A DNA stretch of 64,000 nt from the IMG/VR virus record IMGVR_UViG_3300020578_000034, positions 1-64,000 of that record; one strand, 5' to 3'. The notes beneath the pieces were generated by a model, which ran no database searches, had not been told where the DNA came from, and saw only the letters and a program-made list of their open reading frames with translations. This document shows, piece by piece, positions 1 to 64,000 of this stretch. Both the position numbers and the translations under genes were made by a program. The stretch is from a virus. Taxonomy: Duplodnaviria > Caudoviricetes. Position 1 is the first letter of the stretch. Every line of letters starts with the position of its first letter.

Positions 1-93
1 GTTGTTCGGCGGCGTCGTGGACGGGATGGCGCCCCTCATCACGACGACCTTCGTCGTCGCCGTCAGTCTTTCCCTGCGTCCTATGAGCGCCAT
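1..93 (-). CDS. 5' end of the gene after the tape measure (probably tail/baseplate), truncated by the window edge
   Basis: ATG at 93-91 directly abuts the TAA of the tape measure gene; the frame (MALIGRRERLTATTKVVV...) is open to the edge. Confidence 0.55.
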   Translation of the reverse strand, partial: MALIGRRERLTATTKVVVMRGAIPSTTPPNN

Positions 94-3000
94 TTAGGTT
101 CTCTCCCTGTAGGCGCGTTGCTGCTGCTCGAGCGCGGCCACGACCTGGCGGGCGATGGCGGTCTCCGACTGGCCCGGTGCCCCGTACACGTTCAGGGTGA
201 CGTTCTGGTTCATGGTCCCGGCCGCCCCGGCGACGAGGCTCGACCGCGGGGTTCTGGTGTTGCCGATCGGCGGGACGACGTGCAGGTGCCTGCTGCCGGC
301 CCAGCCGTGGAACTCGGCGAAGCCCCCGGCGTTCGAGATCATCTTCTGGTACTGGCCGAGGTTGTCCCCGGTCAGGTCGTAGGCCCTCCCGGCGGCGTGG
401 TCGGAGCTCATGGACCCGAGGTTGTCGAAACGGAGCGCACTGGTGACGGTCCGCTTCCCCGTCAGCAAGGAGTTGAATTTTGCGTGGGCCGCCATCGTTC
501 CCCTCAGCGCCCTCGAGGTCGGGGTGTCCCCGACCCGACCCCTGCGGGGGGATCTGGTGTCCATTGCAATCAATTGCAGCGTGTTTCCCGTTGCCTGCCA
601 CTTGTAGTTCTTCATGTCGCCCCACCACTGCGGGGCTTCGCCCTCGAAGATTTCCGGCTTGTTGTCGAAGGCCGTCGTGATCGCGTTGGCTATCTCATTC
701 GCGAAACTCCTCTCGGCTTCGGTCGTGAATCCGACATCGCCGGCTATCTCGTAGACCTTGGAGGTCTCCGTGGCGAAAATCCCTTCGTCCAGCCGATCGG
801 CACCAGTGCCAAGACCGGTCGGCTTCATAATTGCGGCTGCCAGCGCCTGTCCGGCTGGGCCAATGCTCGACAGCTTGTCCAGATTGAGATTTCCGCCCTT
901 GTCCAGTAATTGCCCTGTTGTGACGAAATTGAGGAGGTTCGTCTTGGCCTGGTCGCCAATGTTTTCGTCCCCGAAGACGCCGCTGAGAAGACCCTTGAGC
1001 CTGTCGGCCGCTCCGACGTTCTTGAACACGAACCCTTGCTCGGCCATGCCCCCCATAATCTGTTGCATGCCGAGGCCCGAGATTTGCGATAGTTGCGTTT
1101 CGTACGCCGTTTGGGCCTCTGTCTGACCCTCGTTGGCGAACGCACCGAGCAGACCCGCGTCCATCTTTCCGAAAGCTCCCAGATTTCCCTGAGCGAAATC
1201 TCTGGTCGCCGAGAGGACGGCGAACGGGTTGTCCGGATTGTCCCTTGACGTCGTGGAGACGAGCAGCCTGGCGTAATCCCTGAAGTCGTCCATCGTGGCC
1301 GTTCCGCCCAGGCCCATCAGCCTCTCCTTGCTGGCAGTGAACGCCTGAACTTCCGCTCGCCTCTTGATCGATTCGTCGAACACGTTCAGCGACGCCGTGC
1401 CGATGTCCCTGATCGCCACTTTCATCTCGTCGACGGTCTTGCGAGTGGCGAGGCCAAGCGCCCCGATCTGCTCGGTCAGCGACTTGGTCGGGTCGCCCAG
1501 GTTCACGTCCATCTTGGAGCCGAGCTCCATGATCTCCCTCTCGGTCTTCCCGGTCATCTTGGCGAGGTGCTGGACCACGAAATTGCCGCGTTTCATCATG
1601 ATGTCGGCGACCTCGAATCTCCCGAGACCCTCGCTGGGGAGGAACAGCTCGCCCCTCGCGGTTTTGCCCCTCGTCCCGCCCTCCGTGCCGCGCGCGAAGA
1701 AGTCCTCGGCCCTTCGTATCTTGGTGTTGGCGACCTTTTCGCCCGCCGAGTTGATCGTGAATCCGAGATTTTCCTCCTGGAACCCCGTCACAAAGGCGTC
1801 AAAACTGTCCATCGCCCCGGTATCGCCACCCCTTGCCTGCTTCAGATACTCCTGCATCTTCTTGTAATCCGACTTCAACATCACGCCGGTGTTCTTCATT
1901 CCCTCGAGAATTTGGGATCTGGTGGCGTTCAGGTCCAGGTTCATTTGGTAGGCGGAGCCGGGTTGGTTGTACATACCCTTTATTTTTTGTTGGCCCGCGA
2001 CGAGGGTTCCTATGCCCATTTCACCGACCCTCTTCTGGTGCTTGTCGATCTGGCTGATCCCTCTCTGGAAGCTGCTACCACCCTTGGTCTGGACCAACCT
2101 GCCCGTTTTCGGGTCCACCCTCGCGCCGACCATGGCCGCGACGATCTGACCGCTCATTCTTTCGCCGATGCCGGCACCGATCTTTCTGGCCTCCTTCTCG
2201 CGGTTGCCCTGCGCCCTGAAGAAGCCGGCTATGCCACCGACCAGCGCGGAGCCACCGATGATCGCGGCCTTGGCGAGCGGACCGGCAGGTCCAAGGACGG
2301 GGGCGAGCGCGTCGCTGATCGTCTTTCCGACTGCGGCGCCGGCGAGCGCCCCGCCCATTGCGGACTTGGAGGAGCTGGTCGATTTCATCAGCGTCAGACC
2401 GGCGGCGATTCCCATTCCTCGGGCTCCGAACATCGCCCCCACTCCGAGGGCGTTGTTGGCCGCCGACTGCATGTCCTTGTCGCCGATTTTGCTCGTCACC
2501 CCCGTGGAAAGGAGCATGCCGCCCATCAACCCCATCATCGGGTTGAACGTTTTGCGCATGCTCGCCTGGGCGGCCTCGCCCGTGCCCTTGAACATGGCGC
2601 CGGTGCGACCCTTGAACTGCTCCCTCGCGAACGCCCGTTCCGCCGCCCTTTTGTTCTTTAATTCGCCGGTTTCCTTGTCGACGTACTTTCCCTGGCCCTG
2701 CCTGTCCTTCTCGATGAATTCGTTGAAAGCCGTCAACCTCGCCTTCTGCAGGTCGGTGGCTTGAAAGGCAGCCAAATGTCCCAACCCCATGGCGGCGCCC
2801 CCAGCGGCTAGTCGCGCCTGATCCAAATCGCGCGCCATCGTCTTGCCGCTGAGGGTCTTGAAAATTCCCTCCCTCTGGACGGAAGCCGTGCTCACGCCGT
2901 CGAAGGACCCCTGTACGGTGCCACCACGCAGGAACTCCCTGAGGGTGCCCTTCCCGTACATGAGGTCCCTCTGGGCGTTCCGCATTTTCATGTGCTGCTC

Positions 3001-5262
3001 GACGATGGGGGTCTGTGCCGCCGCAATAATCTTGGCTTGCTTGTCCGCGGAGAGCATCGCGAACCCCGCCGCACCGCCCCTGGCGTAGGTGTTTCGGGCA
3101 TTTTGTTCGGCTGCATCCAAGCTTCTCTTCAGCTGCACCGAGTTGAGGTCCCCACGACCCCCAACGTTGAATGCCCGATGGTCTGTCATGTAGGCTCGGT
3201 AAGCTTTCGCGTCGGCGAAACCGGTCCTCTCGAAGCCGTTTCTCGAGAACGTCATCACGTTTTTCCCGAGGCCCATCATCTCCGCACCCTTGACCAAGGT
3301 TCTGTCGCGAGGGAATACGCCCGGGTCGTGGTACGACCTTCCCGCGTCCTTCATGTTCTGGACGTAGGCCACGTTGGCCGCGACCTCGGCGGGGGTCAGC
3401 CTCATGGTGGCGGCGTTACCCGAGTACCTTGACCTCGAGAACATCGCCGGGATGCCGCCGAAAATGCTCCGTGGGGAATTGCGCGCCCCGTAGACCGATG
3501 CCTGGTTCGTCAGGTCCTTGACCGTTCCGCCGCCGCGCCTGCGCATCCTGTAGGCCGTCCTGCTTCCCTTGAACCCGCCGAACAGCAGGCCGAGGGTGAA
3601 TAGCGAGCCGATGCCCGGTCCGAGACCGCCTCCGACCGTTCCGCTGGGTCCGCCGCCGGATCCGCCCATGCCGAGGAACCCCTCGCCGCCCCCCAGTTTG
3701 AACGTTCCGATTCCCCTCACGAGTGACGCCATCCCGTTGATCAGTTTGGTGAGGATGTTCACGATCGAGGTGAGCACGGGCAGCGCCTCGGTGAACGCCA
3801 CCTTGAGCGCGCCGAACCAGTCGCCGATTGCGAATATCAGGTTCTCCAGCGCGCTCCCCCAGGCCTTGAACTGCTCCTCGTTGTCCTCGGCGAGGTAGCC
3901 GAGGGACTCGGCGTTCCTGCCGAAGATCCTGAAAATGGCGAGCAGCGGGCCCTTGAAGGTCTCGCTGATTATGCGCGACCCCTCGCGGAACTTCTCGAGC
4001 GAGTTCTTGAACTGGTTGAACGACTTCATGAACGACGCCGACGTCCTCTTGAACCACTCCGAGGCTCCGAACAGCATCGGCAGGTACTTCCTGACGAGGG
4101 TGACGGAGAATTTCTCGAGCGCGTTGCCTATCGTCGTTATCGCCGGGAACAGCTTGTTCTTGCCGAAATAGGTGAACTCCGGCGCCAGCCTCGCCAGCAC
4201 GTTGCGCACGTTCTTGAATAGACCGTCGAGCACCTCGCGGGTGTCGTTGAGGAACTGTTCTCCGAAGTCGGCCATGTCCGTCGCGAGGGCGACGGTTATC
4301 TGCTTGAACTGCGCGACGAGTGTCCCCTTCATCGACCCGAACTCGCCGCTGACGCCCGCCTGCTGGGCGAGCTTGCCGCTCGCCATGGACGCCATGATGC
4401 TCGCCGCGTCCTTGCCCTTCGACTTCTTTATCGCCTCCGCGAACTCCTTGCTGACCCCCGACGCCGCCGTGCTCGCCTTGCCGGTGACCTTGCCCTCCTT
4501 CTGCAGTATCGCGACGAAGTTCGCCATCGCCTGGAACGACTTGCCCTGGTCCTGCGACCTGGCGGTGAAGTCCATGGCGCCGGACAGCGCCTTGGTCTGC
4601 GCCCCGGTGACCCTGCCCTGCTGGGACATCGCCTTGTACGCCTGCGTCAGGTTCGTGACGCCCATCGTCGCGAGGTTGGTGTCGGTGTACAGTCCCCTCA
4701 TCGCGGCCGCCGCCGCCCCGGTCGCCGAGCCGTAGACGTTGGCGCCCTTGTACTGCCATGCCGAAGCCGCGGCGTTGAACTCCCTGAACGCCGCCACCGC
4801 AGTCGTCGCGGCCACGGCCACCGTGGCCAGCGCGGCTCCGACGGCTCCGAGGGTGAGGTTGTACCCCTTGGCCACTATCTGGCCCGTCTTGAACAGCAGG
4901 TTGACCGACGCGAGCGTCGCCGCCGTTATCACGAACTCGGCGGCGAGGGCGATCAATTGGAAGAAGAGCAGTCTCGCCGCCTTCTTGAAAAAACCCATCA
5001 CCCTCGCGCCCGCGGTAAGGTTCTTCTGGAGTCTCTTGCCGGAGTTGTCCAGCGCCGAGAATCTCTTCCTCATCGCGGCCATCGGCTCGTCGGCTTCCCT
5101 GGCCGTCCTCGACATCCGCCTCGTCGATTCCCTGAACCTGTCGCCGGATTCGCTCGCGCGATCGGCAGCCTCGGAGAACGCCTGTATCTCGGCGAGGACC
5201 TGCGCCATGTCGCGGCGGTTCGCCTCGAAATCTATGCGTATTGTGACTATTTCGTCGGGCAA
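94..5262 (-). CDS. Tail tape measure protein with C-terminal M15/DD-peptidase-like domain
   Basis: 1722 aa, Ala/Gly-rich and helical with hydrophobic segments; follows tube and chaperone genes; C-terminal SSDHAAGRAYD and RHLHV motifs. Confidence 0.9.
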   Translation of the reverse strand: MPDEIVTIRIDFEANRRDMAQVLAEIQAFSEAADRASESGDRFRESTRRMSRTAREADEPMAAMRKRFSALDNSGKRLQKNLTAGARVMGFFKKAARLLFFQLIALAAEFVITAATLASVNLLFKTGQIVAKGYNLTLGAVGAALATVAVAATTAVAAFREFNAAASAWQYKGANVYGSATGAAAAAMRGLYTDTNLATMGVTNLTQAYKAMSQQGRVTGAQTKALSGAMDFTARSQDQGKSFQAMANFVAILQKEGKVTGKASTAASGVSKEFAEAIKKSKGKDAASIMASMASGKLAQQAGVSGEFGSMKGTLVAQFKQITVALATDMADFGEQFLNDTREVLDGLFKNVRNVLARLAPEFTYFGKNKLFPAITTIGNALEKFSVTLVRKYLPMLFGASEWFKRTSASFMKSFNQFKNSLEKFREGSRIISETFKGPLLAIFRIFGRNAESLGYLAEDNEEQFKAWGSALENLIFAIGDWFGALKVAFTEALPVLTSIVNILTKLINGMASLVRGIGTFKLGGGEGFLGMGGSGGGPSGTVGGGLGPGIGSLFTLGLLFGGFKGSRTAYRMRRRGGGTVKDLTNQASVYGARNSPRSIFGGIPAMFSRSRYSGNAATMRLTPAEVAANVAYVQNMKDAGRSYHDPGVFPRDRTLVKGAEMMGLGKNVMTFSRNGFERTGFADAKAYRAYMTDHRAFNVGGRGDLNSVQLKRSLDAAEQNARNTYARGGAAGFAMLSADKQAKIIAAAQTPIVEQHMKMRNAQRDLMYGKGTLREFLRGGTVQGSFDGVSTASVQREGIFKTLSGKTMARDLDQARLAAGGAAMGLGHLAAFQATDLQKARLTAFNEFIEKDRQGQGKYVDKETGELKNKRAAERAFAREQFKGRTGAMFKGTGEAAQASMRKTFNPMMGLMGGMLLSTGVTSKIGDKDMQSAANNALGVGAMFGARGMGIAAGLTLMKSTSSSKSAMGGALAGAAVGKTISDALAPVLGPAGPLAKAAIIGGSALVGGIAGFFRAQGNREKEARKIGAGIGERMSGQIVAAMVGARVDPKTGRLVQTKGGSSFQRGISQIDKHQKRVGEMGIGTLVAGQQKIKGMYNQPGSAYQMNLDLNATRSQILEGMKNTGVMLKSDYKKMQEYLKQARGGDTGAMDSFDAFVTGFQEENLGFTINSAGEKVANTKIRRAEDFFARGTEGGTRGKTARGELFLPSEGLGRFEVADIMMKRGNFVVQHLAKMTGKTEREIMELGSKMDVNLGDPTKSLTEQIGALGLATRKTVDEMKVAIRDIGTASLNVFDESIKRRAEVQAFTASKERLMGLGGTATMDDFRDYARLLVSTTSRDNPDNPFAVLSATRDFAQGNLGAFGKMDAGLLGAFANEGQTEAQTAYETQLSQISGLGMQQIMGGMAEQGFVFKNVGAADRLKGLLSGVFGDENIGDQAKTNLLNFVTTGQLLDKGGNLNLDKLSSIGPAGQALAAAIMKPTGLGTGADRLDEGIFATETSKVYEIAGDVGFTTEAERSFANEIANAITTAFDNKPEIFEGEAPQWWGDMKNYKWQATGNTLQLIAMDTRSPRRGRVGDTPTSRALRGTMAAHAKFNSLLTGKRTVTSALRFDNLGSMSSDHAAGRAYDLTGDNLGQYQKMISNAGGFAEFHGWAGSRHLHVVPPIGNTRTPRSSLVAGAAGTMNQNVTLNVYGAPGQSETAIARQVVAALEQQQRAYRERT

Positions 5263-5292
5263 GATCGGCTCCCAGCAATCGGGCTTCCCGGA

Positions 5293-5496
5293 CTAGCCAG
5301 AGTTATCCGCTTCTTTTCGTTCCCTCTCGCGGTCCGCAGATATAACTTTAGCACAGGCGTATCTGACCAGCCACTCGTGCAGCGGGGAGTCAAGCAACCT
5401 GACGGGGTCCGTACCCCATAGCTCCCCTAATCGAGCGGCGGCTACGACGCGGTTGTCTTCCGACAACTCCTCGATTAGTTCTTCGTAGGGTTTTCC
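5293..5496 (-). CDS. -1 frameshift extension of the tail assembly chaperone (gpGT-like)
   Basis: Slippery G-GAA-AAC at 5496-5490; the -1 frame reads KPYEELIEELSEDNRVVAAARLGELWGTDPVRLL...DNSG* with no ATG of its own and fills the gap to the tape measure gene. Confidence 0.8.
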   Translation of the reverse strand, partial: GKPYEELIEELSEDNRVVAAARLGELWGTDPVRLLDSPLHEWLVRYACAKVISADRERERKEADNSG

Positions 5497-5969
5497 GTTG
5501 ACTCAGCCTGGATCGTGTCGCCGAAACCGCAGGCGTCGATGATCGCCAGCGCGGCGGCCTCGACGTGCGCGTCGATGCCGAAGAATTTCTGCACGCAGTC
5601 CGGGATCGCCTTGTCGGTGCCCGTCATCTCCAGGATCGGCTTGGATGCGAACCCGACCGGCCACGAGTCGTCGAGGACCTCCTCGCCCTGCAGGAAGACG
5701 CCCTTGGTCGAGTGGGCGACGACGGTGCAGGCGAACTTGGTCGCGTCGAGACCCTTCTGTGTCTCGCTGCCGCACTGCTTCTGCCAGTTGCGGATCTGGG
5801 CTTGCGTTAGGTTCGGGCTGACGAGCAGCTTGACGCCGGGTCGCTCGGGGACCTCGATGTACACCCTCGGTCTCTCCACCTTCTTGGCAATGACGGCCTT
5901 GAGCTGGTCGAGCAGGGTTGGTTCTTGAGCGTTTGTTGGTTGCATGTTTGCTGGTGTGATTTCGTCCAT
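5475..5969 (-). CDS. Tail assembly chaperone (gpG-like)
   Basis: 164 aa between tube and tape measure genes; ends ...ENPTKN* across the slippery site. Confidence 0.8.
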   Translation of the reverse strand: MDEITPANMQPTNAQEPTLLDQLKAVIAKKVERPRVYIEVPERPGVKLLVSPNLTQAQIRNWQKQCGSETQKGLDATKFACTVVAHSTKGVFLQGEEVLDDSWPVGFASKPILEMTGTDKAIPDCVQKFFGIDAHVEAAALAIIDACGFGDTIQAESTENPTKN

Positions 5970-5984
5970 GTTGGAAACCTAGCA
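5970..5984 (-). promoter_or_regulatory. Extended -10 promoter, probably giving a leaderless mRNA
   Basis: TGc-TAGGTT, 6 nt, then the ATG of the chaperone gene; no SD. Confidence 0.5.
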
Positions 5985-6028
5985 CGTCGCCGCGCCGCGT
6001 GGCGCAACCCCCTGTTACTGACCCGGGA

Positions 6029-6478
6029 TCAGGTGTACACCATCTCCGTCGGCTTGCCGTTGACCGAGAAGGTCATGGCGAAGGTCGCCGGGGCTCCCGA
6101 CGAGGCGTCCCCGTCCGGTTCGGTGAGACCGACGAGCAGACACTTGGTGTACTGCCTGTCGGGCTTGGCATCGGCGACGTCGCAGTTGGCGTAGTAGATG
6201 GTGATGTCGTAGATGGCCCTGCCCACGTGCTGCCTGAGGACGTTGAGCTGGGGCCTGTCCGCGTCGGAGTAGTGACGGGTTACCGTGACGTCGCCGACCT
6301 CGGACGGGGCGCAGAGCAGTTCCGGGAACTTCTCCCCGCCGACGTAGATCTTCTCCACCGCGGCCGTGATTTCGCCGCCAGAGACCTGGGCGAAGAACTC
6401 GCCCATGTCGGGGAAGGGTGACGGCGTGTTGCTCGGCTGGATCTTAGCCAGAATTTGCCGTTGGGTGTACTTTGCCAT
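6029..6478 (-). CDS. Tail tube protein
   Basis: 149 aa directly after the sheath; F..VSGG, VTVTR and AMTFSV pattern typical of contractile-tail tubes. Confidence 0.8.
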   Translation of the reverse strand: MAKYTQRQILAKIQPSNTPSPFPDMGEFFAQVSGGEITAAVEKIYVGGEKFPELLCAPSEVGDVTVTRHYSDADRPQLNVLRQHVGRAIYDITIYYANCDVADAKPDRQYTKCLLVGLTEPDGDASSGAPATFAMTFSVNGKPTEMVYT

Positions 6479-6493
6479 GTTTTTTTCCTCCGA

Positions 6494-7954
6494 TTAGGCC
6501 AGAGATGCGGTAAGGTTTGACTTGCTGATCTCGACCTCAATCGTTTCACCGAGCGACGAGACCCTCAATCCGACGCGAGCCTTGACCGTGCCGGTCGCCA
6601 GCTGTGTCACCGGGTTGAGTTGTTCGTTGACCGTCACCTTGTATCCAGGGTCGATCAATTTTCCGCTATCCGTGTAGCTCGGGTAGAGGGCTCCAGCCTG
6701 AGAAAGTGGCTCGAGGATTCCGACCAGCGTCGCCTTGACCTCCCCGAACAGCGTCCCCCTGCCGTCTATGACGCTGAAGACGAGCCGTTCGAGCCTTGCC
6801 TCCGCCTGCGAGATGACGTAGTTGACCAGTTCCTTGGCCGTGATGAACCTGTAGTTGTCCGTGTCCGAGGACGCGGACCTCGCTCCGTAGATCCTGATGT
6901 CTCCGTTGATGACCCTGATCGGGTTCACGTAACCGTCGTTCAGGGCGTTCGCGTCGGCGTTGGTGAGAGTCGCGAAGGTGCCCTTGGCGAAGTCGGCGTT
7001 CGTGGAGATGCCTGCGTAAGCCGTCCACGGACCTTTCTCGTTGTGCAGCTTGGCTCTCTTGCCGGCGACGTAACCCTCGCACGGGCTGGAGAGCATCAGG
7101 CCGTTCCTCTCGACCTTGATCCACGGGTAGTACCAGGCGGAGAACTCCGCGCCAGTGTGTCCGGCGAGGTCCCCGGCCGTATCGATCACGTCGTCGATGT
7201 CTTCGTCCCTGTCGAAGCCGAGGATAGCTATCCTCGAGTTCTCGGCGGCGTGCTCCATGAGCGCTTCCCACGTGTCCTCGCCGTAGACCCCGGGGGTGCA
7301 AACGGAGCCCGTGCCGAGCGTCCTCACGAAGTAGTCGAGCGCCGATGCCACCTGCGCGTCGGTCGGGGCCGCGCCGGCCAAGCCGCCCGAGAACGAAACA
7401 CTGGCCGCCACGGCTGGAATTCCCGTGCCGGCGCCGGCAGCAGCCGTCACGTACAGTGAGGCGACTTCGCTGTTGTTGATTTCCTCAACGGCGTCGGATT
7501 GGTTCGTGAGCACCGGGGTCGAGTAGACGACCACGTCGTCCAGGAGGATTCTGATCCTGAAGGTGGAGCCGGCCGTCGGTTGCGTCACCTCGGCCTTGAG
7601 CTGTGTGTTCGCCCATTCTCCCTCGCCAGATGCGGTGAGGGCGAGGACGGCCGCGGGCGTCGCGGCGGCGTTGTTCAAGTTTGCCGTCGCCGCGGCCGCG
7701 CCAGTGCCGATTGCCCTCGACACATAAGCCCTGGAGCCACCTTCCTCAAAGAAGGTCTGGAGGGTTTGGTGGACGTACCCCGTTGCGGTGTAACCGCCGT
7801 AGATGTCCTCGAATTCGGCGAGACTCTGGACGAGAAATGCCTTCCCCTCCGGTCCGCGGGTCGTTACCCCGGCGACGAATAGGGTGGATGTCGGCGAAAC
7901 GGTGAGTGACGACGGGCCGGTTACCACCGACGTCGATAAGACTATTCCAGGCAT
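6494..7954 (-). CDS. Contractile tail sheath protein
   Basis: MPGI start, FFEEGG, YYPW, VNPIR..IYGARS and Y..TVNEQLN motifs; GGAGG SD. Confidence 0.92.
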   Translation of the reverse strand: MPGIVLSTSVVTGPSSLTVSPTSTLFVAGVTTRGPEGKAFLVQSLAEFEDIYGGYTATGYVHQTLQTFFEEGGSRAYVSRAIGTGAAAATANLNNAAATPAAVLALTASGEGEWANTQLKAEVTQPTAGSTFRIRILLDDVVVYSTPVLTNQSDAVEEINNSEVASLYVTAAAGAGTGIPAVAASVSFSGGLAGAAPTDAQVASALDYFVRTLGTGSVCTPGVYGEDTWEALMEHAAENSRIAILGFDRDEDIDDVIDTAGDLAGHTGAEFSAWYYPWIKVERNGLMLSSPCEGYVAGKRAKLHNEKGPWTAYAGISTNADFAKGTFATLTNADANALNDGYVNPIRVINGDIRIYGARSASSDTDNYRFITAKELVNYVISQAEARLERLVFSVIDGRGTLFGEVKATLVGILEPLSQAGALYPSYTDSGKLIDPGYKVTVNEQLNPVTQLATGTVKARVGLRVSSLGETIEVEISKSNLTASLA

Positions 7955-7991
7955 TTACGATCCTCCGTTGTGGGGGTTTTGCTCAATAGGA

Positions 7992-8000
7992 ATGATAGCA
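7992..8000 (-). promoter_or_regulatory. Extended -10 promoter upstream of the sheath gene
   Basis: TGc-TATCAT in an AT-rich gap, inside a small GGAATG/CATTCC inverted repeat. Confidence 0.5.
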
Positions 8001-8033
8001 TTCCGACTGCTTTTCAAACTACACGTTTTTGAA

Positions 8034-8435
8034 TTAGTCATTTTTCTCGGTAGTCTCGTTGTGTTCGGGTGCGGTTTGCGGAGCTGGATCGGCGGGTTGC
8101 TCCTGCTGGGCGACCTCGCTGGTCTCAGAATCCGCGCGGGCAGCAGTATCCCCTGCCGAAGCTTTGTCTTTTGGGTCGGCCTTCTTTTTCTGCTTCTTCT
8201 CGGCCTGCTCTGATTTGATACCTCCGTCCAGGACGGCCACGTTGCCCCTGGACACGGCCCTCTCGAGCGCCTTGGAGTTTTTCTGGACGTACGCCTGCTC
8301 CCCGGGGTTGAGCCGGTGCCCGTCATCGGTGACTCTGACCGTGATCGAAGTGACGTTGCGAACCACCACGTGTGACGATGGAATGTCTGTCTGGTCTGGG
8401 CCGTCTGATCCTGAGATCAAGATGAATTTTTCCAT
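8034..8435 (-). CDS. Hypothetical virion-module protein
   Basis: 133 aa; abuts the upstream stop codon and sits in the tail operon. Confidence 0.65.
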   Translation of the reverse strand: MEKFILISGSDGPDQTDIPSSHVVVRNVTSITVRVTDDGHRLNPGEQAYVQKNSKALERAVSRGNVAVLDGGIKSEQAEKKQKKKADPKDKASAGDTAARADSETSEVAQQEQPADPAPQTAPEHNETTEKND

Positions 8436-9056
8436 TTAGTCCTCCGGGTCGGGGATGCCGTCGGTCAATTTTACACTTTCCACCCCTAGGTCCGTGCCGA
8501 CGTAGTCCGCGATCTTCTCCCGGACTATGGGCTCCTCTATTTTCAGCTCGTAACCGACGTAGGCTCCGGCGAGGTAACGGTCGCCCTTCAGCAGCGTCAG
8601 TTCTGAGTACTCCTCGCTGATCGTCGACTCGTCAATCACCGCCTGCCTCTCCGGATTCCTCCTTTTCAGGCACGGATGATCCATGAGGGCGGAGCGGACC
8701 ACGACGATGAGCCTGTCCCTCATCACCGTGACGGACTTCTCCCCCTCCGTCCTGGCCCACACGTAGGTCCTCATGTTGTAGGACACCTCGTACTCGGGGT
8801 CGCCGTACCTCATGTGACCGACCCTCGTGAATCCGCGACCGGACAACGAGACGGTGATTACCATCGGCCAGACGTCCATCGTCGCCGGTTCGTAGTCCAG
8901 GTACTCGGCGGGGTCCGGCATCTCGTCGTTGGAGGCCCCCCAGTAGTTCCTGTACTTGATGAGTCTCCTCGGAATCTCCACTTTCAGGTAGTCGTTGACG
9001 AACTGTTTCGCGAACTGCGGTCCGTACATCGCCTCAAAAGCGAGCGTCTCCGTCAT
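8436..9056 (-). CDS. Putative tail terminator/completion protein
   Basis: 206 aa; lies between neck and sheath genes; ATGA overlap with the upstream gene. Confidence 0.6.
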   Translation of the reverse strand: MTETLAFEAMYGPQFAKQFVNDYLKVEIPRRLIKYRNYWGASNDEMPDPAEYLDYEPATMDVWPMVITVSLSGRGFTRVGHMRYGDPEYEVSYNMRTYVWARTEGEKSVTVMRDRLIVVVRSALMDHPCLKRRNPERQAVIDESTISEEYSELTLLKGDRYLAGAYVGYELKIEEPIVREKIADYVGTDLGVESVKLTDGIPDPED

Positions 9057-9769
9057 CTCAGTTCCAGACCGCTCACGCCGTGATTGGCGACGTACTTGGC
9101 GAACACGCTGCCGACCGCCTTCGCGAAGCCGGGCCGCTCAAAGACCAGCCTACGCATCGGCATCTTCGTCGTTCCGTACTGGTGCCACGTCGAGTACCTG
9201 ACCTTGTTGCCGAACTCAACGGAGTCGTCCGTTATCTTGTCCGTGCTCAGCCCTGTCGTCAGGCTCTCGAAGAGCCGACCGGTCGCCTGCATTGTGGGTT
9301 TGCCCGGGTATCTCAGCGCCTTCCACGCGCCGTAGGCCGGGCTCAATGGCGCCCAGCCGCCAGATGGGAGACCGTTGCTCAGGAAGTTCTCGGCGAACAT
9401 CAGCGCCACCTGCGGCTTTATGATCGTGATCGTGGGCGGAACGCAAACCTGCGCGCGCCCGTACATCTTGGCCATCATGGTGTAGACGCCGGCGAAGTGC
9501 GTGAGCGTCGGGTTGGAGCTGCTGGTGCGATCGTCGCCCATCTTGTGGATTCTCTTCTCGAGCATCCTTATTGACTTGACCGTCTTCGCGTAGCTCTTGT
9601 GGTTCACCTTGACGTCTATGCCGAGGCTGACCCCCTTGCCCCTGACCCCGGAGGTCCGGACGAAGTCGCGGCCGGTCGTGTCAATCGGGGCGGCCTCCCT
9701 CACCTTGTCCCCGGTGCTCTTGCGAGTCCTCTTTATTTGCTTCCTCCGCGGAAACAATTCGTCGACCAT
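9053..9769 (-). CDS. Virion morphogenesis/neck protein (Mu gpG-like)
   Basis: WAPLSPAY, TGRLFESL, FGNKVRYSTWHQYGTTKMPMR motifs. Confidence 0.8.
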   Translation of the reverse strand: MVDELFPRRKQIKRTRKSTGDKVREAAPIDTTGRDFVRTSGVRGKGVSLGIDVKVNHKSYAKTVKSIRMLEKRIHKMGDDRTSSSNPTLTHFAGVYTMMAKMYGRAQVCVPPTITIIKPQVALMFAENFLSNGLPSGGWAPLSPAYGAWKALRYPGKPTMQATGRLFESLTTGLSTDKITDDSVEFGNKVRYSTWHQYGTTKMPMRRLVFERPGFAKAVGSVFAKYVANHGVSGLELR

Positions 9770-10632
9770 TACTTGGCGATCCTCCTGCGCCTGAAGCTCT
9801 TGAGCGCCAGCAGTTCCTTCTCGAGGAATCCGGTCTCAAGGGTTGACACCCCGCGCGTCGTAAGGTCCTTCACGCCCACGGTGTCGTCGTGCATGTTCTG
9901 CATCTCCCTCGTCGCCGCCCTCAGGATCATGAGCTTCAGGACCTTTAGCTGCGACCCGTCGAGACCGCCCGAGTACTCGACCGTGAGCACGTCGTTCGGG
10001 AAGGCGGCGTACACCTCGAGACCCCACGGGAGGACCTTGTAGTCGGAGCCTGTCGCCTCGACCGACCCGCCGCTGGCGTAGGTCTGCCCGGCGACGTCGT
10101 GCGCGACGGTGAACGTCGTGTCGGTGACGGAGAGTATCTGCTTGTTCTGCAGGTTGAAATTGCCCGGGCTCGCCCCGTGGATCCTGAGGTACTGGCCGAC
10201 CACGAAGTCGTTGTCCGCGGTGTAGACGACGTTCGCCCCGCTGACCGATGCACCGGTGACGGTCGCGTCCCTGCGCATCGCCTCGGCCAGGTTCCTGGGT
10301 GGCATCGACGAGCTGCGGATGCTGACGCGCGTCACCGCGGCGACGGGGGAGTTGCGGAGGGCGATCATTATCGGACCCCTGATCATGTGACGGATCGGAT
10401 CGCCCGTCGTGTCGAGACTCCTGTCGTACATGTACCCCGAATCGCTCGGAACGCCGAACTCGTACGACGAGGTGACGTGGTCCTCCACGAAGTCGTCCAC
10501 GGACACGGGGCGACCCAGGTATGCCTCAAGCTCGCCCTGCAGGCCCTCGAGGATCATCTCCGCTGCGTCCGTCTGCCTGTTCGTCAGGCTGATGTCCATG
10601 AAGGTTTTCAATTCGGCGACCGTTACGATCAT
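9769..10632 (-). CDS. Head-tail connector/adaptor with an inserted beta-rich domain
   Basis: IVTVAELKTFM N-terminus, LEAYLGR, VEYSGG and L..FRRRRI C-terminus as in gp6/gp15-type adaptors. Confidence 0.75.
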   Translation of the reverse strand: MIVTVAELKTFMDISLTNRQTDAAEMILEGLQGELEAYLGRPVSVDDFVEDHVTSSYEFGVPSDSGYMYDRSLDTTGDPIRHMIRGPIMIALRNSPVAAVTRVSIRSSSMPPRNLAEAMRRDATVTGASVSGANVVYTADNDFVVGQYLRIHGASPGNFNLQNKQILSVTDTTFTVAHDVAGQTYASGGSVEATGSDYKVLPWGLEVYAAFPNDVLTVEYSGGLDGSQLKVLKLMILRAATREMQNMHDDTVGVKDLTTRGVSTLETGFLEKELLALKSFRRRRIAK

Positions 10633-10641
10633 GTCCGTTTT

Positions 10642-11001
10642 TTACTCCCTGGCGTCGTCGTCGCCCCGTCTCCTTCGGTTCCTCGAACCGGCGTTGCGCA
10701 ATGCTTCGGCGAATCTGTTCGTGACGGCCCTGATCGCCCTTCGTATCAGTCCGGGGCGGGCGGTTTGCTCTGCCGGGGTCGTCGCCGGCGGGATTGAGGC
10801 TTCCACCGCCCTGTTGATTGCCGAGGCCGTCGTTTCGTTTGCCCTGATTGGGGGGAGCGCCACTGGCGGAAGCGTGGACGGAAGAATGGTTCCCTGCGCC
10901 CGCTGCTCGGCCAGCACTCGCCTTAGCTCCGCCGCGAGCCTCGCTTGAGCCATCGGTGACGAAGGGCTGAGCTCGACAGCCTTGGTTTTCTTAGGGGGCA
11001 T
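10642..11001 (-). CDS. Hypothetical basic low-complexity protein
   Basis: 119 aa; GGAG SD; TAAAAT -10 at 11035-11030. Confidence 0.55.
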   Translation of the reverse strand: MPPKKTKAVELSPSSPMAQARLAAELRRVLAEQRAQGTILPSTLPPVALPPIRANETTASAINRAVEASIPPATTPAEQTARPGLIRRAIRAVTNRFAEALRNAGSRNRRRRGDDDARE

Positions 11002-11064
11002 TGCGCTCTCCAGTTGTTGGGTTACGCAAATTTTACAGCAAGAGAGACCTCTCGGTCGGAACGG

Positions 11065-11625
11065 CTACCTGTCTGGGTTCGGTGGCCTCTCGAACTGTGC
11101 CCTCTCGTCGTGACTCGCCTCTATCGGGATCCACGCCTTGGAGTACGAGTGCTCGGCGACCTTCCTCATTTTGACCAGCGACCCGTCCAGCAGGACCTGG
11201 AACTCGTCGGTGGTCATGCCGAGGGTCAGCATCAGGGATTCCCTGCTGTGGGCGCCCGACTTGATTATGGTCCTGACCACGTGCGAGAGCCTTGCGTTCA
11301 TGACCTGGCCCCTCGCCCTGTTCAGGGTGACGTGCATGATCATTGCCTCGGTCTCGGACAGGTTCGGGAAAACGACGACGGGGACGAAGCGACCCTCGAT
11401 CATGAGTTGCGGCGTCGCACTTGCGAGCGCGAGCCTCTCGTGACCGTCGACCACCAGAAGCCCCCCGTCCTCGGCCTTGCCGCATGCGACGATCGGGAAG
11501 ATCCACCCGTACCTGTGCAGCGAGGTGGCCAGCAGGCTCAAATCGGGTTTGACTATGTAGGTGGTGCGCCACGGGGCGCTCCTCAGGACGCTCGGTTCCA
11601 GCTTCTCGTGCCGACCCTCACTCAT
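11065..11625 (-). CDS. ParB/Srx-domain protein (IbrB-like)
   Basis: SLHRYGWIFPIV, VVDGHER and LNRARG motifs; overlaps the end of the IbrA-like gene. Confidence 0.8.
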   Translation of the reverse strand: MSEGRHEKLEPSVLRSAPWRTTYIVKPDLSLLATSLHRYGWIFPIVACGKAEDGGLLVVDGHERLALASATPQLMIEGRFVPVVVFPNLSETEAMIMHVTLNRARGQVMNARLSHVVRTIIKSGAHSRESLMLTLGMTTDEFQVLLDGSLVKMRKVAEHSYSKAWIPIEASHDERAQFERPPNPDR

Positions 11626-12748
11626 CGCTCTCCTCCGCGTTCTCCCTCTTCGCTATTCCGAAGGCTTTCGTGCCCGGTCCCATCGGCGTCGGGGAGGCGG
11701 CGGTGAACTCGTTCAGCAACAATGTCCGGATCAACCAGTGGATCGGGTAGCTCTTCGGGTCGTTTCGCATCTTCATCCTGAACTTCGCGCAGAACGCCTT
11801 TGCGTAGTGACGGTCCGACTCGCTCATCATGTGATCGTCTATGCATGCCTTCACCCCGTCCCAACCGTAGCGGGCGTAGCCCATGATCAGCTTCTCGACG
11901 TCGTAGTCGGCCCACAGCCTCCGCTGGGCGTCGATCATCGGCCAAACCCTCTGCAGCTGGTCGAAGAAGAATGGTTCGGTGACCATGAGATCGCCCATCC
12001 TCCTCGCCGCCACGCAGTACAGGGGTATGCCGACCCTCGTGTTCGATCCGGTCATCGCGGCGACGTCGTAGTACTCGCAGTACTCCGCGCCGTGCTCCTC
12101 GGCGACGAACCTGAGCACGTCGTCGCTCGTCCAGTCGTAGATTATCTTCGCAAACCTCATCGGGAGGTTCCTGGGCGCCTTGTACGGTGCGACGATGTAG
12201 TTCTCGTGAAGCTTCTGGACGAGGGACCTGTACCTGACCATGGATTCGTTCGCCCTCACGCCCGTCAGGAAGGCCGTCCTCCCCTTCTTGCCCTGCATGG
12301 TCCAATAGTCGGTGTCCCCCATGTCCTTGTCCCTGCTCAGCCCGAACGATTCCGCGTTTATGGCGAATTTCGGCATCGGCCTGACGAGACGACCCTCCTT
12401 CTCCCTCAACCCGGACCAGGTCATCTCGGTCGTTCTCTTGCCCATCGACCACACCTCAACCCCGACGGAGAGGCAGTACCACTCCATCTCCACCCAGTCG
12501 TAGTTCCTGACCTTCTCCACGAAATCTATGACCATCGGACTGACCATCTCCTCGTCCCTGAATATCGCCCTGACGGGGCCGAGACCGCGCTCCTCGTGCA
12601 ACTCCTTGGCGAGGTGGAGCACGGCCGTCGAGTCCTTGCCCCCGGAGAACTGCACGCAGACCGTGTCGAACGTGTCGTAGACGTGCCTGATCCTCTTTCT
12701 CGCCGCGTCCACGCAGGTCATGTCAAGGTAGAGGCGCTTGCGCGGCAT
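11618..12748 (-). CDS. PAPS-reductase-family PP-loop protein (IbrA-like)
   Basis: FSGGKDS, FRDEE, TGVRANES..R and IYDW motifs; likely start MPRKRL at a TGATG overlap (ORF track extends to 12850). Confidence 0.85.
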   Translation of the reverse strand: MPRKRLYLDMTCVDAARKRIRHVYDTFDTVCVQFSGGKDSTAVLHLAKELHEERGLGPVRAIFRDEEMVSPMVIDFVEKVRNYDWVEMEWYCLSVGVEVWSMGKRTTEMTWSGLREKEGRLVRPMPKFAINAESFGLSRDKDMGDTDYWTMQGKKGRTAFLTGVRANESMVRYRSLVQKLHENYIVAPYKAPRNLPMRFAKIIYDWTSDDVLRFVAEEHGAEYCEYYDVAAMTGSNTRVGIPLYCVAARRMGDLMVTEPFFFDQLQRVWPMIDAQRRLWADYDVEKLIMGYARYGWDGVKACIDDHMMSESDRHYAKAFCAKFRMKMRNDPKSYPIHWLIRTLLLNEFTAASPTPMGPGTKAFGIAKRENAEESDE

Positions 12749-13545
12749 CAGAACTCCGCGTTCGTGTTTATGAAGTCGATCAGCTTGGATGCCGTGGTAT
12801 CGCCGACGTATGCGGGGTCGTTCCTCAGGTACCTGATGAAGTCGTACCATCTCTTTTGTTGCACGGTGTCGTCGAACACGAGCGTGTACTGCACTATCGC
12901 CCTCTCCCCGCCCTTGACGCCGACCGCCGTGCTTCCCCTCGTGATCGCCTCCTCCTTGTCAACCGAGTCCGTCGCGACGTAGTCAATTTCGTCGTTTTCG
13001 TTTTTCGTCTCGACGATCCGTTCGTCGTCTGCGGTCTGGAACGGGTTGACTATCACGGCCGGCGTGTACCCGCCCCGGTTGTCGTTCCTCTCGTTGGTGA
13101 TGATGTCCATGTTTATGGAGGCGACCTCGAACTCGTCCCAGCCGAGACCGAGAAGCAGGTCCGGGTAGTCCGAGGAGATCTCCGATATGAGATCTAGCAC
13201 GACCTGCTGGTCGGTGTTTCCCAGCTCCGTCGTCCTGTTGTCGGCGAGGGCGAACGCATGGCCGCGACTTTCGTCTACGTCGTAAACGATCGCCGCTATT
13301 TTTTTCCATCCCAGCTTCTTGGCGGCGATCAGCTGGTGATTGCCGGCTATCACGGAATACTTTCCGTCCCCGGCGGGCATGACTACTATCGGCTTTACTT
13401 GTCCGAACTCCCTGTAGGAGGCGACGATTGACTCGACGTTGCCGATGCGCGGGTTCTTCTCCATCGGCCTGAGCAGGTCGATGCTGACGGCGAGACCAGC
13501 GAGGGAGGGGTGGATGTTCCCGTCGTCGTTGTTTTCGTCGCTCAC
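12748..13545 (-). CDS. ParB-like N-terminal domain protein
   Basis: KNPR, FGQVKPIVV, VIAGNHQ and ALADNR motifs. Confidence 0.85.
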   Translation of the reverse strand: MSDENNDDGNIHPSLAGLAVSIDLLRPMEKNPRIGNVESIVASYREFGQVKPIVVMPAGDGKYSVIAGNHQLIAAKKLGWKKIAAIVYDVDESRGHAFALADNRTTELGNTDQQVVLDLISEISSDYPDLLLGLGWDEFEVASINMDIITNERNDNRGGYTPAVIVNPFQTADDERIVETKNENDEIDYVATDSVDKEEAITRGSTAVGVKGGERAIVQYTLVFDDTVQQKRWYDFIRYLRNDPAYVGDTTASKLIDFINTNAEF

Positions 13546-13880
13546 ACTTGTGCCCTGACGTTTGCGTTCAGCGTCCTGAGCGCGTCGATTGAGGTTCTCA
13601 GCGACAGCAGCTTCTCCCTCTTCGCCTTGACGAGGGCCTCGGAGATCTTGTAGTCGTAGTTCTCGTCGTTCATCTGGTAGTCGGCCCAGGCCTCGCGCTC
13701 CTTGATGGAACCCTTGGCGGCCAGGTACGACTTCGCCCAGTTCGCCTTGTACTTGGCCTCCTTCTTTGCTGAGTCCATGGAGAGCGTCTCAAAGGCCTCG
13801 GTCTCGCCCTCGAGGAGTTCCATCAGACGAAGGAGTTCCTCCTCGACTTCAACCTGGCTAATCGGAGTACTGCGAGTCAC
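13542..13880 (-). CDS. Helical protein, possibly a UvsY-like recombination mediator
   Basis: About 112 aa, coiled-coil character; GTG start with SD; lies in the recombination cluster. Confidence 0.5.
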   Translation of the reverse strand: MTRSTPISQVEVEEELLRLMELLEGETEAFETLSMDSAKKEAKYKANWAKSYLAAKGSIKEREAWADYQMNDENYDYKISEALVKAKREKLLSLRTSIDALRTLNANVRAQV

Positions 13881-14418
13881 TGCACCTTCCTTCGTAGTTG
13901 TCAACGGGCGACCAGTCGACTCCGTCGGCGACGGCTCGGCTTGCCTCGGGCCAATCGTACCTTGCCTCGCCGTGCCTAATCAATGCCATTTCCTCCAGTA
14001 TCCATGCGTCGCACATGTCGTCGGCTCCGGGACCGACCCACGCAATCCCCGTCCTGGCCGATACGGCGGAAACGACCTCGCTCTTCGAGGAGTTGCCCTT
14101 TCCCGTGGCGAATTTGGCCCTCGTCGTCGGCGCCACCTCAACGAAGGGTATGTTGGCGGAGCAGAGGACGTACCTCACGACCCCGCCGAGCTCGCCGATC
14201 GAGAACGCCTGGCCAGAGCGGGCGGCGAAAGCGTAGCCCTCCAGGACGACGGCGGTCACGCGGTGAAAGCGGACGAGCTCCATCACGGTGGTTGATATGT
14301 CGATCAGCCTCTGCGTGCCCCTGCTCTTCGGGATTATTGCGCCCCGGGAATCTCGCACGGACCACCCCGTGGACGAGAGGGACAAATCCAGCCCCATGAA
14401 GATTTTTTCTTTTGCCAC
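13858..14418 (-). CDS. ruvC: RuvC-like Holliday junction resolvase
   Basis: GLDLSLSSTG, VVLEG, ATGKGNSSK and DDMCDA catalytic motifs. Confidence 0.85.
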   Translation of the reverse strand: MAKEKIFMGLDLSLSSTGWSVRDSRGAIIPKSRGTQRLIDISTTVMELVRFHRVTAVVLEGYAFAARSGQAFSIGELGGVVRYVLCSANIPFVEVAPTTRAKFATGKGNSSKSEVVSAVSARTGIAWVGPGADDMCDAWILEEMALIRHGEARYDWPEASRAVADGVDWSPVDNYEGRCSDSQYSD

Positions 14419-14602
14419 GAACGAAAACTACCGCGCTTGGCGGGCTGCCCCCGGGGCCTGCACTCCCCGGAGGCGCGGCGCCCGATGGGGGCCTAACCCG
14501 TCGCGGATTTAACCGCCAGAACGGATCACCCCCTCCCTTGTCGAGTTACCTGCCACGATTGTATCCTTATAGCTAATACTGAAAAGGGTAATAGTTATAC
14601 GA

Positions 14603-15007
14603 TTACGTTTTTTTCCAACTCTCAATGGACAGACCCAATTCGAAGGCTTTTTGCGGATATTTTCCGATTCTCTCGTGACACGGCCTGCACACGGCCATGA
14701 GATTTTTCTCTTCCAGTATCGAGCCGCCCTGCGATCTGCGCACGAGCTCGTGGACGTCCTGCGCCGGTTTGCGGATGTAAGTGATCCTGCCGTCGTGCTT
14801 GGCGAACACAGGGCACGCCTCGCACCATTTCCTCTCCGTCAGAATCTTTCGGACGACGGCCCGTCGCTCGACGTAAATTGACTCAGTTTTTTTGGAGCGA
14901 CTCCTGAGTTTCGTTCTCCTCTTCGGGGGCGCCGAGTCTTTCGAACGCCCAGACTCCGTTGAGCGCTTTGTAGAGCGCTTCATCGGCCGGCGTCGTCTCA
15001 ATGTCAT
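14603..15007 (-). CDS. Zn-finger HNH-like endonuclease (start uncertain)
   Basis: CEAC, DVHE..RRSQGG, NLMAVCRPCH motifs. Confidence 0.7.
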   Translation of the reverse strand: MTLRRRRPMKRSTKRSTESGRSKDSAPPKRRTKLRSRSKKTESIYVERRAVVRKILTERKWCEACPVFAKHDGRITYIRKPAQDVHELVRRSQGGSILEEKNLMAVCRPCHERIGKYPQKAFELGLSIESWKKT

Positions 15008-15431
15008 ACCTCAAAAGATACGTCCTGTGGGCCTCTATGGCGTCACGGCACATCTCGTAGAAATTCTCCCGGTCGGCGCCGGTCGCCTTTTGCAGCGAGA
15101 TCATGCCGGCGACGTCGGAGACGCGCTTGACGACGTAGAACTTGAAGCGATCGGCCTTGGCGATTTTGCTCTCGTAGTACATCTTCGCCTCCACCCCCAG
15201 GTTCACGCCGTCCTCGCCGAGACTCAGGTACCTCTTGTCGTCGGCGATCATGTCCTGCGTCAGGCCCTCGATCTGGCGGTTCAAATTATCCAGCAGGGCG
15301 TTGAGTGCCCTCATCCACCTGTCCAGGTTGTGCGACTGGCAAAGGAACTGCTTGTGCTCGTCCGACGCCTTGTTCTTGACTTCCTGCGCCACCATGTGCG
15401 CGAAGGCGTCGTCGCTTATGTAGTGGTTCAT
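14883..15431 (-). CDS. Hypothetical protein
   Basis: Start MNHYISD at an ATGA overlap with the exonuclease stop; 182 aa. Confidence 0.65.
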   Translation of the reverse strand: MNHYISDDAFAHMVAQEVKNKASDEHKQFLCQSHNLDRWMRALNALLDNLNRQIEGLTQDMIADDKRYLSLGEDGVNLGVEAKMYYESKIAKADRFKFYVVKRVSDVAGMISLQKATGADRENFYEMCRDAIEAHRTYLLRYDIETTPADEALYKALNGVWAFERLGAPEEENETQESLQKN

Positions 15432-16216
15432 TTTTTTTCCTTCTTCCAATACTCGCATATCGTATCCTTGAAGAAGCACCAGTTGCAAAGCTTTGTCGGT
15501 TTCGCCGGCCAGTTGTTGTCGTTGAACGACGAGACGATGGCGTCGTACGTCTCGGTTATGAGCCTGTGCACCTCGTCCAGTTTCGACTGGTCCACTAGCC
15601 TGATGAACCGCTTGCCGTCCTTGAGGTACAGGAGCTCCACCGAGCCGATCGGGTGCTCGGACACACCCGAGAGGAGCGTCGCGTAGATCATCAGCTGTAT
15701 GAACTTGTCGTCGACGTACGGCTCGCGCGGCGTCTTGCCCGTCTTGTAGTCGGATATGCGAACCATCCCATCGTCGACGAACCACCTGTCGATGAAGCCC
15801 TTCACCCTGACGCCTCCCACCCTGCCGTCAAGCTCCGTCTCGACGCCGCCTACGGTTACGGCCGATGGTTGCTCGACCCTGAATATGTTCTCCAGGCACC
15901 ACCACGCCGACCACCTGAATTTTTGCGCTTCCTTCTCGGGAACTACGCCCCTAATCCGGTCCGCCCACTTTCCGTCGGACCACACGGACGTGCTGAGCGA
16001 CCTCAGCGATGTCGCAGTCCTCTGATCGGGGTCCAGCGACCCGTAGAACGACTCGAGGACGTCGTGGACGAAGTTCCCCAGCAGGGTCGCCTGCGTCGGG
16101 GGTTCCTGTATCTGGTTGACGCGGGAGTACTTGTACTTCAACGGGCACTGCGAGTACGTCGCCAGCGAGGACGGCGAGACGTACTCGGGTAGCTCGTATG
16201 GGAGCGGGTCCGACAT
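15428..16216 (-). CDS. RecB-family PD-(D/E)XK exonuclease
   Basis: SPSSL..Y..CP, GFIDR, DYKTG, QLMIY and C..C..C C-terminal cluster. Confidence 0.9.
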   Translation of the reverse strand: MSDPLPYELPEYVSPSSLATYSQCPLKYKYSRVNQIQEPPTQATLLGNFVHDVLESFYGSLDPDQRTATSLRSLSTSVWSDGKWADRIRGVVPEKEAQKFRWSAWWCLENIFRVEQPSAVTVGGVETELDGRVGGVRVKGFIDRWFVDDGMVRISDYKTGKTPREPYVDDKFIQLMIYATLLSGVSEHPIGSVELLYLKDGKRFIRLVDQSKLDEVHRLITETYDAIVSSFNDNNWPAKPTKLCNWCFFKDTICEYWKKEKK

Positions 16217-16222
16217 GGGACC

Positions 16223-16864
16223 CTACTCGGACTTGATGCGATTCACCTCGGCGACGATGAACTCGAGGTCCTCCACCGACACCGAGTCGATCGACTTGGG
16301 CACGGGCTCCCCCTTCGTCCGCTCGTTCCAACGCTCACGCATCTTGTTCTTTTGGTCCGGCTCGAGACCCTTGGCCAGCGACACGAACGTGTTCCACAGC
16401 GAGACCTTGCCGTCCTGGACCGACTCGGCCTCGAGGTGTTGCTCGATCTCTATGGCGTCGTCGCTTCGGGCCAGGTACAGCCCGACGCCGAGAGTCTGCG
16501 CCGCCTTCTTCAGGGCGTCCGATATGGCGCCCTTGAACTCGTCGCCGAGATCGAGTATCTGGCCCTGCTTGGTTCGCTTGATCTTCTGCCCGCCGAAACC
16601 GTCGCGGGCGATCGGCTGGAAGTCCGTGGCGAAGTACTCGATCCTGACGTGGGCCACGACGAAATCCGGGTCGGCGGCGTCGCGCTCGCAACGAACGATG
16701 GTGAAGGACCACCTGTCCACCCCGAGGACCTTGTTCAGCCTGTTGATCACCTCGCTGACGGGGATGTAGGTGAGCGCCGTGCCGCCCTTGGTGACGGTCC
16801 TCTCCATCTCCTGCGGGAAGTTCTCCGCGAGGGCGGTGTACAGATTGGTGCTTTGCCCGTTCAT
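16223..16864 (-). CDS. Rad52/Sak-like single-strand annealing protein
   Basis: LTYI, VINRLNKVLG..W and KGAISDALKKAA..LGVGLYL motifs; start MNGQST at an ATGA overlap. Confidence 0.85.
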   Translation of the reverse strand: MNGQSTNLYTALAENFPQEMERTVTKGGTALTYIPVSEVINRLNKVLGVDRWSFTIVRCERDAADPDFVVAHVRIEYFATDFQPIARDGFGGQKIKRTKQGQILDLGDEFKGAISDALKKAAQTLGVGLYLARSDDAIEIEQHLEAESVQDGKVSLWNTFVSLAKGLEPDQKNKMRERWNERTKGEPVPKSIDSVSVEDLEFIVAEVNRIKSE

Positions 16865-17376
16865 TCCTTTGGCCTCCTGACGATGACGCTGGTTTTGCTT
16901 TCCTCGGACACCTCGCAGTACTCGTCTGCGGTGACGCCGATCCCCGAGAGAGCCTTCACCCTCCAGTACGACGGCTGCAGGTACTTCAGCATTTCCCTGC
17001 CGACCGTTTCGGGCGTCGCCCCGACCTCGCCAGTGTCGAGGTCCGTAGAGAGTTGGACGATTCGCCTGGACACCACGTCGGCGAGCTCGTCGTGCTTCCA
17101 TGACTTCCTGTCGTAGGAGGTCTTCTTCTCGAGCTTCGTGCCGTCGGCGAGGACGACCTCGGGGAGGTCGGCCATCTTCTCGGCGACTATCGCCACCGAG
17201 GAGTCGTACAGCACCGACACCTCGAGCTTGAGGCGGTTGAGCTCGGACAGGTCCGAGCACGCCGACTCGACGGTCACGGAATCGTTGGCCAGGCTCTTCG
17301 TCTCCGCGTCTATCGCCATCAGCCTGCTGATGACCTCGTTCACGAGCGACGCAATCTTGCTGGTCTCGTTGGGCAT
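16861..17376 (-). CDS. Hypothetical protein
   Basis: 171 aa with GAGGAG SD; translationally coupled to the Sak-like gene. Confidence 0.7.
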   Translation of the reverse strand: MPNETSKIASLVNEVISRLMAIDAETKSLANDSVTVESACSDLSELNRLKLEVSVLYDSSVAIVAEKMADLPEVVLADGTKLEKKTSYDRKSWKHDELADVVSRRIVQLSTDLDTGEVGATPETVGREMLKYLQPSYWRVKALSGIGVTADEYCEVSEESKTSVIVRRPKE

Positions 17377-17402
17377 GTGTTACTTACTCCTCGCTACGTA
17401 GT

Positions 17403-18716
17403 TCACACGAGGATAGTGGCTGCTCTCCTAAATGGCAAGCCCAAACCCGCCAGGAACATGTATGCGCCTACGGCGGAGTCAACCTGGTCGTCGTGAACTT
17501 TGGCCTCGGGAAAGGAAGAGAACTCGTCGAGCCAGTCGGTCATCCAGGGCGCCCTGATGACCCTGACGTTCCCGTTGGCGGCGGCGGCGGAGAAAGGCCT
17601 CGCCCTCGTCACCTTGTCCCCGGTGGACCTTATTCCCATGAAGTCGTACCCCGGGACGACGTACCTCGAGTACTGGTCGACGAGCGCCTTCCCTGATGAA
17701 CCCGGCTCCTGCTCCATTCTCACGGACACGGCGGGCCCGTCCTCGGCGGCTGTTTGCGCGACCAGCTGCTCAACCTTGTCGCCCTTCACCCTCGCCCTCT
17801 TCACGTCGAGCACGTAGGCCACCCCGTCCTCGAAGAGCATGAGGGTTCCGACAGTCCAGTCCGGGTCGGGGTTCGATCCGCTCGGCTCGGTCGCGGCCAA
17901 GTCCCAAAACCTCACGGCCCTCGCCGTCGGGCCCATCTTGGGGACCTCGCTGGAGTCGATCACCACGAACGACGTCCTGTCGAACATCGTTCCGAGCGTC
18001 GTCGCCCACCAGTCGCCCTCCTCCAGCCTTCTCCTCTCGAGCGGATCCAGCGAGGCTAGGGCTATGCGATAGGAGTCGGCGTCAATCCCCGGGTTGTCGG
18101 TCAGCTTCGAGGGCACGAAAACCCTCCCCGAATCCGTCCCCTCGACGATGAACCTCTGTCTCACCCAGTTCGGGGCGGGGTTGGATGCCGCCCTCATCCT
18201 CAGCGGCACCAGGGAGAGGGGGCCCGTCGACGGTCTCCTGAGACGGGAGAACAGGTAGCGGTAGTCGTTCTCCCTTATCTCGGTGACCTCGTCCATGCCG
18301 ATGAACTGGAACTCGGAGCCCTTGTACCTGAGGTAGTCGTTCTGGTTGTTGAGGTATCCGAACGATATTCTCGCCCCCGACGGGAAGGTGGCCACGTAGG
18401 TGTTGTTGTTCCAGTGCACGTTCTCGTGCATGGCTATCCAGCCGCGGAACCTGTCCATGAGCGCCCCGGGAAGCGACAGGTCGGCGAAGGTCCGCCTGAA
18501 CAGGATCGCCGAGTAGCCGGGCACGTCGAGGTATTGCATGGCCGACATCAGCAGCGCGGACGATTTGCCGCCTCCCGCGGCGCCCCCGAAGAGGCCCTCG
18601 AGGCAGTTCGTCCTGAGAAAAACCTTCTGCGTCAACGAAGGCTCCTCTGGGCAAAACATGGGTTTTATCGGCTGGAGCCACTCCAGCACCTTCTCCCAAT
18701 TGACTTCTTCCATCAT
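17403..18716 (-). CDS. terL: Terminase large subunit
   Basis: GGAAGGGKS Walker A, IGMDE Walker B, ASNP, WDLAA and HDDQVD nuclease motifs. Confidence 0.95.
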   Translation of the reverse strand: MMEEVNWEKVLEWLQPIKPMFCPEEPSLTQKVFLRTNCLEGLFGGAAGGGKSSALLMSAMQYLDVPGYSAILFRRTFADLSLPGALMDRFRGWIAMHENVHWNNNTYVATFPSGARISFGYLNNQNDYLRYKGSEFQFIGMDEVTEIRENDYRYLFSRLRRPSTGPLSLVPLRMRAASNPAPNWVRQRFIVEGTDSGRVFVPSKLTDNPGIDADSYRIALASLDPLERRRLEEGDWWATTLGTMFDRTSFVVIDSSEVPKMGPTARAVRFWDLAATEPSGSNPDPDWTVGTLMLFEDGVAYVLDVKRARVKGDKVEQLVAQTAAEDGPAVSVRMEQEPGSSGKALVDQYSRYVVPGYDFMGIRSTGDKVTRARPFSAAAANGNVRVIRAPWMTDWLDEFSSFPEAKVHDDQVDSAVGAYMFLAGLGLPFRRAATILV

Positions 18717-18738
18717 CGCTCCGAGCTTGTCCGGGTAC

Positions 18739-18747
18739 TACATTATA
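18739..18747. promoter_or_regulatory. Overlapping divergent -10 boxes at the strand switch
   Basis: TATAAT on the minus strand (18747-18742) and TACATT on the plus strand (18739-18744). Confidence 0.45.
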
Positions 18748-18781
18748 GGTGTCGGCACAAATTCCAGGACGTAAATCCGCC

Positions 18782-18961
18782 ATGAACAAGTTCCAAATAG
18801 CTATCCAGAAAATAGCCACGAGACAATCAGTCGCTAACTTGCTGATGTCTTCATTTATACTGTTTACGGCAATAGGAACCTTCTTGATCAACCCACCGCT
18901 CGGCTTCATCGTATTCGGGGTCACCGCGGGGGCGGTCGGCTATCTGCTCGGCAAGGAGTAA
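18782..18961 (+). CDS. Small two-TM membrane protein preceding the portal
   Basis: 59 aa with two hydrophobic stretches. Confidence 0.65.
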   Translation: MNKFQIAIQKIATRQSVANLLMSSFILFTAIGTFLINPPLGFIVFGVTAGAVGYLLGKE

Positions 18962-18970
18962 TCGTAGAAA

Positions 18971-21190
18971 ATGGCGTGGAACTCCCGAACCAACAAGAAC
19001 CTCGGAACTGACAGGACGAAGGCGCTGAATCCCGGCGCCCCGGTGGCCTACAACCCATCGCAGGTCGGCAGGCCGTACCGGGACTCGTGGGACATCGAGC
19101 GCGCATACCGCGAGGGATTCCAGAAGGTCACCTGGGTGAATCGTTGCATCGACGCAATTTCCGGGAACCAATCTCGCCTACCCATGATCCTGCGGGAGGA
19201 CAACAACCCGTCGGGGAGAGTGGTCAGGAAGACGGACAGGAAGATACTGGACATCTTCAACACCAAGGCGAACATGGGGGAGAACTCGTTCGTGTTCCGC
19301 TACAGGTTGTCGTCGCAACTGCTCATGTCGTCGCGCGGGGCCTTCATCGAGAAGATCAGGGGGCGCGACGGCGAGCTGATCGCCCTCCAGTTGCTGCCAC
19401 CCCAGCACACCGCCCCGATACCCGACCCGAAGAAGTTCGTGTCCGGCTTCGAGGTGGACATGCGCAACGGAACGAAGGTGACGCTCAAACCGGACGACGT
19501 GGTCTGGATCAGGAAGCCGCACCCCCTAGACCCGTACCTGTCGCTCACGCCAATGGAGTCCGCTGGCATAGCCATAGAGATAGAGAATCTCTCCAAGCTC
19601 TACAACAGGAACTTCCTGCTCAACGACGGTAGGCCGGGCGGCCTGCTGGTCGTCAGGGGCGAGATAGACGACGACGACAAGGACGAGTTGCGCAACCGGT
19701 TCAGGGGAAACGTCGCTAGGGCGGGGGCCGTGACCGTGCTGTCCTCGGACGAGGGCGTCGACTTCGTGGACACAGGCCAAAGCCCGAGGGACGCAAACTA
19801 CGTGCAGATGCGCCAGATACAGAAGGAGGAGATTCTCGCCGCCTTCGGAGTCCCCGAGTCCGTGATCGGCAACGCCGCCGGCCGGACGTTCGCCAACGCC
19901 GCCGAGGAGCACAAGGTGTTCTGGAACGAGACGATGCTCCCGCACCTCGAGACGATCGCCCGCGCCCTCGACGAGCTCGACGACGAGTACTACATCGACT
20001 TCGACGTTACCGACGTGCCCGTCCTGGTGCTCTACAAACAGGAGCGAGACAGGTACCTGATGAGCGAGTACCAGACAGGCTTGATCAGCGGCAACGAGTA
20101 CAGGGAGGGCGCGGGGCGCAAGGTGATCGACTCCGAGCTGATGAACGCCATGCTCGCCAACCCGAACCTGACACCGATCGGGTACACGAACAAGAAGTTC
20201 GTCCAGCAGCAGATGGGCATTCCGGGGATGGGCGGCGCCCCGCCGCCGGCGGGCGCACCCGGCGGACCGATGATTCCCGGCATGGGGCAAATGCCACCGG
20301 TTCCGGGCGCCCCGGGAGTCGAGGGGGTCGCACCCGCCCCGCAGGAGGGCATGACGGCGGCGCTGCAGGCGGAGGAGGTCGCGGCAGCGCAAGCCGGGCA
20401 GATGGGGCAGGCGTCGGCGTTCGGTGACCAGGTGACGACGAAGTCGCTGTGGGACGAATGGGACGAGAAGGCCGAGAACTCGCTCGACAGGTGGACCGAG
20501 ATACTGGACTCGTCCCTTGAGCGTTTCGTGGAGCGCCAGCAGAGGGTGATACTCGAGAAAGCCGCCGGCTCCAAATCGAGGAAGTCGCTGGAGGCGGGGA
20601 GCCTCGACTACGAGAGTATCTTCGACCAGAGGATATGGGATAAGCAGCTGGCGGAGGACATGCGCCCGATCCTCAGCGGGATAATGAACGACGCCGCGAC
20701 GCTCGTCTCCCAGGAGGTCGGAATGCAGGCCGAGATAGACGAGAAGGAGGCGGCGGAGCACCTGAAGGAACAGATCGAGAGATTCCAGCAGATGAACGCC
20801 ACCACCGCCAAGGAGATAGAGGGTGCCGTGCTGATATCGCTCTCCCTCGGCGACGGCGAGGACAAGATGGGGATGCTGAAGGCCGCCCTGCTGGCGATAT
20901 TCGTCAACCTGCTGTCCAAGCGGAAGAGGAAGACTGCGGAGCACGAGTCCCACACCGCCTACAACGCCGGGGCGTTCTACGCAGGTCGCTCGGTCGGCGC
21001 GGCCACGAAAACCTGGGTATCGGAAAGAGACGCGAAGGTCAGGCCCGAGCACGCCGCCATGCACGGCGAGACGGTTGCGATTTACGAGCCGTTCGTCTTC
21101 GGCGGAAATTCCATCAGGTACCCGGGTGATCCGATGGCGGCGATCAACTTGACGATGAATTGCCGGTGCAAAGTGAGGTTCGGGTTCTGA
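18971..21190 (+). CDS. HK97-type portal fused to a MuF (gpF-like) minor head domain
   Basis: Portal motifs (NDGRPGG, EEILAAFGVP, NEYR), a Pro/Gly linker, then KTWVS..D.KVRPEH...PGDP...NCRC. Confidence 0.9.
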   Translation: MAWNSRTNKNLGTDRTKALNPGAPVAYNPSQVGRPYRDSWDIERAYREGFQKVTWVNRCIDAISGNQSRLPMILREDNNPSGRVVRKTDRKILDIFNTKANMGENSFVFRYRLSSQLLMSSRGAFIEKIRGRDGELIALQLLPPQHTAPIPDPKKFVSGFEVDMRNGTKVTLKPDDVVWIRKPHPLDPYLSLTPMESAGIAIEIENLSKLYNRNFLLNDGRPGGLLVVRGEIDDDDKDELRNRFRGNVARAGAVTVLSSDEGVDFVDTGQSPRDANYVQMRQIQKEEILAAFGVPESVIGNAAGRTFANAAEEHKVFWNETMLPHLETIARALDELDDEYYIDFDVTDVPVLVLYKQERDRYLMSEYQTGLISGNEYREGAGRKVIDSELMNAMLANPNLTPIGYTNKKFVQQQMGIPGMGGAPPPAGAPGGPMIPGMGQMPPVPGAPGVEGVAPAPQEGMTAALQAEEVAAAQAGQMGQASAFGDQVTTKSLWDEWDEKAENSLDRWTEILDSSLERFVERQQRVILEKAAGSKSRKSLEAGSLDYESIFDQRIWDKQLAEDMRPILSGIMNDAATLVSQEVGMQAEIDEKEAAEHLKEQIERFQQMNATTAKEIEGAVLISLSLGDGEDKMGMLKAALLAIFVNLLSKRKRKTAEHESHTAYNAGAFYAGRSVGAATKTWVSERDAKVRPEHAAMHGETVAIYEPFVFGGNSIRYPGDPMAAINLTMNCRCKVRFGF

Positions 21191-21219
21191 TTTAGTAAAC
21201 ATCGTTTCGGTTTACTAAA
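21191..21219. repeat. Perfect 10-bp inverted repeat (operator or hairpin)
   Basis: TTTAGTAAAC-N9-GTTTACTAAA immediately after the portal stop. Confidence 0.7.
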
Positions 21220-21276
21220 ACGAATACGAAAACCTTACGCCAGAAACAATTCTCGTCGTTTATTATGTAACGAGAC

Positions 21277-24200
21277 ATGGCCAACCAGCAAACTTCCGAC
21301 GATCTGGACTATCTCTACAAGTCTCTCAACGGTCAGATAAACGTCGATGAGGCGCAGGGCATAGTCGAGGCGTTCGTCGCCGGCGTCGGCAACAAGGACT
21401 CCGTGGGTGACATCTGTCTGCCGGGTTGCTTCACTTCTTCCCTCAAGCGCAGGAAGCCTCGCGTCGTCTGGGGTCACGACTGGAACTCCCCGATCGGCAA
21501 GGTGCTCGAGATCTACGAGGTCGGGCCCAACGATCCGCGCCTGCCGGCAAAGATGCGCAAGGCTGGCATAGGCGGCCTCTACGCGAGGGTGCAGTTCAAC
21601 CTCAAGGCGGAGAAGGGCAGGGAGGCCTTCGCCAACGTGTCGTTCTTCGGCATGGAGCAGGAGTGGTCCATCGGATACAAGACCCTGGACGCGGTGTTCG
21701 ACCCGGTGCAGACCGCCAACCTCCTGAAGGAAGTGGAGCTCTATGAGGTGTCGCCCGTCTTGCACGGAGCCAACCAGCTGACGGGGACGATATCGATCAA
21801 GGCCGACGAGGCCGAGACGCAGACCAAGGAGGGGAAGGGTCCTTGCTGGCCCGGATACAAACAGGTCGGCATGAAGAAGGGCAAGCGCGGGAGGATGGTT
21901 CCCAACTGCGTGCCCATCAACGGCAAATCGCTCGAGGACGAGTGTTGCCCGGAGGAGAAGGCGGGCAAGCCCGTCTTGCGCGACCCCAAGGGCGGACTCA
22001 CGGCGGCTGGTCGGGCCCATTTCAAGAGAACCGAGGGCGCAAATCTGAAACCGGGCGTGAGGGGCGCGGCCGACACGCCGGAGAAAATGCGCAGGAAGGG
22101 TTCCTTCCTCACCCGCTTCTTCACCAACCCGAGTGGTCCGATGAAGAAGCCGAACGGCAAGCCCTCGAGGCTCGCCCTTTCGGCCGCGGCGTGGGGTGAG
22201 CCGGTGCCGCAGAACGCGTCCGACGCATCAGCGTTGGCGGCGAAGGGTCGTCGCCTGCTCGAGAGGTACGAGAACTCGAAGAAGAAGAAGAACAAGAAGA
22301 AGGACGACTCGGACTCGGTGGAGAACAAGAACTACGTCGCGGCCATCTACTCCGCCACGAGTGCGCAGCAGAACGAGACGTTCGGCAGGGCATCCGAGCT
22401 GACCAGGGCGCTGGCCGCGAGGTTCGGCGGCCCCGTGAGACTGGTGACGGCCGACAACGACATAGCGGTGTTCGAGATGGGCGCTGGCGCGTCGGTGGAG
22501 ACGATGAGGGTCGCGTACCACTACGACGGCGACGAGTTCATGTTCGGCACGGCTCAGCAGGTGAAGCCCGAGACCGTCTACATCCCGATCAACCAGACGA
22601 CATCCGGCCAGACTGTCGGCGGGGTCACGACGGGAATAACCCCGAACGTCGGGCACCACGCAGGCCACGTCGGTCACGAGGGGCACTGCTGTCCTTCCTG
22701 CGGAAACGGCGGCAACTGCGACGCATCGGTGGCGCTCACGCGGGGCGAGAGTCCGAGGATCGCCTTCATGAAACTGAAGTCGCTCGGCGACCAGCTCAAT
22801 TTTGAGGTCGTGCCGGTCAACGGAGGTTTCCTCCTGAAGGGGTTCGGGTTCCTTTCCGTTGAGGCGCAGAACTTCGTCGTCAACAAGATAGAGCAGGGAA
22901 TGAGCCGGAAGTTCGTGAACCCGGCGGGGATGGCCATGCGCAGGGGTCTCGGCGTTCCGAACATAAGTGGTGCCGTGCGCGGTTTCAACGTCGACATGAA
23001 CCCGTTCACCGCGAGGGACGCCGACCTGGACAAGCTGGTGCTCGAGGGCAACCCGCTCGTCAACATGGGCCGCGGAGTGCCGGACCCGACGCCGTTCGGG
23101 ATCCCGGATGGGCCGCGCTTCGGTGATCCGAACGTTCCGAGGGTTTCCGACAGAATGAATCAAAGACGCCCGCTGATGATGCCGGCGGTGCCCGAGCCGA
23201 CCGAGGTCCCGGAACCAGCCAAGGAACCAAAGCCGGTGACGGAACCGTCGCCGTTCGTGCCCAAGCCGAACAGGCCCCCGACCCCAGTTCCGCAACCGGA
23301 ACCGGAGACGGAGCCGGTCGTGCCCGTTCCCGTGCCCGAGCCGGAGAGAGAGCCGGTCCCGGTGCGTCCGCAACCAATCAGGCCGACGGTGCCCGTGCGC
23401 CCCCTCGTTCCGACTGGCAGGAGGCGTATTCCAAAGAGGTTGGCGGAGGACTTGGCGCGAGCAGATTCGTTCGACCGCCCGAGCAGGCAGACCAGGCAGC
23501 GTCGTCTCAGGGACGAGGGAATCGACGAAATGCGGAGACTGATGCTGCTCGACGGACCGGAAGCCGGAATGACTTATCCGTCCGACAGGCAAAGCGACAA
23601 CCCGAAGAGCAAGTGGAGGGGCGAGAGGGCAACCATGTTCCTCACATACGATCCGGAGCTTAGGCGCCCGACGGATCCAGATGAAGTCGTACTCCACGAC
23701 AAAGTTCGGAAACAAATGATGGATGCGATTACGAGCGGCGATCCCGACGCCATTTACTCCATGGAAGATCTCACGAATGCAACAAGGAATAGGTTCGGGG
23801 CATGGGATCTGGACACCCCCGAGACCATCAGGATAATGAGAGAAGGGGAGGCGGCCGGGGATACGCCAGAGGAAATTCTGGAGAGAATTCGCGACGCCCA
23901 CGACGCCGCACGCGGCGACATCAGCGATATTGATGGCCCGGAAGCCGGGATGAGCGACCCGGACTCGCGCCGATTCGTGGGGCGGACAGACGTCGAGTCC
24001 CGGGAACGGGAATTCTACGAATTGATGCTGGACGAACGAAGGGCCGACGAAGCACTCACGACTGGCGACACGAGCGTTCTGCGTCCCCGAATACTCGACG
24101 ATATTTTGGAATATCTCGGAGACGAGAACGAAGACGATCCGGATTACGTCCCGTCTGCCGATGAGATCGCCTCTTTGGCGCAGGAATTGGCAGAGGAGGC

Positions 24201-27200
24201 AGTCGAAAAATTCATAAACGAGGATAATTACGTTGGCGGCTCGTCCCGCAACCCTGTGTACAGGGGAAGGAACAACAGGGACCTGTGGCCCAGGCGCGAC
24301 GAAATCTTCAGGAAATTCAGCGGAGGCGACGGGGAAGCCGGAATGAGCAGAGGCGGAGGCGGCCCCGACGAATTGGCCGACAGATTCCGTAAGGCCCGAG
24401 AGGAGAGAGAGCAGCCCGGCAGCAGAGGTCTCGACGACGATACGTCGGCAATGTTTAGACAGGCTGAGGATTCTTTGCGCGGAAGTTTCCGTCCGAAGAC
24501 CAACGAAGTTGATAGGTACGAGTACAGCGACCGAGACAACATCAACGCCATGCGGTCGCAGGCCGAAATAATGAGGACGGACTACAACGACGAAGAAGCC
24601 GCCCAACTCTTTGAGCAGGCCGCGGACATCCTTGAAGATCGACTCGCGATGCCCAAGGATGACGACATCGTCGACGCAGAGATAGTAAGGACCTACGGGC
24701 AACTGGACGAACTCATTGAGAGCCCTTGGCGTCCTGCCGAAAACATAACTCTCCACCTGGATCCGGTGGACGGAAGTATTCGCGAAGCCGATGCCTACGA
24801 AGCCGTGTATTTGGCCAACTCCGAAGAGGCCGAGCTGGACATGTTCAACATCGACGACTACGACTCGGTCGGCTACGACGAAGCGGGCAATCTCGTCAGC
24901 CGGGCCCCCGACGGGGACGAAATAATCTTTACGGCGGAGCAGCTCGATTCGGCCGGTCATAGAAGGAAATACGGCAGAAGGACCTACGGGGAATTGGGAG
25001 AACTCGTGGAGAGCACCTTCCGCCCCTCGGAAAACGAACGCATCTACCGGGATCCAACCAACGGGCGACTTTACCTGGCGGACTCTGGCGACCGGGACAC
25101 CGGCGACGACGCGCCGCTCCCCGACTTCAACATCGACGACTACGACTACGTCGGCTACGACGGAGAGGGCAACCTCGTCGTCCGCGGACCAGACGGGGAC
25201 GACATAATCTTCACGGCGGAGCAACTCGGTGCCACCGGGATGACCCGAGCGGAGATCGAGATGCTTGAGGCGGAGCGGATTGGACTTGCGAACTTGTCGG
25301 CACGACGCGAGAAGATGCGGGATGCCGGGATGTCTCCGGATTATTCGGTCAGATCCCCGAGCTGGCGCGGTCAGGGTGAATTCTGGCTTGACACCTCGAC
25401 GGGGAGAATCTTTTACAGGGACTCCACTGACTTCGAGGATGGGGACGGTTTTGACGGGGAATTCGTGGACATAGCGGGGGTGCAGTCGGAAGACGCCGAT
25501 TGGATCCGCGAGAGTCTGCTCGCCAATTGGGACTCAATAGGTTTCAACACCAGGGGCGACTTCGTCTACAGGGGCGTCGACTTCGGGCAGGCGATGGACA
25601 TCAACGACCCGGCACCGCCGCTTGACAATCGCGGGCAATTGATACCGAACCAGGAAGAGGTCATATTCAGCGCGGAGCAAATCGCCTCCAGGCCCAGGAT
25701 GAGGGACGACGACATCGTCGACGGGGAGATCGTCGACGACGACGGGGAGGCCGGAATGGCCGGTCCGAACAGGAACAGACGCCGCGGGCGCGCCGTGGTA
25801 ATCGATTCCGGAGAAAAGCTCGAGGAACTTTTCAGGAGAAGAAGGAGCGGGGAAGACATCTCGGACATGATGGAGGACATTGACCTGCCGAATCCGGGAG
25901 AACGTGCCATCACGGACCCACCCCCGGGTGCGGAAGCCGGAATGGCCGGTCGCGCCAGGACCAGGGCGGAGAACGCGGACCTGGGGAGAAAGATCTGGTT
26001 GGCAAGGACCCACGACAAGCTGTCGTTGGACGAGGCCGGCCGTCGCTTCAGGACGTCCCGGCAGAGGGCCAGGCAGCTTGAGCTACTCCATCACAAGTAC
26101 CTGCGCGACCTTGGTCAGCAGCACGCCAACAGGCTCGCACGGGCGATGGTCGACGACCCGATGACCGGTCTCACCGACTCCGAGGCGGATCTGCTCAGGC
26201 GACGTTTCGACGGCGAATTGCTCGAGGAGGCGGCTGAGCGATTGAGGACCGACAGGTTCGCCATCAGGCGCATGGAGCAGCTCGCCCTCGCCAAGCTGAG
26301 GAACAGGATGATCGATGATGGTCCGTCGGGTGCGATGGCCCTCGGTCGTGGAGGCAGGGCGGTGGACGCCGCCCGCCCAAAAGCACCAGGGGCCGAAAGG
26401 CCCGGAAGCCGAAGAAGAAGAAACGCGGTTGATCCGAGTTTCATAGAGATCCTCAACTCGCTGAAGGAGTTGGGCGAGGACGGACTGAGCAACGCGCAGA
26501 GGGTGCGACTGGCGGCCCTGATGCGATTCCGTCGTGTGATCAGCAACAAGATAGACCAGTTGATGGTCGGCGGGTCGCGTCGTCGCCGCCTGTCCGCCGT
26601 CGCCCCGGAGGTTGACCAGCTCAACAAGTCCATGCGCGGCCCGTTCTCTTCGCTGGCCGAGGCCGCGAAGATAACCACGGGCAGCCCGAGGGATTTCGTC
26701 TCCTCCGCCATCAAGATCGCGAACGATGAGCAGGATCCGCTCGACATTGACGGACCGATAAACGTACAGGTCTTCGAGGCATTGCGGTCCACGAACGACG
26801 ATTTCGCGGCTGTCGCCAGGACCCTCGGCATGGACGAGGAGATCGTTCGCCTGCGAGCCGCGGCCCACACGTTGAGGTTGCTCGCCTCGGCGAGGCCGGC
26901 CAGGATGAAGGTTTTTAGGCGCCTGCAGAGCAGCGGTGACACCCTGACGTCGATTGAGCGCTTCATCGTTGGGAAGTGGCTCAACGGAGCATCGGACCTT
27001 GACATTGCCGAGAGGATGGGGGACGGGTACGACGCGGCGCGCGTCGCCGCCACGAAGGTTGCGGCGCTAGCCAAGCTCCAGGTAGACGTGAACTCACCGG
27101 AGATGCGCAGCAGGGTGGTTGACGGGAGGATCTTCTACGACGAGTTCGGTCTGTTCGTCGAGCTGACCGACGACGCCGGGGCCACCACCTACAACAGGAT

Positions 27201-30200
27201 CGGTGACGGGCCGATGAGCATGGGGCTACCCGGCGACTTTTCGGACGCGTCCGGGGGTATGTCGCCTCCCAACCGCAGGGTCGTGTTCGCTGACTTCGGC
27301 GACGGGGGCAGGGAATACGTGGTCACTAGGACGGTCCGAAGGGACAGGGCGAACCCGAGCATGGAGTCAGTGATGATGATGCCGGTGAGGGGCGACGACC
27401 AGGCGACGGTGTCTACGCTCATCGGCAGGCAGCTGTTGGGCGACGATCGCGGGGCGAACCTCGAGTTCCCGGCGATTCTTTTGAAATCGGACGGAAGGAT
27501 CACCGGCGTGGCCGACCTCTCGGGCAAAGCAGTTCGTTTCTACGGTTCGCGCGTCATCAACGAATCCGCCCCCAGCGTCGCCGAGAGGGTCGGCGCGATA
27601 AGGGCCAACGACTCGGCGGCAAGGACGAAGATGGACCAGGACGTCGAGGGCGCCGAGAGGAGACTGAGCGGTCTCATGAGGGCGCTGGACCACCTGATTA
27701 GCACGGGCGACTGGATCGGAGGCGACGCAAACGTGACCGGGAGGGTCCCCGAATACGCGACCATGATGAGGTACGGACTCGACTCCGACGACGACGGTAC
27801 GCCGATCACTCCGCGCAACAGGACCAAGGAGCAGTTCGAGCTGGACGAGGCGGAGTTCTTCCTGTCCAGGTACCCGGACGCTCCCGCTGACATGGTGGAG
27901 CAGCACGTCCAGAAAGCCACGTCGGACCGGCTCGCCCAGGTGCGCAGGAAGGTCGATATCGCGAAGAAGGAGCTCGACAGGCTCAAACACGTCCGGGACT
28001 CCAAGGAGGTCAGGCGCTCCCAGAACGTCGTTGACCTCGAGACGCTTGACGACGAGACGGCGAGGATGCTCGCCGACGAAACCGGATTCCTTGCGTCCAT
28101 GTCCGGGCAGGATTACGACGCCGCCGGCGTGTCAAGGGGCGCTGACGGTTTCGCTTACGTTGTCCACAAGGGGCCTGACAGGCTCTCGGGTGGCGTGCTC
28201 GACCCTCGCATGTCGGCGGGCGTCGAGGGCCGCGCCGGGTCGGTGGCCGGGCAGGGCGACACGAGGGGGGCGAACAGGATCTACGTGGCGAGGTTCCTGC
28301 AGTCCGCGGAGGCGAAGTCCGACATGGTCAGGCACTCGTCCGACCTCGCCGCGAGGATCGCCCGAGGCGAGACGGTCGTCACCGCACACCCGTCGATACG
28401 TAAGGCGTTGAGGGCGCAATCCCAGCTCCTGTCGATGGCATTCGGCGAAGGCGGATTGCTGAACATGGAGAACTTCGACGAGGCGCGCGTCGCCGCGATC
28501 GTCGCGGATGTCAACAGGTTCGTCGACGCCCAGAAACGCGACCTCCAGCGCTACCAGAAGATAAGGGACTCGTTGACGAAGTTCGGCGGGAGGGACATGG
28601 ACCAAATGCTGTCCGCCGAGTCGGACGCCACGCGCGCGGTCGGTTCCCTCGACTTCTACGGAAGGTACGCCGATTTCGACCTGCCCCGCGACGTCGTCAG
28701 CTTCTCGCCGGGGTTCACGGACGGGCTCACGAGAAGGTGGACCCCCGTGGACGAAACGATGCTCGACCGGTGGGAGCTGACGGGCTCGCTGCGCGGCGGG
28801 GCGTTCCTGGCGGCGGGCAGGCTGGACGCGGAGATAGTCAGGGGCGGGCTGCTCGGACCGAGCGGCGAGTCGCAGATAATAGCCCCACTCAAACCCCTGA
28901 TCGGAATTTCGACGCCGGTCAGGATCACGAACGACGTCGCGCCGAGCGACCCGAAGTTCCTTGTGCAGAGCCTCGGCCCGGCCCTGATGGCTAGGGCCAT
29001 AAAGATGCACAAGCGCGACGGGTTCGTCGACATCGAGACCGTCCTGACGGACCCGGACTTGGCGCCGCAGGGTTACGTCGCGCGAACCGGGGACGCCGAG
29101 GCCGGTATGGCCGCGCTGGAACCGCGCAGGCCGATCCTCGACGAGCGCGGGAGGCTCGACCCGATTTTGACGCGCGACCAAGCGTACCTGGACGACAGGG
29201 AGGAGAGGGATCTGCCAGATGGACCGATGCAGAGACTCCTCGTCCCGCAGACTCCGTCCACGTTCATCGAGGCCCCTCCTGGTGACCTCACGCCCGAGAC
29301 GAGGAGGGCTCCGTGGGCGATCGGGTACACGGGTTCGGCGGCGGACATCGCCATTGGACTGGACGAGGATTACCCGGAACGACTGGTTCACGTCGTGGCA
29401 CCCTCGGCGTTGCCGCCAGACAACGCAAAATTCCCCGTGAACGAATCGGGCCCGCATCTGATGCTCGACCGGGAACCGCTGGACTTCCTGGTTCACGTGT
29501 TGAACGACATCAACCGCCTGACGGTGGAGGAGAGGGAAGCCTCGGAGAGATCGCTCTCGGACAGGGGCTACGAGGTCGAAAGATCGGAGTTCGACCCCCC
29601 GGACGATTTCACTCCGAGAGAACGTCACCCGACCTACCTTGTCGTCGACGTCAGGAACGAGCCGCAACTTCTGGGTCCCCCCGGAAGCGGGATCACGAGA
29701 ATCATCAGGATCAGGGAAATCCTGAGGTTCAGACTGTCAAACGAGGCCGACGAATCCCAGCCCGGCGGGGGACCGTTCTGGAGGCGAATCGACCCCGAGG
29801 CGGTCGCGAGAGGGGAACCTGGGAGAACCACGACCGATGGCCTTGGGTACATGGACTTCGTGATAGACGTCGACCCAACCTACGACGGAGACCTCATTGA
29901 CGACACCAGGGAGGTGAGGATCAAGCCGGAGAGCATCGTCGGGAGAATAGTCTCCGCCGAGGAGCTGTCCGTCACCTCCCAAGTGACCAGGCAGCTCTAC
30001 GAAGGGGACGGCGTTCGCCGCATGGGGTACCCGCGCCCCTACGGTCGCTCCGGCGGCGACGCAGAGGCAGGGATGGCACTCGCTCCCCGCACGGCCGATC
30101 TGGTCGCAAGGACCGAGAAGTACTTCCCGTCGGACGACAGGAACGACTGGCTGATCCCAGAGTCCGTCATGCCGGACAGGGAGCAGGCGGAGCTCCTCGG

Positions 30201-33200
30201 CCTGCTCCGCGACGCGCTCGGCGGAAAGGCGATGACGCTCGGAGGAGAGCAGAGGTGGCGGATGCTCCTGCTCAAGGCTGAGTCCCTCCGTCGCCTGCGG
30301 AGCCTGAGGGGCGAGCTCCCGCACGAAAGGGACGAGATCGGCGTCTCGATGTACGACACGTTCGCGGCCGACACCGACAGGGGATACGGGCAGCTCATTC
30401 CGTTCGTGGAACCAGGGACGACGACGCACATTCGTTACGACAGGAGCGGGAACCCGGTCGAGTACGTCCCGGTCAGGATCGGCAGGAGCATCGCCGACGC
30501 CTCAACGTTCGAGTACCACCCCGCGTCGCAGGTCAAGTACGCGCTCATTCTCTCCGGCAGGCAGCTTAGGACCTGGAACCACCCCGAGGGAACCGCTCCG
30601 GGGGTTTCGCAGCGAGTAGCGAGCTGGGAGGACGAGGGAGTCGAGCTTGACGTCCTAAGCGAGGAGATCCGCTTCCAGGCCTCGCGCACGAGGCAGATGG
30701 ACGAACTTCTCGGCTTCACCGGCGACTCTCCGCAGAAAATAATCCTCGCTCTCCGCCGAGCGGCCAGCGACAAGTCACCCAGACTCAGGGACAGGTTCGT
30801 GTACGACCCATACGGATACGTCGTTCTGTCCGACGCGCCGCGGAGGCAGGAGGACAGCGTCGTCGCCCTGCGCAGGTCCGAGAACTTTGCCGACCTGCAG
30901 AGACTGATCGCCGGCATAAAGAAGGACGAAAAGTCGGTGAAGGTTACGCAGGTCGTCGGCTACAAGCCAGGCTCCAAGACGAGACCGTCGCTGGTCGACC
31001 GGGTCATCCGCTCGCCCAGGGTGGTCAGCGGCGTGATGGACGAGATCACGGGGGAGTTCGTGCTCGACGGTAACGGAACCCCGCACATCGTCGGGTACCT
31101 GCCCGACGGATCGCCGATAGCCGTCGAGATCTCCGACTTGGTATACGACCGCGTCTCGCCGAGGCGAGCCGACGACGAATTCTCGCCGTCGAGGAACCGC
31201 GCTCCAGGCGGGGATGCGGAAGCGGGGATGTCCTCCCCAACGAGGTCCAACCTCTACAACTACATAAAAATGCGGCTGAGGGGCGAAGGCGGCGACCGGG
31301 ACAGTGATTACATCGAGATATCCAAACTGCCCGGCACCGCGAGGGCGAGGGACGGCGGTGCGTTCGACACGAGCCCGGCGGGAATAATAAGGAGGATCGT
31401 CGCCGCGGTTCGCAAGAGGGACAGGGACGCCGGAGGAAAGGTGGGTCTCGTCTTCTCCTACCCGAGCTCGGTCAAGGACAAGCCGGGCGTGAAGGAGGAC
31501 AGGAACAGGACCATCTTCAACCCACTCGTCGTGTACGGCGAGTACGACAAAACCATCGGCGAGACCCGGATCCTCGTGACGGACGACCGAGGCATAACGA
31601 GGCTCGTCCCGATGTCGCAGGTTGACCTGTCCAAGCTCGCAACCGACGAGGAGAGACTCGGGGACCACTCCAGCAACAACGACGTGCAGGTCGGGGACCT
31701 CAACGCATACGTGGTCGGCGACGAATACGTGGACGGGAAGAAGCAGAGGAGAGTGTTCAGCACCGACAGGATGAGGCCGGTGATACGCGACGACGACGAG
31801 AGCACGAAACCGAGGCCGGCGACCAGTCGACCCACCGCTGACACGACAAGCGAGGCGACGGACAGCCCGGACACGCGCGAGATCCCAATCGTTGCCAGCG
31901 ACTCCGACGACCAAAATCTTGTGGGCCAGATCGAAACCAGACCCGGCGAGTTCGACGCAGTGACGCTCGATCCCCGGCCCGAGTACGTCGCACCCGGTGC
32001 GGGGATCGACGGGGCGAAACCCACGGCGAGGGAGGTCGCGCGGGGCTTGGCGCGCAACGACCCCAAGGCCATAGAAGCGGGTCGGGCGGACGAAAAAAGG
32101 CTGTGGGAGCGAATAAGGCTGGGCACCGAAAAGTGGATCGAAACCTGGAAAAAGAGGGCGGTTATAGACGAAGAGACCGGCGAGGAGGTGATAGATCCGA
32201 AAACTGGCAAGACCGCCCTCAGAACGCCTTTCAGGAAGGCGTGGCGACCCTGGGGAAATCCGATCGGCCCCGACGGCAGGGAGCTTCCGACAGGCATCAA
32301 GGCCGAGATGGACAGAATCAGGAGCTGGCCTGAGTTCATGAACTTCATAAGGCGCAAGAAGCTCGTCTTCGTCGACTGGGAGACGACCGGCATTCCGATA
32401 GGCGAGATTGACACGGGTAGGCCACTGCAAGTGGGCATCATCGTCGTCGAAAACGGGGATTTCGCAAACCCCAAACGACTCGAGGTGTGGATAGATCCCG
32501 CCGGCACGCCGCTGTCGGATTGGACGAAGAAGAACGTGAAGAAGAACGGCATCCCCGTCGGTCAAGCGCTAGCGACCTCACCGGGCGAATTCGTGCCCGT
32601 CGACGAGGCGCGGCGCCTAATAGCGGAGGTCGTGGGGGCCGACGGAATAATCATCTCCCACAACATGAGGAATTTCGACATGTCGCTGTGGAAGGAGGTG
32701 ATGGGCGAATACCCCACCGCCGGCTGGATGGACACGCTCGCCATCGCCAACTGGGTGTTCCACATCGACTCCTACAGGTTCAAGCAGATCCAAGCACACC
32801 TGAATGGTTCTCCGTCGGCGAAGTCCGGTAAGAAAAACTACGACAGGGACATGAACCCGTTCGTCAACTGGATCTCAAAGGTCATCACGATCCGCGGGAA
32901 ACATCCCGAATACCCGCATGCCAGGTCGTGGGGGGGAAGAGGTGGCAAACCAGACGCCCTCGACAGGATAGGACGCAGGGCCACCGGTCCGCTGAAGTAC
33001 ATACCGATGTTGAAAAAGGAGGGTCTCGGACAGTGGTACCCGAAGTTCGTGTCGTCCAACGCGCTCGAGGCGCTCGCCCGGTACTTCGACGTGCCCGTAT
33101 TGGCGGCGCACGACGCAGTGGCGGACATAAACGTTACCGCCAAGGTCTTCCTGGAAATGGTGGCGCTCGCTGAGCGGTGGGGAAGGGCCGATCAGATGTT

Positions 33201-36200
33201 TGACCCAAATTTAGTGCAATGGGCGCAGGACCAGGTCGACAACCAGTACACGGCCGACCTCGGCGCTTGGAGAAACCAGAGCGGCATCACGGAGCGACCG
33301 CGCGAGAGATTGTTCGACCCGGAGACGCCGACGCAGCCCAGCGGCGGAGACGCGCCAAGGGAACCGCGACCAGGGGGCGGTGGTGGTGGGGCGTCCACGC
33401 CCCCAGGCGGGGGAGACACCCGACCACCGGGAGGCGGAGGGACGCCACCCAGGGACGACGGAGACCCGAACAGGAGGCTTTTGTACCAGACGGTCTCGGG
33501 GGTCCGCGTATACGAGACGCCCACGGGCATCCACTACGAGTTCAAGTCGGTCTCACCCAAGGACGGGCCGGGCCCCGCAACCGCCGCTTTGGCCACGTTC
33601 AACGAGGCGCGGGATGCAGGATTCGCGATCGAGTTCAACTACGGCAGGAATCCGGACGGGTCGACGGCTGCGTACAGAATCATCTCAATCGAGCTGACGA
33701 CCAAGTCGGGAGTCAGGCAGTCGGAGGCACTCGGGCCAAACGACTTGGTGGTCCACGGAATTGACCTAGCGGACGGGAAACTCAAGAAGTTTGATTTCGC
33801 CCAGATAAACGCAGGCGGCAACACCCCCCCGAGACCCAGCGAGCTGACGGAGCTTCCCGCGAACATATACGGCGTACGCACGTCGGCCGGCCCCGGGGGC
33901 AAACCTACGACGCCCGCCCAGTACGCCGACCACATGAGGAGGAGGAACTTCGGGAGAAGGAGGTCGCCGGACGGACCGTTCGCCGGCATGGCGGGCCTGA
34001 CCAACAGGGACGGAGCGACGGACTCATCCTCCTACTGGGTCGCAACCAGCGACGACGTGGCCATGGCGGACATGTCCGATGTCGAGCTATCCGAGCAACT
34101 CGCTGCGCACAGGCTCAGGTTCGAGAACGCTTTCCACTCGGGGCCGTCCTCGAACGCCGCCATGTCGAGGGCGCTCGATTCGGTCGCCGCCGCCAACAGG
34201 GTGATGAGAATCAGGTCAAACGACAGCACGGACCAAAACGGATTCTCCGTGTCGATGGGCAGGATGGGGTACAAGCTGACCGGCGAATTCAGGGCCCCAC
34301 CGGGGATAATGGACGGAAGCTACGAGCTCCCCGGTGAGTTCGTCGCCGACAGGGCCGAGCTGGCAAGGAACGCCAACCTGTCGCTGATGCTCGACTACTC
34401 GGTCGCCAACGGAGAGATTGCGGAGGCCCTGGAGAGGGTCTCAAGGTTGTCGCGAGTCCCCAGGTCCGAGCTCCTCGGCAGGCTTTCGACGCACGACTAC
34501 TCGACGTACTCGGACGCAATCACGTCAAGGGCGTTCAGGAACACGTCCGAGATGGTGTCCGATGGCGTCGCCACCCCCTCCTCGCTTGGAATGATAATTG
34601 ACCCCGCCTCGGATCCGGCTAGCGCTGCGCGCGCCGTGGAATCGGCGCTGCGCAGGCTGGGGATCAACACGCTGGACATTGGCAACGGGTTGAGGAGGGG
34701 AGGGAGGAACTACGCGCAAAGCGAGGCGGACGACCTCATCAACCAGTTCAACGAGTCGGTTTCGGACCTGTTCTCCTTCGACCATGACGGTAGGCGTTCC
34801 GATCCGGAGTTCAGGGTCAAGTCCGACGCGATCAAGGACAAGATAAGGGACTTGAGCGACGAGATCAGGAGGAGACACCTGTCTTCGCCGCAAGCGGACG
34901 CGGAGGCCGGCATGGGCACCCCGGACCCCGACCTCCGCCGCGTGATGAGCGATTTCGTGCGAATCGCCCCATCCATGGATTTCGAGGTCGCCAGGGACGC
35001 AGGGTTTGACGAGGATTGGAAGCGCCTCTCCGACCAGATAATCGACGACTTCGCCCGGCGACCGGACGTACAGACGGAGGCGATCAAGTTCGCAGCGTTC
35101 GGCGACGCGCTGAAAGGCAGGGCGAGCGTCGTCGGTCTGGCGATTGACCGAGTATTCGACCCGAGCAAAGCCCGCGTCTCCGCGAATTCCCCATTGGGGC
35201 GCGATTTGATCAAGTCCGCCGCGAAGATCCTCGCGCTCATCTACGACGTGAAGTTGGGGTCGACGGACATGCTCGGACTTCTGGGTTCCGCACCGGGGGC
35301 TGGCCCCGGCTCCGGAGTCAGCGGGCTGGACGTCACCTACAAGATGATCGATTCCGGCGCCGCCGCACTGTTCGCCAGGGGCGGCCGAAGGGCGCTGGTC
35401 GCGTACCTGGCGGAGGCCGTGAGCCTTGGTCTGGTGCCTGCCTACAGGGCCATGGGGATTCTCGACAGGCTGTCCCCATCCCCCAGGACCGCGGCGACAT
35501 CCTCGGATGCCGAGGCGGCCATGGGCCGGTCTGTCGGTTCGTCGCCGTTCGGCGACGCCGACGGGATACCGATTCTGAGCGGATCAAAGTGGTTTGACGC
35601 GCGGCTCCACGCCATGTTCGGCACAAATTACGAAAAGATAGCGACTGGGTTCGGGAACCGTTTCAGGACGCTGCCCGACAGGATCTGGAACTCGCCGACC
35701 GACGACGACCTCGTCGACATCTACCACTACGCCACGATGCTCAACCACGACTCGATGATCGAGGACCTCGTCATAAGGGGCGACAGGGTGGACGCCGTCG
35801 ACTTCTCCCAGTTCGACGTGGCGGACGCGGGACAGGCCCCCGTCGGGGTCACCGGGGTGATCGAGAGAGTCGCATCGTTCACGGGTCTGCCCGCAGCGCA
35901 GGTCCTCGGCTTCGTCGAGAGAGGGCGCGACGTCGCGCTCGTGCGCCGACTCGCCGCCATGGACCCGGAGTCGAGGATAGAGCATGCGAATGCGATGCGT
36001 CGCAGACGCGCTTTCATGAGGTTGACCGAGCAGAAGAGGGGCGAGCTGGGCGACGACTTCCCGCTCTGGATGGCGGAGGCGTCGATCATGCGAGACAGGG
36101 AGGAGAGTCGGTCCGGGGTCTTCGGCAACGATTTCGCCGAGCTCATGGACGACGAGACGAATAGGTTCTACGGCGAGACGCCAGCCTCGGCGCTCAAGAA

Positions 36201-37680
36201 CATCTCCCGCTTCCTCGGGATGGACAAACCCCCCACGAAGATGACGCAGAGCGAACCGCGTCGCGACGGGGAGGCCGGCATGGCTGGCAAGAAACCCTTC
36301 ATCAGGCAACGCTACGACTTCAAGCCGGTCGACGGCGGCTTCGTGATCATAGACACCGACAACAGGAACGCTATTTCAAGCAGGGTTTTCAAGGACAGGA
36401 GGGAGGCCCTGCGAGGGGCCGAACGCATGGACAGGGGAGACAAGACGTTCGACCCGTTCGCCCCCCCGCCGTCGGAGCCCAAGACCGCGGCGGAGGTCGT
36501 GGCGGAGGACCCGAGCATGCAGGAGATGTCCGATCCCGGCAGGCAACCGACGCTGTTCAACGACGACGGCGACGCTAACGCGGGCATGTCGAGCACCGGG
36601 TTGCCCAGCACGCTGAGGTTCGTCGCGAGGAACAGCGGGAAGCAACAGGTCAGCACGGACAACGTCCGCTCGGCCATGTCGGATTACGAATCCGGTCGGG
36701 CGTCAATCCCCTTCCCGTCACCCGACGACGCGCCGGTCTCGAGACTGATCGGCGGGTACGCATCCAGCGACTCCGCCCTGCACACCGTCCTCGGAAGGAT
36801 AGAACAACTGGCGCCCACCGACGACTCCGCCGCCAAGCAGGAGGAGATGAGGGGTCTCGTACAGAATCTCTCGAAACTCCAGCGGAGGAGGAACTACTTC
36901 TACAACCAGCTGATGGAGAGACTCGACCCGGGTGACCCGGATTTCGAGACGCTTGAGTCTTGGCACTCCCAGAGGGCCGGCATCGCCAGGGAGTCCTCGA
37001 GCCGGTTCGGCGTCGGGAGCCTGCCCGTCTACATACTCCCGAGGGGTGCGGAAACGGACGACGCGCAGGCCGGCGCCAACTCGCCGAGCTACATGCGCCC
37101 CTCCGGCGACGTCTCCTCGCTGGAGGTCGTCAGCAACGACGCGGCGGACAGGATCGGATCGTTGATCGGCTCGTCCGACTACTCGGTACGGGAAAGGTAC
37201 GACGAAGCGATCAGGTCGGTGCAGCGCGACGTCGCGCGAATTTCCCGCATGACCGGGCAATCAATGGTCAAGTTCGGACAGAACTCGGTCAGGATAGGGG
37301 CGCAACTGCTGGCCATGGCCGACAGGACGGACGGGAGCGACCGAGAACTGCTCAGGAGGGAGCTGATATCCGCGGGTCTGTCGCGGATGCTCTCCGAAGG
37401 CGGCGCGAGACTCGGACTGGCCTACCTCGTCAACGCCGTGGACGTGGGCCTGCTGACGCACTCGCAGGCGAAGGAGATGCTGAGGAGGGAGAGGCGGAAG
37501 GCGAACAAGCCGAGGATGGAAATGACCAAACCCGATGGGCTGATGGCGCGCGGCCAGATGTCTCGCCTCGTCTCCGAGCTGATGGGAGACGGCCTGTCGT
37601 CGAAGTCGGCCGAGACCGCGACGAGGGGCAAGCGCCTGTCAATGATTACGGAAACGGTGGGGTCGGTCCTTGCCGAATAG
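21277..37680 (+). CDS. 5467-aa polyvalent protein: HK97-type prohead protease plus many EAGM-delimited modules
   Basis: N-terminal DSVGD, WGHD...IG, WSIGY and ELYEVSPVLHGAN protease motifs; internal sigma-r4-like, DEDDh, WYL-like and ART-like segments. Confidence 0.88.
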   Translation: MANQQTSDDLDYLYKSLNGQINVDEAQGIVEAFVAGVGNKDSVGDICLPGCFTSSLKRRKPRVVWGHDWNSPIGKVLEIYEVGPNDPRLPAKMRKAGIGGLYARVQFNLKAEKGREAFANVSFFGMEQEWSIGYKTLDAVFDPVQTANLLKEVELYEVSPVLHGANQLTGTISIKADEAETQTKEGKGPCWPGYKQVGMKKGKRGRMVPNCVPINGKSLEDECCPEEKAGKPVLRDPKGGLTAAGRAHFKRTEGANLKPGVRGAADTPEKMRRKGSFLTRFFTNPSGPMKKPNGKPSRLALSAAAWGEPVPQNASDASALAAKGRRLLERYENSKKKKNKKKDDSDSVENKNYVAAIYSATSAQQNETFGRASELTRALAARFGGPVRLVTADNDIAVFEMGAGASVETMRVAYHYDGDEFMFGTAQQVKPETVYIPINQTTSGQTVGGVTTGITPNVGHHAGHVGHEGHCCPSCGNGGNCDASVALTRGESPRIAFMKLKSLGDQLNFEVVPVNGGFLLKGFGFLSVEAQNFVVNKIEQGMSRKFVNPAGMAMRRGLGVPNISGAVRGFNVDMNPFTARDADLDKLVLEGNPLVNMGRGVPDPTPFGIPDGPRFGDPNVPRVSDRMNQRRPLMMPAVPEPTEVPEPAKEPKPVTEPSPFVPKPNRPPTPVPQPEPETEPVVPVPVPEPEREPVPVRPQPIRPTVPVRPLVPTGRRRIPKRLAEDLARADSFDRPSRQTRQRRLRDEGIDEMRRLMLLDGPEAGMTYPSDRQSDNPKSKWRGERATMFLTYDPELRRPTDPDEVVLHDKVRKQMMDAITSGDPDAIYSMEDLTNATRNRFGAWDLDTPETIRIMREGEAAGDTPEEILERIRDAHDAARGDISDIDGPEAGMSDPDSRRFVGRTDVESREREFYELMLDERRADEALTTGDTSVLRPRILDDILEYLGDENEDDPDYVPSADEIASLAQELAEEAVEKFINEDNYVGGSSRNPVYRGRNNRDLWPRRDEIFRKFSGGDGEAGMSRGGGGPDELADRFRKAREEREQPGSRGLDDDTSAMFRQAEDSLRGSFRPKTNEVDRYEYSDRDNINAMRSQAEIMRTDYNDEEAAQLFEQAADILEDRLAMPKDDDIVDAEIVRTYGQLDELIESPWRPAENITLHLDPVDGSIREADAYEAVYLANSEEAELDMFNIDDYDSVGYDEAGNLVSRAPDGDEIIFTAEQLDSAGHRRKYGRRTYGELGELVESTFRPSENERIYRDPTNGRLYLADSGDRDTGDDAPLPDFNIDDYDYVGYDGEGNLVVRGPDGDDIIFTAEQLGATGMTRAEIEMLEAERIGLANLSARREKMRDAGMSPDYSVRSPSWRGQGEFWLDTSTGRIFYRDSTDFEDGDGFDGEFVDIAGVQSEDADWIRESLLANWDSIGFNTRGDFVYRGVDFGQAMDINDPAPPLDNRGQLIPNQEEVIFSAEQIASRPRMRDDDIVDGEIVDDDGEAGMAGPNRNRRRGRAVVIDSGEKLEELFRRRRSGEDISDMMEDIDLPNPGERAITDPPPGAEAGMAGRARTRAENADLGRKIWLARTHDKLSLDEAGRRFRTSRQRARQLELLHHKYLRDLGQQHANRLARAMVDDPMTGLTDSEADLLRRRFDGELLEEAAERLRTDRFAIRRMEQLALAKLRNRMIDDGPSGAMALGRGGRAVDAARPKAPGAERPGSRRRRNAVDPSFIEILNSLKELGEDGLSNAQRVRLAALMRFRRVISNKIDQLMVGGSRRRRLSAVAPEVDQLNKSMRGPFSSLAEAAKITTGSPRDFVSSAIKIANDEQDPLDIDGPINVQVFEALRSTNDDFAAVARTLGMDEEIVRLRAAAHTLRLLASARPARMKVFRRLQSSGDTLTSIERFIVGKWLNGASDLDIAERMGDGYDAARVAATKVAALAKLQVDVNSPEMRSRVVDGRIFYDEFGLFVELTDDAGATTYNRIGDGPMSMGLPGDFSDASGGMSPPNRRVVFADFGDGGREYVVTRTVRRDRANPSMESVMMMPVRGDDQATVSTLIGRQLLGDDRGANLEFPAILLKSDGRITGVADLSGKAVRFYGSRVINESAPSVAERVGAIRANDSAARTKMDQDVEGAERRLSGLMRALDHLISTGDWIGGDANVTGRVPEYATMMRYGLDSDDDGTPITPRNRTKEQFELDEAEFFLSRYPDAPADMVEQHVQKATSDRLAQVRRKVDIAKKELDRLKHVRDSKEVRRSQNVVDLETLDDETARMLADETGFLASMSGQDYDAAGVSRGADGFAYVVHKGPDRLSGGVLDPRMSAGVEGRAGSVAGQGDTRGANRIYVARFLQSAEAKSDMVRHSSDLAARIARGETVVTAHPSIRKALRAQSQLLSMAFGEGGLLNMENFDEARVAAIVADVNRFVDAQKRDLQRYQKIRDSLTKFGGRDMDQMLSAESDATRAVGSLDFYGRYADFDLPRDVVSFSPGFTDGLTRRWTPVDETMLDRWELTGSLRGGAFLAAGRLDAEIVRGGLLGPSGESQIIAPLKPLIGISTPVRITNDVAPSDPKFLVQSLGPALMARAIKMHKRDGFVDIETVLTDPDLAPQGYVARTGDAEAGMAALEPRRPILDERGRLDPILTRDQAYLDDREERDLPDGPMQRLLVPQTPSTFIEAPPGDLTPETRRAPWAIGYTGSAADIAIGLDEDYPERLVHVVAPSALPPDNAKFPVNESGPHLMLDREPLDFLVHVLNDINRLTVEEREASERSLSDRGYEVERSEFDPPDDFTPRERHPTYLVVDVRNEPQLLGPPGSGITRIIRIREILRFRLSNEADESQPGGGPFWRRIDPEAVARGEPGRTTTDGLGYMDFVIDVDPTYDGDLIDDTREVRIKPESIVGRIVSAEELSVTSQVTRQLYEGDGVRRMGYPRPYGRSGGDAEAGMALAPRTADLVARTEKYFPSDDRNDWLIPESVMPDREQAELLGLLRDALGGKAMTLGGEQRWRMLLLKAESLRRLRSLRGELPHERDEIGVSMYDTFAADTDRGYGQLIPFVEPGTTTHIRYDRSGNPVEYVPVRIGRSIADASTFEYHPASQVKYALILSGRQLRTWNHPEGTAPGVSQRVASWEDEGVELDVLSEEIRFQASRTRQMDELLGFTGDSPQKIILALRRAASDKSPRLRDRFVYDPYGYVVLSDAPRRQEDSVVALRRSENFADLQRLIAGIKKDEKSVKVTQVVGYKPGSKTRPSLVDRVIRSPRVVSGVMDEITGEFVLDGNGTPHIVGYLPDGSPIAVEISDLVYDRVSPRRADDEFSPSRNRAPGGDAEAGMSSPTRSNLYNYIKMRLRGEGGDRDSDYIEISKLPGTARARDGGAFDTSPAGIIRRIVAAVRKRDRDAGGKVGLVFSYPSSVKDKPGVKEDRNRTIFNPLVVYGEYDKTIGETRILVTDDRGITRLVPMSQVDLSKLATDEERLGDHSSNNDVQVGDLNAYVVGDEYVDGKKQRRVFSTDRMRPVIRDDDESTKPRPATSRPTADTTSEATDSPDTREIPIVASDSDDQNLVGQIETRPGEFDAVTLDPRPEYVAPGAGIDGAKPTAREVARGLARNDPKAIEAGRADEKRLWERIRLGTEKWIETWKKRAVIDEETGEEVIDPKTGKTALRTPFRKAWRPWGNPIGPDGRELPTGIKAEMDRIRSWPEFMNFIRRKKLVFVDWETTGIPIGEIDTGRPLQVGIIVVENGDFANPKRLEVWIDPAGTPLSDWTKKNVKKNGIPVGQALATSPGEFVPVDEARRLIAEVVGADGIIISHNMRNFDMSLWKEVMGEYPTAGWMDTLAIANWVFHIDSYRFKQIQAHLNGSPSAKSGKKNYDRDMNPFVNWISKVITIRGKHPEYPHARSWGGRGGKPDALDRIGRRATGPLKYIPMLKKEGLGQWYPKFVSSNALEALARYFDVPVLAAHDAVADINVTAKVFLEMVALAERWGRADQMFDPNLVQWAQDQVDNQYTADLGAWRNQSGITERPRERLFDPETPTQPSGGDAPREPRPGGGGGGASTPPGGGDTRPPGGGGTPPRDDGDPNRRLLYQTVSGVRVYETPTGIHYEFKSVSPKDGPGPATAALATFNEARDAGFAIEFNYGRNPDGSTAAYRIISIELTTKSGVRQSEALGPNDLVVHGIDLADGKLKKFDFAQINAGGNTPPRPSELTELPANIYGVRTSAGPGGKPTTPAQYADHMRRRNFGRRRSPDGPFAGMAGLTNRDGATDSSSYWVATSDDVAMADMSDVELSEQLAAHRLRFENAFHSGPSSNAAMSRALDSVAAANRVMRIRSNDSTDQNGFSVSMGRMGYKLTGEFRAPPGIMDGSYELPGEFVADRAELARNANLSLMLDYSVANGEIAEALERVSRLSRVPRSELLGRLSTHDYSTYSDAITSRAFRNTSEMVSDGVATPSSLGMIIDPASDPASAARAVESALRRLGINTLDIGNGLRRGGRNYAQSEADDLINQFNESVSDLFSFDHDGRRSDPEFRVKSDAIKDKIRDLSDEIRRRHLSSPQADAEAGMGTPDPDLRRVMSDFVRIAPSMDFEVARDAGFDEDWKRLSDQIIDDFARRPDVQTEAIKFAAFGDALKGRASVVGLAIDRVFDPSKARVSANSPLGRDLIKSAAKILALIYDVKLGSTDMLGLLGSAPGAGPGSGVSGLDVTYKMIDSGAAALFARGGRRALVAYLAEAVSLGLVPAYRAMGILDRLSPSPRTAATSSDAEAAMGRSVGSSPFGDADGIPILSGSKWFDARLHAMFGTNYEKIATGFGNRFRTLPDRIWNSPTDDDLVDIYHYATMLNHDSMIEDLVIRGDRVDAVDFSQFDVADAGQAPVGVTGVIERVASFTGLPAAQVLGFVERGRDVALVRRLAAMDPESRIEHANAMRRRRAFMRLTEQKRGELGDDFPLWMAEASIMRDREESRSGVFGNDFAELMDDETNRFYGETPASALKNISRFLGMDKPPTKMTQSEPRRDGEAGMAGKKPFIRQRYDFKPVDGGFVIIDTDNRNAISSRVFKDRREALRGAERMDRGDKTFDPFAPPPSEPKTAAEVVAEDPSMQEMSDPGRQPTLFNDDGDANAGMSSTGLPSTLRFVARNSGKQQVSTDNVRSAMSDYESGRASIPFPSPDDAPVSRLIGGYASSDSALHTVLGRIEQLAPTDDSAAKQEEMRGLVQNLSKLQRRRNYFYNQLMERLDPGDPDFETLESWHSQRAGIARESSSRFGVGSLPVYILPRGAETDDAQAGANSPSYMRPSGDVSSLEVVSNDAADRIGSLIGSSDYSVRERYDEAIRSVQRDVARISRMTGQSMVKFGQNSVRIGAQLLAMADRTDGSDRELLRRELISAGLSRMLSEGGARLGLAYLVNAVDVGLLTHSQAKEMLRRERRKANKPRMEMTKPDGLMARGQMSRLVSELMGDGLSSKSAETATRGKRLSMITETVGSVLAE

Positions 37681-37728
37681 CTACTCATGCAGTCATCAAA
37701 CAAACAGTCTTCTACAATTGGAGGGATC

Positions 37729-39465
37729 ATGAAATACGCCGGAACATACAACATAAAGTCGATGACGTCCGCCTACCACCACGCCCTTGGCGAACTGGCG
37801 ATGATGGAGGAGGACGAGCCCGAGGACGAGGTGCTTCTGCCGATACCGCAATCGGAACTGTTCTACGCAAAATCGGCCATAGACGCGGTCCTCTCCGACT
37901 ACGACATGATGTCAAGCGCGGTGCCCGACGGGATCATCCTTCACGACGCGAAGAGTATCGGTCCGAGTCTCGTCAATGAGCTGAAGGACGCACTGAACGA
38001 AATCCAGATCAAGGCCCTCGGGGCGACGATCGGCGGAGCCAGGCCGGCGGCCGGTGGCGGCGCCGCCGGGGACATGATCGACAGGGACGGAGATGGATAC
38101 ATCTACGACGGAACTCCGCAGGAGCAGAGGGTTCCGTACAAGCGCCGCGACGGCAAGCCGGTCGGCGGTGGCGCGCCCGAGGGAATGGAGGCGCGACGCA
38201 GGCAGTTCGTGCGTTCTGAAGCCGCCAGGCAGGGCGTGCAACTCAACCGTGGCCCGAAACGATCGGAGCAGGAGAGAAGGTTCAGGACCGAGGCGAGAGC
38301 GCGATTCGACAGGATAGCGCTCGAGGGTGAGGGATTCATTCCCGCCGACAGAATAGAGGCTTCAGATAAGCGCAATTTCGAGAACCGCATGGGTGACGTC
38401 AACGCGGGAAGAGTTGACGATCAGGGCAGGAGCGGTTTCGGTTACGGTGGAGAGCCACCTCAGCTCAATCCGGGACAGCGAGGCAAAAGACCCGACACCT
38501 CCTTCGAGGACGCCGAGTATCGCAGACAGCAGGGAATGCGCCCCGCAGGAAGGCCCGTGGACAGGTTGCCAGGGGCTGGCGGACCAAGCGGGAGTCTCAA
38601 CCCAGGACAACGAGGGGCCAGACCCGACACGTCAAATCAACGCGCCGAGGACGCCCGCAATCAAGGCAAGCGCCCAGCAGGTAGACCCGTGGACAGGTTG
38701 CCAGGAGCAGGCGGACCAAGCGGGAGTCTCAACCCCGGACAACGAGGGGCCAGACCCGACACGTCAAATCAACGCGCCGAGGACGCTCGCAATCAAGGCA
38801 AGCGCCCCGCAGGAAGGCCCGTGGACAGGTTGCCGGGAGCAGGCGGTCCCGGCTACGACGACTCGTTCAGGGACAACGAAAACCGCCGTCTGGAAGGCAA
38901 GCGCCCACCCGACACGTCCAACCAGCGAGCCGAAGACGCGCGCAATCAGGGCAAGCGGCCCGCCGGGAGACCAGTTGACAGGTTGCCAGGAGCAGGCGGA
39001 CCAAGCGGGAGTCTCAACCCCGGACAACGAGGGGCCAGACCCGACACGTCGAACCAGCGAGCGGAGGACGCCCGCAACCAAGGCAGGCGCCCAGCCGGTA
39101 GGCCCGTGGACAGGTTGCCCGGGGCTGGCGGACCTGGTTACGACGACTCGTTCAGGGACAACGAAAACCGCCGCCTGCAAGGCAAGCGCCCCGCCGACAC
39201 TTCAAACCAGAGGGCCGAGAGCGCGCGTCAAGCCGGCGCTCGTCCACAAAGACCAGTGGACAGACTGCAAGAACCGGGTGGACCAAGCAGAAATCTCAAC
39301 CCAGGACGACGAGGAGCCAGACCCGACACGTCGAACCAGAGGGCCGAGAGCGCGCGTCAGAATCGCGCGCGCCCGAATCGCCCGGCTGACAGATTGTCGG
39401 GGGCCAACAGAGCGCGCAGGTTCCCGAGGGGGCGAAGCGACTACTACTACGGTGGCGAAGCGTAA
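37729..39465 (+). CDS. Repeat-rich basic protein (44-aa tandem repeats)
   Basis: TACAAT and GGAGG precede ATG 37729; DRDGDG motif followed by Arg/Gly/Pro repeats. Confidence 0.75.
   Translation: MKYAGTYNIKSMTSAYHHALGELAMMEEDEPEDEVLLPIPQSELFYAKSAIDAVLSDYDMMSSAVPDGIILHDAKSIGPSLVNELKDALNEIQIKALGATIGGARPAAGGGAAGDMIDRDGDGYIYDGTPQEQRVPYKRRDGKPVGGGAPEGMEARRRQFVRSEAARQGVQLNRGPKRSEQERRFRTEARARFDRIALEGEGFIPADRIEASDKRNFENRMGDVNAGRVDDQGRSGFGYGGEPPQLNPGQRGKRPDTSFEDAEYRRQQGMRPAGRPVDRLPGAGGPSGSLNPGQRGARPDTSNQRAEDARNQGKRPAGRPVDRLPGAGGPSGSLNPGQRGARPDTSNQRAEDARNQGKRPAGRPVDRLPGAGGPGYDDSFRDNENRRLEGKRPPDTSNQRAEDARNQGKRPAGRPVDRLPGAGGPSGSLNPGQRGARPDTSNQRAEDARNQGRRPAGRPVDRLPGAGGPGYDDSFRDNENRRLQGKRPADTSNQRAESARQAGARPQRPVDRLQEPGGPSRNLNPGRRGARPDTSNQRAESARQNRARPNRPADRLSGANRARRFPRGRSDYYYGGEA
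38464..39400 (+). repeat. Coding tandem repeat, 132-bp unit with a longer variant
   Basis: About 7 copies of RPDTSNQRAEDARNQGKRPAGRPVDRLPGAGGP; unit starts at 38596 and 38728 are 132 bp apart. Confidence 0.9.
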
Positions 39466-39477
39466 ACGAGCGAGTCA

Positions 39478-39681
39478 ATGAACGGCAGACCAAGCGGCGG
39501 GTACACCCGCGGGAACCGTGTTATGGGTTATGATAAACCTACACAAAATAACGCAGTCAAATTGAAATATCACTGCATTGCGACGGGCGAGAAACGCCAG
39601 TTTCCATGCGGCAGTTGCGTCAACCACAAGGGTTGCCTAGCGACGACGATGCAATACAAGGAGCGAAAACATGGAACCTGA
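39478..39681 (+). CDS. Small 4-Cys protein (start may be 39523)
   Basis: CIATGEKRQFPCGSC...GC, matching the Cys repeats of the next gene. Confidence 0.6.
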   Translation: MNGRPSGGYTRGNRVMGYDKPTQNNAVKLKYHCIATGEKRQFPCGSCVNHKGCLATTMQYKERKHGT

Positions 39682-41647
39682 GACCGGAGCACCAACCGTA
39701 AAGATCGGCGACGACGGTCAGGTTCTGCAGTGTGCCAAGGGTGCCGAGACGGCTGCCTGCGGCTACAAGGCCGGGGACTCCGTTTGCGCGGCATGCGGTG
39801 CCACGGCGATCGAGGTCAAGATGTACGGTGACGACGGGGCCGACGGAATGATGTGCAAGGCGACCGGCGAGACGGTGATGGAGCCCTGCGCCGAGTGCAA
39901 GGGCGACTGCTCCATGATGGCCTTCAAGGGCGAAATGCCGGCAGAGCTGCTTGCGAGTTTCAAGAAGAAGAAAAAGAAGAAGAAGGGTGGCAAGAACCCG
40001 TTCGCCGAGGCAGACGAGGCAGACGAGGCAGACGAGGAAGACGAGGAGATGTCGGAGAAGGCGGCTAAGTACGCCAACCCACCGGCGAGGGCCTACGGCG
40101 ACTTCGTGGACGACGAGGAGCTCGGCATCATGCAAGAGGACGACATGGAGGACGGCGAGGAGCTCGACATCGAGGAGCCGGAAATGGATGACCCGGACGA
40201 GGAAATTTCGGAGTCCATCGCCATGGGCATGCCCCCGCGAAGGAAGAGGAAGAGTGCCTACGTGGACGAACCTCTCCGCAGAAGCGAGTACGAAGAAGAG
40301 GACGAGCTCGAGGAAATGATGGACGATCCGAACGAGGAGGAGATGGAGGAGGACGCCGAGACAATGGGCTACGGCATGTACAGGAAGTCCGACTACGCGG
40401 ACGCCCGGCTCGCATCCATGGGTTTCAAGCAGGGAGAGATGGGCGAGAGCCCGTTCATTTGCGCGATAGAGAGGAAGCTGTACCCAGCGAACTCCCCGGT
40501 TTGCGAGAACTGCCCGGGTGGTTGCGTGAAGGAGGGCGACATGCCCGCGCTCCTGGAGATGGAGGGCGTCGCCGAGGACATGTTCAGGGGCAAGGTCCTT
40601 GACTCCGGCTACTCCGACAAGGCCGACATCTTCGTGATCGACGTGGAGCGCAAGGACGGAAAGCCGGTCGAGGCGTTCTTCGACGGAACGACGGGAGAGT
40701 GCATGGGTTGGCACCTGCTGAACGACGAGGTGCTCAACGTGAAGTCGGGATTCCAGCCGACGCAAATGATCGGATTCTCGGAGGCGGCGCAGATCGCGAC
40801 GAAGAGCATCAACGGCGACGTGGTGTCCGTCGAGGCAGACGTGTTCGAGGGGTTCGACAGTTACGCGGTGGAGGTGGAGGGAGTGGACGGCAAGTCCTAC
40901 GACGTGTTCGTGTCGCTTGACGGCGAGGTGCTCGGCTACGACACCTACACGCAACAGGAGGCCTTCGCCATCGAGTCCGAGGCGGCGGAAATAGCACTCA
41001 AGCGCGCCTACGGCGACGACGTCAGGAAGCAGATGGCCGAGCGCGGCGACGCCATGGAGGACGGGGAGATGCCCATCGCAAACGACTCGGACCTGAGGAA
41101 CGCCGTGATGTCGTGGCCCAGATCCAAGAAGCGCACCGAGGCGAAGGAGCACATCATGGCGAGGGCCAGGGTCCTCGGTCTCGAGAAGTCGCTCCCCGAC
41201 GAGTGGTTGCAGGAGAAGAAGCAGAACGAGGAGGCGAAGGGGGACGCCAACTTCCTCTCGAGTCTCGCCGAGTTTGAGCTCATCTCAGAGGAGATCAAGT
41301 CGTCGAACACCGACGAAAAAGGCGCTGGTTTCATGTGCAAGGCGAGCGGCCAGATGGTCGCCGAAGCGTGCCCGGAGTGCAAGTCGAATTGCAGCATGAT
41401 GCACAAGCAGGAGGAGGAGGCCGAGCTCTACTTCAAGCGGATGTTCAGCGACGAACAGAGGCAGGAGCAGGCGAAGAAGGGCAACGCCCTGCCAGACGGC
41501 TCGTACCCGATAGTCAACGAAACAGACCTCAAGAACGCGATCCAGGCGTACGGCAGGGCCAAGGACAAGGACAAGGCCAAGGCCCACATCGTCAAGCGCG
41601 CCAAGTCCCTCGGCAAAGAGGATTTGATTCCGGAAAACTGGAACTAA
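39671..41647 (+). CDS. Acidic head-associated protein with Cys repeats, PepSY-like domains and duplicated C-terminal repeats
   Basis: CKATGE...C..C...C repeats; FSEAAQIA....GDVVSVE...YAVEV; two A.xDG.xPI.N..DL.NA repeats. Confidence 0.75.
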   Translation: MEPETGAPTVKIGDDGQVLQCAKGAETAACGYKAGDSVCAACGATAIEVKMYGDDGADGMMCKATGETVMEPCAECKGDCSMMAFKGEMPAELLASFKKKKKKKKGGKNPFAEADEADEADEEDEEMSEKAAKYANPPARAYGDFVDDEELGIMQEDDMEDGEELDIEEPEMDDPDEEISESIAMGMPPRRKRKSAYVDEPLRRSEYEEEDELEEMMDDPNEEEMEEDAETMGYGMYRKSDYADARLASMGFKQGEMGESPFICAIERKLYPANSPVCENCPGGCVKEGDMPALLEMEGVAEDMFRGKVLDSGYSDKADIFVIDVERKDGKPVEAFFDGTTGECMGWHLLNDEVLNVKSGFQPTQMIGFSEAAQIATKSINGDVVSVEADVFEGFDSYAVEVEGVDGKSYDVFVSLDGEVLGYDTYTQQEAFAIESEAAEIALKRAYGDDVRKQMAERGDAMEDGEMPIANDSDLRNAVMSWPRSKKRTEAKEHIMARARVLGLEKSLPDEWLQEKKQNEEAKGDANFLSSLAEFELISEEIKSSNTDEKGAGFMCKASGQMVAEACPECKSNCSMMHKQEEEAELYFKRMFSDEQRQEQAKKGNALPDGSYPIVNETDLKNAIQAYGRAKDKDKAKAHIVKRAKSLGKEDLIPENWN

Positions 41648-41657
41648 GGGGGTCGAG

Positions 41658-44600
41658 GTGACTCGCCTCGAACGACACCTGAGAAAAAGCCCGGGTGAGA
41701 AGTCACTGGGACCGACCATCGGCGGTGCGCCGAGGAACATGAACCCGTTCACCGCGAGGGACGCCGACATGGACATGTTGGTCCTGGAGGACATCGAGGC
41801 GGTCAACTTCGGTCGAGGAGTCCCGGACCCCACACCTGGCGGAGCCGCGGAGACGCCGTCGGCGCCAAGATTGAGATCGCCTTTCTACGCGACCAACGAG
41901 GATTTCGCCGTCGCGGCGATGTCGGGTCCGAATCGTCGTCCGAGCGCCAGCGAGGCAAAAGACCCAGGTGACATGAGGAATCCGGACGGCCATTTTCCGC
42001 GGGAATCCGGACCGATGTGGAGGCAGACGAGTTTCACGGCCCTGAACCTCGCGCCGAGGGAGCGGAGGAACACGAGCCCGGCTTCGGTCAACACGTATCT
42101 CCACGCCGAATGGACCGAGCCGTACTGGGACGCCGTCAGGGACGACACGGGGATATGGAACTCCCCGCCACCGCCGGAGATGGAGGTCGAGCGCGCCATC
42201 TACGACGCAATGAAGAGAGAGACGATAGAGGTCGGCGGGTACAACGTTCCGTTCCCCCAGCACCCGAAGGAGTCCGACTACGACCAGTACACGGATTCAA
42301 CGGGCGCCACCGTCAGGCACCTCAATGCCACCCGAAGTTTCCCCTTCCGCGACAGGGAGAACTCGAGGTGGACGGACGGACACCCGCTGTACCACGCGAC
42401 CCCGACCGGCTCGTTGCCGAAGATACTCGCGGAGGGGCTGGTCGCAAACGCCGAGCGTCAGCTGTGGTTCGGGGCGTCACCGACGGTGTGGAACGAGCAG
42501 TTCCCGCACAACGCCCCCCTTCGGCTGAAGTCACCGATCAAGGGAATGTCGTTCCTGCGGATCAGCCCGACCCAAACGATGAACGAGAGGCTCTCCCGCC
42601 TCGCGAAGGTCAGCGATGTCGATCGGGCAACGGTTCCCGGGTCCCTAGCGATAGATTCGGATGGGAATCTGATCGGGCCGAGGGACTCCCGGGCGCAAGT
42701 TGCGGTTGGTCTCCTGAGCGACGCCCTGTGGTTCAACGACATCGAGATACCGACGGAAAACATCGAGGTTCTGAGTCAGACCGGAGAATGGATCCCGTTG
42801 TACAGGACGGACCTCTCGGACGTGGTTGCTGATCCCACGAGCGGGCCCGAGGCCGGGATGACGAACGAAAAGAATCGCGGCATCAGAAAAATCCTCTCGT
42901 CAATAACGAACGGCAAACACGGCGACGACGAGGGGGCGGACGAACAAAAACCCGCCTCCAAGCCCCCCGCCGAGGTCCCGGTGGTGGCGCAAATACCCAA
43001 CCCGGAACCGAGGATCAAATACTCAGACTCCTACGGCGGCGACGACCTCATCAAGAACGAGCAGAGAATCGTGCGCATAGACCACGAGGGATTGGTGGCT
43101 GCGGGCCGCTGGGAAGACATCCACGGTGACCATTACGACTGGTGGGCGTACCCCATAGACAGGGGGAGCGGGCAGTACGGCGAGGCGTTCAACGTGGCCG
43201 GCGAGCCACTCCGGAGGTTGAGGGAAGACCCGGAATTCCTGGCCAGCCTCGCGCGGGAAATAGAGATACAGGCCCTCGCCCTTGGTTGGTCTTTGTACGA
43301 CAAGGACTGGGTGGAAAAGCTCGACTGGGAGAACGGCCAGGACTGGAGACGGGCCTACCCGACGAGGCTGTGGAAGGCAACCAGATCGGCGCAGATATTC
43401 GGGCTCCAGAGGGAGTTCGAGTCGATGCTCGCGTTGCACGACTCGCTCGCAGCCGGGGGGGTGCGATTCAACCACGAGGACTACTGGGAATCACCCGGGA
43501 CGGTCGACGACGTCCCGTCGCTGGGAAAATCGTGGAAGGAGAGGCAAGAGGAGTGGAGACAGCGGTATCCCGCGAGCGACGCCACCAGCTGGACGAGCCC
43601 GCACCGCCCGATGCCACAGGGTCCCAAGCGGGGTTCCGACGATTCGCAAATGACGCTCCTGGAGGAGGATCGGGCGTGGGACGCCTACGACAGCTTCACA
43701 ACCCCCATCTTCCCGGTCGTGTCCGACGCCGAGGAGCTAGCCGACATTCTGTCGGAACCCGACGAGATGATCGAGTTCGGTTACCCGTACGAGCGAATCG
43801 ACAAAGAAACGAGGCAGCTGATCGCCGACGACATCTTCTTCGCCGTCTCCCTGTTGATGGACGGAGAGTTCCCCGACGAGGAGTTCACGGACAGGTTGGA
43901 GTCCGCAGAACAAATGAGGCGATACGCAAACGAGCAGGAGGGCCTGTACCCGGACGACGGGGACATCCTGTACGCCCTGGCCGACGCGCTGGAGAACCCC
44001 GTCTCGTTGTACGAGGACGCCGTCTACGAATCAACCGACTCGCCCGACGGCGAGGCGGGGATGGCGCGCAAACTGCGCACTACGGCAGAAATGGATGAGT
44101 TGATGAACGAGGCTGCGAGGTTGTACAACGAGGGGAAACCCCGGATGGACATAGCAAGGGAAATGAATCTTCCCCGGGACACGATCAGCAACCTTCTGCA
44201 ACGAGCAAACGCGCGCAAGCTACTTCGCAACTACAACCCTCGAGGGTCCGGAAAATTCGGGAACACCGTAACAACCCCCGAAAACATCGCCGCCGCCGCC
44301 GACAAGTACAGGGAGGGAAAGACGTTCGCCCAGATCGCCGAAGAACTCGCGGTCCCGGGAAGCTCCGTCATAAGACTCGTTGCGGAGGCGAGACGCCTGG
44401 GACTGGACACGGGCCCCCGTCGCAATCGAACTTCGTCCGAGGTTGAGGAACTGATGCTGGAGGTGGCGATCAAGTACGAAGAAGGAAAGTCATTCCGCGA
44501 AATCGCGCAGGAAATGGGCGTCAATATAAATACTGTGCAAAATATGGCAAACAGGGCCGTGAAGCTCGGTTTGATTCGGAGGGACAGAATAGAGAGAGCG

Positions 44601-47600
44601 AGCGACGCCGCCGATGAGTTGACGAAAGAAATAATGACCAAACTCGGGCAAGGCAAGAGCCAGCGACAAATCGCGCGGGAACTGAACGTTCCATACCTTC
44701 GGGTCACGAACTTGATCAAGAGGGCCAGACGAATTCTTGCTCCAGACCGAAGAAAAGCCAGGTTGATGAACTCATCCGAGTCCCCCGGGGACTCGGGAGC
44801 CCCCGACGGCGAGGCGGGGATGGGAAGACGCTTCCGGGGCATGGACGAAGAACCCGATTATTCGGATATGAGTTTGAGCGACACGGAGATACAGAACTTC
44901 ATAGAGTCCGAAGCCGACAAGGTCACCGACGACCTGATCTTCGGCAGGGAGGTGTCAAGGGCGTTCACCCAGGGAGAAGACGAACCCGTCCCGCCATCTG
45001 TCATGCCAGTGAGACAAATATCAATCCCAACGCTGGAGGAAATTCCGGAGGACCTAAAACAGTCGTACATCAAGTTGTGGGCCGGAGGCGGGAGCTTCGT
45101 CGCCATAAATCGGCAGCTCGGAATATCCAACCTTGACGGCGCCGCCATACAGACGGCGCTCCTCAGAAGCGGGGAAATCCTCCCGAGGACCAAGCGCACC
45201 TCGGGGGACTCACTGCGTCTCACCCCCGAAGACGAAAGGGTCTTCGTCGAGTGGTCCAACGAAGGGGCCGATATGGGCTTGCTGGCATCGGTGTTCGGAC
45301 TCACCGCCGGGCAGACCGCCGAGATCGCCAAAGACCTGAGAAGCCGGGGATTGATCCGCCGACGATTTCAAAAAAACTTTTTCACCGACAGTGAGCGAGA
45401 CGCATTCGCGACCATCGTGAAGGAGGAACGAGCGAAAGGAAGAGGCGTCTGGCCGCGTTCCGTGCTCAGGGCCCAGCGGGAGCTCGGATGGTCCAAGCAA
45501 AGAGCCCAGGCAATGCTCTTGTGGTACAGAATGCAAGTTAAGTTCGGTCATATGCCCGGCATCAAGACCCAACTGTCCGATTCCGACATGATGAGGTTTG
45601 CCGCGCGATGGAACGACGGAGTGCCCGAGGAGCAGATCGCGCGGGAGTTCAACGTCGCAGAGGGTTCCGTCAAATGGTTGGCTAGCAAGGTGAGAAAGCG
45701 GGGAATACGCCTCAAGCGTCGCAACAGCACGGACTTGTCCGCCACGGACGGGTTGCGACGGAGTCCCAGACTTTCTCGGGAGTGGCTCGAGGGAGTAGAA
45801 AACGGCACGACATCGGGCGGGTACCAGGAGTTCATGGAGGGGATGCAAAAACGAGCGGTGGCACTATACCGAGACGGGAGGACGTACGACCAGATCGCCA
45901 AGGAACTCGGAATCACCGGTGCTGACGCCAAGTACCTGGTGGACAGGGCCGTGACATCCGGTGAGAAGTCCCCACGCCGTAGGGGACCAAGATCAAAGGT
46001 CGCCGCCGCGCTCGGCATCACCGTGGACGAGCTGGTTGAACGGATGGCGGCAAGATACAACGAGGGCAAGACAGGCGCCGAGATGGCCACGGAATTCGGC
46101 ACCACAATCGGCAACCTTAATTATTTCCTGAGGGTGGCGGGCAAAAGGGGTTTGTTGAAATTGAGGACGAAGCGAAAGAAGCACCCAGTCAAACGCAACG
46201 TCACGGGAGCTTCCTCCCGAAAAACGAGACCGACCGACGGATCCGACGGCGAGGCCGGGATGTCGGGCCCGGATTCTGCAGATCTGCCGGACGGAATAGA
46301 CGGGGAACTAGAGGATTACGTCTACGAGGATCCGGTGTTCGGTTTGTCCATACAGCATCCTCTCTTCCTCTGGTTCGCCCGGATCACCCCGGAGGTTGTC
46401 GACTTGATAAACGCGTCCTTCGCGAAAAAACGGGCGTCGGCGGACGAAGCCCTGAGACAAAAGAATTGGGGAAGGTACATATACCTACACGAACGCCCCT
46501 ACCGCATCGACGCCTTCGAGGACATCATGGACGAGCTGACGGACCAGGAGTACTGGAGCCGACTCTCGGACATATGGGTGGACAGCGAGAACATCGGGCA
46601 GCAACCCGATCGTTGGAGGAACCTGCTACTGAGCGAACGCGGCTCGCGCGAGTCCTTCATGACGGAGGACGAGCGAGCGGAATTCGCGGCGTTGCAGCCA
46701 CAGTTCACCGTGTACCGCGGTTATTCGGAGAACGACCAGGAGGAGTTCGGAATGTCGTGGAGCACCGACGCGGGAGTGGCCGAGTGGTTCGCCAGGAGAT
46801 TCGCAAGGGAAGACGACAAGATCTTCATGGAGGAAATGGAGGTCTCCAAGGACGACGTCTTCGCGTACCTCACGCGGCGTGGCGAGGAGGAGATAATCCT
46901 CGACATGCGCACCGCGACCGGTGGGACGGCGATCAGGCGGCAGTTGAAGAAGTACCCCAACACGACGAGCGGCCCGTACGCGGCAAAACTCAGGAAACTC
47001 GGCGTAAGGGCGGACGGCGAGGCGGGGATGTCCTCCCGAAAAATCCCCAAATTCAACGGCGGCCACAGCAGCAAGGGGAGGGGGACTCCGTCGGGTGACG
47101 GCAAGGACTTGGCGATGAGGGACGTGGCGGACAGCGCCATAGTCGAGCTGGCGAACGACGAGAGGAGCAGTTCGCGGACGACGCTCGAGACGCTCGGGTC
47201 GTACCGGGCCGGGAGCATGGTCGTGATGCTGGCGAGAAACGGTGAGCTCCGGGGCATCCCGCTGAGGGACGAAACCATCCAGGCAATAACGAAAGCCCAC
47301 GACGACGGTGCGACGTTCGTCGTCGGGGACATGCCGGGCGTGGATTCGCAGTTCGTGGAATTTTTGGACAAAATCGGGGCCGACTACACGATCTACCATG
47401 CGGGGAGTTCGCCGAGGTTCCGTCCGCAACCGCCCGACGCGCGCGGGGACGCGCCGTCCGAACTCCTCGCGCGCGTGACCGACGAGGACGCGCAGCTCAG
47501 TCTCCTGTACTCGGTGCCCGGGGTCGCCGCCAGCGTCAGGATGAGGAGCACCGACGGTGCGCCCGTCGCCCCGGGCAAGAACGCAATCATGAAGCCGTAC

Positions 47601-49031
47601 CTCCTGGCTCCGCACATAGACGTGAACGGTTTGGACGCGTCGGACCCGGCAATCCAGTCCCTTTCACCGGCACTGAAGGCCGCCGGGTTGGGAACCTACA
47701 AAGTCACCGGGCACTCGACCCCCAAGGTCCAGGGACCGGTGGTGAAGGAGTTCGCGGACAGGCTGATAGGTCCCAGTGCCGTCGCCGACGCCGTGCTCGG
47801 AACGTTCCCGACCGCGGACGAGTTGCTGACGATATACGCAGTAAACGCACTCATCAGGGCGAGGGCGGAGTACCTTTCCGACTCCGTCCTCAACGCGGAC
47901 CAAGTAAACGAGGCGATCCTGTTCGGAAATGTCATGCTCGTGGGCCCGAAATTGCCCCAGGACCTGTGGGACATCCCGCAGGTCGGCACCTCCTTGTACC
48001 TCGACCCGTTCAGCTACTTCGGGAACGATTCCAACTTCCTCAAGGCCGTGATCGACGCGTTGCCGGAACGGGTCAGATCCGGGCTGGCCTTCTCCCCCGC
48101 CGCGGAGAGGACACCTGGCGTCACCTATCAGGACCGGTCCTGGGGGGACACCTCGCTCTTCGAGGGCATCATAATCAGGGAAGACGACGACATCTCCAGA
48201 AGGTTCGCCCCCATGATCAGGAAGCAGGCGGGAATAGTGCTGGACCACGCCAGGCGACACGGCGAGCTGGCGAGGAAGTGGGCGCAAACCGCCTACGACC
48301 TCATGAGGGAGGCTGGCCTGACGGACGCAGAAGTGGCTTTCGTTGTCAACGAACACTGGAGAAAAGCATCAGCGTTCAAACTCGCCACGGTGCAACCGGG
48401 GAACGTGCTGGGTCACGCGGCGAGGCTGGGCGTCAAGGCGTTCTCCTCGAGGTACTCGCCGATAAGCCAGGCCATCACCGGCGAGGGCCCCCGCGAGGAG
48501 GAGGATTTCGGCCTGCACGAGTTCTTCCACCACTTCCTGGGCCAGGGTTTCACCAGGCACGGGGAGTACGTGGCGTTCAGGGGTCCGGTCGATCTGATCG
48601 ATTCCTACCACGGGCACATGCAGTGGGCCTGGAACGACACCCGTCAGCTTGGGATGTTCGTCTCCAGGATCATGACGCAGGAGTTTGGCCGCGGCAAGAC
48701 CGACCAGCTGGATCTCGGGTATTCGCGCACATTCCATGACACCATCGGCAGGGCCATCTACGACAGGCTGAAGGAGATGCTCTCCTCGGCCGAGGACAGG
48801 CGAGAAATAATGGACCAGGTGTTCCCGGAATTCCACGGGTCGCCCAGCGAGGACGAGGCGAAGATCAAGGCGCTGATCCGAAGGCAGTTCGCGGGGCGAG
48901 ACCTTGAAAGGGTCCGCCAATTTGCGGATTTGATGCCCGTCCTCAGACTGCTCACGGTGCAGGACCTGCTGGTGCCGAAGATGTACTACCCCTACGGGGG
49001 AACGAGTAAAATAATCGGGGGAAGCAACTGA
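41658..49031 (+). CDS. 2457-aa polyvalent protein (two ART-like, OGFr-like, HTH arrays, SLOG-like, zincin)
   Basis: LYHAT..ILAEGL; HYDWWAYP; HTH repeats; YRG/SWS/EEE; FVVGDMPGVD; HEFFH; five EAGM linkers. Confidence 0.82.
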   Translation: MTRLERHLRKSPGEKSLGPTIGGAPRNMNPFTARDADMDMLVLEDIEAVNFGRGVPDPTPGGAAETPSAPRLRSPFYATNEDFAVAAMSGPNRRPSASEAKDPGDMRNPDGHFPRESGPMWRQTSFTALNLAPRERRNTSPASVNTYLHAEWTEPYWDAVRDDTGIWNSPPPPEMEVERAIYDAMKRETIEVGGYNVPFPQHPKESDYDQYTDSTGATVRHLNATRSFPFRDRENSRWTDGHPLYHATPTGSLPKILAEGLVANAERQLWFGASPTVWNEQFPHNAPLRLKSPIKGMSFLRISPTQTMNERLSRLAKVSDVDRATVPGSLAIDSDGNLIGPRDSRAQVAVGLLSDALWFNDIEIPTENIEVLSQTGEWIPLYRTDLSDVVADPTSGPEAGMTNEKNRGIRKILSSITNGKHGDDEGADEQKPASKPPAEVPVVAQIPNPEPRIKYSDSYGGDDLIKNEQRIVRIDHEGLVAAGRWEDIHGDHYDWWAYPIDRGSGQYGEAFNVAGEPLRRLREDPEFLASLAREIEIQALALGWSLYDKDWVEKLDWENGQDWRRAYPTRLWKATRSAQIFGLQREFESMLALHDSLAAGGVRFNHEDYWESPGTVDDVPSLGKSWKERQEEWRQRYPASDATSWTSPHRPMPQGPKRGSDDSQMTLLEEDRAWDAYDSFTTPIFPVVSDAEELADILSEPDEMIEFGYPYERIDKETRQLIADDIFFAVSLLMDGEFPDEEFTDRLESAEQMRRYANEQEGLYPDDGDILYALADALENPVSLYEDAVYESTDSPDGEAGMARKLRTTAEMDELMNEAARLYNEGKPRMDIAREMNLPRDTISNLLQRANARKLLRNYNPRGSGKFGNTVTTPENIAAAADKYREGKTFAQIAEELAVPGSSVIRLVAEARRLGLDTGPRRNRTSSEVEELMLEVAIKYEEGKSFREIAQEMGVNINTVQNMANRAVKLGLIRRDRIERASDAADELTKEIMTKLGQGKSQRQIARELNVPYLRVTNLIKRARRILAPDRRKARLMNSSESPGDSGAPDGEAGMGRRFRGMDEEPDYSDMSLSDTEIQNFIESEADKVTDDLIFGREVSRAFTQGEDEPVPPSVMPVRQISIPTLEEIPEDLKQSYIKLWAGGGSFVAINRQLGISNLDGAAIQTALLRSGEILPRTKRTSGDSLRLTPEDERVFVEWSNEGADMGLLASVFGLTAGQTAEIAKDLRSRGLIRRRFQKNFFTDSERDAFATIVKEERAKGRGVWPRSVLRAQRELGWSKQRAQAMLLWYRMQVKFGHMPGIKTQLSDSDMMRFAARWNDGVPEEQIAREFNVAEGSVKWLASKVRKRGIRLKRRNSTDLSATDGLRRSPRLSREWLEGVENGTTSGGYQEFMEGMQKRAVALYRDGRTYDQIAKELGITGADAKYLVDRAVTSGEKSPRRRGPRSKVAAALGITVDELVERMAARYNEGKTGAEMATEFGTTIGNLNYFLRVAGKRGLLKLRTKRKKHPVKRNVTGASSRKTRPTDGSDGEAGMSGPDSADLPDGIDGELEDYVYEDPVFGLSIQHPLFLWFARITPEVVDLINASFAKKRASADEALRQKNWGRYIYLHERPYRIDAFEDIMDELTDQEYWSRLSDIWVDSENIGQQPDRWRNLLLSERGSRESFMTEDERAEFAALQPQFTVYRGYSENDQEEFGMSWSTDAGVAEWFARRFAREDDKIFMEEMEVSKDDVFAYLTRRGEEEIILDMRTATGGTAIRRQLKKYPNTTSGPYAAKLRKLGVRADGEAGMSSRKIPKFNGGHSSKGRGTPSGDGKDLAMRDVADSAIVELANDERSSSRTTLETLGSYRAGSMVVMLARNGELRGIPLRDETIQAITKAHDDGATFVVGDMPGVDSQFVEFLDKIGADYTIYHAGSSPRFRPQPPDARGDAPSELLARVTDEDAQLSLLYSVPGVAASVRMRSTDGAPVAPGKNAIMKPYLLAPHIDVNGLDASDPAIQSLSPALKAAGLGTYKVTGHSTPKVQGPVVKEFADRLIGPSAVADAVLGTFPTADELLTIYAVNALIRARAEYLSDSVLNADQVNEAILFGNVMLVGPKLPQDLWDIPQVGTSLYLDPFSYFGNDSNFLKAVIDALPERVRSGLAFSPAAERTPGVTYQDRSWGDTSLFEGIIIREDDDISRRFAPMIRKQAGIVLDHARRHGELARKWAQTAYDLMREAGLTDAEVAFVVNEHWRKASAFKLATVQPGNVLGHAARLGVKAFSSRYSPISQAITGEGPREEEDFGLHEFFHHFLGQGFTRHGEYVAFRGPVDLIDSYHGHMQWAWNDTRQLGMFVSRIMTQEFGRGKTDQLDLGYSRTFHDTIGRAIYDRLKEMLSSAEDRREIMDQVFPEFHGSPSEDEAKIKALIRRQFAGRDLERVRQFADLMPVLRLLTVQDLLVPKMYYPYGGTSKIIGGSN

Positions 49032-49234
49032 TGGAACCGAACAAACCGACCGACGCGACGCCGATCCTGAGGGTCGAGATTCCCGCCGCCAAACTCGACG
49101 CCATCGGCAGGGCGCTGGCCGGTCCTGATCCGCAGGACGACGACGGGTCGCACGCCGAGGCTCAGGCGGATTGGGACCTGATAGTCCGCGAGAGGGGCCC
49201 GAGGACGACAAGCTACGGAGATGCCGATAGCTAA
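49031..49234 (+). CDS. Small acidic protein coupled to the 2457-aa gene
   Basis: TGATG overlap; 67 aa. Confidence 0.5.
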   Translation: MEPNKPTDATPILRVEIPAAKLDAIGRALAGPDPQDDDGSHAEAQADWDLIVRERGPRTTSYGDADS

Positions 49235-49246
49235 CAACTATACGTC

Positions 49247-49252
49247 TATAAT
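49247..49252 (+). promoter_or_regulatory. -10 box upstream of the ~2950-aa gene
   Basis: TATAAT within the imperfect palindrome AACAACTATA-cgtc-TATAATTGTT. Confidence 0.45.
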
Positions 49253-49302
49253 TGTTGAGTAATTGTCAAATCCCGTCGCCGGGAATAGAGGATAAAGGGC
49301 AG

Positions 49303-52300
49303 ATGTCGCCAACCCCGTTCAGAATTCCGTTCAACGCGAAAATCGTCGCCAGGCACGGAACGACGTCCGTGTACGCGCTCAGGGACGGGCGCCTCGCGTT
49401 CGTCGACCACACCAAGAACCGCACCTTCCTCGACGGGAGCAGGGACGTCGGGACGGGGACCTACGGGTCGGGTCACAACTCGGCGTGGGCCGACTCGCGC
49501 ATCGTCGCCGTCGCGTCCAAGGGCGGCTCCGCCTCGTTCGCGCAGACCAAGGCACTCAGACCGAAACAATCCAGGATGCCGCAGGAGGCGCCGGACCAGC
49601 CCGGGGAGGAGATTCCCGACGAGGCTTTCTCGCGACTGATGCCGATGATCCCGAAGGAGTTCCTTGATTGGGCGGCGTCGTACGAGATCGGCGACCCGCT
49701 GCCCCCGATGATGCCGGGTTACGGCGGGAAAACGCTGTGCAATAAATCCATAAACGACACCTCCTACTCGCAGGACGACTTCGGGGTGGACCAGGTCGTC
49801 GAGCGCGTCCTCGCGGACATGGGTTTGCCAGACATAAACCCCGCCCTCGCCTTCGCCCCCGAGATGGAGACCAAGGGCCTCCCGCGGATGGAGCAGAAGG
49901 GCATCCTGGGCAGGGAGATCAGGGACCTGGCGCGCAACATCGCCGACTCGATCCTCACGGCGAGGGGCCTGTGGAAGGACGAGCTGAACAAGATTCGCTG
50001 CGGGTCGGGACCGAACGCCAACAGGTTCACCGACATCTTCGGGACCGGTTGCGACGTGCCGGGCGCCGACACGGCCGGCAACATCGTCGGCGCGATAAGG
50101 GCCGGGGTGGACGTTCCCGGTCCGGTGGACGAGGTGGCGGGGAGGATCGAGGGGGCGAGGGAGAGCGTCGCCGACGCGGCCGACGGAATGGACTTCCCGG
50201 GCGGAAAACCTTCCCTCGGCGAAAGGCTCAGGACGGCGCTGACGAGGGTCCGGGGCGGGCACACGCCGCACTACGTGGCCGACATGCCGAGCGACATTGA
50301 CCCGGCGGCAGGCATGTCAGACGTGTTGAGCAGGAGATCCGACAAGAGGGGAGCGTTCCAGTTCGTCCGATCTCTAGTCAACCGCAATAAACGGCGCGAG
50401 CGCGGCAAGAAGGGGGAGAAAACCCACAGATCCGCGGAAGAGATGGCCAGGGAGGCCTTCGCCACGCGCGAGTACCGCGACTGGGAGCAGGACTTCACGC
50501 TTAGAAAAGGCAGGCTGCCGAACAGGGGCGAGAAACTCAACTGGTTGGCCGAGCACGTCGGATGGAAAGGACAGATCAGGGACGCGGCCGGCAACCCCGT
50601 GACGGACGAGTTTGGCAACCCGGTGGGAAGCTTCGGCGGGTTGGCCGACACCGCGGTCGTGGACGGGGAAGTGACCGACATGACCCATTTCGAAGCGATG
50701 GTCGAGCAGGTAGTGCGCAACCCGAACTTGGTGGAGGGCGGTAATTTCGACATGCTGAGCGAGGCCAAGAAGAGGAAGATCAGGGAGGAGGTCGAGAGGA
50801 ACATATACGACTACGGGCTCCAGACCCTGTTCGCCATGAAGAACGCCGGCGGGCCGGAAAAGATAGAGCAGATCCAACCCGACGGGAGCAGGATCCTGGT
50901 GGACAACCCGGAGCACAAGAAACGCTTCGCCGAGGTAATACCGACCCATTTCCGCATAATTCACGAGACAGACCCCAGCAACCGGAACCCTTCACTCAGG
51001 GATGCGGCGGTGGTCACCGCGGTCAACGGTTTTGAACCGGGCATCGATGACGTGATCGACTTTGTCCCGGAGATGGGTACAGATCGGCGGATGACTGCGG
51101 CACGACCGCTCACGGCGGGCAGGCAGCGCTATGGAAGCGTCGCCGGTTCTATGCCGTTGTATGTGCATGAGAACCAGACCAGTGGAGGCGAAATTCCGTT
51201 CGTGGCCTCCATAAGCCTTAATCCGCTGTGGTTCATAAACCAGCAAACACAGAAGGACAAGCTCGCGGGCTTCGGCGATCAACACCTGGGGATGGACATG
51301 AGCAGGGAGGCGTTCTGGGCGCACACCGCCGACCACGAGCTGAACCACATAGACGACTTCGCGCAGAGGCTCGGGAACAAGCTCGGATACTGGGGGGAAC
51401 TCGGCGGCGGCCGGGAGGAGTGGATGCAGAGGCTGTCGCAGCAAACGTACACGCGCACGCCCACGGGTGGTCGTTGGTCGAACGTGATAGACCTCCGCAA
51501 GGACGCGGCCAACTACACCTTCCTCGGGCAGCAGATCGCGGAACTCGACGCAAAACTGGCCACAGCCACGACGCCCTACGAGAGACAGAAGGCGATTTGG
51601 TTCTTCTACATGCAGAACATGAGGTTCGACGAGCAGACGATGTCCGACTTCGCGAGGTGGATGAACAGATCGGGCGCGGGTTTCACGCCTGGTAAGCGCC
51701 TTTCTAAGGACGAGCAGGCCGCGATGCTCAACGAGATCTACGAAAACCTGCGGGCGCGCGGCTACGCCGAGGAGACCGGGGTGCCGTCCTTCAGTTTCTG
51801 GCAAGACATGATCGACACGCCTCTGGGTTACTGGAACCCAGCGACGGGCACGTTCGAGTTCCCTCTCGACCCGCGCACCGGGCTCCTGAACCCGTACCCG
51901 CTGAACGTGATGAACATGCAACCGAGATGGACGGGAAGAAGAGACGCGATGAATCGTCCCTTCTCGGACAACGTCGCCACATTTCCCGATAACCTTGATC
52001 CGTCACGCTTCGGGCCTGGACAGCCCCCGTTCGGGCAGGCGAGGCTCGACAACTCCGTCTCCAACCTCCTGCACGGATTCATAGGGGGGACCTACGCCGG
52101 CGAGAACGACTATGAATTCGCGGCGGAGCTGAGGACGCATCTGAACAAACAGGGCGCGCTCGCCGACATCAGGGAGTTCCTCGCCGACCCCGCCCGCAAC
52201 ATACACCAGCTCACCGAAGCCGACTTCATGACGCTCGTGGCCAGATACGTGGGGAAGGACGAGGTCTACAGACTTTACGGGGAACCAATGCCTGGACCAC

Positions 52301-55300
52301 GAGCACTGCCCCCTGGCTTTGTCGGCCCGGGAGGCGGGGCACCCCCGCCACCTGGCGCTGGCGGGCCACCTGGCGCTGGCGGGCCACCGGGCGGAGCACC
52401 AGGAATACCGACGATCCCCCTCGGGCCAGCCTCGCCACCGAGGACGCCAACGGGTGGGGGAGGCGGCGCCGCCCCGACCCCATCCTCCCCAAGATTGCGC
52501 GGAACCGCCACCAGGCCGACGATTCCGATGGTGCCACGAGCCGACGACCCAGACATTCCCACTCCCGACGATACGACTCCGCCCCCAGCCTCCCCGCGGT
52601 TGCGCGGAACCGCCACCAGGCCGACGATTCCGATGGTGCCACGAGCCGACGACCCAGACATTCCCACTCCCGACGATACGACTCCGCCCCCAGCCTCCCC
52701 GCGGTTGCGCGGAACCGCCACCAGGCCGACGATTCCGACGCGTCCGTCGGACGAAGGTCCAGAAGCTCCCGGCGACGCCCCGGAGCCCGGGGCTCCATCG
52801 AGGGTCCGTGGCACGGGAGTCAGGAGACCGACCAGGCCGACGACCGACGACGATCTCACGGAGACGACCGACGACGATCTCGTAGAACCGACGGTCAGAC
52901 CTGAAACCGATGCGGATCGCGTTTCGCCGGAAAGACGCAGAGCCGACGCGGACAGGGAAAGAAGGTTGCGCGAGCTGTTCGACGATGTAGAAGAGACTCC
53001 GGCGGAGCGGGAGGAATTTGAAAAAAGGGTAGAAGAATCCCGCAGGAGGGCGGAAGCCGTGTATTACTCGGGCCACTACGGGGACGTCGAGCAAGCAGTG
53101 GAAGATGCAAAACGCAACATCTCGTCCGATGATCGAATCAACCCTAGAGATCGCGAAAGGCGCGTTCGCACAATGGACGAACAAGTTGCGGCGAGGCGCA
53201 GAGCGATTGATCGAATTCCGGTCGCAACCGATCCAAAAGAACGTAGAGGGCAACAAATAGTCGCCGCCGCGCTAGAAGCGGAATTGATGTATAAAGCTGG
53301 GCAAATAGATTACAGAACCAACGAGCGCCGACAAGCGGACTTGTCGGTCCTGGCCGACCTAAACGGAACGCCACTCTACCGGGACGACCAAGGCATGTTC
53401 AAATTGGAAAGCAGCGTTCCGGAATGGCAGAGGACCGAGGGACCCGACTCGATCGACGATTCGGCCGAATCCGTCGCTTCTAGAACGGCCTTGGCCGAAA
53501 CAATGTTCGGAAAGAGCGAAGCCTCGGAACTCTTGGGCACTCGTTCTTCCGAGACCGACGGACCCACCGCCGATTCGCAAGCGGACAGGTTGAGGCTGAA
53601 CCAAATTCGCGAGGAACGAGTCAACGCCACGGCGCGCGTAGCGGACGCGGAAACTCGCCACGACGAAGCCCTCAGGAGGGCGAGGCGCACGGGATCCGAT
53701 CCCGACAGGGGAGGGGACGGCGACCCGGCGGCGTGGGCGGATTACAGGGCTGCCTACGAAGAATTGAACGACGCGGACGCCGAGAACGCCAGGCTGCTGC
53801 GCGAGTCGAGGGAGCTTGAGGATCGGATACCGAAGAGCGATACACCGACGCCCGCCACGACCAGGGATCCCTCGAGGAGATCTTACGAACGACCGGAAAC
53901 TCCCGAAGGCATCATCGTGGAGGGCGAAACCCCGCAACGGCAGATACGAATGACCAACCAGACCACGGGGGAAATAATTTACGTGGATCCGAGCAACGCT
54001 CGCATCATGGATGAAGTCAGGGCGGAGGGCTTCGCCCCGGACGTGAGGCAACCCACCGCTCCCGCAAGGAGACAGGCCAGTGGGCGAGAAAAACCGCGAA
54101 CGAAACCCGTACGCACAGTTCGCAATCAAAAACCAGATGAGCCCGATTGGGTGAGACGCGAGCGGGCCCGACGTGCTCGGGCGGGATTGGCCGACGATAT
54201 TCCCGGATACGACGACGAGCCGGATGTGGGAATGGCGCCGCCGACCAGGAAGAGGTCGGATTCCGACGGGGTGAGGGAGTTCCTGGAGGAGGGCGACGGG
54301 GCCTTCATGACGCCCGAGCAGGCCCGCCTGCAAAGGGACGGAGCCGTCGAGCGCCGGGAGTCGGCCATCTCGCAGCGCGAGAGGTTGATAAACGAGAGGG
54401 ACGGGGTTGAGAACGGCGTCGTCGGACGCAACCTGACGGACGATCAGGCGCAGAGACGGGTTGAGGAGCTGAACCGCCAGATAGCCGAATTGGAGAGAAG
54501 GATAGACGACCTCGAGAGGACAGCGGAGTTGTTCTCGGAGCACGCACGAAAACTCGAGGAGGGAATCCCCATCAGGGGGAGACGAGGTGGCGACGCTGAA
54601 GCAGGTATGGGCCGAACGTACGAAACCTTGGTCGGCACGCACGCAAACGTCGTCTCCAGAAAACGAGACGAGATAGCGAGGGCGCGACAAACGCTCGACG
54701 GGATAGGCACCCGCAGGAACGGGGGTCTGGTGACCAGGGAGGAGGCCAAGGCGGTCGCCGCCGCGTTCGAGGACCTGTTCTCCGGGGACATGAGGGTGCA
54801 GAGCAATTTTGAGGGGAGGCTGAGAACGGAGTTGCTCAGCAACGGTCGCACCATGGTCAGGTTGGATGCGCAAGTGAACTGGGACGAGATGGTCCAGGTC
54901 CAGGACCTGACGAGCATCCCCATAACCATGCAAATAAAGTCCGCCGACGGCAAAACGATTTACGGGTACGCCACGAGGAGGCTGGAGATAGGCGACGACG
55001 GAGTCACCGTCCATCACGGTTCCCTCACCATCTCGCCGGAGTTCCGCGGCATGGGGATAGCCAGCGAGTTTAACGCAAGGAACGAGAACCTATACAAAGC
55101 CCTCGGGGTCAGGAGCATAACGACCAGCGGATCCTCCTCCTCGATGACGAGCACAAACAACCCGTTCGAGGACCAGGTGATCGGAACCGGCGCAACCCAC
55201 TGGGCCCGCAACGGGTTCACCTGGAGGGACGATGACGCAAAACAAAAATTCATCGGAATCATAGACTCGGCATTGTCGAATAAGCCGGGAATCTTCTCGG

Positions 55301-58158
55301 ACGAGGAGAGGCGGAGGATATCCTCCCTGTACAAGAGAGGCCGATCCGGGGACTTTGAGACTTCGGCGACCGCGGAAGAGCTGGTTGATTTCGAGGGCGC
55401 CGACAGATTGTTCGCCGAGGAAGGCGCGATCATCGGGTACAGGAGGGACCTGGCGCCCGCCGAGATTGCTGCTCCGAAATCGTCGAGATTCACCAGGATC
55501 GCCGACAGGCTCGGCCGGCGCTCCCGAAACCGGCGCGACGAAACGGACGGTTCGTCGTTCGGGCCGGCTCCCTGGGATCCGGATGCCGAGCTGGAGGAGG
55601 CGCTGGATGACAGGCGGGCCCGCCAAATCGCGGAGTCGCTGGCGGCGCTCGAGCCCCCGGATTGGATCAGGGATTGGGACCCGGAAGCCGAAGCGGCGGA
55701 GACGAGGAGGGCTAGGTCGGCGGCGGAGGGACCGAACGCCGCCATGAGGGGGGGGCGAGGTGACGACGAACAAAGACGCCTGAGACGCGAACTTGAGCAA
55801 GCTCTAGGACGCGTTGGCCCACTTCCGGAAGCACCAAGCAAAAGATATACGGAACCAATTACCGATGGGCCAGAAATAATAAGGGCAACACCGAGAGGCG
55901 GCGACGCGGAAGCCGGGATGGCGAGCGGCAACAGATCCAGCTCCCTCGGGAGGATCGCGAGGGGGAGCATGAGGGACCGGGCAATTGCCAAGCTGCTCGA
56001 CAAGGTCCTCGACAGGACCGGTGCGGACGAGGAAACCAGGGAGAAGGTGAAGATCGGCCTCGGACTGGCGACGGCGTTCAGCGCGGGGGGGCCGGCCGGC
56101 GCGGCCACGTACGTGGCGGTCGAGGCCGCGAGGAGAGGCGGCAGGGATCTCGCCGAGTTCACCATAGGCGAGTTGCTGAGACGCGGCAAGATCGACGACG
56201 AGCAGGCCCGCAAGGCCATGGCCGCCGTGGACCGGATAGCCCCCGACGGTCTGCCGGACGACGCGAAGAGGCGGCTCGGCAGGGCCTTCTCGGAGGCGGC
56301 CGACCTCTTCAACGAGAGGATCAACACCCCCGAAAACAGGAGAAGGCTCGCCGAGATGGGCGAGGACGTCGTCGACTCGGCGAGGCAGAGAGCCCAGGAC
56401 CTTGGTCGGAGAGTCAGGAGACGGCGCGGTGCCGACTCGAGGGGCGGCGACGCTGAAGCAGGGATGAGTCGCGGGGGCACCGACAAACCGGTGGTCCGCA
56501 CCGACGGGGAGGGAAGACCGCTGACCAGCGCTGCTTCCCCGCAACGGAGCGGAACGGCGACGGAAAACTACGAGGCGAACGTTCGGGGGATAGAGGACGA
56601 CTCCAGATTGGTCCAATCGGAAATTGACGCCTTGGAGGCTGCGATAGCCCAGGCCGAGGCCACGGGGGAATGGAGGGGAGCCGACTTCGGCGTCAGTTTC
56701 GAGGACGTGGAACCGGAAGCGATGCCCACCCAGGCATACCTGACCAGGACTGCGGGCGGAACGAAGAATCCAAGAAACCTGAGTGCCGAAGAAACGAAAC
56801 AAAACGACGCAATATCCAGGGCAAAAACGCGACTGGCGACGGCCAAAAAAGAGCAAGTGAGACTCGCCCGCGTGGCGACGGACAAACGAACGCGCAGGGA
56901 ACAAAACGTTCTCGACCTAGAGGACATCCCGGCGGAAGAGCTGGAACAACTCGTGGCCGAGGCGGAGGACATCAAGCGATTGGTCGCCCAAAGGGACGAA
57001 GCCAAGAAAAAACTGAGAAGAGACCCGAGATTCGCCGATTTGGACCTGGACCAACAACCCATCGCCATAGACGCCGAACTGGACCGAATGGGAATGCCCG
57101 ACCCGCTATCCCCGGGGGCAGGAGAACGAGCGGCCATTCACGTGGGCAGCGACACGCTCGACAACGGCGTCTTGGACCCGGGTTTTACGTCCGGCGACGA
57201 AACGATGGCCATCGGGGGCGGCAACACCGGTGCGATGAATCAAAACCAGATTCGCAACGTCCGGCGACAAAGAGAAGAAACGGCGGGAAAACTCAAAGCG
57301 GCGGAACGCCTCGTTCAGGAACTCGAATCTGGCACCACGACGATAACCCCACGAGACAAGACCGAAGCCGATTTGCTCAACGGAAAGACCAATTCATCTA
57401 GATTTTCCGCCGGTCAATCGGTGGATCTCGACAAGGTCAGGCCAGGCGTCGACGGTGCGACACTGTCGCGCGGGATCGCCGAGAAGATGCGGATCCAAAT
57501 CAAACAAGATCGCGCGTCGTTGACGAGGCAGGATGCGATTCTGAAAAGGATCAGCGAAAGCCCCAAGTTCGGATACGTCAGCGCCTATCCGCTAAGACCG
57601 GAAGGAACGACGATTGAAGGATACTTCGGCAGAAACTCGGGTAAGAAAGTTCCGGCGAACATCGGAACCTTCCTCACGGAAGCCGAGCAAAACGATCGCG
57701 GGCAGAGGACGCCCGACGGTTTCGTGAACGTGAAGGATAGGGGGATGCTGGATCGCTGGAAGAACACGATAAGGGGAACCCAGTGGCTGGTAATCGGAGG
57801 CGACGACACCATCACGAGCCATTTCGGCAATAGCCCGAATAACGAGGCTCAGATCCTCGGAATCAACAAACCCGTTTTCGGTTTCTCCTTCGGTGCGGCG
57901 TCAGCCGCCAACTACAGAACCAATCTCAGCGACATAGGCATGGCCCTAGCCGCAAGAGCGGTATCGCTAAGGAGAAGCGGCGAAGAGGTCACCCCGGAAT
58001 CCGTGATGCAGGCGCGCAGGAAAGTGGAGTCGTCGAGGATAATCATGCTGGCGAGAGGCGGAGCGACGATCGATGAGATAGCCCAAAAAACCGGACGAAG
58101 CTATCAATTCGTGAGCGAGTTGCTCAGGCTCGCCGGAGTCGAGGGCGGGCCCGCATGA
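49303..58158 (+). CDS. ~2950-aa polyvalent protein (zincin, Pro-rich repeats, GNAT, ART-like C-terminus)
   Basis: HELNH...EFAAE; ISPEFRGMGIA; EAGM linkers; ATG 49303 preferred over TTG 49252. Confidence 0.82.
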   Translation: MSPTPFRIPFNAKIVARHGTTSVYALRDGRLAFVDHTKNRTFLDGSRDVGTGTYGSGHNSAWADSRIVAVASKGGSASFAQTKALRPKQSRMPQEAPDQPGEEIPDEAFSRLMPMIPKEFLDWAASYEIGDPLPPMMPGYGGKTLCNKSINDTSYSQDDFGVDQVVERVLADMGLPDINPALAFAPEMETKGLPRMEQKGILGREIRDLARNIADSILTARGLWKDELNKIRCGSGPNANRFTDIFGTGCDVPGADTAGNIVGAIRAGVDVPGPVDEVAGRIEGARESVADAADGMDFPGGKPSLGERLRTALTRVRGGHTPHYVADMPSDIDPAAGMSDVLSRRSDKRGAFQFVRSLVNRNKRRERGKKGEKTHRSAEEMAREAFATREYRDWEQDFTLRKGRLPNRGEKLNWLAEHVGWKGQIRDAAGNPVTDEFGNPVGSFGGLADTAVVDGEVTDMTHFEAMVEQVVRNPNLVEGGNFDMLSEAKKRKIREEVERNIYDYGLQTLFAMKNAGGPEKIEQIQPDGSRILVDNPEHKKRFAEVIPTHFRIIHETDPSNRNPSLRDAAVVTAVNGFEPGIDDVIDFVPEMGTDRRMTAARPLTAGRQRYGSVAGSMPLYVHENQTSGGEIPFVASISLNPLWFINQQTQKDKLAGFGDQHLGMDMSREAFWAHTADHELNHIDDFAQRLGNKLGYWGELGGGREEWMQRLSQQTYTRTPTGGRWSNVIDLRKDAANYTFLGQQIAELDAKLATATTPYERQKAIWFFYMQNMRFDEQTMSDFARWMNRSGAGFTPGKRLSKDEQAAMLNEIYENLRARGYAEETGVPSFSFWQDMIDTPLGYWNPATGTFEFPLDPRTGLLNPYPLNVMNMQPRWTGRRDAMNRPFSDNVATFPDNLDPSRFGPGQPPFGQARLDNSVSNLLHGFIGGTYAGENDYEFAAELRTHLNKQGALADIREFLADPARNIHQLTEADFMTLVARYVGKDEVYRLYGEPMPGPRALPPGFVGPGGGAPPPPGAGGPPGAGGPPGGAPGIPTIPLGPASPPRTPTGGGGGAAPTPSSPRLRGTATRPTIPMVPRADDPDIPTPDDTTPPPASPRLRGTATRPTIPMVPRADDPDIPTPDDTTPPPASPRLRGTATRPTIPTRPSDEGPEAPGDAPEPGAPSRVRGTGVRRPTRPTTDDDLTETTDDDLVEPTVRPETDADRVSPERRRADADRERRLRELFDDVEETPAEREEFEKRVEESRRRAEAVYYSGHYGDVEQAVEDAKRNISSDDRINPRDRERRVRTMDEQVAARRRAIDRIPVATDPKERRGQQIVAAALEAELMYKAGQIDYRTNERRQADLSVLADLNGTPLYRDDQGMFKLESSVPEWQRTEGPDSIDDSAESVASRTALAETMFGKSEASELLGTRSSETDGPTADSQADRLRLNQIREERVNATARVADAETRHDEALRRARRTGSDPDRGGDGDPAAWADYRAAYEELNDADAENARLLRESRELEDRIPKSDTPTPATTRDPSRRSYERPETPEGIIVEGETPQRQIRMTNQTTGEIIYVDPSNARIMDEVRAEGFAPDVRQPTAPARRQASGREKPRTKPVRTVRNQKPDEPDWVRRERARRARAGLADDIPGYDDEPDVGMAPPTRKRSDSDGVREFLEEGDGAFMTPEQARLQRDGAVERRESAISQRERLINERDGVENGVVGRNLTDDQAQRRVEELNRQIAELERRIDDLERTAELFSEHARKLEEGIPIRGRRGGDAEAGMGRTYETLVGTHANVVSRKRDEIARARQTLDGIGTRRNGGLVTREEAKAVAAAFEDLFSGDMRVQSNFEGRLRTELLSNGRTMVRLDAQVNWDEMVQVQDLTSIPITMQIKSADGKTIYGYATRRLEIGDDGVTVHHGSLTISPEFRGMGIASEFNARNENLYKALGVRSITTSGSSSSMTSTNNPFEDQVIGTGATHWARNGFTWRDDDAKQKFIGIIDSALSNKPGIFSDEERRRISSLYKRGRSGDFETSATAEELVDFEGADRLFAEEGAIIGYRRDLAPAEIAAPKSSRFTRIADRLGRRSRNRRDETDGSSFGPAPWDPDAELEEALDDRRARQIAESLAALEPPDWIRDWDPEAEAAETRRARSAAEGPNAAMRGGRGDDEQRRLRRELEQALGRVGPLPEAPSKRYTEPITDGPEIIRATPRGGDAEAGMASGNRSSSLGRIARGSMRDRAIAKLLDKVLDRTGADEETREKVKIGLGLATAFSAGGPAGAATYVAVEAARRGGRDLAEFTIGELLRRGKIDDEQARKAMAAVDRIAPDGLPDDAKRRLGRAFSEAADLFNERINTPENRRRLAEMGEDVVDSARQRAQDLGRRVRRRRGADSRGGDAEAGMSRGGTDKPVVRTDGEGRPLTSAASPQRSGTATENYEANVRGIEDDSRLVQSEIDALEAAIAQAEATGEWRGADFGVSFEDVEPEAMPTQAYLTRTAGGTKNPRNLSAEETKQNDAISRAKTRLATAKKEQVRLARVATDKRTRREQNVLDLEDIPAEELEQLVAEAEDIKRLVAQRDEAKKKLRRDPRFADLDLDQQPIAIDAELDRMGMPDPLSPGAGERAAIHVGSDTLDNGVLDPGFTSGDETMAIGGGNTGAMNQNQIRNVRRQREETAGKLKAAERLVQELESGTTTITPRDKTEADLLNGKTNSSRFSAGQSVDLDKVRPGVDGATLSRGIAEKMRIQIKQDRASLTRQDAILKRISESPKFGYVSAYPLRPEGTTIEGYFGRNSGKKVPANIGTFLTEAEQNDRGQRTPDGFVNVKDRGMLDRWKNTIRGTQWLVIGGDDTITSHFGNSPNNEAQILGINKPVFGFSFGAASAANYRTNLSDIGMALAARAVSLRRSGEEVTPESVMQARRKVESSRIIMLARGGATIDEIAQKTGRSYQFVSELLRLAGVEGGPA
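52495..52737 (+). repeat. Near-perfect 105-bp coding tandem repeat (~2.3 copies)
   Basis: GGAACCGCCACCAGG recurs at 52501, 52606 and 52711. Confidence 0.9.
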
Positions 58159-60896
58159 CTCGCAGAAGGATAGGTTCCAAGCGCACGAGTCGAGACTCGT
58201 TCGTCGACGACAAGACCGACGCCGCCCTGTCGTCCGTGACGCAGCTGGCGGATACCGTGAGGACGAAGGTCATGCGACCCATCGGCGCCAAGCCACTACC
58301 CCCGCCCCACCTGGTGAGGAACGCCGACATGGACCTCTACATCTACGAGGGGATCCCGTGGATCAACAGGGGCCGCGGGATCATCGACCCGACGCCAGGA
58401 TACGCGCAACCACTCAACAGAAGGCTGAGGAGGGAGGCGCAGGCGAACCTGGGAACCCCGGCGCGGATCGTCGCGATGCGACCAAGTCCCATGGTCACCA
58501 TGAGCCACGCGGACGGGCCAATGGCGGCCATGACGGATCCGAGAATTCTGCGTCGCCCAGAGAACATCTACCCGATCGACGAATTATCGGGGCCGATGCA
58601 GGAGATTGAAACCCGCGTCGACGCGATTCTCGGGCCCAAACCGGCGACGCTCAAGGAGGCGACGGACAACCTCAAGAAATTGGAGAACATCGTGAATTCG
58701 GGGGTCGCCAACGGCAACAACTTCCTGCTTGACCCTGCATATTTTCTGGCGCAAATGCAACCAGGGTTGGCTCAGGTCAGCCCAAGGTTTGCCGGGCCGG
58801 CCACGCCGATGTCCAGTTACGACGACGGGTTGTACTACGCGATTGCGGTCAACCTGATCGATTATCCCGAGGCCTTCAGGGATGTTCATTTGACGATCGC
58901 GACGATCAACAATCCCGACGAGGTAAGCGCATCAACAATGGGGGGGAGCGCGGCGAACCCGCCGTCCTACTTAGAGATTTCCCCGAAATCCGAGTCCGCG
59001 AGGAAGGTTCCGCGGGGGGTGCTTGTCTTGTCCCCAGATCAGGTCAGGGCGGACACCGGTGTCAAAGACATGTCGCATTCCACCGCTAGCACCAAAGGAG
59101 GGGTCGCCACCGGCGCGCGCCTGCCGCTAATCGTCAACTTTCCCACATACAAGAGCAACGGCCAGAAGACAACCAAATTGATGTACGGCGGACAAGAGAT
59201 CGGCGAACTCGCGATCCCGGAAGATTACATGGAGCGAATGGAGGAAAATCTGGCTCTTTGGGAAAAGGTCCTCGCGGCGACGGGGGTGGCGCGACAAGCG
59301 CTCATCGACTCCACGGTCTCGTCCGTGGCGCTGGGTTATTTGCAGGAAATCCAAAACCTGCAAGGGAAAATATCGCAACTCAAAGACATGACGTCCCAAA
59401 CGCCCCATCCGAACGCCCTGCAGTCGGTCCGGGCGCTGGAACAGAGAATGTCGGAACTCTACTCCGAGTCCCAAAAAGCGATTGCGATGGTGACGGCGAT
59501 GCACGAAATAGGCCACGTTCTCGACCACCTGGGCAATTACAAAAGCTCCCCCGACTATTTGAACGCTATCGCCAAGACGTCCGGTGGCCTGAACAGCAAG
59601 TACGAGATGCAACGCGACTTGGGCGTCGCCCAAGCACTTGCACAAGGTCTCGACCACCCCATAAAGGCGGACCTAGCGGAAAATGTGGCAAGGAAATTCG
59701 TCAAGGAAAAACTCCTGAAAATGATTGGGATCATATCCAGGAGGAAATCATTGCCGGGGGTGCGGGCGATGGCGCAGGAAGTCGGAGACGGGCTCATGGC
59801 GATGGATGCCTCCCTGAAGCGCATGCTCCGCAAGCGGGCTTCCCCGGCCGAGACCGCGACCGCCGTCGGATCTATCACCCGCATTTGGGAGCGCATGCTC
59901 AGCCACGAAGTGGGCGCCATCAACAGGACAATCATGCCGGGATCGATGATCGCGGGGGCTCCCGACCATTTTGAGCCTACGTTGAAGTCCGATCCAGCGA
60001 AATTGACGAAGATGGCCGAACAGGCCATAAGCCAGATCAGGAAAATAGGGGAGGACAGCATCAAGGCGTTGGCCGACCCCGGGGCCAGAGAGCAGTACGA
60101 CTTCTACGTTCAAGAAATAGATGGTCTCATCAAGGCGGCGGAGGAAAGAATCAGTCTCTTCAAAAAACCCGAACAACGCGCGATCGCACTGGCGATCACG
60201 GCGATAGCGGCCCACAACAACTACCTCAAAGGGTTCAACGCCTTCATGCGCAACACGAGCAGGGAGATGAGTGAACTACAGCAGGCAGAACAAGCTCTCG
60301 CGTATCTAGCCCCCTGGTTCGGGAACAACGTCACCCAGCAGGACATGGACCAGGCCGTCCTCGACTCCGGCAGGAAGATCATGACCGATTTGTTGACCAT
60401 CAACCCTGCGATGGTCCGGGAGTTCATGGAGATCTACGGACGCAACGAAGGCAAACCGTGGTTTGACGGCGCCGGAGCGTTCGATGCGACCGAGTACCTG
60501 AAGGACATCCTGGGGGGCGGGCCCTTCAACCTGAAGGGCATGGACCTTATCGAGCTTTTGCAGGTGATAAACCATTGGCACGCATTACAAGGGACCAACG
60601 GTTGGAAGAATCTCACCGACAAGGAGATAGGGCTCGTTCAGTCCGCCGCTGACAAACTCACCGACTACGGCGGTCCGGCGGATTACGATTTCTCGATTCC
60701 TTTGCCAAAGTCCCAAATGTCAACCAACAAGGAAACCTACGCCGAGCTGCATCCGATGATCCTGATGAGAATGGAGCGGATGTTGCAAAAGCTGACCGCC
60801 GAGGAGAGGCGAGCGGTGGAGCGCCTGCACGAAGAGATGATCGCGATGGCCAGGGCCGTCATAAACAGCACCAACCAGGGAGGCACAACGCCATGA
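58155..60896 (+). CDS. 913-aa protein with shared N-terminal motif and zincin domain
   Basis: RNADMDLYIYEG...GRGIIDPTP; DGPMAAM linker; HEIGH...NKETYAE. Confidence 0.78.
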   Translation: MTRRRIGSKRTSRDSFVDDKTDAALSSVTQLADTVRTKVMRPIGAKPLPPPHLVRNADMDLYIYEGIPWINRGRGIIDPTPGYAQPLNRRLRREAQANLGTPARIVAMRPSPMVTMSHADGPMAAMTDPRILRRPENIYPIDELSGPMQEIETRVDAILGPKPATLKEATDNLKKLENIVNSGVANGNNFLLDPAYFLAQMQPGLAQVSPRFAGPATPMSSYDDGLYYAIAVNLIDYPEAFRDVHLTIATINNPDEVSASTMGGSAANPPSYLEISPKSESARKVPRGVLVLSPDQVRADTGVKDMSHSTASTKGGVATGARLPLIVNFPTYKSNGQKTTKLMYGGQEIGELAIPEDYMERMEENLALWEKVLAATGVARQALIDSTVSSVALGYLQEIQNLQGKISQLKDMTSQTPHPNALQSVRALEQRMSELYSESQKAIAMVTAMHEIGHVLDHLGNYKSSPDYLNAIAKTSGGLNSKYEMQRDLGVAQALAQGLDHPIKADLAENVARKFVKEKLLKMIGIISRRKSLPGVRAMAQEVGDGLMAMDASLKRMLRKRASPAETATAVGSITRIWERMLSHEVGAINRTIMPGSMIAGAPDHFEPTLKSDPAKLTKMAEQAISQIRKIGEDSIKALADPGAREQYDFYVQEIDGLIKAAEERISLFKKPEQRAIALAITAIAAHNNYLKGFNAFMRNTSREMSELQQAEQALAYLAPWFGNNVTQQDMDQAVLDSGRKIMTDLLTINPAMVREFMEIYGRNEGKPWFDGAGAFDATEYLKDILGGGPFNLKGMDLIELLQVINHWHALQGTNGWKNLTDKEIGLVQSAADKLTDYGGPADYDFSIPLPKSQMSTNKETYAELHPMILMRMERMLQKLTAEERRAVERLHEEMIAMARAVINSTNQGGTTP

Positions 60897-61261
60897 ACGA
60901 CGAGGAATTTATCAAAATAAGACGGGAAATAGAGGCGATGTCCGACGACGAGCTAGTTGCCAAATTCAATTTGGGAGAGCTGGACGAGAGCCAGGTCAAT
61001 CGGATGCTTTTCAAGACCGCGGACTATTTCTTCCCGCCACGCGTCAATCCGTTGGCGAAAGAGATGGTTGCACGCCTGCTGGACCATTCGATTCAAAATG
61101 GAGACAGTCCGTTGGAAACGAGGATTGCTATGTCAATTGCTGTACCGATTATCGCAAAAACGTTCGCGGGCGGAAAAGAGGCGACCTCGGTCGACCTCGA
61201 GATTGACGAGCTTGAGCGAATCGGCGACAAAATACGGAGGTTGATCGACGATGAAAACTGA
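60893..61261 (+). CDS. Hypothetical acidic protein
   Basis: 122 aa; GGAGG SD; ATGA overlap. Confidence 0.65.
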   Translation: MNDEEFIKIRREIEAMSDDELVAKFNLGELDESQVNRMLFKTADYFFPPRVNPLAKEMVARLLDHSIQNGDSPLETRIAMSIAVPIIAKTFAGGKEATSVDLEIDELERIGDKIRRLIDDEN

Positions 61262-61826
61262 TGACACGGGAGTGAAGGCGGATCCGCTTGGCGGCCTGCT
61301 GCCGCAGGAGGTCGTCACCGGCGACATAATGCGCGGCTACGGCCCGCGGCGCGGGAACCTCGAGCGGTTGCTGCGCTACTGGAGACCGATAATGAAAAAG
61401 CCCGGCGGCTTCCGGAGATGCAGGGTGATCCTGGCGGACCACCCCGAGCTGTACCCGCTGAACAACATCTGCGCCTGGTTGCACCACGAGACGACGGGCC
61501 TCTGGCCCAACGAGGGCTGCCACCACCCGGGGATGAAGAACTGCAGGAGAAAGTTGCGCGGAGTGGTGAACGGGTCGCTGTGGAGCGACTCGGATTTTGA
61601 CGACCGCATGAGGAAGCTGACGAGGAGGGCGACCAAGAAGAAGGACCTCCGGTCCAGCGGTGGAATCGACGCGGCGCCACCGTACGAGCCGTTCGTCCCA
61701 GTCATCACCGACGACGACTGGGACCACGCCTGGAAGGTCATGGACGACTTCGTGAAGATGGAGACGAAATTCGTCGCATTCGTGTGCGACGACAACAACT
61801 GGGAGATGTTCGACTCGGATGTATGA
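61251..61826 (+). CDS. Phage head-region protein with Cys/His motif
   Basis: LLRYW, PGGFRRC and CAWLH..TTG.WP pattern that I recall from actinophage head regions; GGAGG SD. Confidence 0.65.
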   Translation: MKTDDTGVKADPLGGLLPQEVVTGDIMRGYGPRRGNLERLLRYWRPIMKKPGGFRRCRVILADHPELYPLNNICAWLHHETTGLWPNEGCHHPGMKNCRRKLRGVVNGSLWSDSDFDDRMRKLTRRATKKKDLRSSGGIDAAPPYEPFVPVITDDDWDHAWKVMDDFVKMETKFVAFVCDDNNWEMFDSDV

Positions 61827-63912
61827 CCTAACGAAGGCGACCGAGTGCTGTCCCGGCAAGGAGACGGTGACCAGGACGATCCTGCCGTCCATCGCCGTGT
61901 CGAGGGACAGCGTCTACACCCTCCCGTTGTCCGTGGCGATGAGCAAGCAACATGCGGTCGACTTCAAGTGCTACCAGCTGGTCAAGGTCGGGCCCCACGC
62001 GGAGGTGTACGACCACAGAATCAAGTTCAAGGCCGGTCTCGTCAGGTCGGACAATCCCGTCGTGCGCGCGGCGCAGGCCGTCGCCGGAGCGGCCATCCCG
62101 GGCAACATCTCCAGCCTCAGGAGCCCCGGGCGCTCGGCGATGTGGTCGGCGCTCACGCCCGGGGGGAGTTCGCCGATCCAGAGGGTTGGCTCCAACCCGC
62201 TCGCCAGGGCCGCCGCCGCGGCGTTCCCGAAGCCCGACAGGGGGTTCCGTTGCCCGGAGGGATTCCAGTTCGGTGGGCAGTTCACCGACAAGTATTTCTC
62301 GACGTGCGGCAAGAAGCTTTTCGTCCTCGCCGTGTCCATGCTGACGGGTGGCCCGCAGCAAATTCCTCTGAGGTCGCCGCGTCTCACGAGGGAGCTGAAC
62401 ATATCCGGTATCCCGCTCGTCCCGATAGGCAACGCGGGTCAGGTGTCGTTCACGAGGAGCCCCGACATAGAGATACCAAAGGTCGGCTCGACCAACTTTG
62501 GCTCGTACAAGCAGGCGATCAAAAACGTCGCCTCCGAGATGACCGAGAGCACGAAGCCCGTCGCCAGGCTGGTGAGGAGGGACGGAGTCGTGCTTACCCC
62601 GCTGGTCTCCCCATCCGTCCTGAGGACCGTACCCGACAACAGGAACATGGAGGGTGCGTCTTACATCTCCTACGTCATGAAGCCGACGCAGATCGGTGGC
62701 CAGGAGCTGGGGATGTTCTCTAACAGCGGAATCAACTCGCTGGTGTATGTGCTCCCCAACGGTGGGACGCTCACCCTGAGGAAGACGCGCAACCTGAGCA
62801 ATGGTGAGAGACGCAAGCTCGGCAAGCTCGTGGCCGAGGCGGAGAGGATGCAGAATGGCTCAGACGCCGCCGCCAGGATTGAGCACATCGTTGCGGAGAT
62901 GGACGGTCCGATCTCGTACGAGCAATCCTTCGGCGACCTGCGCGGGCCGAACGACATGATCACGATAATCGATCCGAAGACGAAAAGGCAGCGACAGATA
63001 CGGCGCTGGTACAGGGACGCATTCATGCTCGACAAGGCCCCCAGCCAGACCTCCTCCCGTACAACGCAGATAGAGGACGAGGCCGGGATGGTCGAAGACC
63101 TCAGCTCCGCCATAGGCATGCTGAACCAGGGCGGCCAGATCGGCAACATATCCCCAGAGTTGCGAATCCCCGCGATGGACATGAGCAGGGTCGCCGAGAG
63201 CAGGCGCCTGAACAACCGCACGACCAACTACAGGATCGGGGACGAGACATTCACCGCCGTCACCCCCACCGTCGCCAACGAGCACATCGGGGTGATGGTC
63301 GCCGCCGAGGTCCAGTCGCAGCTCGGGGCCCTGTCGCCGGAGGTGTGGTTCGCGGGGTCGGGATCGCGCAGGCCGTACATCATCTCCTACCCGGACGACT
63401 CCGAGTCGCTGGGACGGTTCGCCAGGAGCACCGGCATGGACCTTGCCGACCCCGAGGACATGGTGAGGTTGATGATCGCCGACGTGCTCACGGACGTTCG
63501 CGATCGCAACCCGTCGAACCTCTTCACGGTCGGCGACACCTCGCGGAAGAGGACCTTCGGCGGACCTGTCGCATCCTCCGGCGGGGCCGGCCTGACGCGC
63601 GACGAGCTCGCCAAGAGGGTAGACGCCCCGAAGCTGGTGGTGCTGAACGAGATCGAGAACTCCATGTACCGGGATTTCTTCATGCGGTTGCGAAAGGAGC
63701 AGAGGAGGCGCGCGGAAGCGCTGCTCGAGGAGATGCTTGAGCGGGCGAGGAGATTCGATATGGGAGAATTCTTCAGGCGCATGGCGATAGACGGAAAGCT
63801 CTCGGAGGCCGAGCGCAGGCACATGGACATAGTCAAGGCAATATACGAGAACAGGGTGAGGACCCTCTCCGGCTCCCTCAAGTTCGTTAGGAACGTAATA
63901 AATGGAATCTGA
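61819..63912 (+). CDS. 697-aa protein with C-terminal HipA/PI3K-like kinase fold
   Basis: RCPEGFQFGGQFTD motif; EAGM at 63079-63090; IADVLTDVRDRNPSN catalytic-loop-like motif. Confidence 0.7.
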   Translation: MYDLTKATECCPGKETVTRTILPSIAVSRDSVYTLPLSVAMSKQHAVDFKCYQLVKVGPHAEVYDHRIKFKAGLVRSDNPVVRAAQAVAGAAIPGNISSLRSPGRSAMWSALTPGGSSPIQRVGSNPLARAAAAAFPKPDRGFRCPEGFQFGGQFTDKYFSTCGKKLFVLAVSMLTGGPQQIPLRSPRLTRELNISGIPLVPIGNAGQVSFTRSPDIEIPKVGSTNFGSYKQAIKNVASEMTESTKPVARLVRRDGVVLTPLVSPSVLRTVPDNRNMEGASYISYVMKPTQIGGQELGMFSNSGINSLVYVLPNGGTLTLRKTRNLSNGERRKLGKLVAEAERMQNGSDAAARIEHIVAEMDGPISYEQSFGDLRGPNDMITIIDPKTKRQRQIRRWYRDAFMLDKAPSQTSSRTTQIEDEAGMVEDLSSAIGMLNQGGQIGNISPELRIPAMDMSRVAESRRLNNRTTNYRIGDETFTAVTPTVANEHIGVMVAAEVQSQLGALSPEVWFAGSGSRRPYIISYPDDSESLGRFARSTGMDLADPEDMVRLMIADVLTDVRDRNPSNLFTVGDTSRKRTFGGPVASSGGAGLTRDELAKRVDAPKLVVLNEIENSMYRDFFMRLRKEQRRRAEALLEEMLERARRFDMGEFFRRMAIDGKLSEAERRHMDIVKAIYENRVRTLSGSLKFVRNVINGI

Positions 63913-64000
63913 GACCTTCTTCTCCACGATCACCGACTCGGCGACCAACACGACGTTCGCCGTCGTCGTCGTCGACGGGGGGAGGGTCACCGCGCACGGG
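63902..64000 (+). CDS. Start of the next gene, truncated by the window edge
   Basis: ATG overlaps the previous gene end; open to the edge (MESETFFSTITDS...). Confidence 0.5.
   Translation, partial: MESETFFSTITDSATNTTFAVVVVDGGRVTAHG

Follow-up and report, generated by a model that had tools for sequence, protein, structure and literature searches.

The giant genes that lie between the portal and capsid genes of this uncultured phage probably, if only just, encode cargo polyproteins in which one short peptide linker serves as a proteolytic processing site. Judged from the protein sequences, x-E-A-G-M followed by a small residue is most likely a putative cutting signal joining unrelated modules. 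The motif, selection on it at the peptide level, its placement at module borders and its conservation all rest on the tests reported below. The initial annotation of this DNA had proposed a dedicated processing site in capsid-packaged effector precursors; selection, placement, confinement and conservation agree with it, and the release of products is a part that we infer. Its figure of about 30 products was too low, since with variants the whole contig holds 42 sites and 48 modules. The system extends past the window (the whole stretch analysed, 64,000 nucleotides): the contig measures 87,841 bp in full, and a gene beyond the window, J, adds 9 exact copies. No published paper describing this linker motif was found.

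Organization of the gene block

The block sits between the portal-MuF and capsid genes. Its first gene has Pfam matches to Phage_portal (1.8e-50) and Phage_Mu_F (1.6e-09), and its second encodes polyprotein A. G1, G3 and L002 are related genomes.

18971..21190, +, portal and MuF-like domain fusion, 739 aa; first gene of the head block
21277..37680, +, polyprotein A, 5467 aa; 17 modules; linkers: 10 exact, 6 variant
21349..21813, +, S78 prohead serine protease domain, A residues 25-179 (Pfam PF04586, 9.9e-11)
21979..22194, +, DUF6321 domain, A residues 235-306 (Pfam PF19846, 8.4e-27)
23017..23094, +, leader DADLDKLVLEG...GRGVPDPTP in A, from residue 581
23554..23571, +, linker DGPEAGM, A; conserved in L002 and G3
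23935..23952, +, linker DGPEAGM, A
24328..24345, +, linker GDGEAGM, A
25315..25332, +, variant linker RDAGM, A
25741..25758, +, linker DDGEAGM, A
25927..25944, +, linker PGAEAGM, A; orthologues DAGM, QAGM
26320..26337, +, variant linker GPSGAM, A; orthologues SAGM
27244..27261, +, variant linker DASGGM, A; orthologues SAGM, LAGM
29092..29109, +, linker GDAEAGM, A; orthologues compared
30058..30075, +, linker GDAEAGM, A; orthologues compared
31213..31230, +, linker GDAEAGM, A; orthologues compared
33973..33990, +, variant linker GPFAGM, A; orthologues GPSAGM, GPMAGM
34897..34914, +, linker ADAEAGM, A; front border of a module missing from G3 and G1
35506..35523, +, variant linker DAEAAM, A; rear border of the same module
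36265..36282, +, linker RDGEAGM, A; orthologues compared
36571..36588, +, variant linker DANAGM, A; orthologues DPNVGM

The remaining genes, B to J and the capsid gene, follow A.

37687..39465, +, protein B, 592 aa; no linker, no family match
39671..41647, +, protein C, 658 aa; no linker
41658..49031, +, polyprotein D, 2457 aa; 7 modules; linkers: 5 exact, plus a single FAVAAM site
41760..41837, +, leader in D, from residue 35
41904..41921, +, site FAVAAM before S, D; directly after the leader
42843..42860, +, linker SGPEAGM, D; orthologues compared
44046..44063, +, linker PDGEAGM, D; front border of the HTH-array module, in 22-bp direct repeat
44805..44822, +, linker PDGEAGM, D; rear border of that module, second repeat copy
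46245..46262, +, linker SDGEAGM, D; precedes module D1536-1787
46263..47018, +, module D1536-1787 (phrog_4776 match, 5e-58); flanked by linkers
47013..47030, +, linker ADGEAGM, D; rear of D1536-1787
48516..48530, +, HEFFH motif, final module of D; same sequence in G3 and G1
49252..58158, +, polyprotein E, at most 2968 aa, with an uncertain start codon; linkers: 3 exact, 3 variant
50299..50316, +, variant linker DPAAGM, E; identical in G3 and G1
51334..51348, +, HELNH motif, E; conserved in G3 and G1
54217..54234, +, variant linker EPDVGM, E; orthologues PEAGM, ADAGM
54592..54609, +, linker GDAEAGM, E; orthologues compared
55729..55746, +, variant linker GPNAAM, E
55903..55920, +, linker GDAEAGM, E; orthologues compared
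56449..56466, +, linker GDAEAGM, E; orthologues compared
58155..60896, +, protein F, 913 aa; leader, HEIGH motif, a single variant site
58515..58532, +, variant site GPMAAM before T, after the leader of F; also in G3
61819..63912, +, protein G, 697 aa; one weaker EAGM site
63073..63090, +, site IEDEAGM before V, G; matrix score 12.5
63902..69469 (63902..64000 in the window), +, protein I, 1855 aa; leader, no linker
70892-86647, beyond the window, protein J, 5251 aa; linkers: 9 exact, 3 variant
87024 onward, beyond the window, capsid gene, after J

The linker is enriched, confined and selected as a peptide

All 19 exact copies of EAGM noticed initially were recovered in the window with their Met codons in place (10 in A, 5 in D, 3 in E and 1 in G), as were the ATG codons and peptides of all 10 variant sites; exact EAGM is absent from the portal, B, C and F. 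Across the ten plus-strand head-block proteins of the whole contig (21,597 residues), where EAGM is the most frequent 4-mer, it occurs 28 times against 0.40 expected from composition, and 2000 shuffles averaged 0.40 copies, with 4 as the highest count. Its confinement to the giant proteins of the head module also holds, with no PSSM hit of at least 12 outside the giant ORFs in six frames; a single minus-strand EAGM at 13318 (RRQEAGMEKN) lacks both the D/G-x upstream and the small residue downstream. The G-like proteins of G3 and G1 contain one EAGM apiece.

Selection on the peptide had been proposed from synonymous codon variation, which we could reproduce: Glu is encoded by GAA in 8 of the 19 copies, all four Gly codons are used (third base G 11, A 4, T 2, C 2), and a small residue (S, A, T, G or V) follows Met in every copy. 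Across 27 orthologous EAGM linker pairs, the third base of the codon differs in 44 of 81 cases, in line with that proposal. Glu codon choice stays close to background in G0 (GAG in 20/28 against 0.71) and in G3 (6/18 against 0.36), but the 21 linkers of G1 have GAG throughout (background 0.63, p = 1e-4), so that in that genome a role at the nucleotide level is conceivable. In an identity profile taken from 19 sites with the aligned Met retained, E, A, G and M reach 0.76, 0.95, 0.87 and 0.95 against a background of 0.48, and identity drops to 0.26-0.45 at 6-17 residues upstream, so that the motif forms an island of conservation. Glu is more variable than Met, and the Asp/Gly position two residues further upstream is conserved too; Met would be an unusual specificity determinant, which counts against a cutting site.

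Linkers mark the borders of modules

The linkers lie in short stretches poor in hydrophobic residues (flanks 0.13-0.16 against 0.28 background), a level as low being reached in 0 of 5000 random site sets. They fall between domains, as had been suggested: none of the 12 Pfam/PHROG domain stretches contains one, an outcome seen in 0.6% of 20,000 random placements. Recognisable domains occur in a minority of modules only, namely, HTH/sigma region 4, DnaQ-like exonuclease, NUDIX, zeta-toxin-like kinase and a possible ADP-ribosyltransferase; most modules match no family, and a profile built on two of them retrieved only 3 proteins among 1.84 billion.

Module D1536-1787 corresponds to a free-standing phage protein of about 240 aa, with matches in 112 phage records and to 130 database proteins. 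For the 89 of these 130 that were aligned, the median length is 237 aa, and the ends of 83 of the 89 free homologues project onto query positions 16 and 250; on the same query the linker Met lies at position 21, and the following linker occupies 272-277. An AlphaFold2 model from 90 sequences has a pLDDT of 83.8, with values below 50 limited to residues 1-21 and 273-289, that is, to both linkers, and the module may adopt an ADP-ribosyltransferase fold. A separate 851-residue fold from 3 sequences reached a pLDDT of 34.6, too poor for use.

Whole modules are gained or lost between relatives, linker to linker. A765-1023 is missing from G3, and A4546-4749 is missing from both G3 and G1, as is D802-1055, the HTH-array module flanked by the 22-bp direct repeat; L002 has an additional module between two linkers. 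Among 22 long alignment gaps, however, 15 lack a linker at one end or at both.

The linker system, sought in related genomes, is common to four related viral records, and a fifth has three copies. In the relative L024 (GC 0.67) the protease ORF is fused to a C-like protein via DAEAAM before S. In relatives with a protease domain about 75% identical, the protease gene spans about 555 aa and ends in a stop, with no punctuating motif, a point against the cutting reading. Cultured relatives have separate cargo-like genes at this position, for example Gordonia phage Gray, with an RNA ligase, a VIP2-like ADP-ribosyltransferase and an HTH protein. Tandem DAEAGM is also found in small low-complexity proteins of unrelated phages, beside which an S78 protease was not detectable; cutting there would yield pieces of only about 34 aa, which counts against the cutting reading.

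Candidate protease, leader and proposed working

The N-terminal protease recognised early on in the largest protein is an S78 prohead protease domain that opens A (PF04586, 42.5 bits against a cut-off of 21; phrog_80, 2.8e-26), with H67 and S131 invariant in 19 relatives; the first linker marks the end of the protease-scaffold part of A. The zincin-type motifs foreseen in the initial annotation are also present, as three HExxH sequences, in D, E and F (HEIGH in the last), conserved in G0, G3 and G1; none of these regions could be assigned to a peptidase family of Pfam or PHROG. A delta-like coiled coil is present in the capsid protein, but its border carries no x-A-G-M site in G0, G1, G3 or L037, which implies either a second specificity of the prohead protease or another enzyme cutting the linkers.

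A leader with the consensus N-P-F-T-A-x-D-A-D-x-D-x-L-V-L-E...G-R-G-x-x-D-P-T-P is present as a single copy in each of A, D, F, I and J, and likewise in the orthologues of these proteins in G3 and G1, usually followed, 30-50 residues on, by FA[IVL]AAM and a small residue or by GPMAAM and T. It is a candidate head-targeting tag.

In the working that we propose, the shared leader of each large protein (A, D, F, I, J) would perhaps address it to the assembling head, and A, D, E and J would be partitioned into modules by one short exposed peptide, with the core [APGT]-E-A-G-M-[SATG] and looser versions x-A-G-M or x-A-A-M. A protease would cut next to the invariant Met, either between G and M or between M and the small residue; the enzyme would most likely be the S78 prohead protease in the first 180 residues of A, or else one of the three HExxH modules that are conserved. 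Such cutting would release about 48 separate proteins, which would enter the host along with the DNA, among them DNA-binding or sigma-like modules, an exonuclease, a NUDIX hydrolase, a zeta-toxin-like kinase and a probable ADP-ribosyltransferase. Cutting, the enzyme responsible, packaging in the head and delivery are the parts that we infer.

Alternative explanations

If the linkers were cut only after ejection, in the host, by an HExxH module or a host protease, the prohead protease would serve head maturation only. The three HExxH motifs, which D, E and F retain in each of the three genomes, and a capsid protein without the linker motif are consistent with this, and zincin-like peptidases have been proposed, in the available text of Iyer et al. 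(2017, PMC5512222), to process polyvalent proteins in the head or post-injection. However, the lack of a Pfam or PHROG peptidase match for any HExxH region and the exact coincidence of the first linker with the end of A's protease-scaffold part make this course of events rather unlikely. We also find it unlikely that the linker is an uncut docking short linear motif, through which a conserved partner (perhaps DUF6321, a head or a host protein) tethers or orders the intact chain. DAEAGM-S-R-G does occur 1-4 times in the small low-complexity proteins, where tandem copies 34 residues apart fit avidity better than product release, and a DUF6321 gene lies close by in 10 of 112 motif-selected loci; DUF6321 also sits after the protease in A. 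These 10 loci, however, come from one or a few phage lineages, and thus amount to about two independent co-occurrences; many DUF6321-bearing loci lack the motif, and a tether has no need of a motif always at the borders of modules that are free-standing proteins.

Nested products arise in lambda C/Nu3 from an internal in-frame start, and the linker ATG could likewise be one, with GAGG-N5-ATG as ribosome site: conservation is highest at Met, and the next residue is always small, as in genuine N-termini, GAG is used in 21/21 linkers of G1, and GGAGG precedes the ATG by 5 nt in some copies. Yet in G0 and G3 GAA is about as frequent as in the background, and with third positions near saturation Glu, Ala and Gly are retained, as is the Asp/Gly further upstream. 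Genuine genes here have AAGGAG or GGAGG placed 7-9 nt ahead of the start, with A-rich spacers, in no relative is a polyprotein split at a linker, and the ORFs stay open for over 5000 codons; we consider internal starts very unlikely. More improbable still is a linker without any function of its own, be it a flexible spacer or a recombination junction copied with shuffled cassettes, even with identical 22-bp repeats flanking one module and with module place and number changing between relatives. The median exact nucleotide match of linker pairs is 4 nt, the four motif residues are retained across genomes of GC 0.55 to 0.63 with synonymous sites near saturation, and the adjoining spacer residues vary freely.

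Comparison with known systems

Polyvalent proteins, as treated in the available text of Iyer, Burroughs, Anand, de Souza and Aravind (2017, PMC5512222), likewise combine many unrelated effector-type domains in one phage polypeptide and are linked to MuF and portal genes; domain release by embedded peptidases is predicted there, by analogy with RNA-virus polyproteins. They have 2-15 domains, whereas a single protein here has as many as 17 modules and all of them together about 48, and the word linker has 0 occurrences in that text. Giant genes encoding over 4400 aa, likewise in or adjoining the head module, are known from actinophage relatives, the Microbacterium phages of cluster EK and Burro (Jacobs-Sera et al., 2020, PMC7302621), the Burro protein being called virion-associated and 'likely processed'; in its available portions, that paper mentions neither a linker nor a motif that recurs, and the term polyprotein is absent from its text. 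Streptomyces phage Gilgamesh also has a portal-MuF fusion and, between portal and protease, a giant gene, gp48 (4624 aa), but without a recurring motif (no EAGM; top 4-mers occur at most 4 times) and with no BLASTP similarity to the proteins described here.

The internal proteins and Alt of T4 carry a capsid-targeting sequence and are trimmed by gp21; T4 Alt is an ADP-ribosyltransferase, which module D1536-1787 may parallel by analogy. In T4 and, for head and ejection proteins, in phiKZ/SPN3US, as far as the available accounts go, such cargo is loaded into the prohead, where the prohead protease cuts it at a short consensus, and leaves together with the DNA on ejection, as we propose here; it comes, however, from separate genes trimmed once or a few times after Glu, whereas here dozens of modules are chained. 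The T4 and phiKZ enzymes are specific for Glu, in contrast to the invariant Met here, where the protease family is S78. Picornavirus 3C sites exemplify one translation product, one protease and one short site at every border. The working proposed here would resemble that of positive-strand RNA virus polyproteins, with no homology implied, but, unlike in those viruses, it would operate in a dsDNA tailed phage with an HK97-type serine protease.

Genomic context of the giant genes

The window covers the opening 64 kb of one viral contig of 87,841 bp, whose main features are as follows.

Main features of the contig.
6494-7954, minus strand, tail sheath
Minus strand, tube and tape-measure-like ORF
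17403-18716, minus strand, terminase
18971-21190, plus strand, portal fused to a MuF-like domain (Pfam, 1.8e-50 and 1.6e-09)
Plus strand, nine large ORFs of the head block: A (5467 aa), B (592), C (658), D (2457), E (up to 2968), F (913), G (697), I (1855) and J (5251)
Contig 87024-87841, plus strand, capsid gene, incomplete, running off the contig end

The block from A to J occupies 65,371 nt, or 74% of the contig, with the portal-MuF fusion directly upstream and the capsid gene downstream. The terminase and tail proteins of the minus strand are about 35-42% identical to those of Gordonia phage Gray, whose baseplate genes and lysin A found no match in the contig. Given these missing matches, and a capsid gene cut by the contig end, we consider the contig an incomplete genome; the related record G3, of 117 kb, has an estimated completeness of 79%. 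A circular contig, in which the capsid gene would wrap to position 1, was rejected because the frame at 1-909 is rich in Arg and runs antisense to the tape-measure ORF.

Directly after D, F, I and J come small, mostly acidic ORFs of 67-139 aa (window 49031-49234 and 60893-61261; contig 69466-69885 and 86693-86896), several of them overlapping the stop codon of the preceding large gene. The last modules, namely, the HExxH module in D and the zeta-toxin-like kinase in J, may have their chaperones or immunity partners in these small proteins. A free-standing ORF of 191 aa (window 61251-61826) includes a Cys/His-rich block (GPRRGNLERLLRYWRP...CHHPGMKNCRRKL), which is also embedded in protease fusion proteins of the relatives L020, L024 and L027.

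The linker motif and its conservation in related viruses

The initial annotation had described a recurring linker peptide, and all of its 19 exact EAGM copies and ten variants lie where it had placed them, while its statements on linker codons proved correct on recount. Throughout the contig EAGM is the commonest 4-mer, with 28 copies in 21,597 residues, when composition predicts 0.40 and the maximum among 2000 sets of shuffled proteins was four. The logo of the linker reads G-G-D-[AG]-E-A-G-M-[SAT]-x-[PR]. In all six frames, a position matrix made from the linker copies scored below 12 everywhere outside the giant ORFs, and the sole further EAGM (minus strand, 13318) is without the flanking features of the linker. 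Contig-wide we count about 42 linker sites and 48 modules, more than the roughly 30 of the initial annotation.

Relatives were sought by protein-based searches and by a motif-based DNA scan of viral contigs. At least five related records were found, in each of which the EAGM-coding pattern is strongly one-stranded; a reversed control pattern occurred 0 times.

Copies of the EAGM-coding pattern in related records.
G001: coding strand 21, other strand 1
G002: coding strand 18, other strand 1
G003: coding strand 18, other strand 0
G004: coding strand 7, other strand 0
G005: coding strand 3, other strand 0

An equivalent linker is present in orthologous proteins of related genomes, with 18 copies in G3 (record G003) and 21 in G1 (record G001). 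The gene order of the present genome, G0, is kept in G3 (117 kb, GC 0.55), which covers the portal through the capsid gene, and in G1 (79 kb, GC 0.61), whose contig starts within A. Linker positions are kept although the orthologues are only 45-63% identical, and the core shared across the genomes is [APGT]-E-A-G-M-[SATG]. At 19 sites retaining an aligned Met, a selection biased towards the Met column, identity is 0.76 for E, 0.95 for A, 0.87 for G and 0.95 for M, against a background of 0.48 and values of 0.26-0.45 for the residues 6-17 positions upstream. At some orthologous linkers Glu is swapped (DAGM, SAGM, NVGM, MAAM), whereas Met almost never is.

In more distant relatives, with a protease domain about 75% identical, the protease gene is about 555 aa long and ends with a stop codon, and there is no punctuation; an unbiased count of 4-mers, made in 20 more distant relatives, revealed no other punctuating motif. 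In the high-GC relative L024, the protease-scaffold part is fused to a C-like protein via DAEAAM followed by S. The DNA pattern scan for DAEAGM[AST] returned at least 112 loci, mostly single chance matches, which include L083 and L135, without similarity to this phage. At least ten loci of unrelated small phages (L085, L098, L113, L114, L137, L140, L162, L173, L178 and L188; GC 0.50-0.57) have genes for proteins of low complexity, 135-366 aa long and in some cases with a hydrophobic helix at the N terminus, that bear one to four copies of [RV]-D-A-E-A-G-M-S-R-G-[TR]-R. A separate 84-aa DUF6321 gene is found a few genes off in 10 of the 112 motif-selected loci listed, in small phages; no S78 protease was detectable in L162, where hhalign of the S78 profile against two head-module proteins gave probabilities of 0.1 and 0.2.

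Selection on the peptide and alternative readings

Taken together, the linker is best read as a processing site in head-addressed polyproteins, at which the chains would be cut. Alternatively, it could be a docking motif, a site cut after ejection, a set of nested starts or a passive junction between modules. Nested in-frame starts of the lambda C/Nu3 type have a ribosome-binding sequence before an internal ATG, and real genes of this phage have AAGGAG or GGAGG 7-9 nt upstream of their starts. G1 is the genome in which such a reading finds support: Glu is encoded by GAG in 21 of 21 linkers (L200-L203), against a background of 0.63 (p = 1e-4), and because of this GAGG-N5-ATG is present in every copy. 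This bias is absent from G0 and G3, where the Glu codons track the background (GAG in 20/28 against 0.71, and in 6/18 against 0.36, respectively), as do those of Ala and Gly. Moreover, 44 of 81 third codon positions differ among 27 orthologous EAGM pairs (G0 with G3 or G1), and the exact nucleotide match between linker pairs has a median of 4 nt. On the background use of GAA and GAG together with the third-position changes, nested starts were rejected as improbable, G1 being the exception, and selection acts on the linker peptide rather than on the DNA. Ribosome skipping of the 2A type, with the consensus D-x-E-x-N-P-G-P, was rejected too, as Asn-Pro-Gly-Pro does not appear in the linker logo.

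Linkers as borders of exchangeable modules

Linkers inside folded domains would argue against their role as borders, yet none of 12 domain stretches recognized with Pfam or PHROGs contains a site, an outcome reached by random placement in 0.6% of 20,000 trials. The hydrophobic fraction of the linker flanks is 0.13-0.16, against 0.28, and 0 of 5000 random sets were equally low. Across A, D and J the recognizable domains are unrelated, namely, S78, DUF6321, sigma-70 region 4/HTH, DnaQ-like exonuclease, NUDIX and zeta-toxin-like, the last two forming the last two modules of J.

Domains of J, each lying wholly within one inter-linker module.
Residues 4714-4844, NUDIX hydrolase (8.1e-10)
Residues 5018-5189, zeta-toxin-like P-loop kinase (6.5e-18)

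Module gain and loss was evaluated from 22 long gaps (at least 60 residues) in three-way alignments of G0, G3 and G1. Both ends lie within 12 residues of a site in three of them, A760-1017 (G3) and D791-1047 and D796-1044 (G3 and G1). A further four gaps correspond to A4537-4744, which is split into two halves in each of G3 and G1, with the outer ends at sites. The remaining 15 end within a module on at least one side. The HTH-array module D803-1051, absent from G3 and G1, is flanked by identical linker-encoding direct repeats of 22 bp (window 44043-44064 and 44802-44823), suggesting that a cassette was gained or lost recently. In the relative L002, an additional module between two linkers is homologous to a module elsewhere in A. 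These comparisons indicate that modules move as units.

Most modules match no family. A profile of two modules, searched against 1.84 billion representatives, gave three matches only, two of them orthologous polyproteins (5106 and 3806 aa) and the third a piece of 253 aa, with no free-standing homologues, and a homology search of A760-5467 against shorter proteins gave one match. There were 0 matches to PHROGs for E, F, G and I, and 0 to Pfam for B, C, F, G and I. An AlphaFold2 model of A2550-3400, built from 3 sequences, had a pLDDT of 34.6 and was set aside; its unstructured parts include three linkers, a weak observation.

The module D1536-1787, lying between two linkers of D, matches phrog_4776 (5e-58). 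Free-standing homologues, e.g. JoeDirt gp121 of 242 aa, occur in 112 records of cultured phages, and Mycobacterium phages account for 105 of these. The database proteins matching it number 130, with a median length of 237 aa over the 89 aligned. Projected from 83 of these 89, the six longer than 270 aa being excluded, the free homologues have their first residue at query position 16 and their last at 250; in the same numbering the linker Met is residue 21, and the next linker occupies 272-277. An AlphaFold2 model from 90 sequences had a mean pLDDT of 83.8, and values below 50 only at 1-21 and 273-289, its two linkers. Structural matches of the model were weak, all with Z below 8, and ADP-ribosyltransferases predominate: the diphtheria toxin catalytic domain (Z 6.6, rmsd 3.7, 97 aligned), KptA (Z 6.2) and TreX (Z 5.4). 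A Foldseek search against the PDB gave none at E <= 0.001. The family consensus is YRG...SWT...ExE, and the module is plausibly an ADP-ribosyltransferase.

Candidate protease and leader

An S78 domain opens A (residues 25-179 of 5467; PF04586 at 42.5 bits, where the curated cut-off is 21, over profile positions 9-159 of 165), and is followed by DUF6321 (A residues 235-306). Its H67 and S131, the putative catalytic His/Ser pair of S78, do not vary among 19 relatives; when the alignment of protease plus DUF6321 was searched against PDB sequences, there was no match at E <= 0.01. A small residue after the cut is typical of the protease superfamily of S78. The S78 prohead protease is a candidate for the putative linker-cutting enzyme, since it opens A with this pair invariant, the first linker closes its scaffold part, and the residues after the putative cut are small. 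Against this role count the capsid protein, which has no linker site, the motif being absent from its delta border, and the close relatives of the protease, which lack such substrates. Docking of the protease-DUF6321 alignment against a 40-residue linker alignment scored 0.00, no answer, and weighs neither way. HExxH motifs are kept in D, E and F of the three genomes, in modules that match no peptidase family of Pfam or PHROGs.

A leader, N-P-F-T-A-x-D-A-D-x-D-x-L-V-L-E...G-R-G-x-x-D-P-T-P, is present as one copy each in A, D, F, I and J and their orthologues in three genomes.

Copies of the leader (plus strand).
Window 23017-23094, in A
Window 41760-41837, in D
Window 58320-58397, in F
Residue 245, in I
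Residue 128, in J

It does not lie at the extreme N terminus, and in A it marks the end of the protease-scaffold part, ahead of the first linker. Some 30-50 residues past it there is usually FA[IVL]AAM before a small residue, or GPMAAM before T. These features would fit a candidate address tag that is removed later. The leader also resembles an EF-hand-like DxDxDG loop of the relatives L020 and L024 and of protein B.

A broader picture, which we hold tentatively and with doubt slightly prevailing, is that of a tailed dsDNA phage that makes large-scale use of a polyprotein strategy like that of RNA viruses. Some 21,600 codons, about 74% of the 88-kb contig, would encode head-addressed chains, which one protease would cut at about 42 Met-centred sites into about 48 proteins; a ready-made early proteome would be delivered with the DNA, and linker-bounded cassettes would be exchanged between phages.

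Comparison with known systems

Head cargo of the T4 and phiKZ type has a targeting peptide and is cut after Glu in an x-x-E consensus, the same that is used on the capsid protein. The shared leader of A, D, F, I and J may play a comparable role. Unlike x-x-E, however, the linker has Glu as the least conserved of its four core residues, and the capsid protein has no site.

Polyvalent proteins have been described and their processing predicted (Iyer et al., 2017; PMC5512222). As in these, several biochemically unrelated domains share a polypeptide here, and the genes are associated with packaging genes, the portal-MuF fusion upstream and the capsid gene downstream. Where polyvalent proteins have a zincin-like metallopeptidase, the present modules have a conserved HExxH but no peptidase match in Pfam or PHROGs. 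In the accessible part of that paper assemblin-like peptidases are placed at the C terminus and the word 'linker' is never used, while S78 is N-terminal here.

Genes of more than 4400 aa, 'likely processed, and virion associated', have also been reported, with no motif described in the accessible part of the paper (Jacobs-Sera et al., 2020; PMC7302621). In a cultured relative, Streptomyces phage Gilgamesh, gp48 (L208 4979-18853; 4624 aa) is encoded between portal-MuF and protease; it has no recurring motif or linker and no similarity to the proteins studied here. Literature searches for 'EAGM' with 'phage', and wider ones for such a linker in listings and abstracts, found nothing.

Were the linkers cut, they would show how a phage packs ready-made proteins in large number and variety, swappable as cassettes; they would provide a defined pair of protease and site for studying the loading and release of head cargo, and would set the borders of about 48 modules in proteins otherwise impossible to annotate. 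With dozens of proteins separated by one short portable site, no polyprotein system seen so far in a tailed phage would be as regular.
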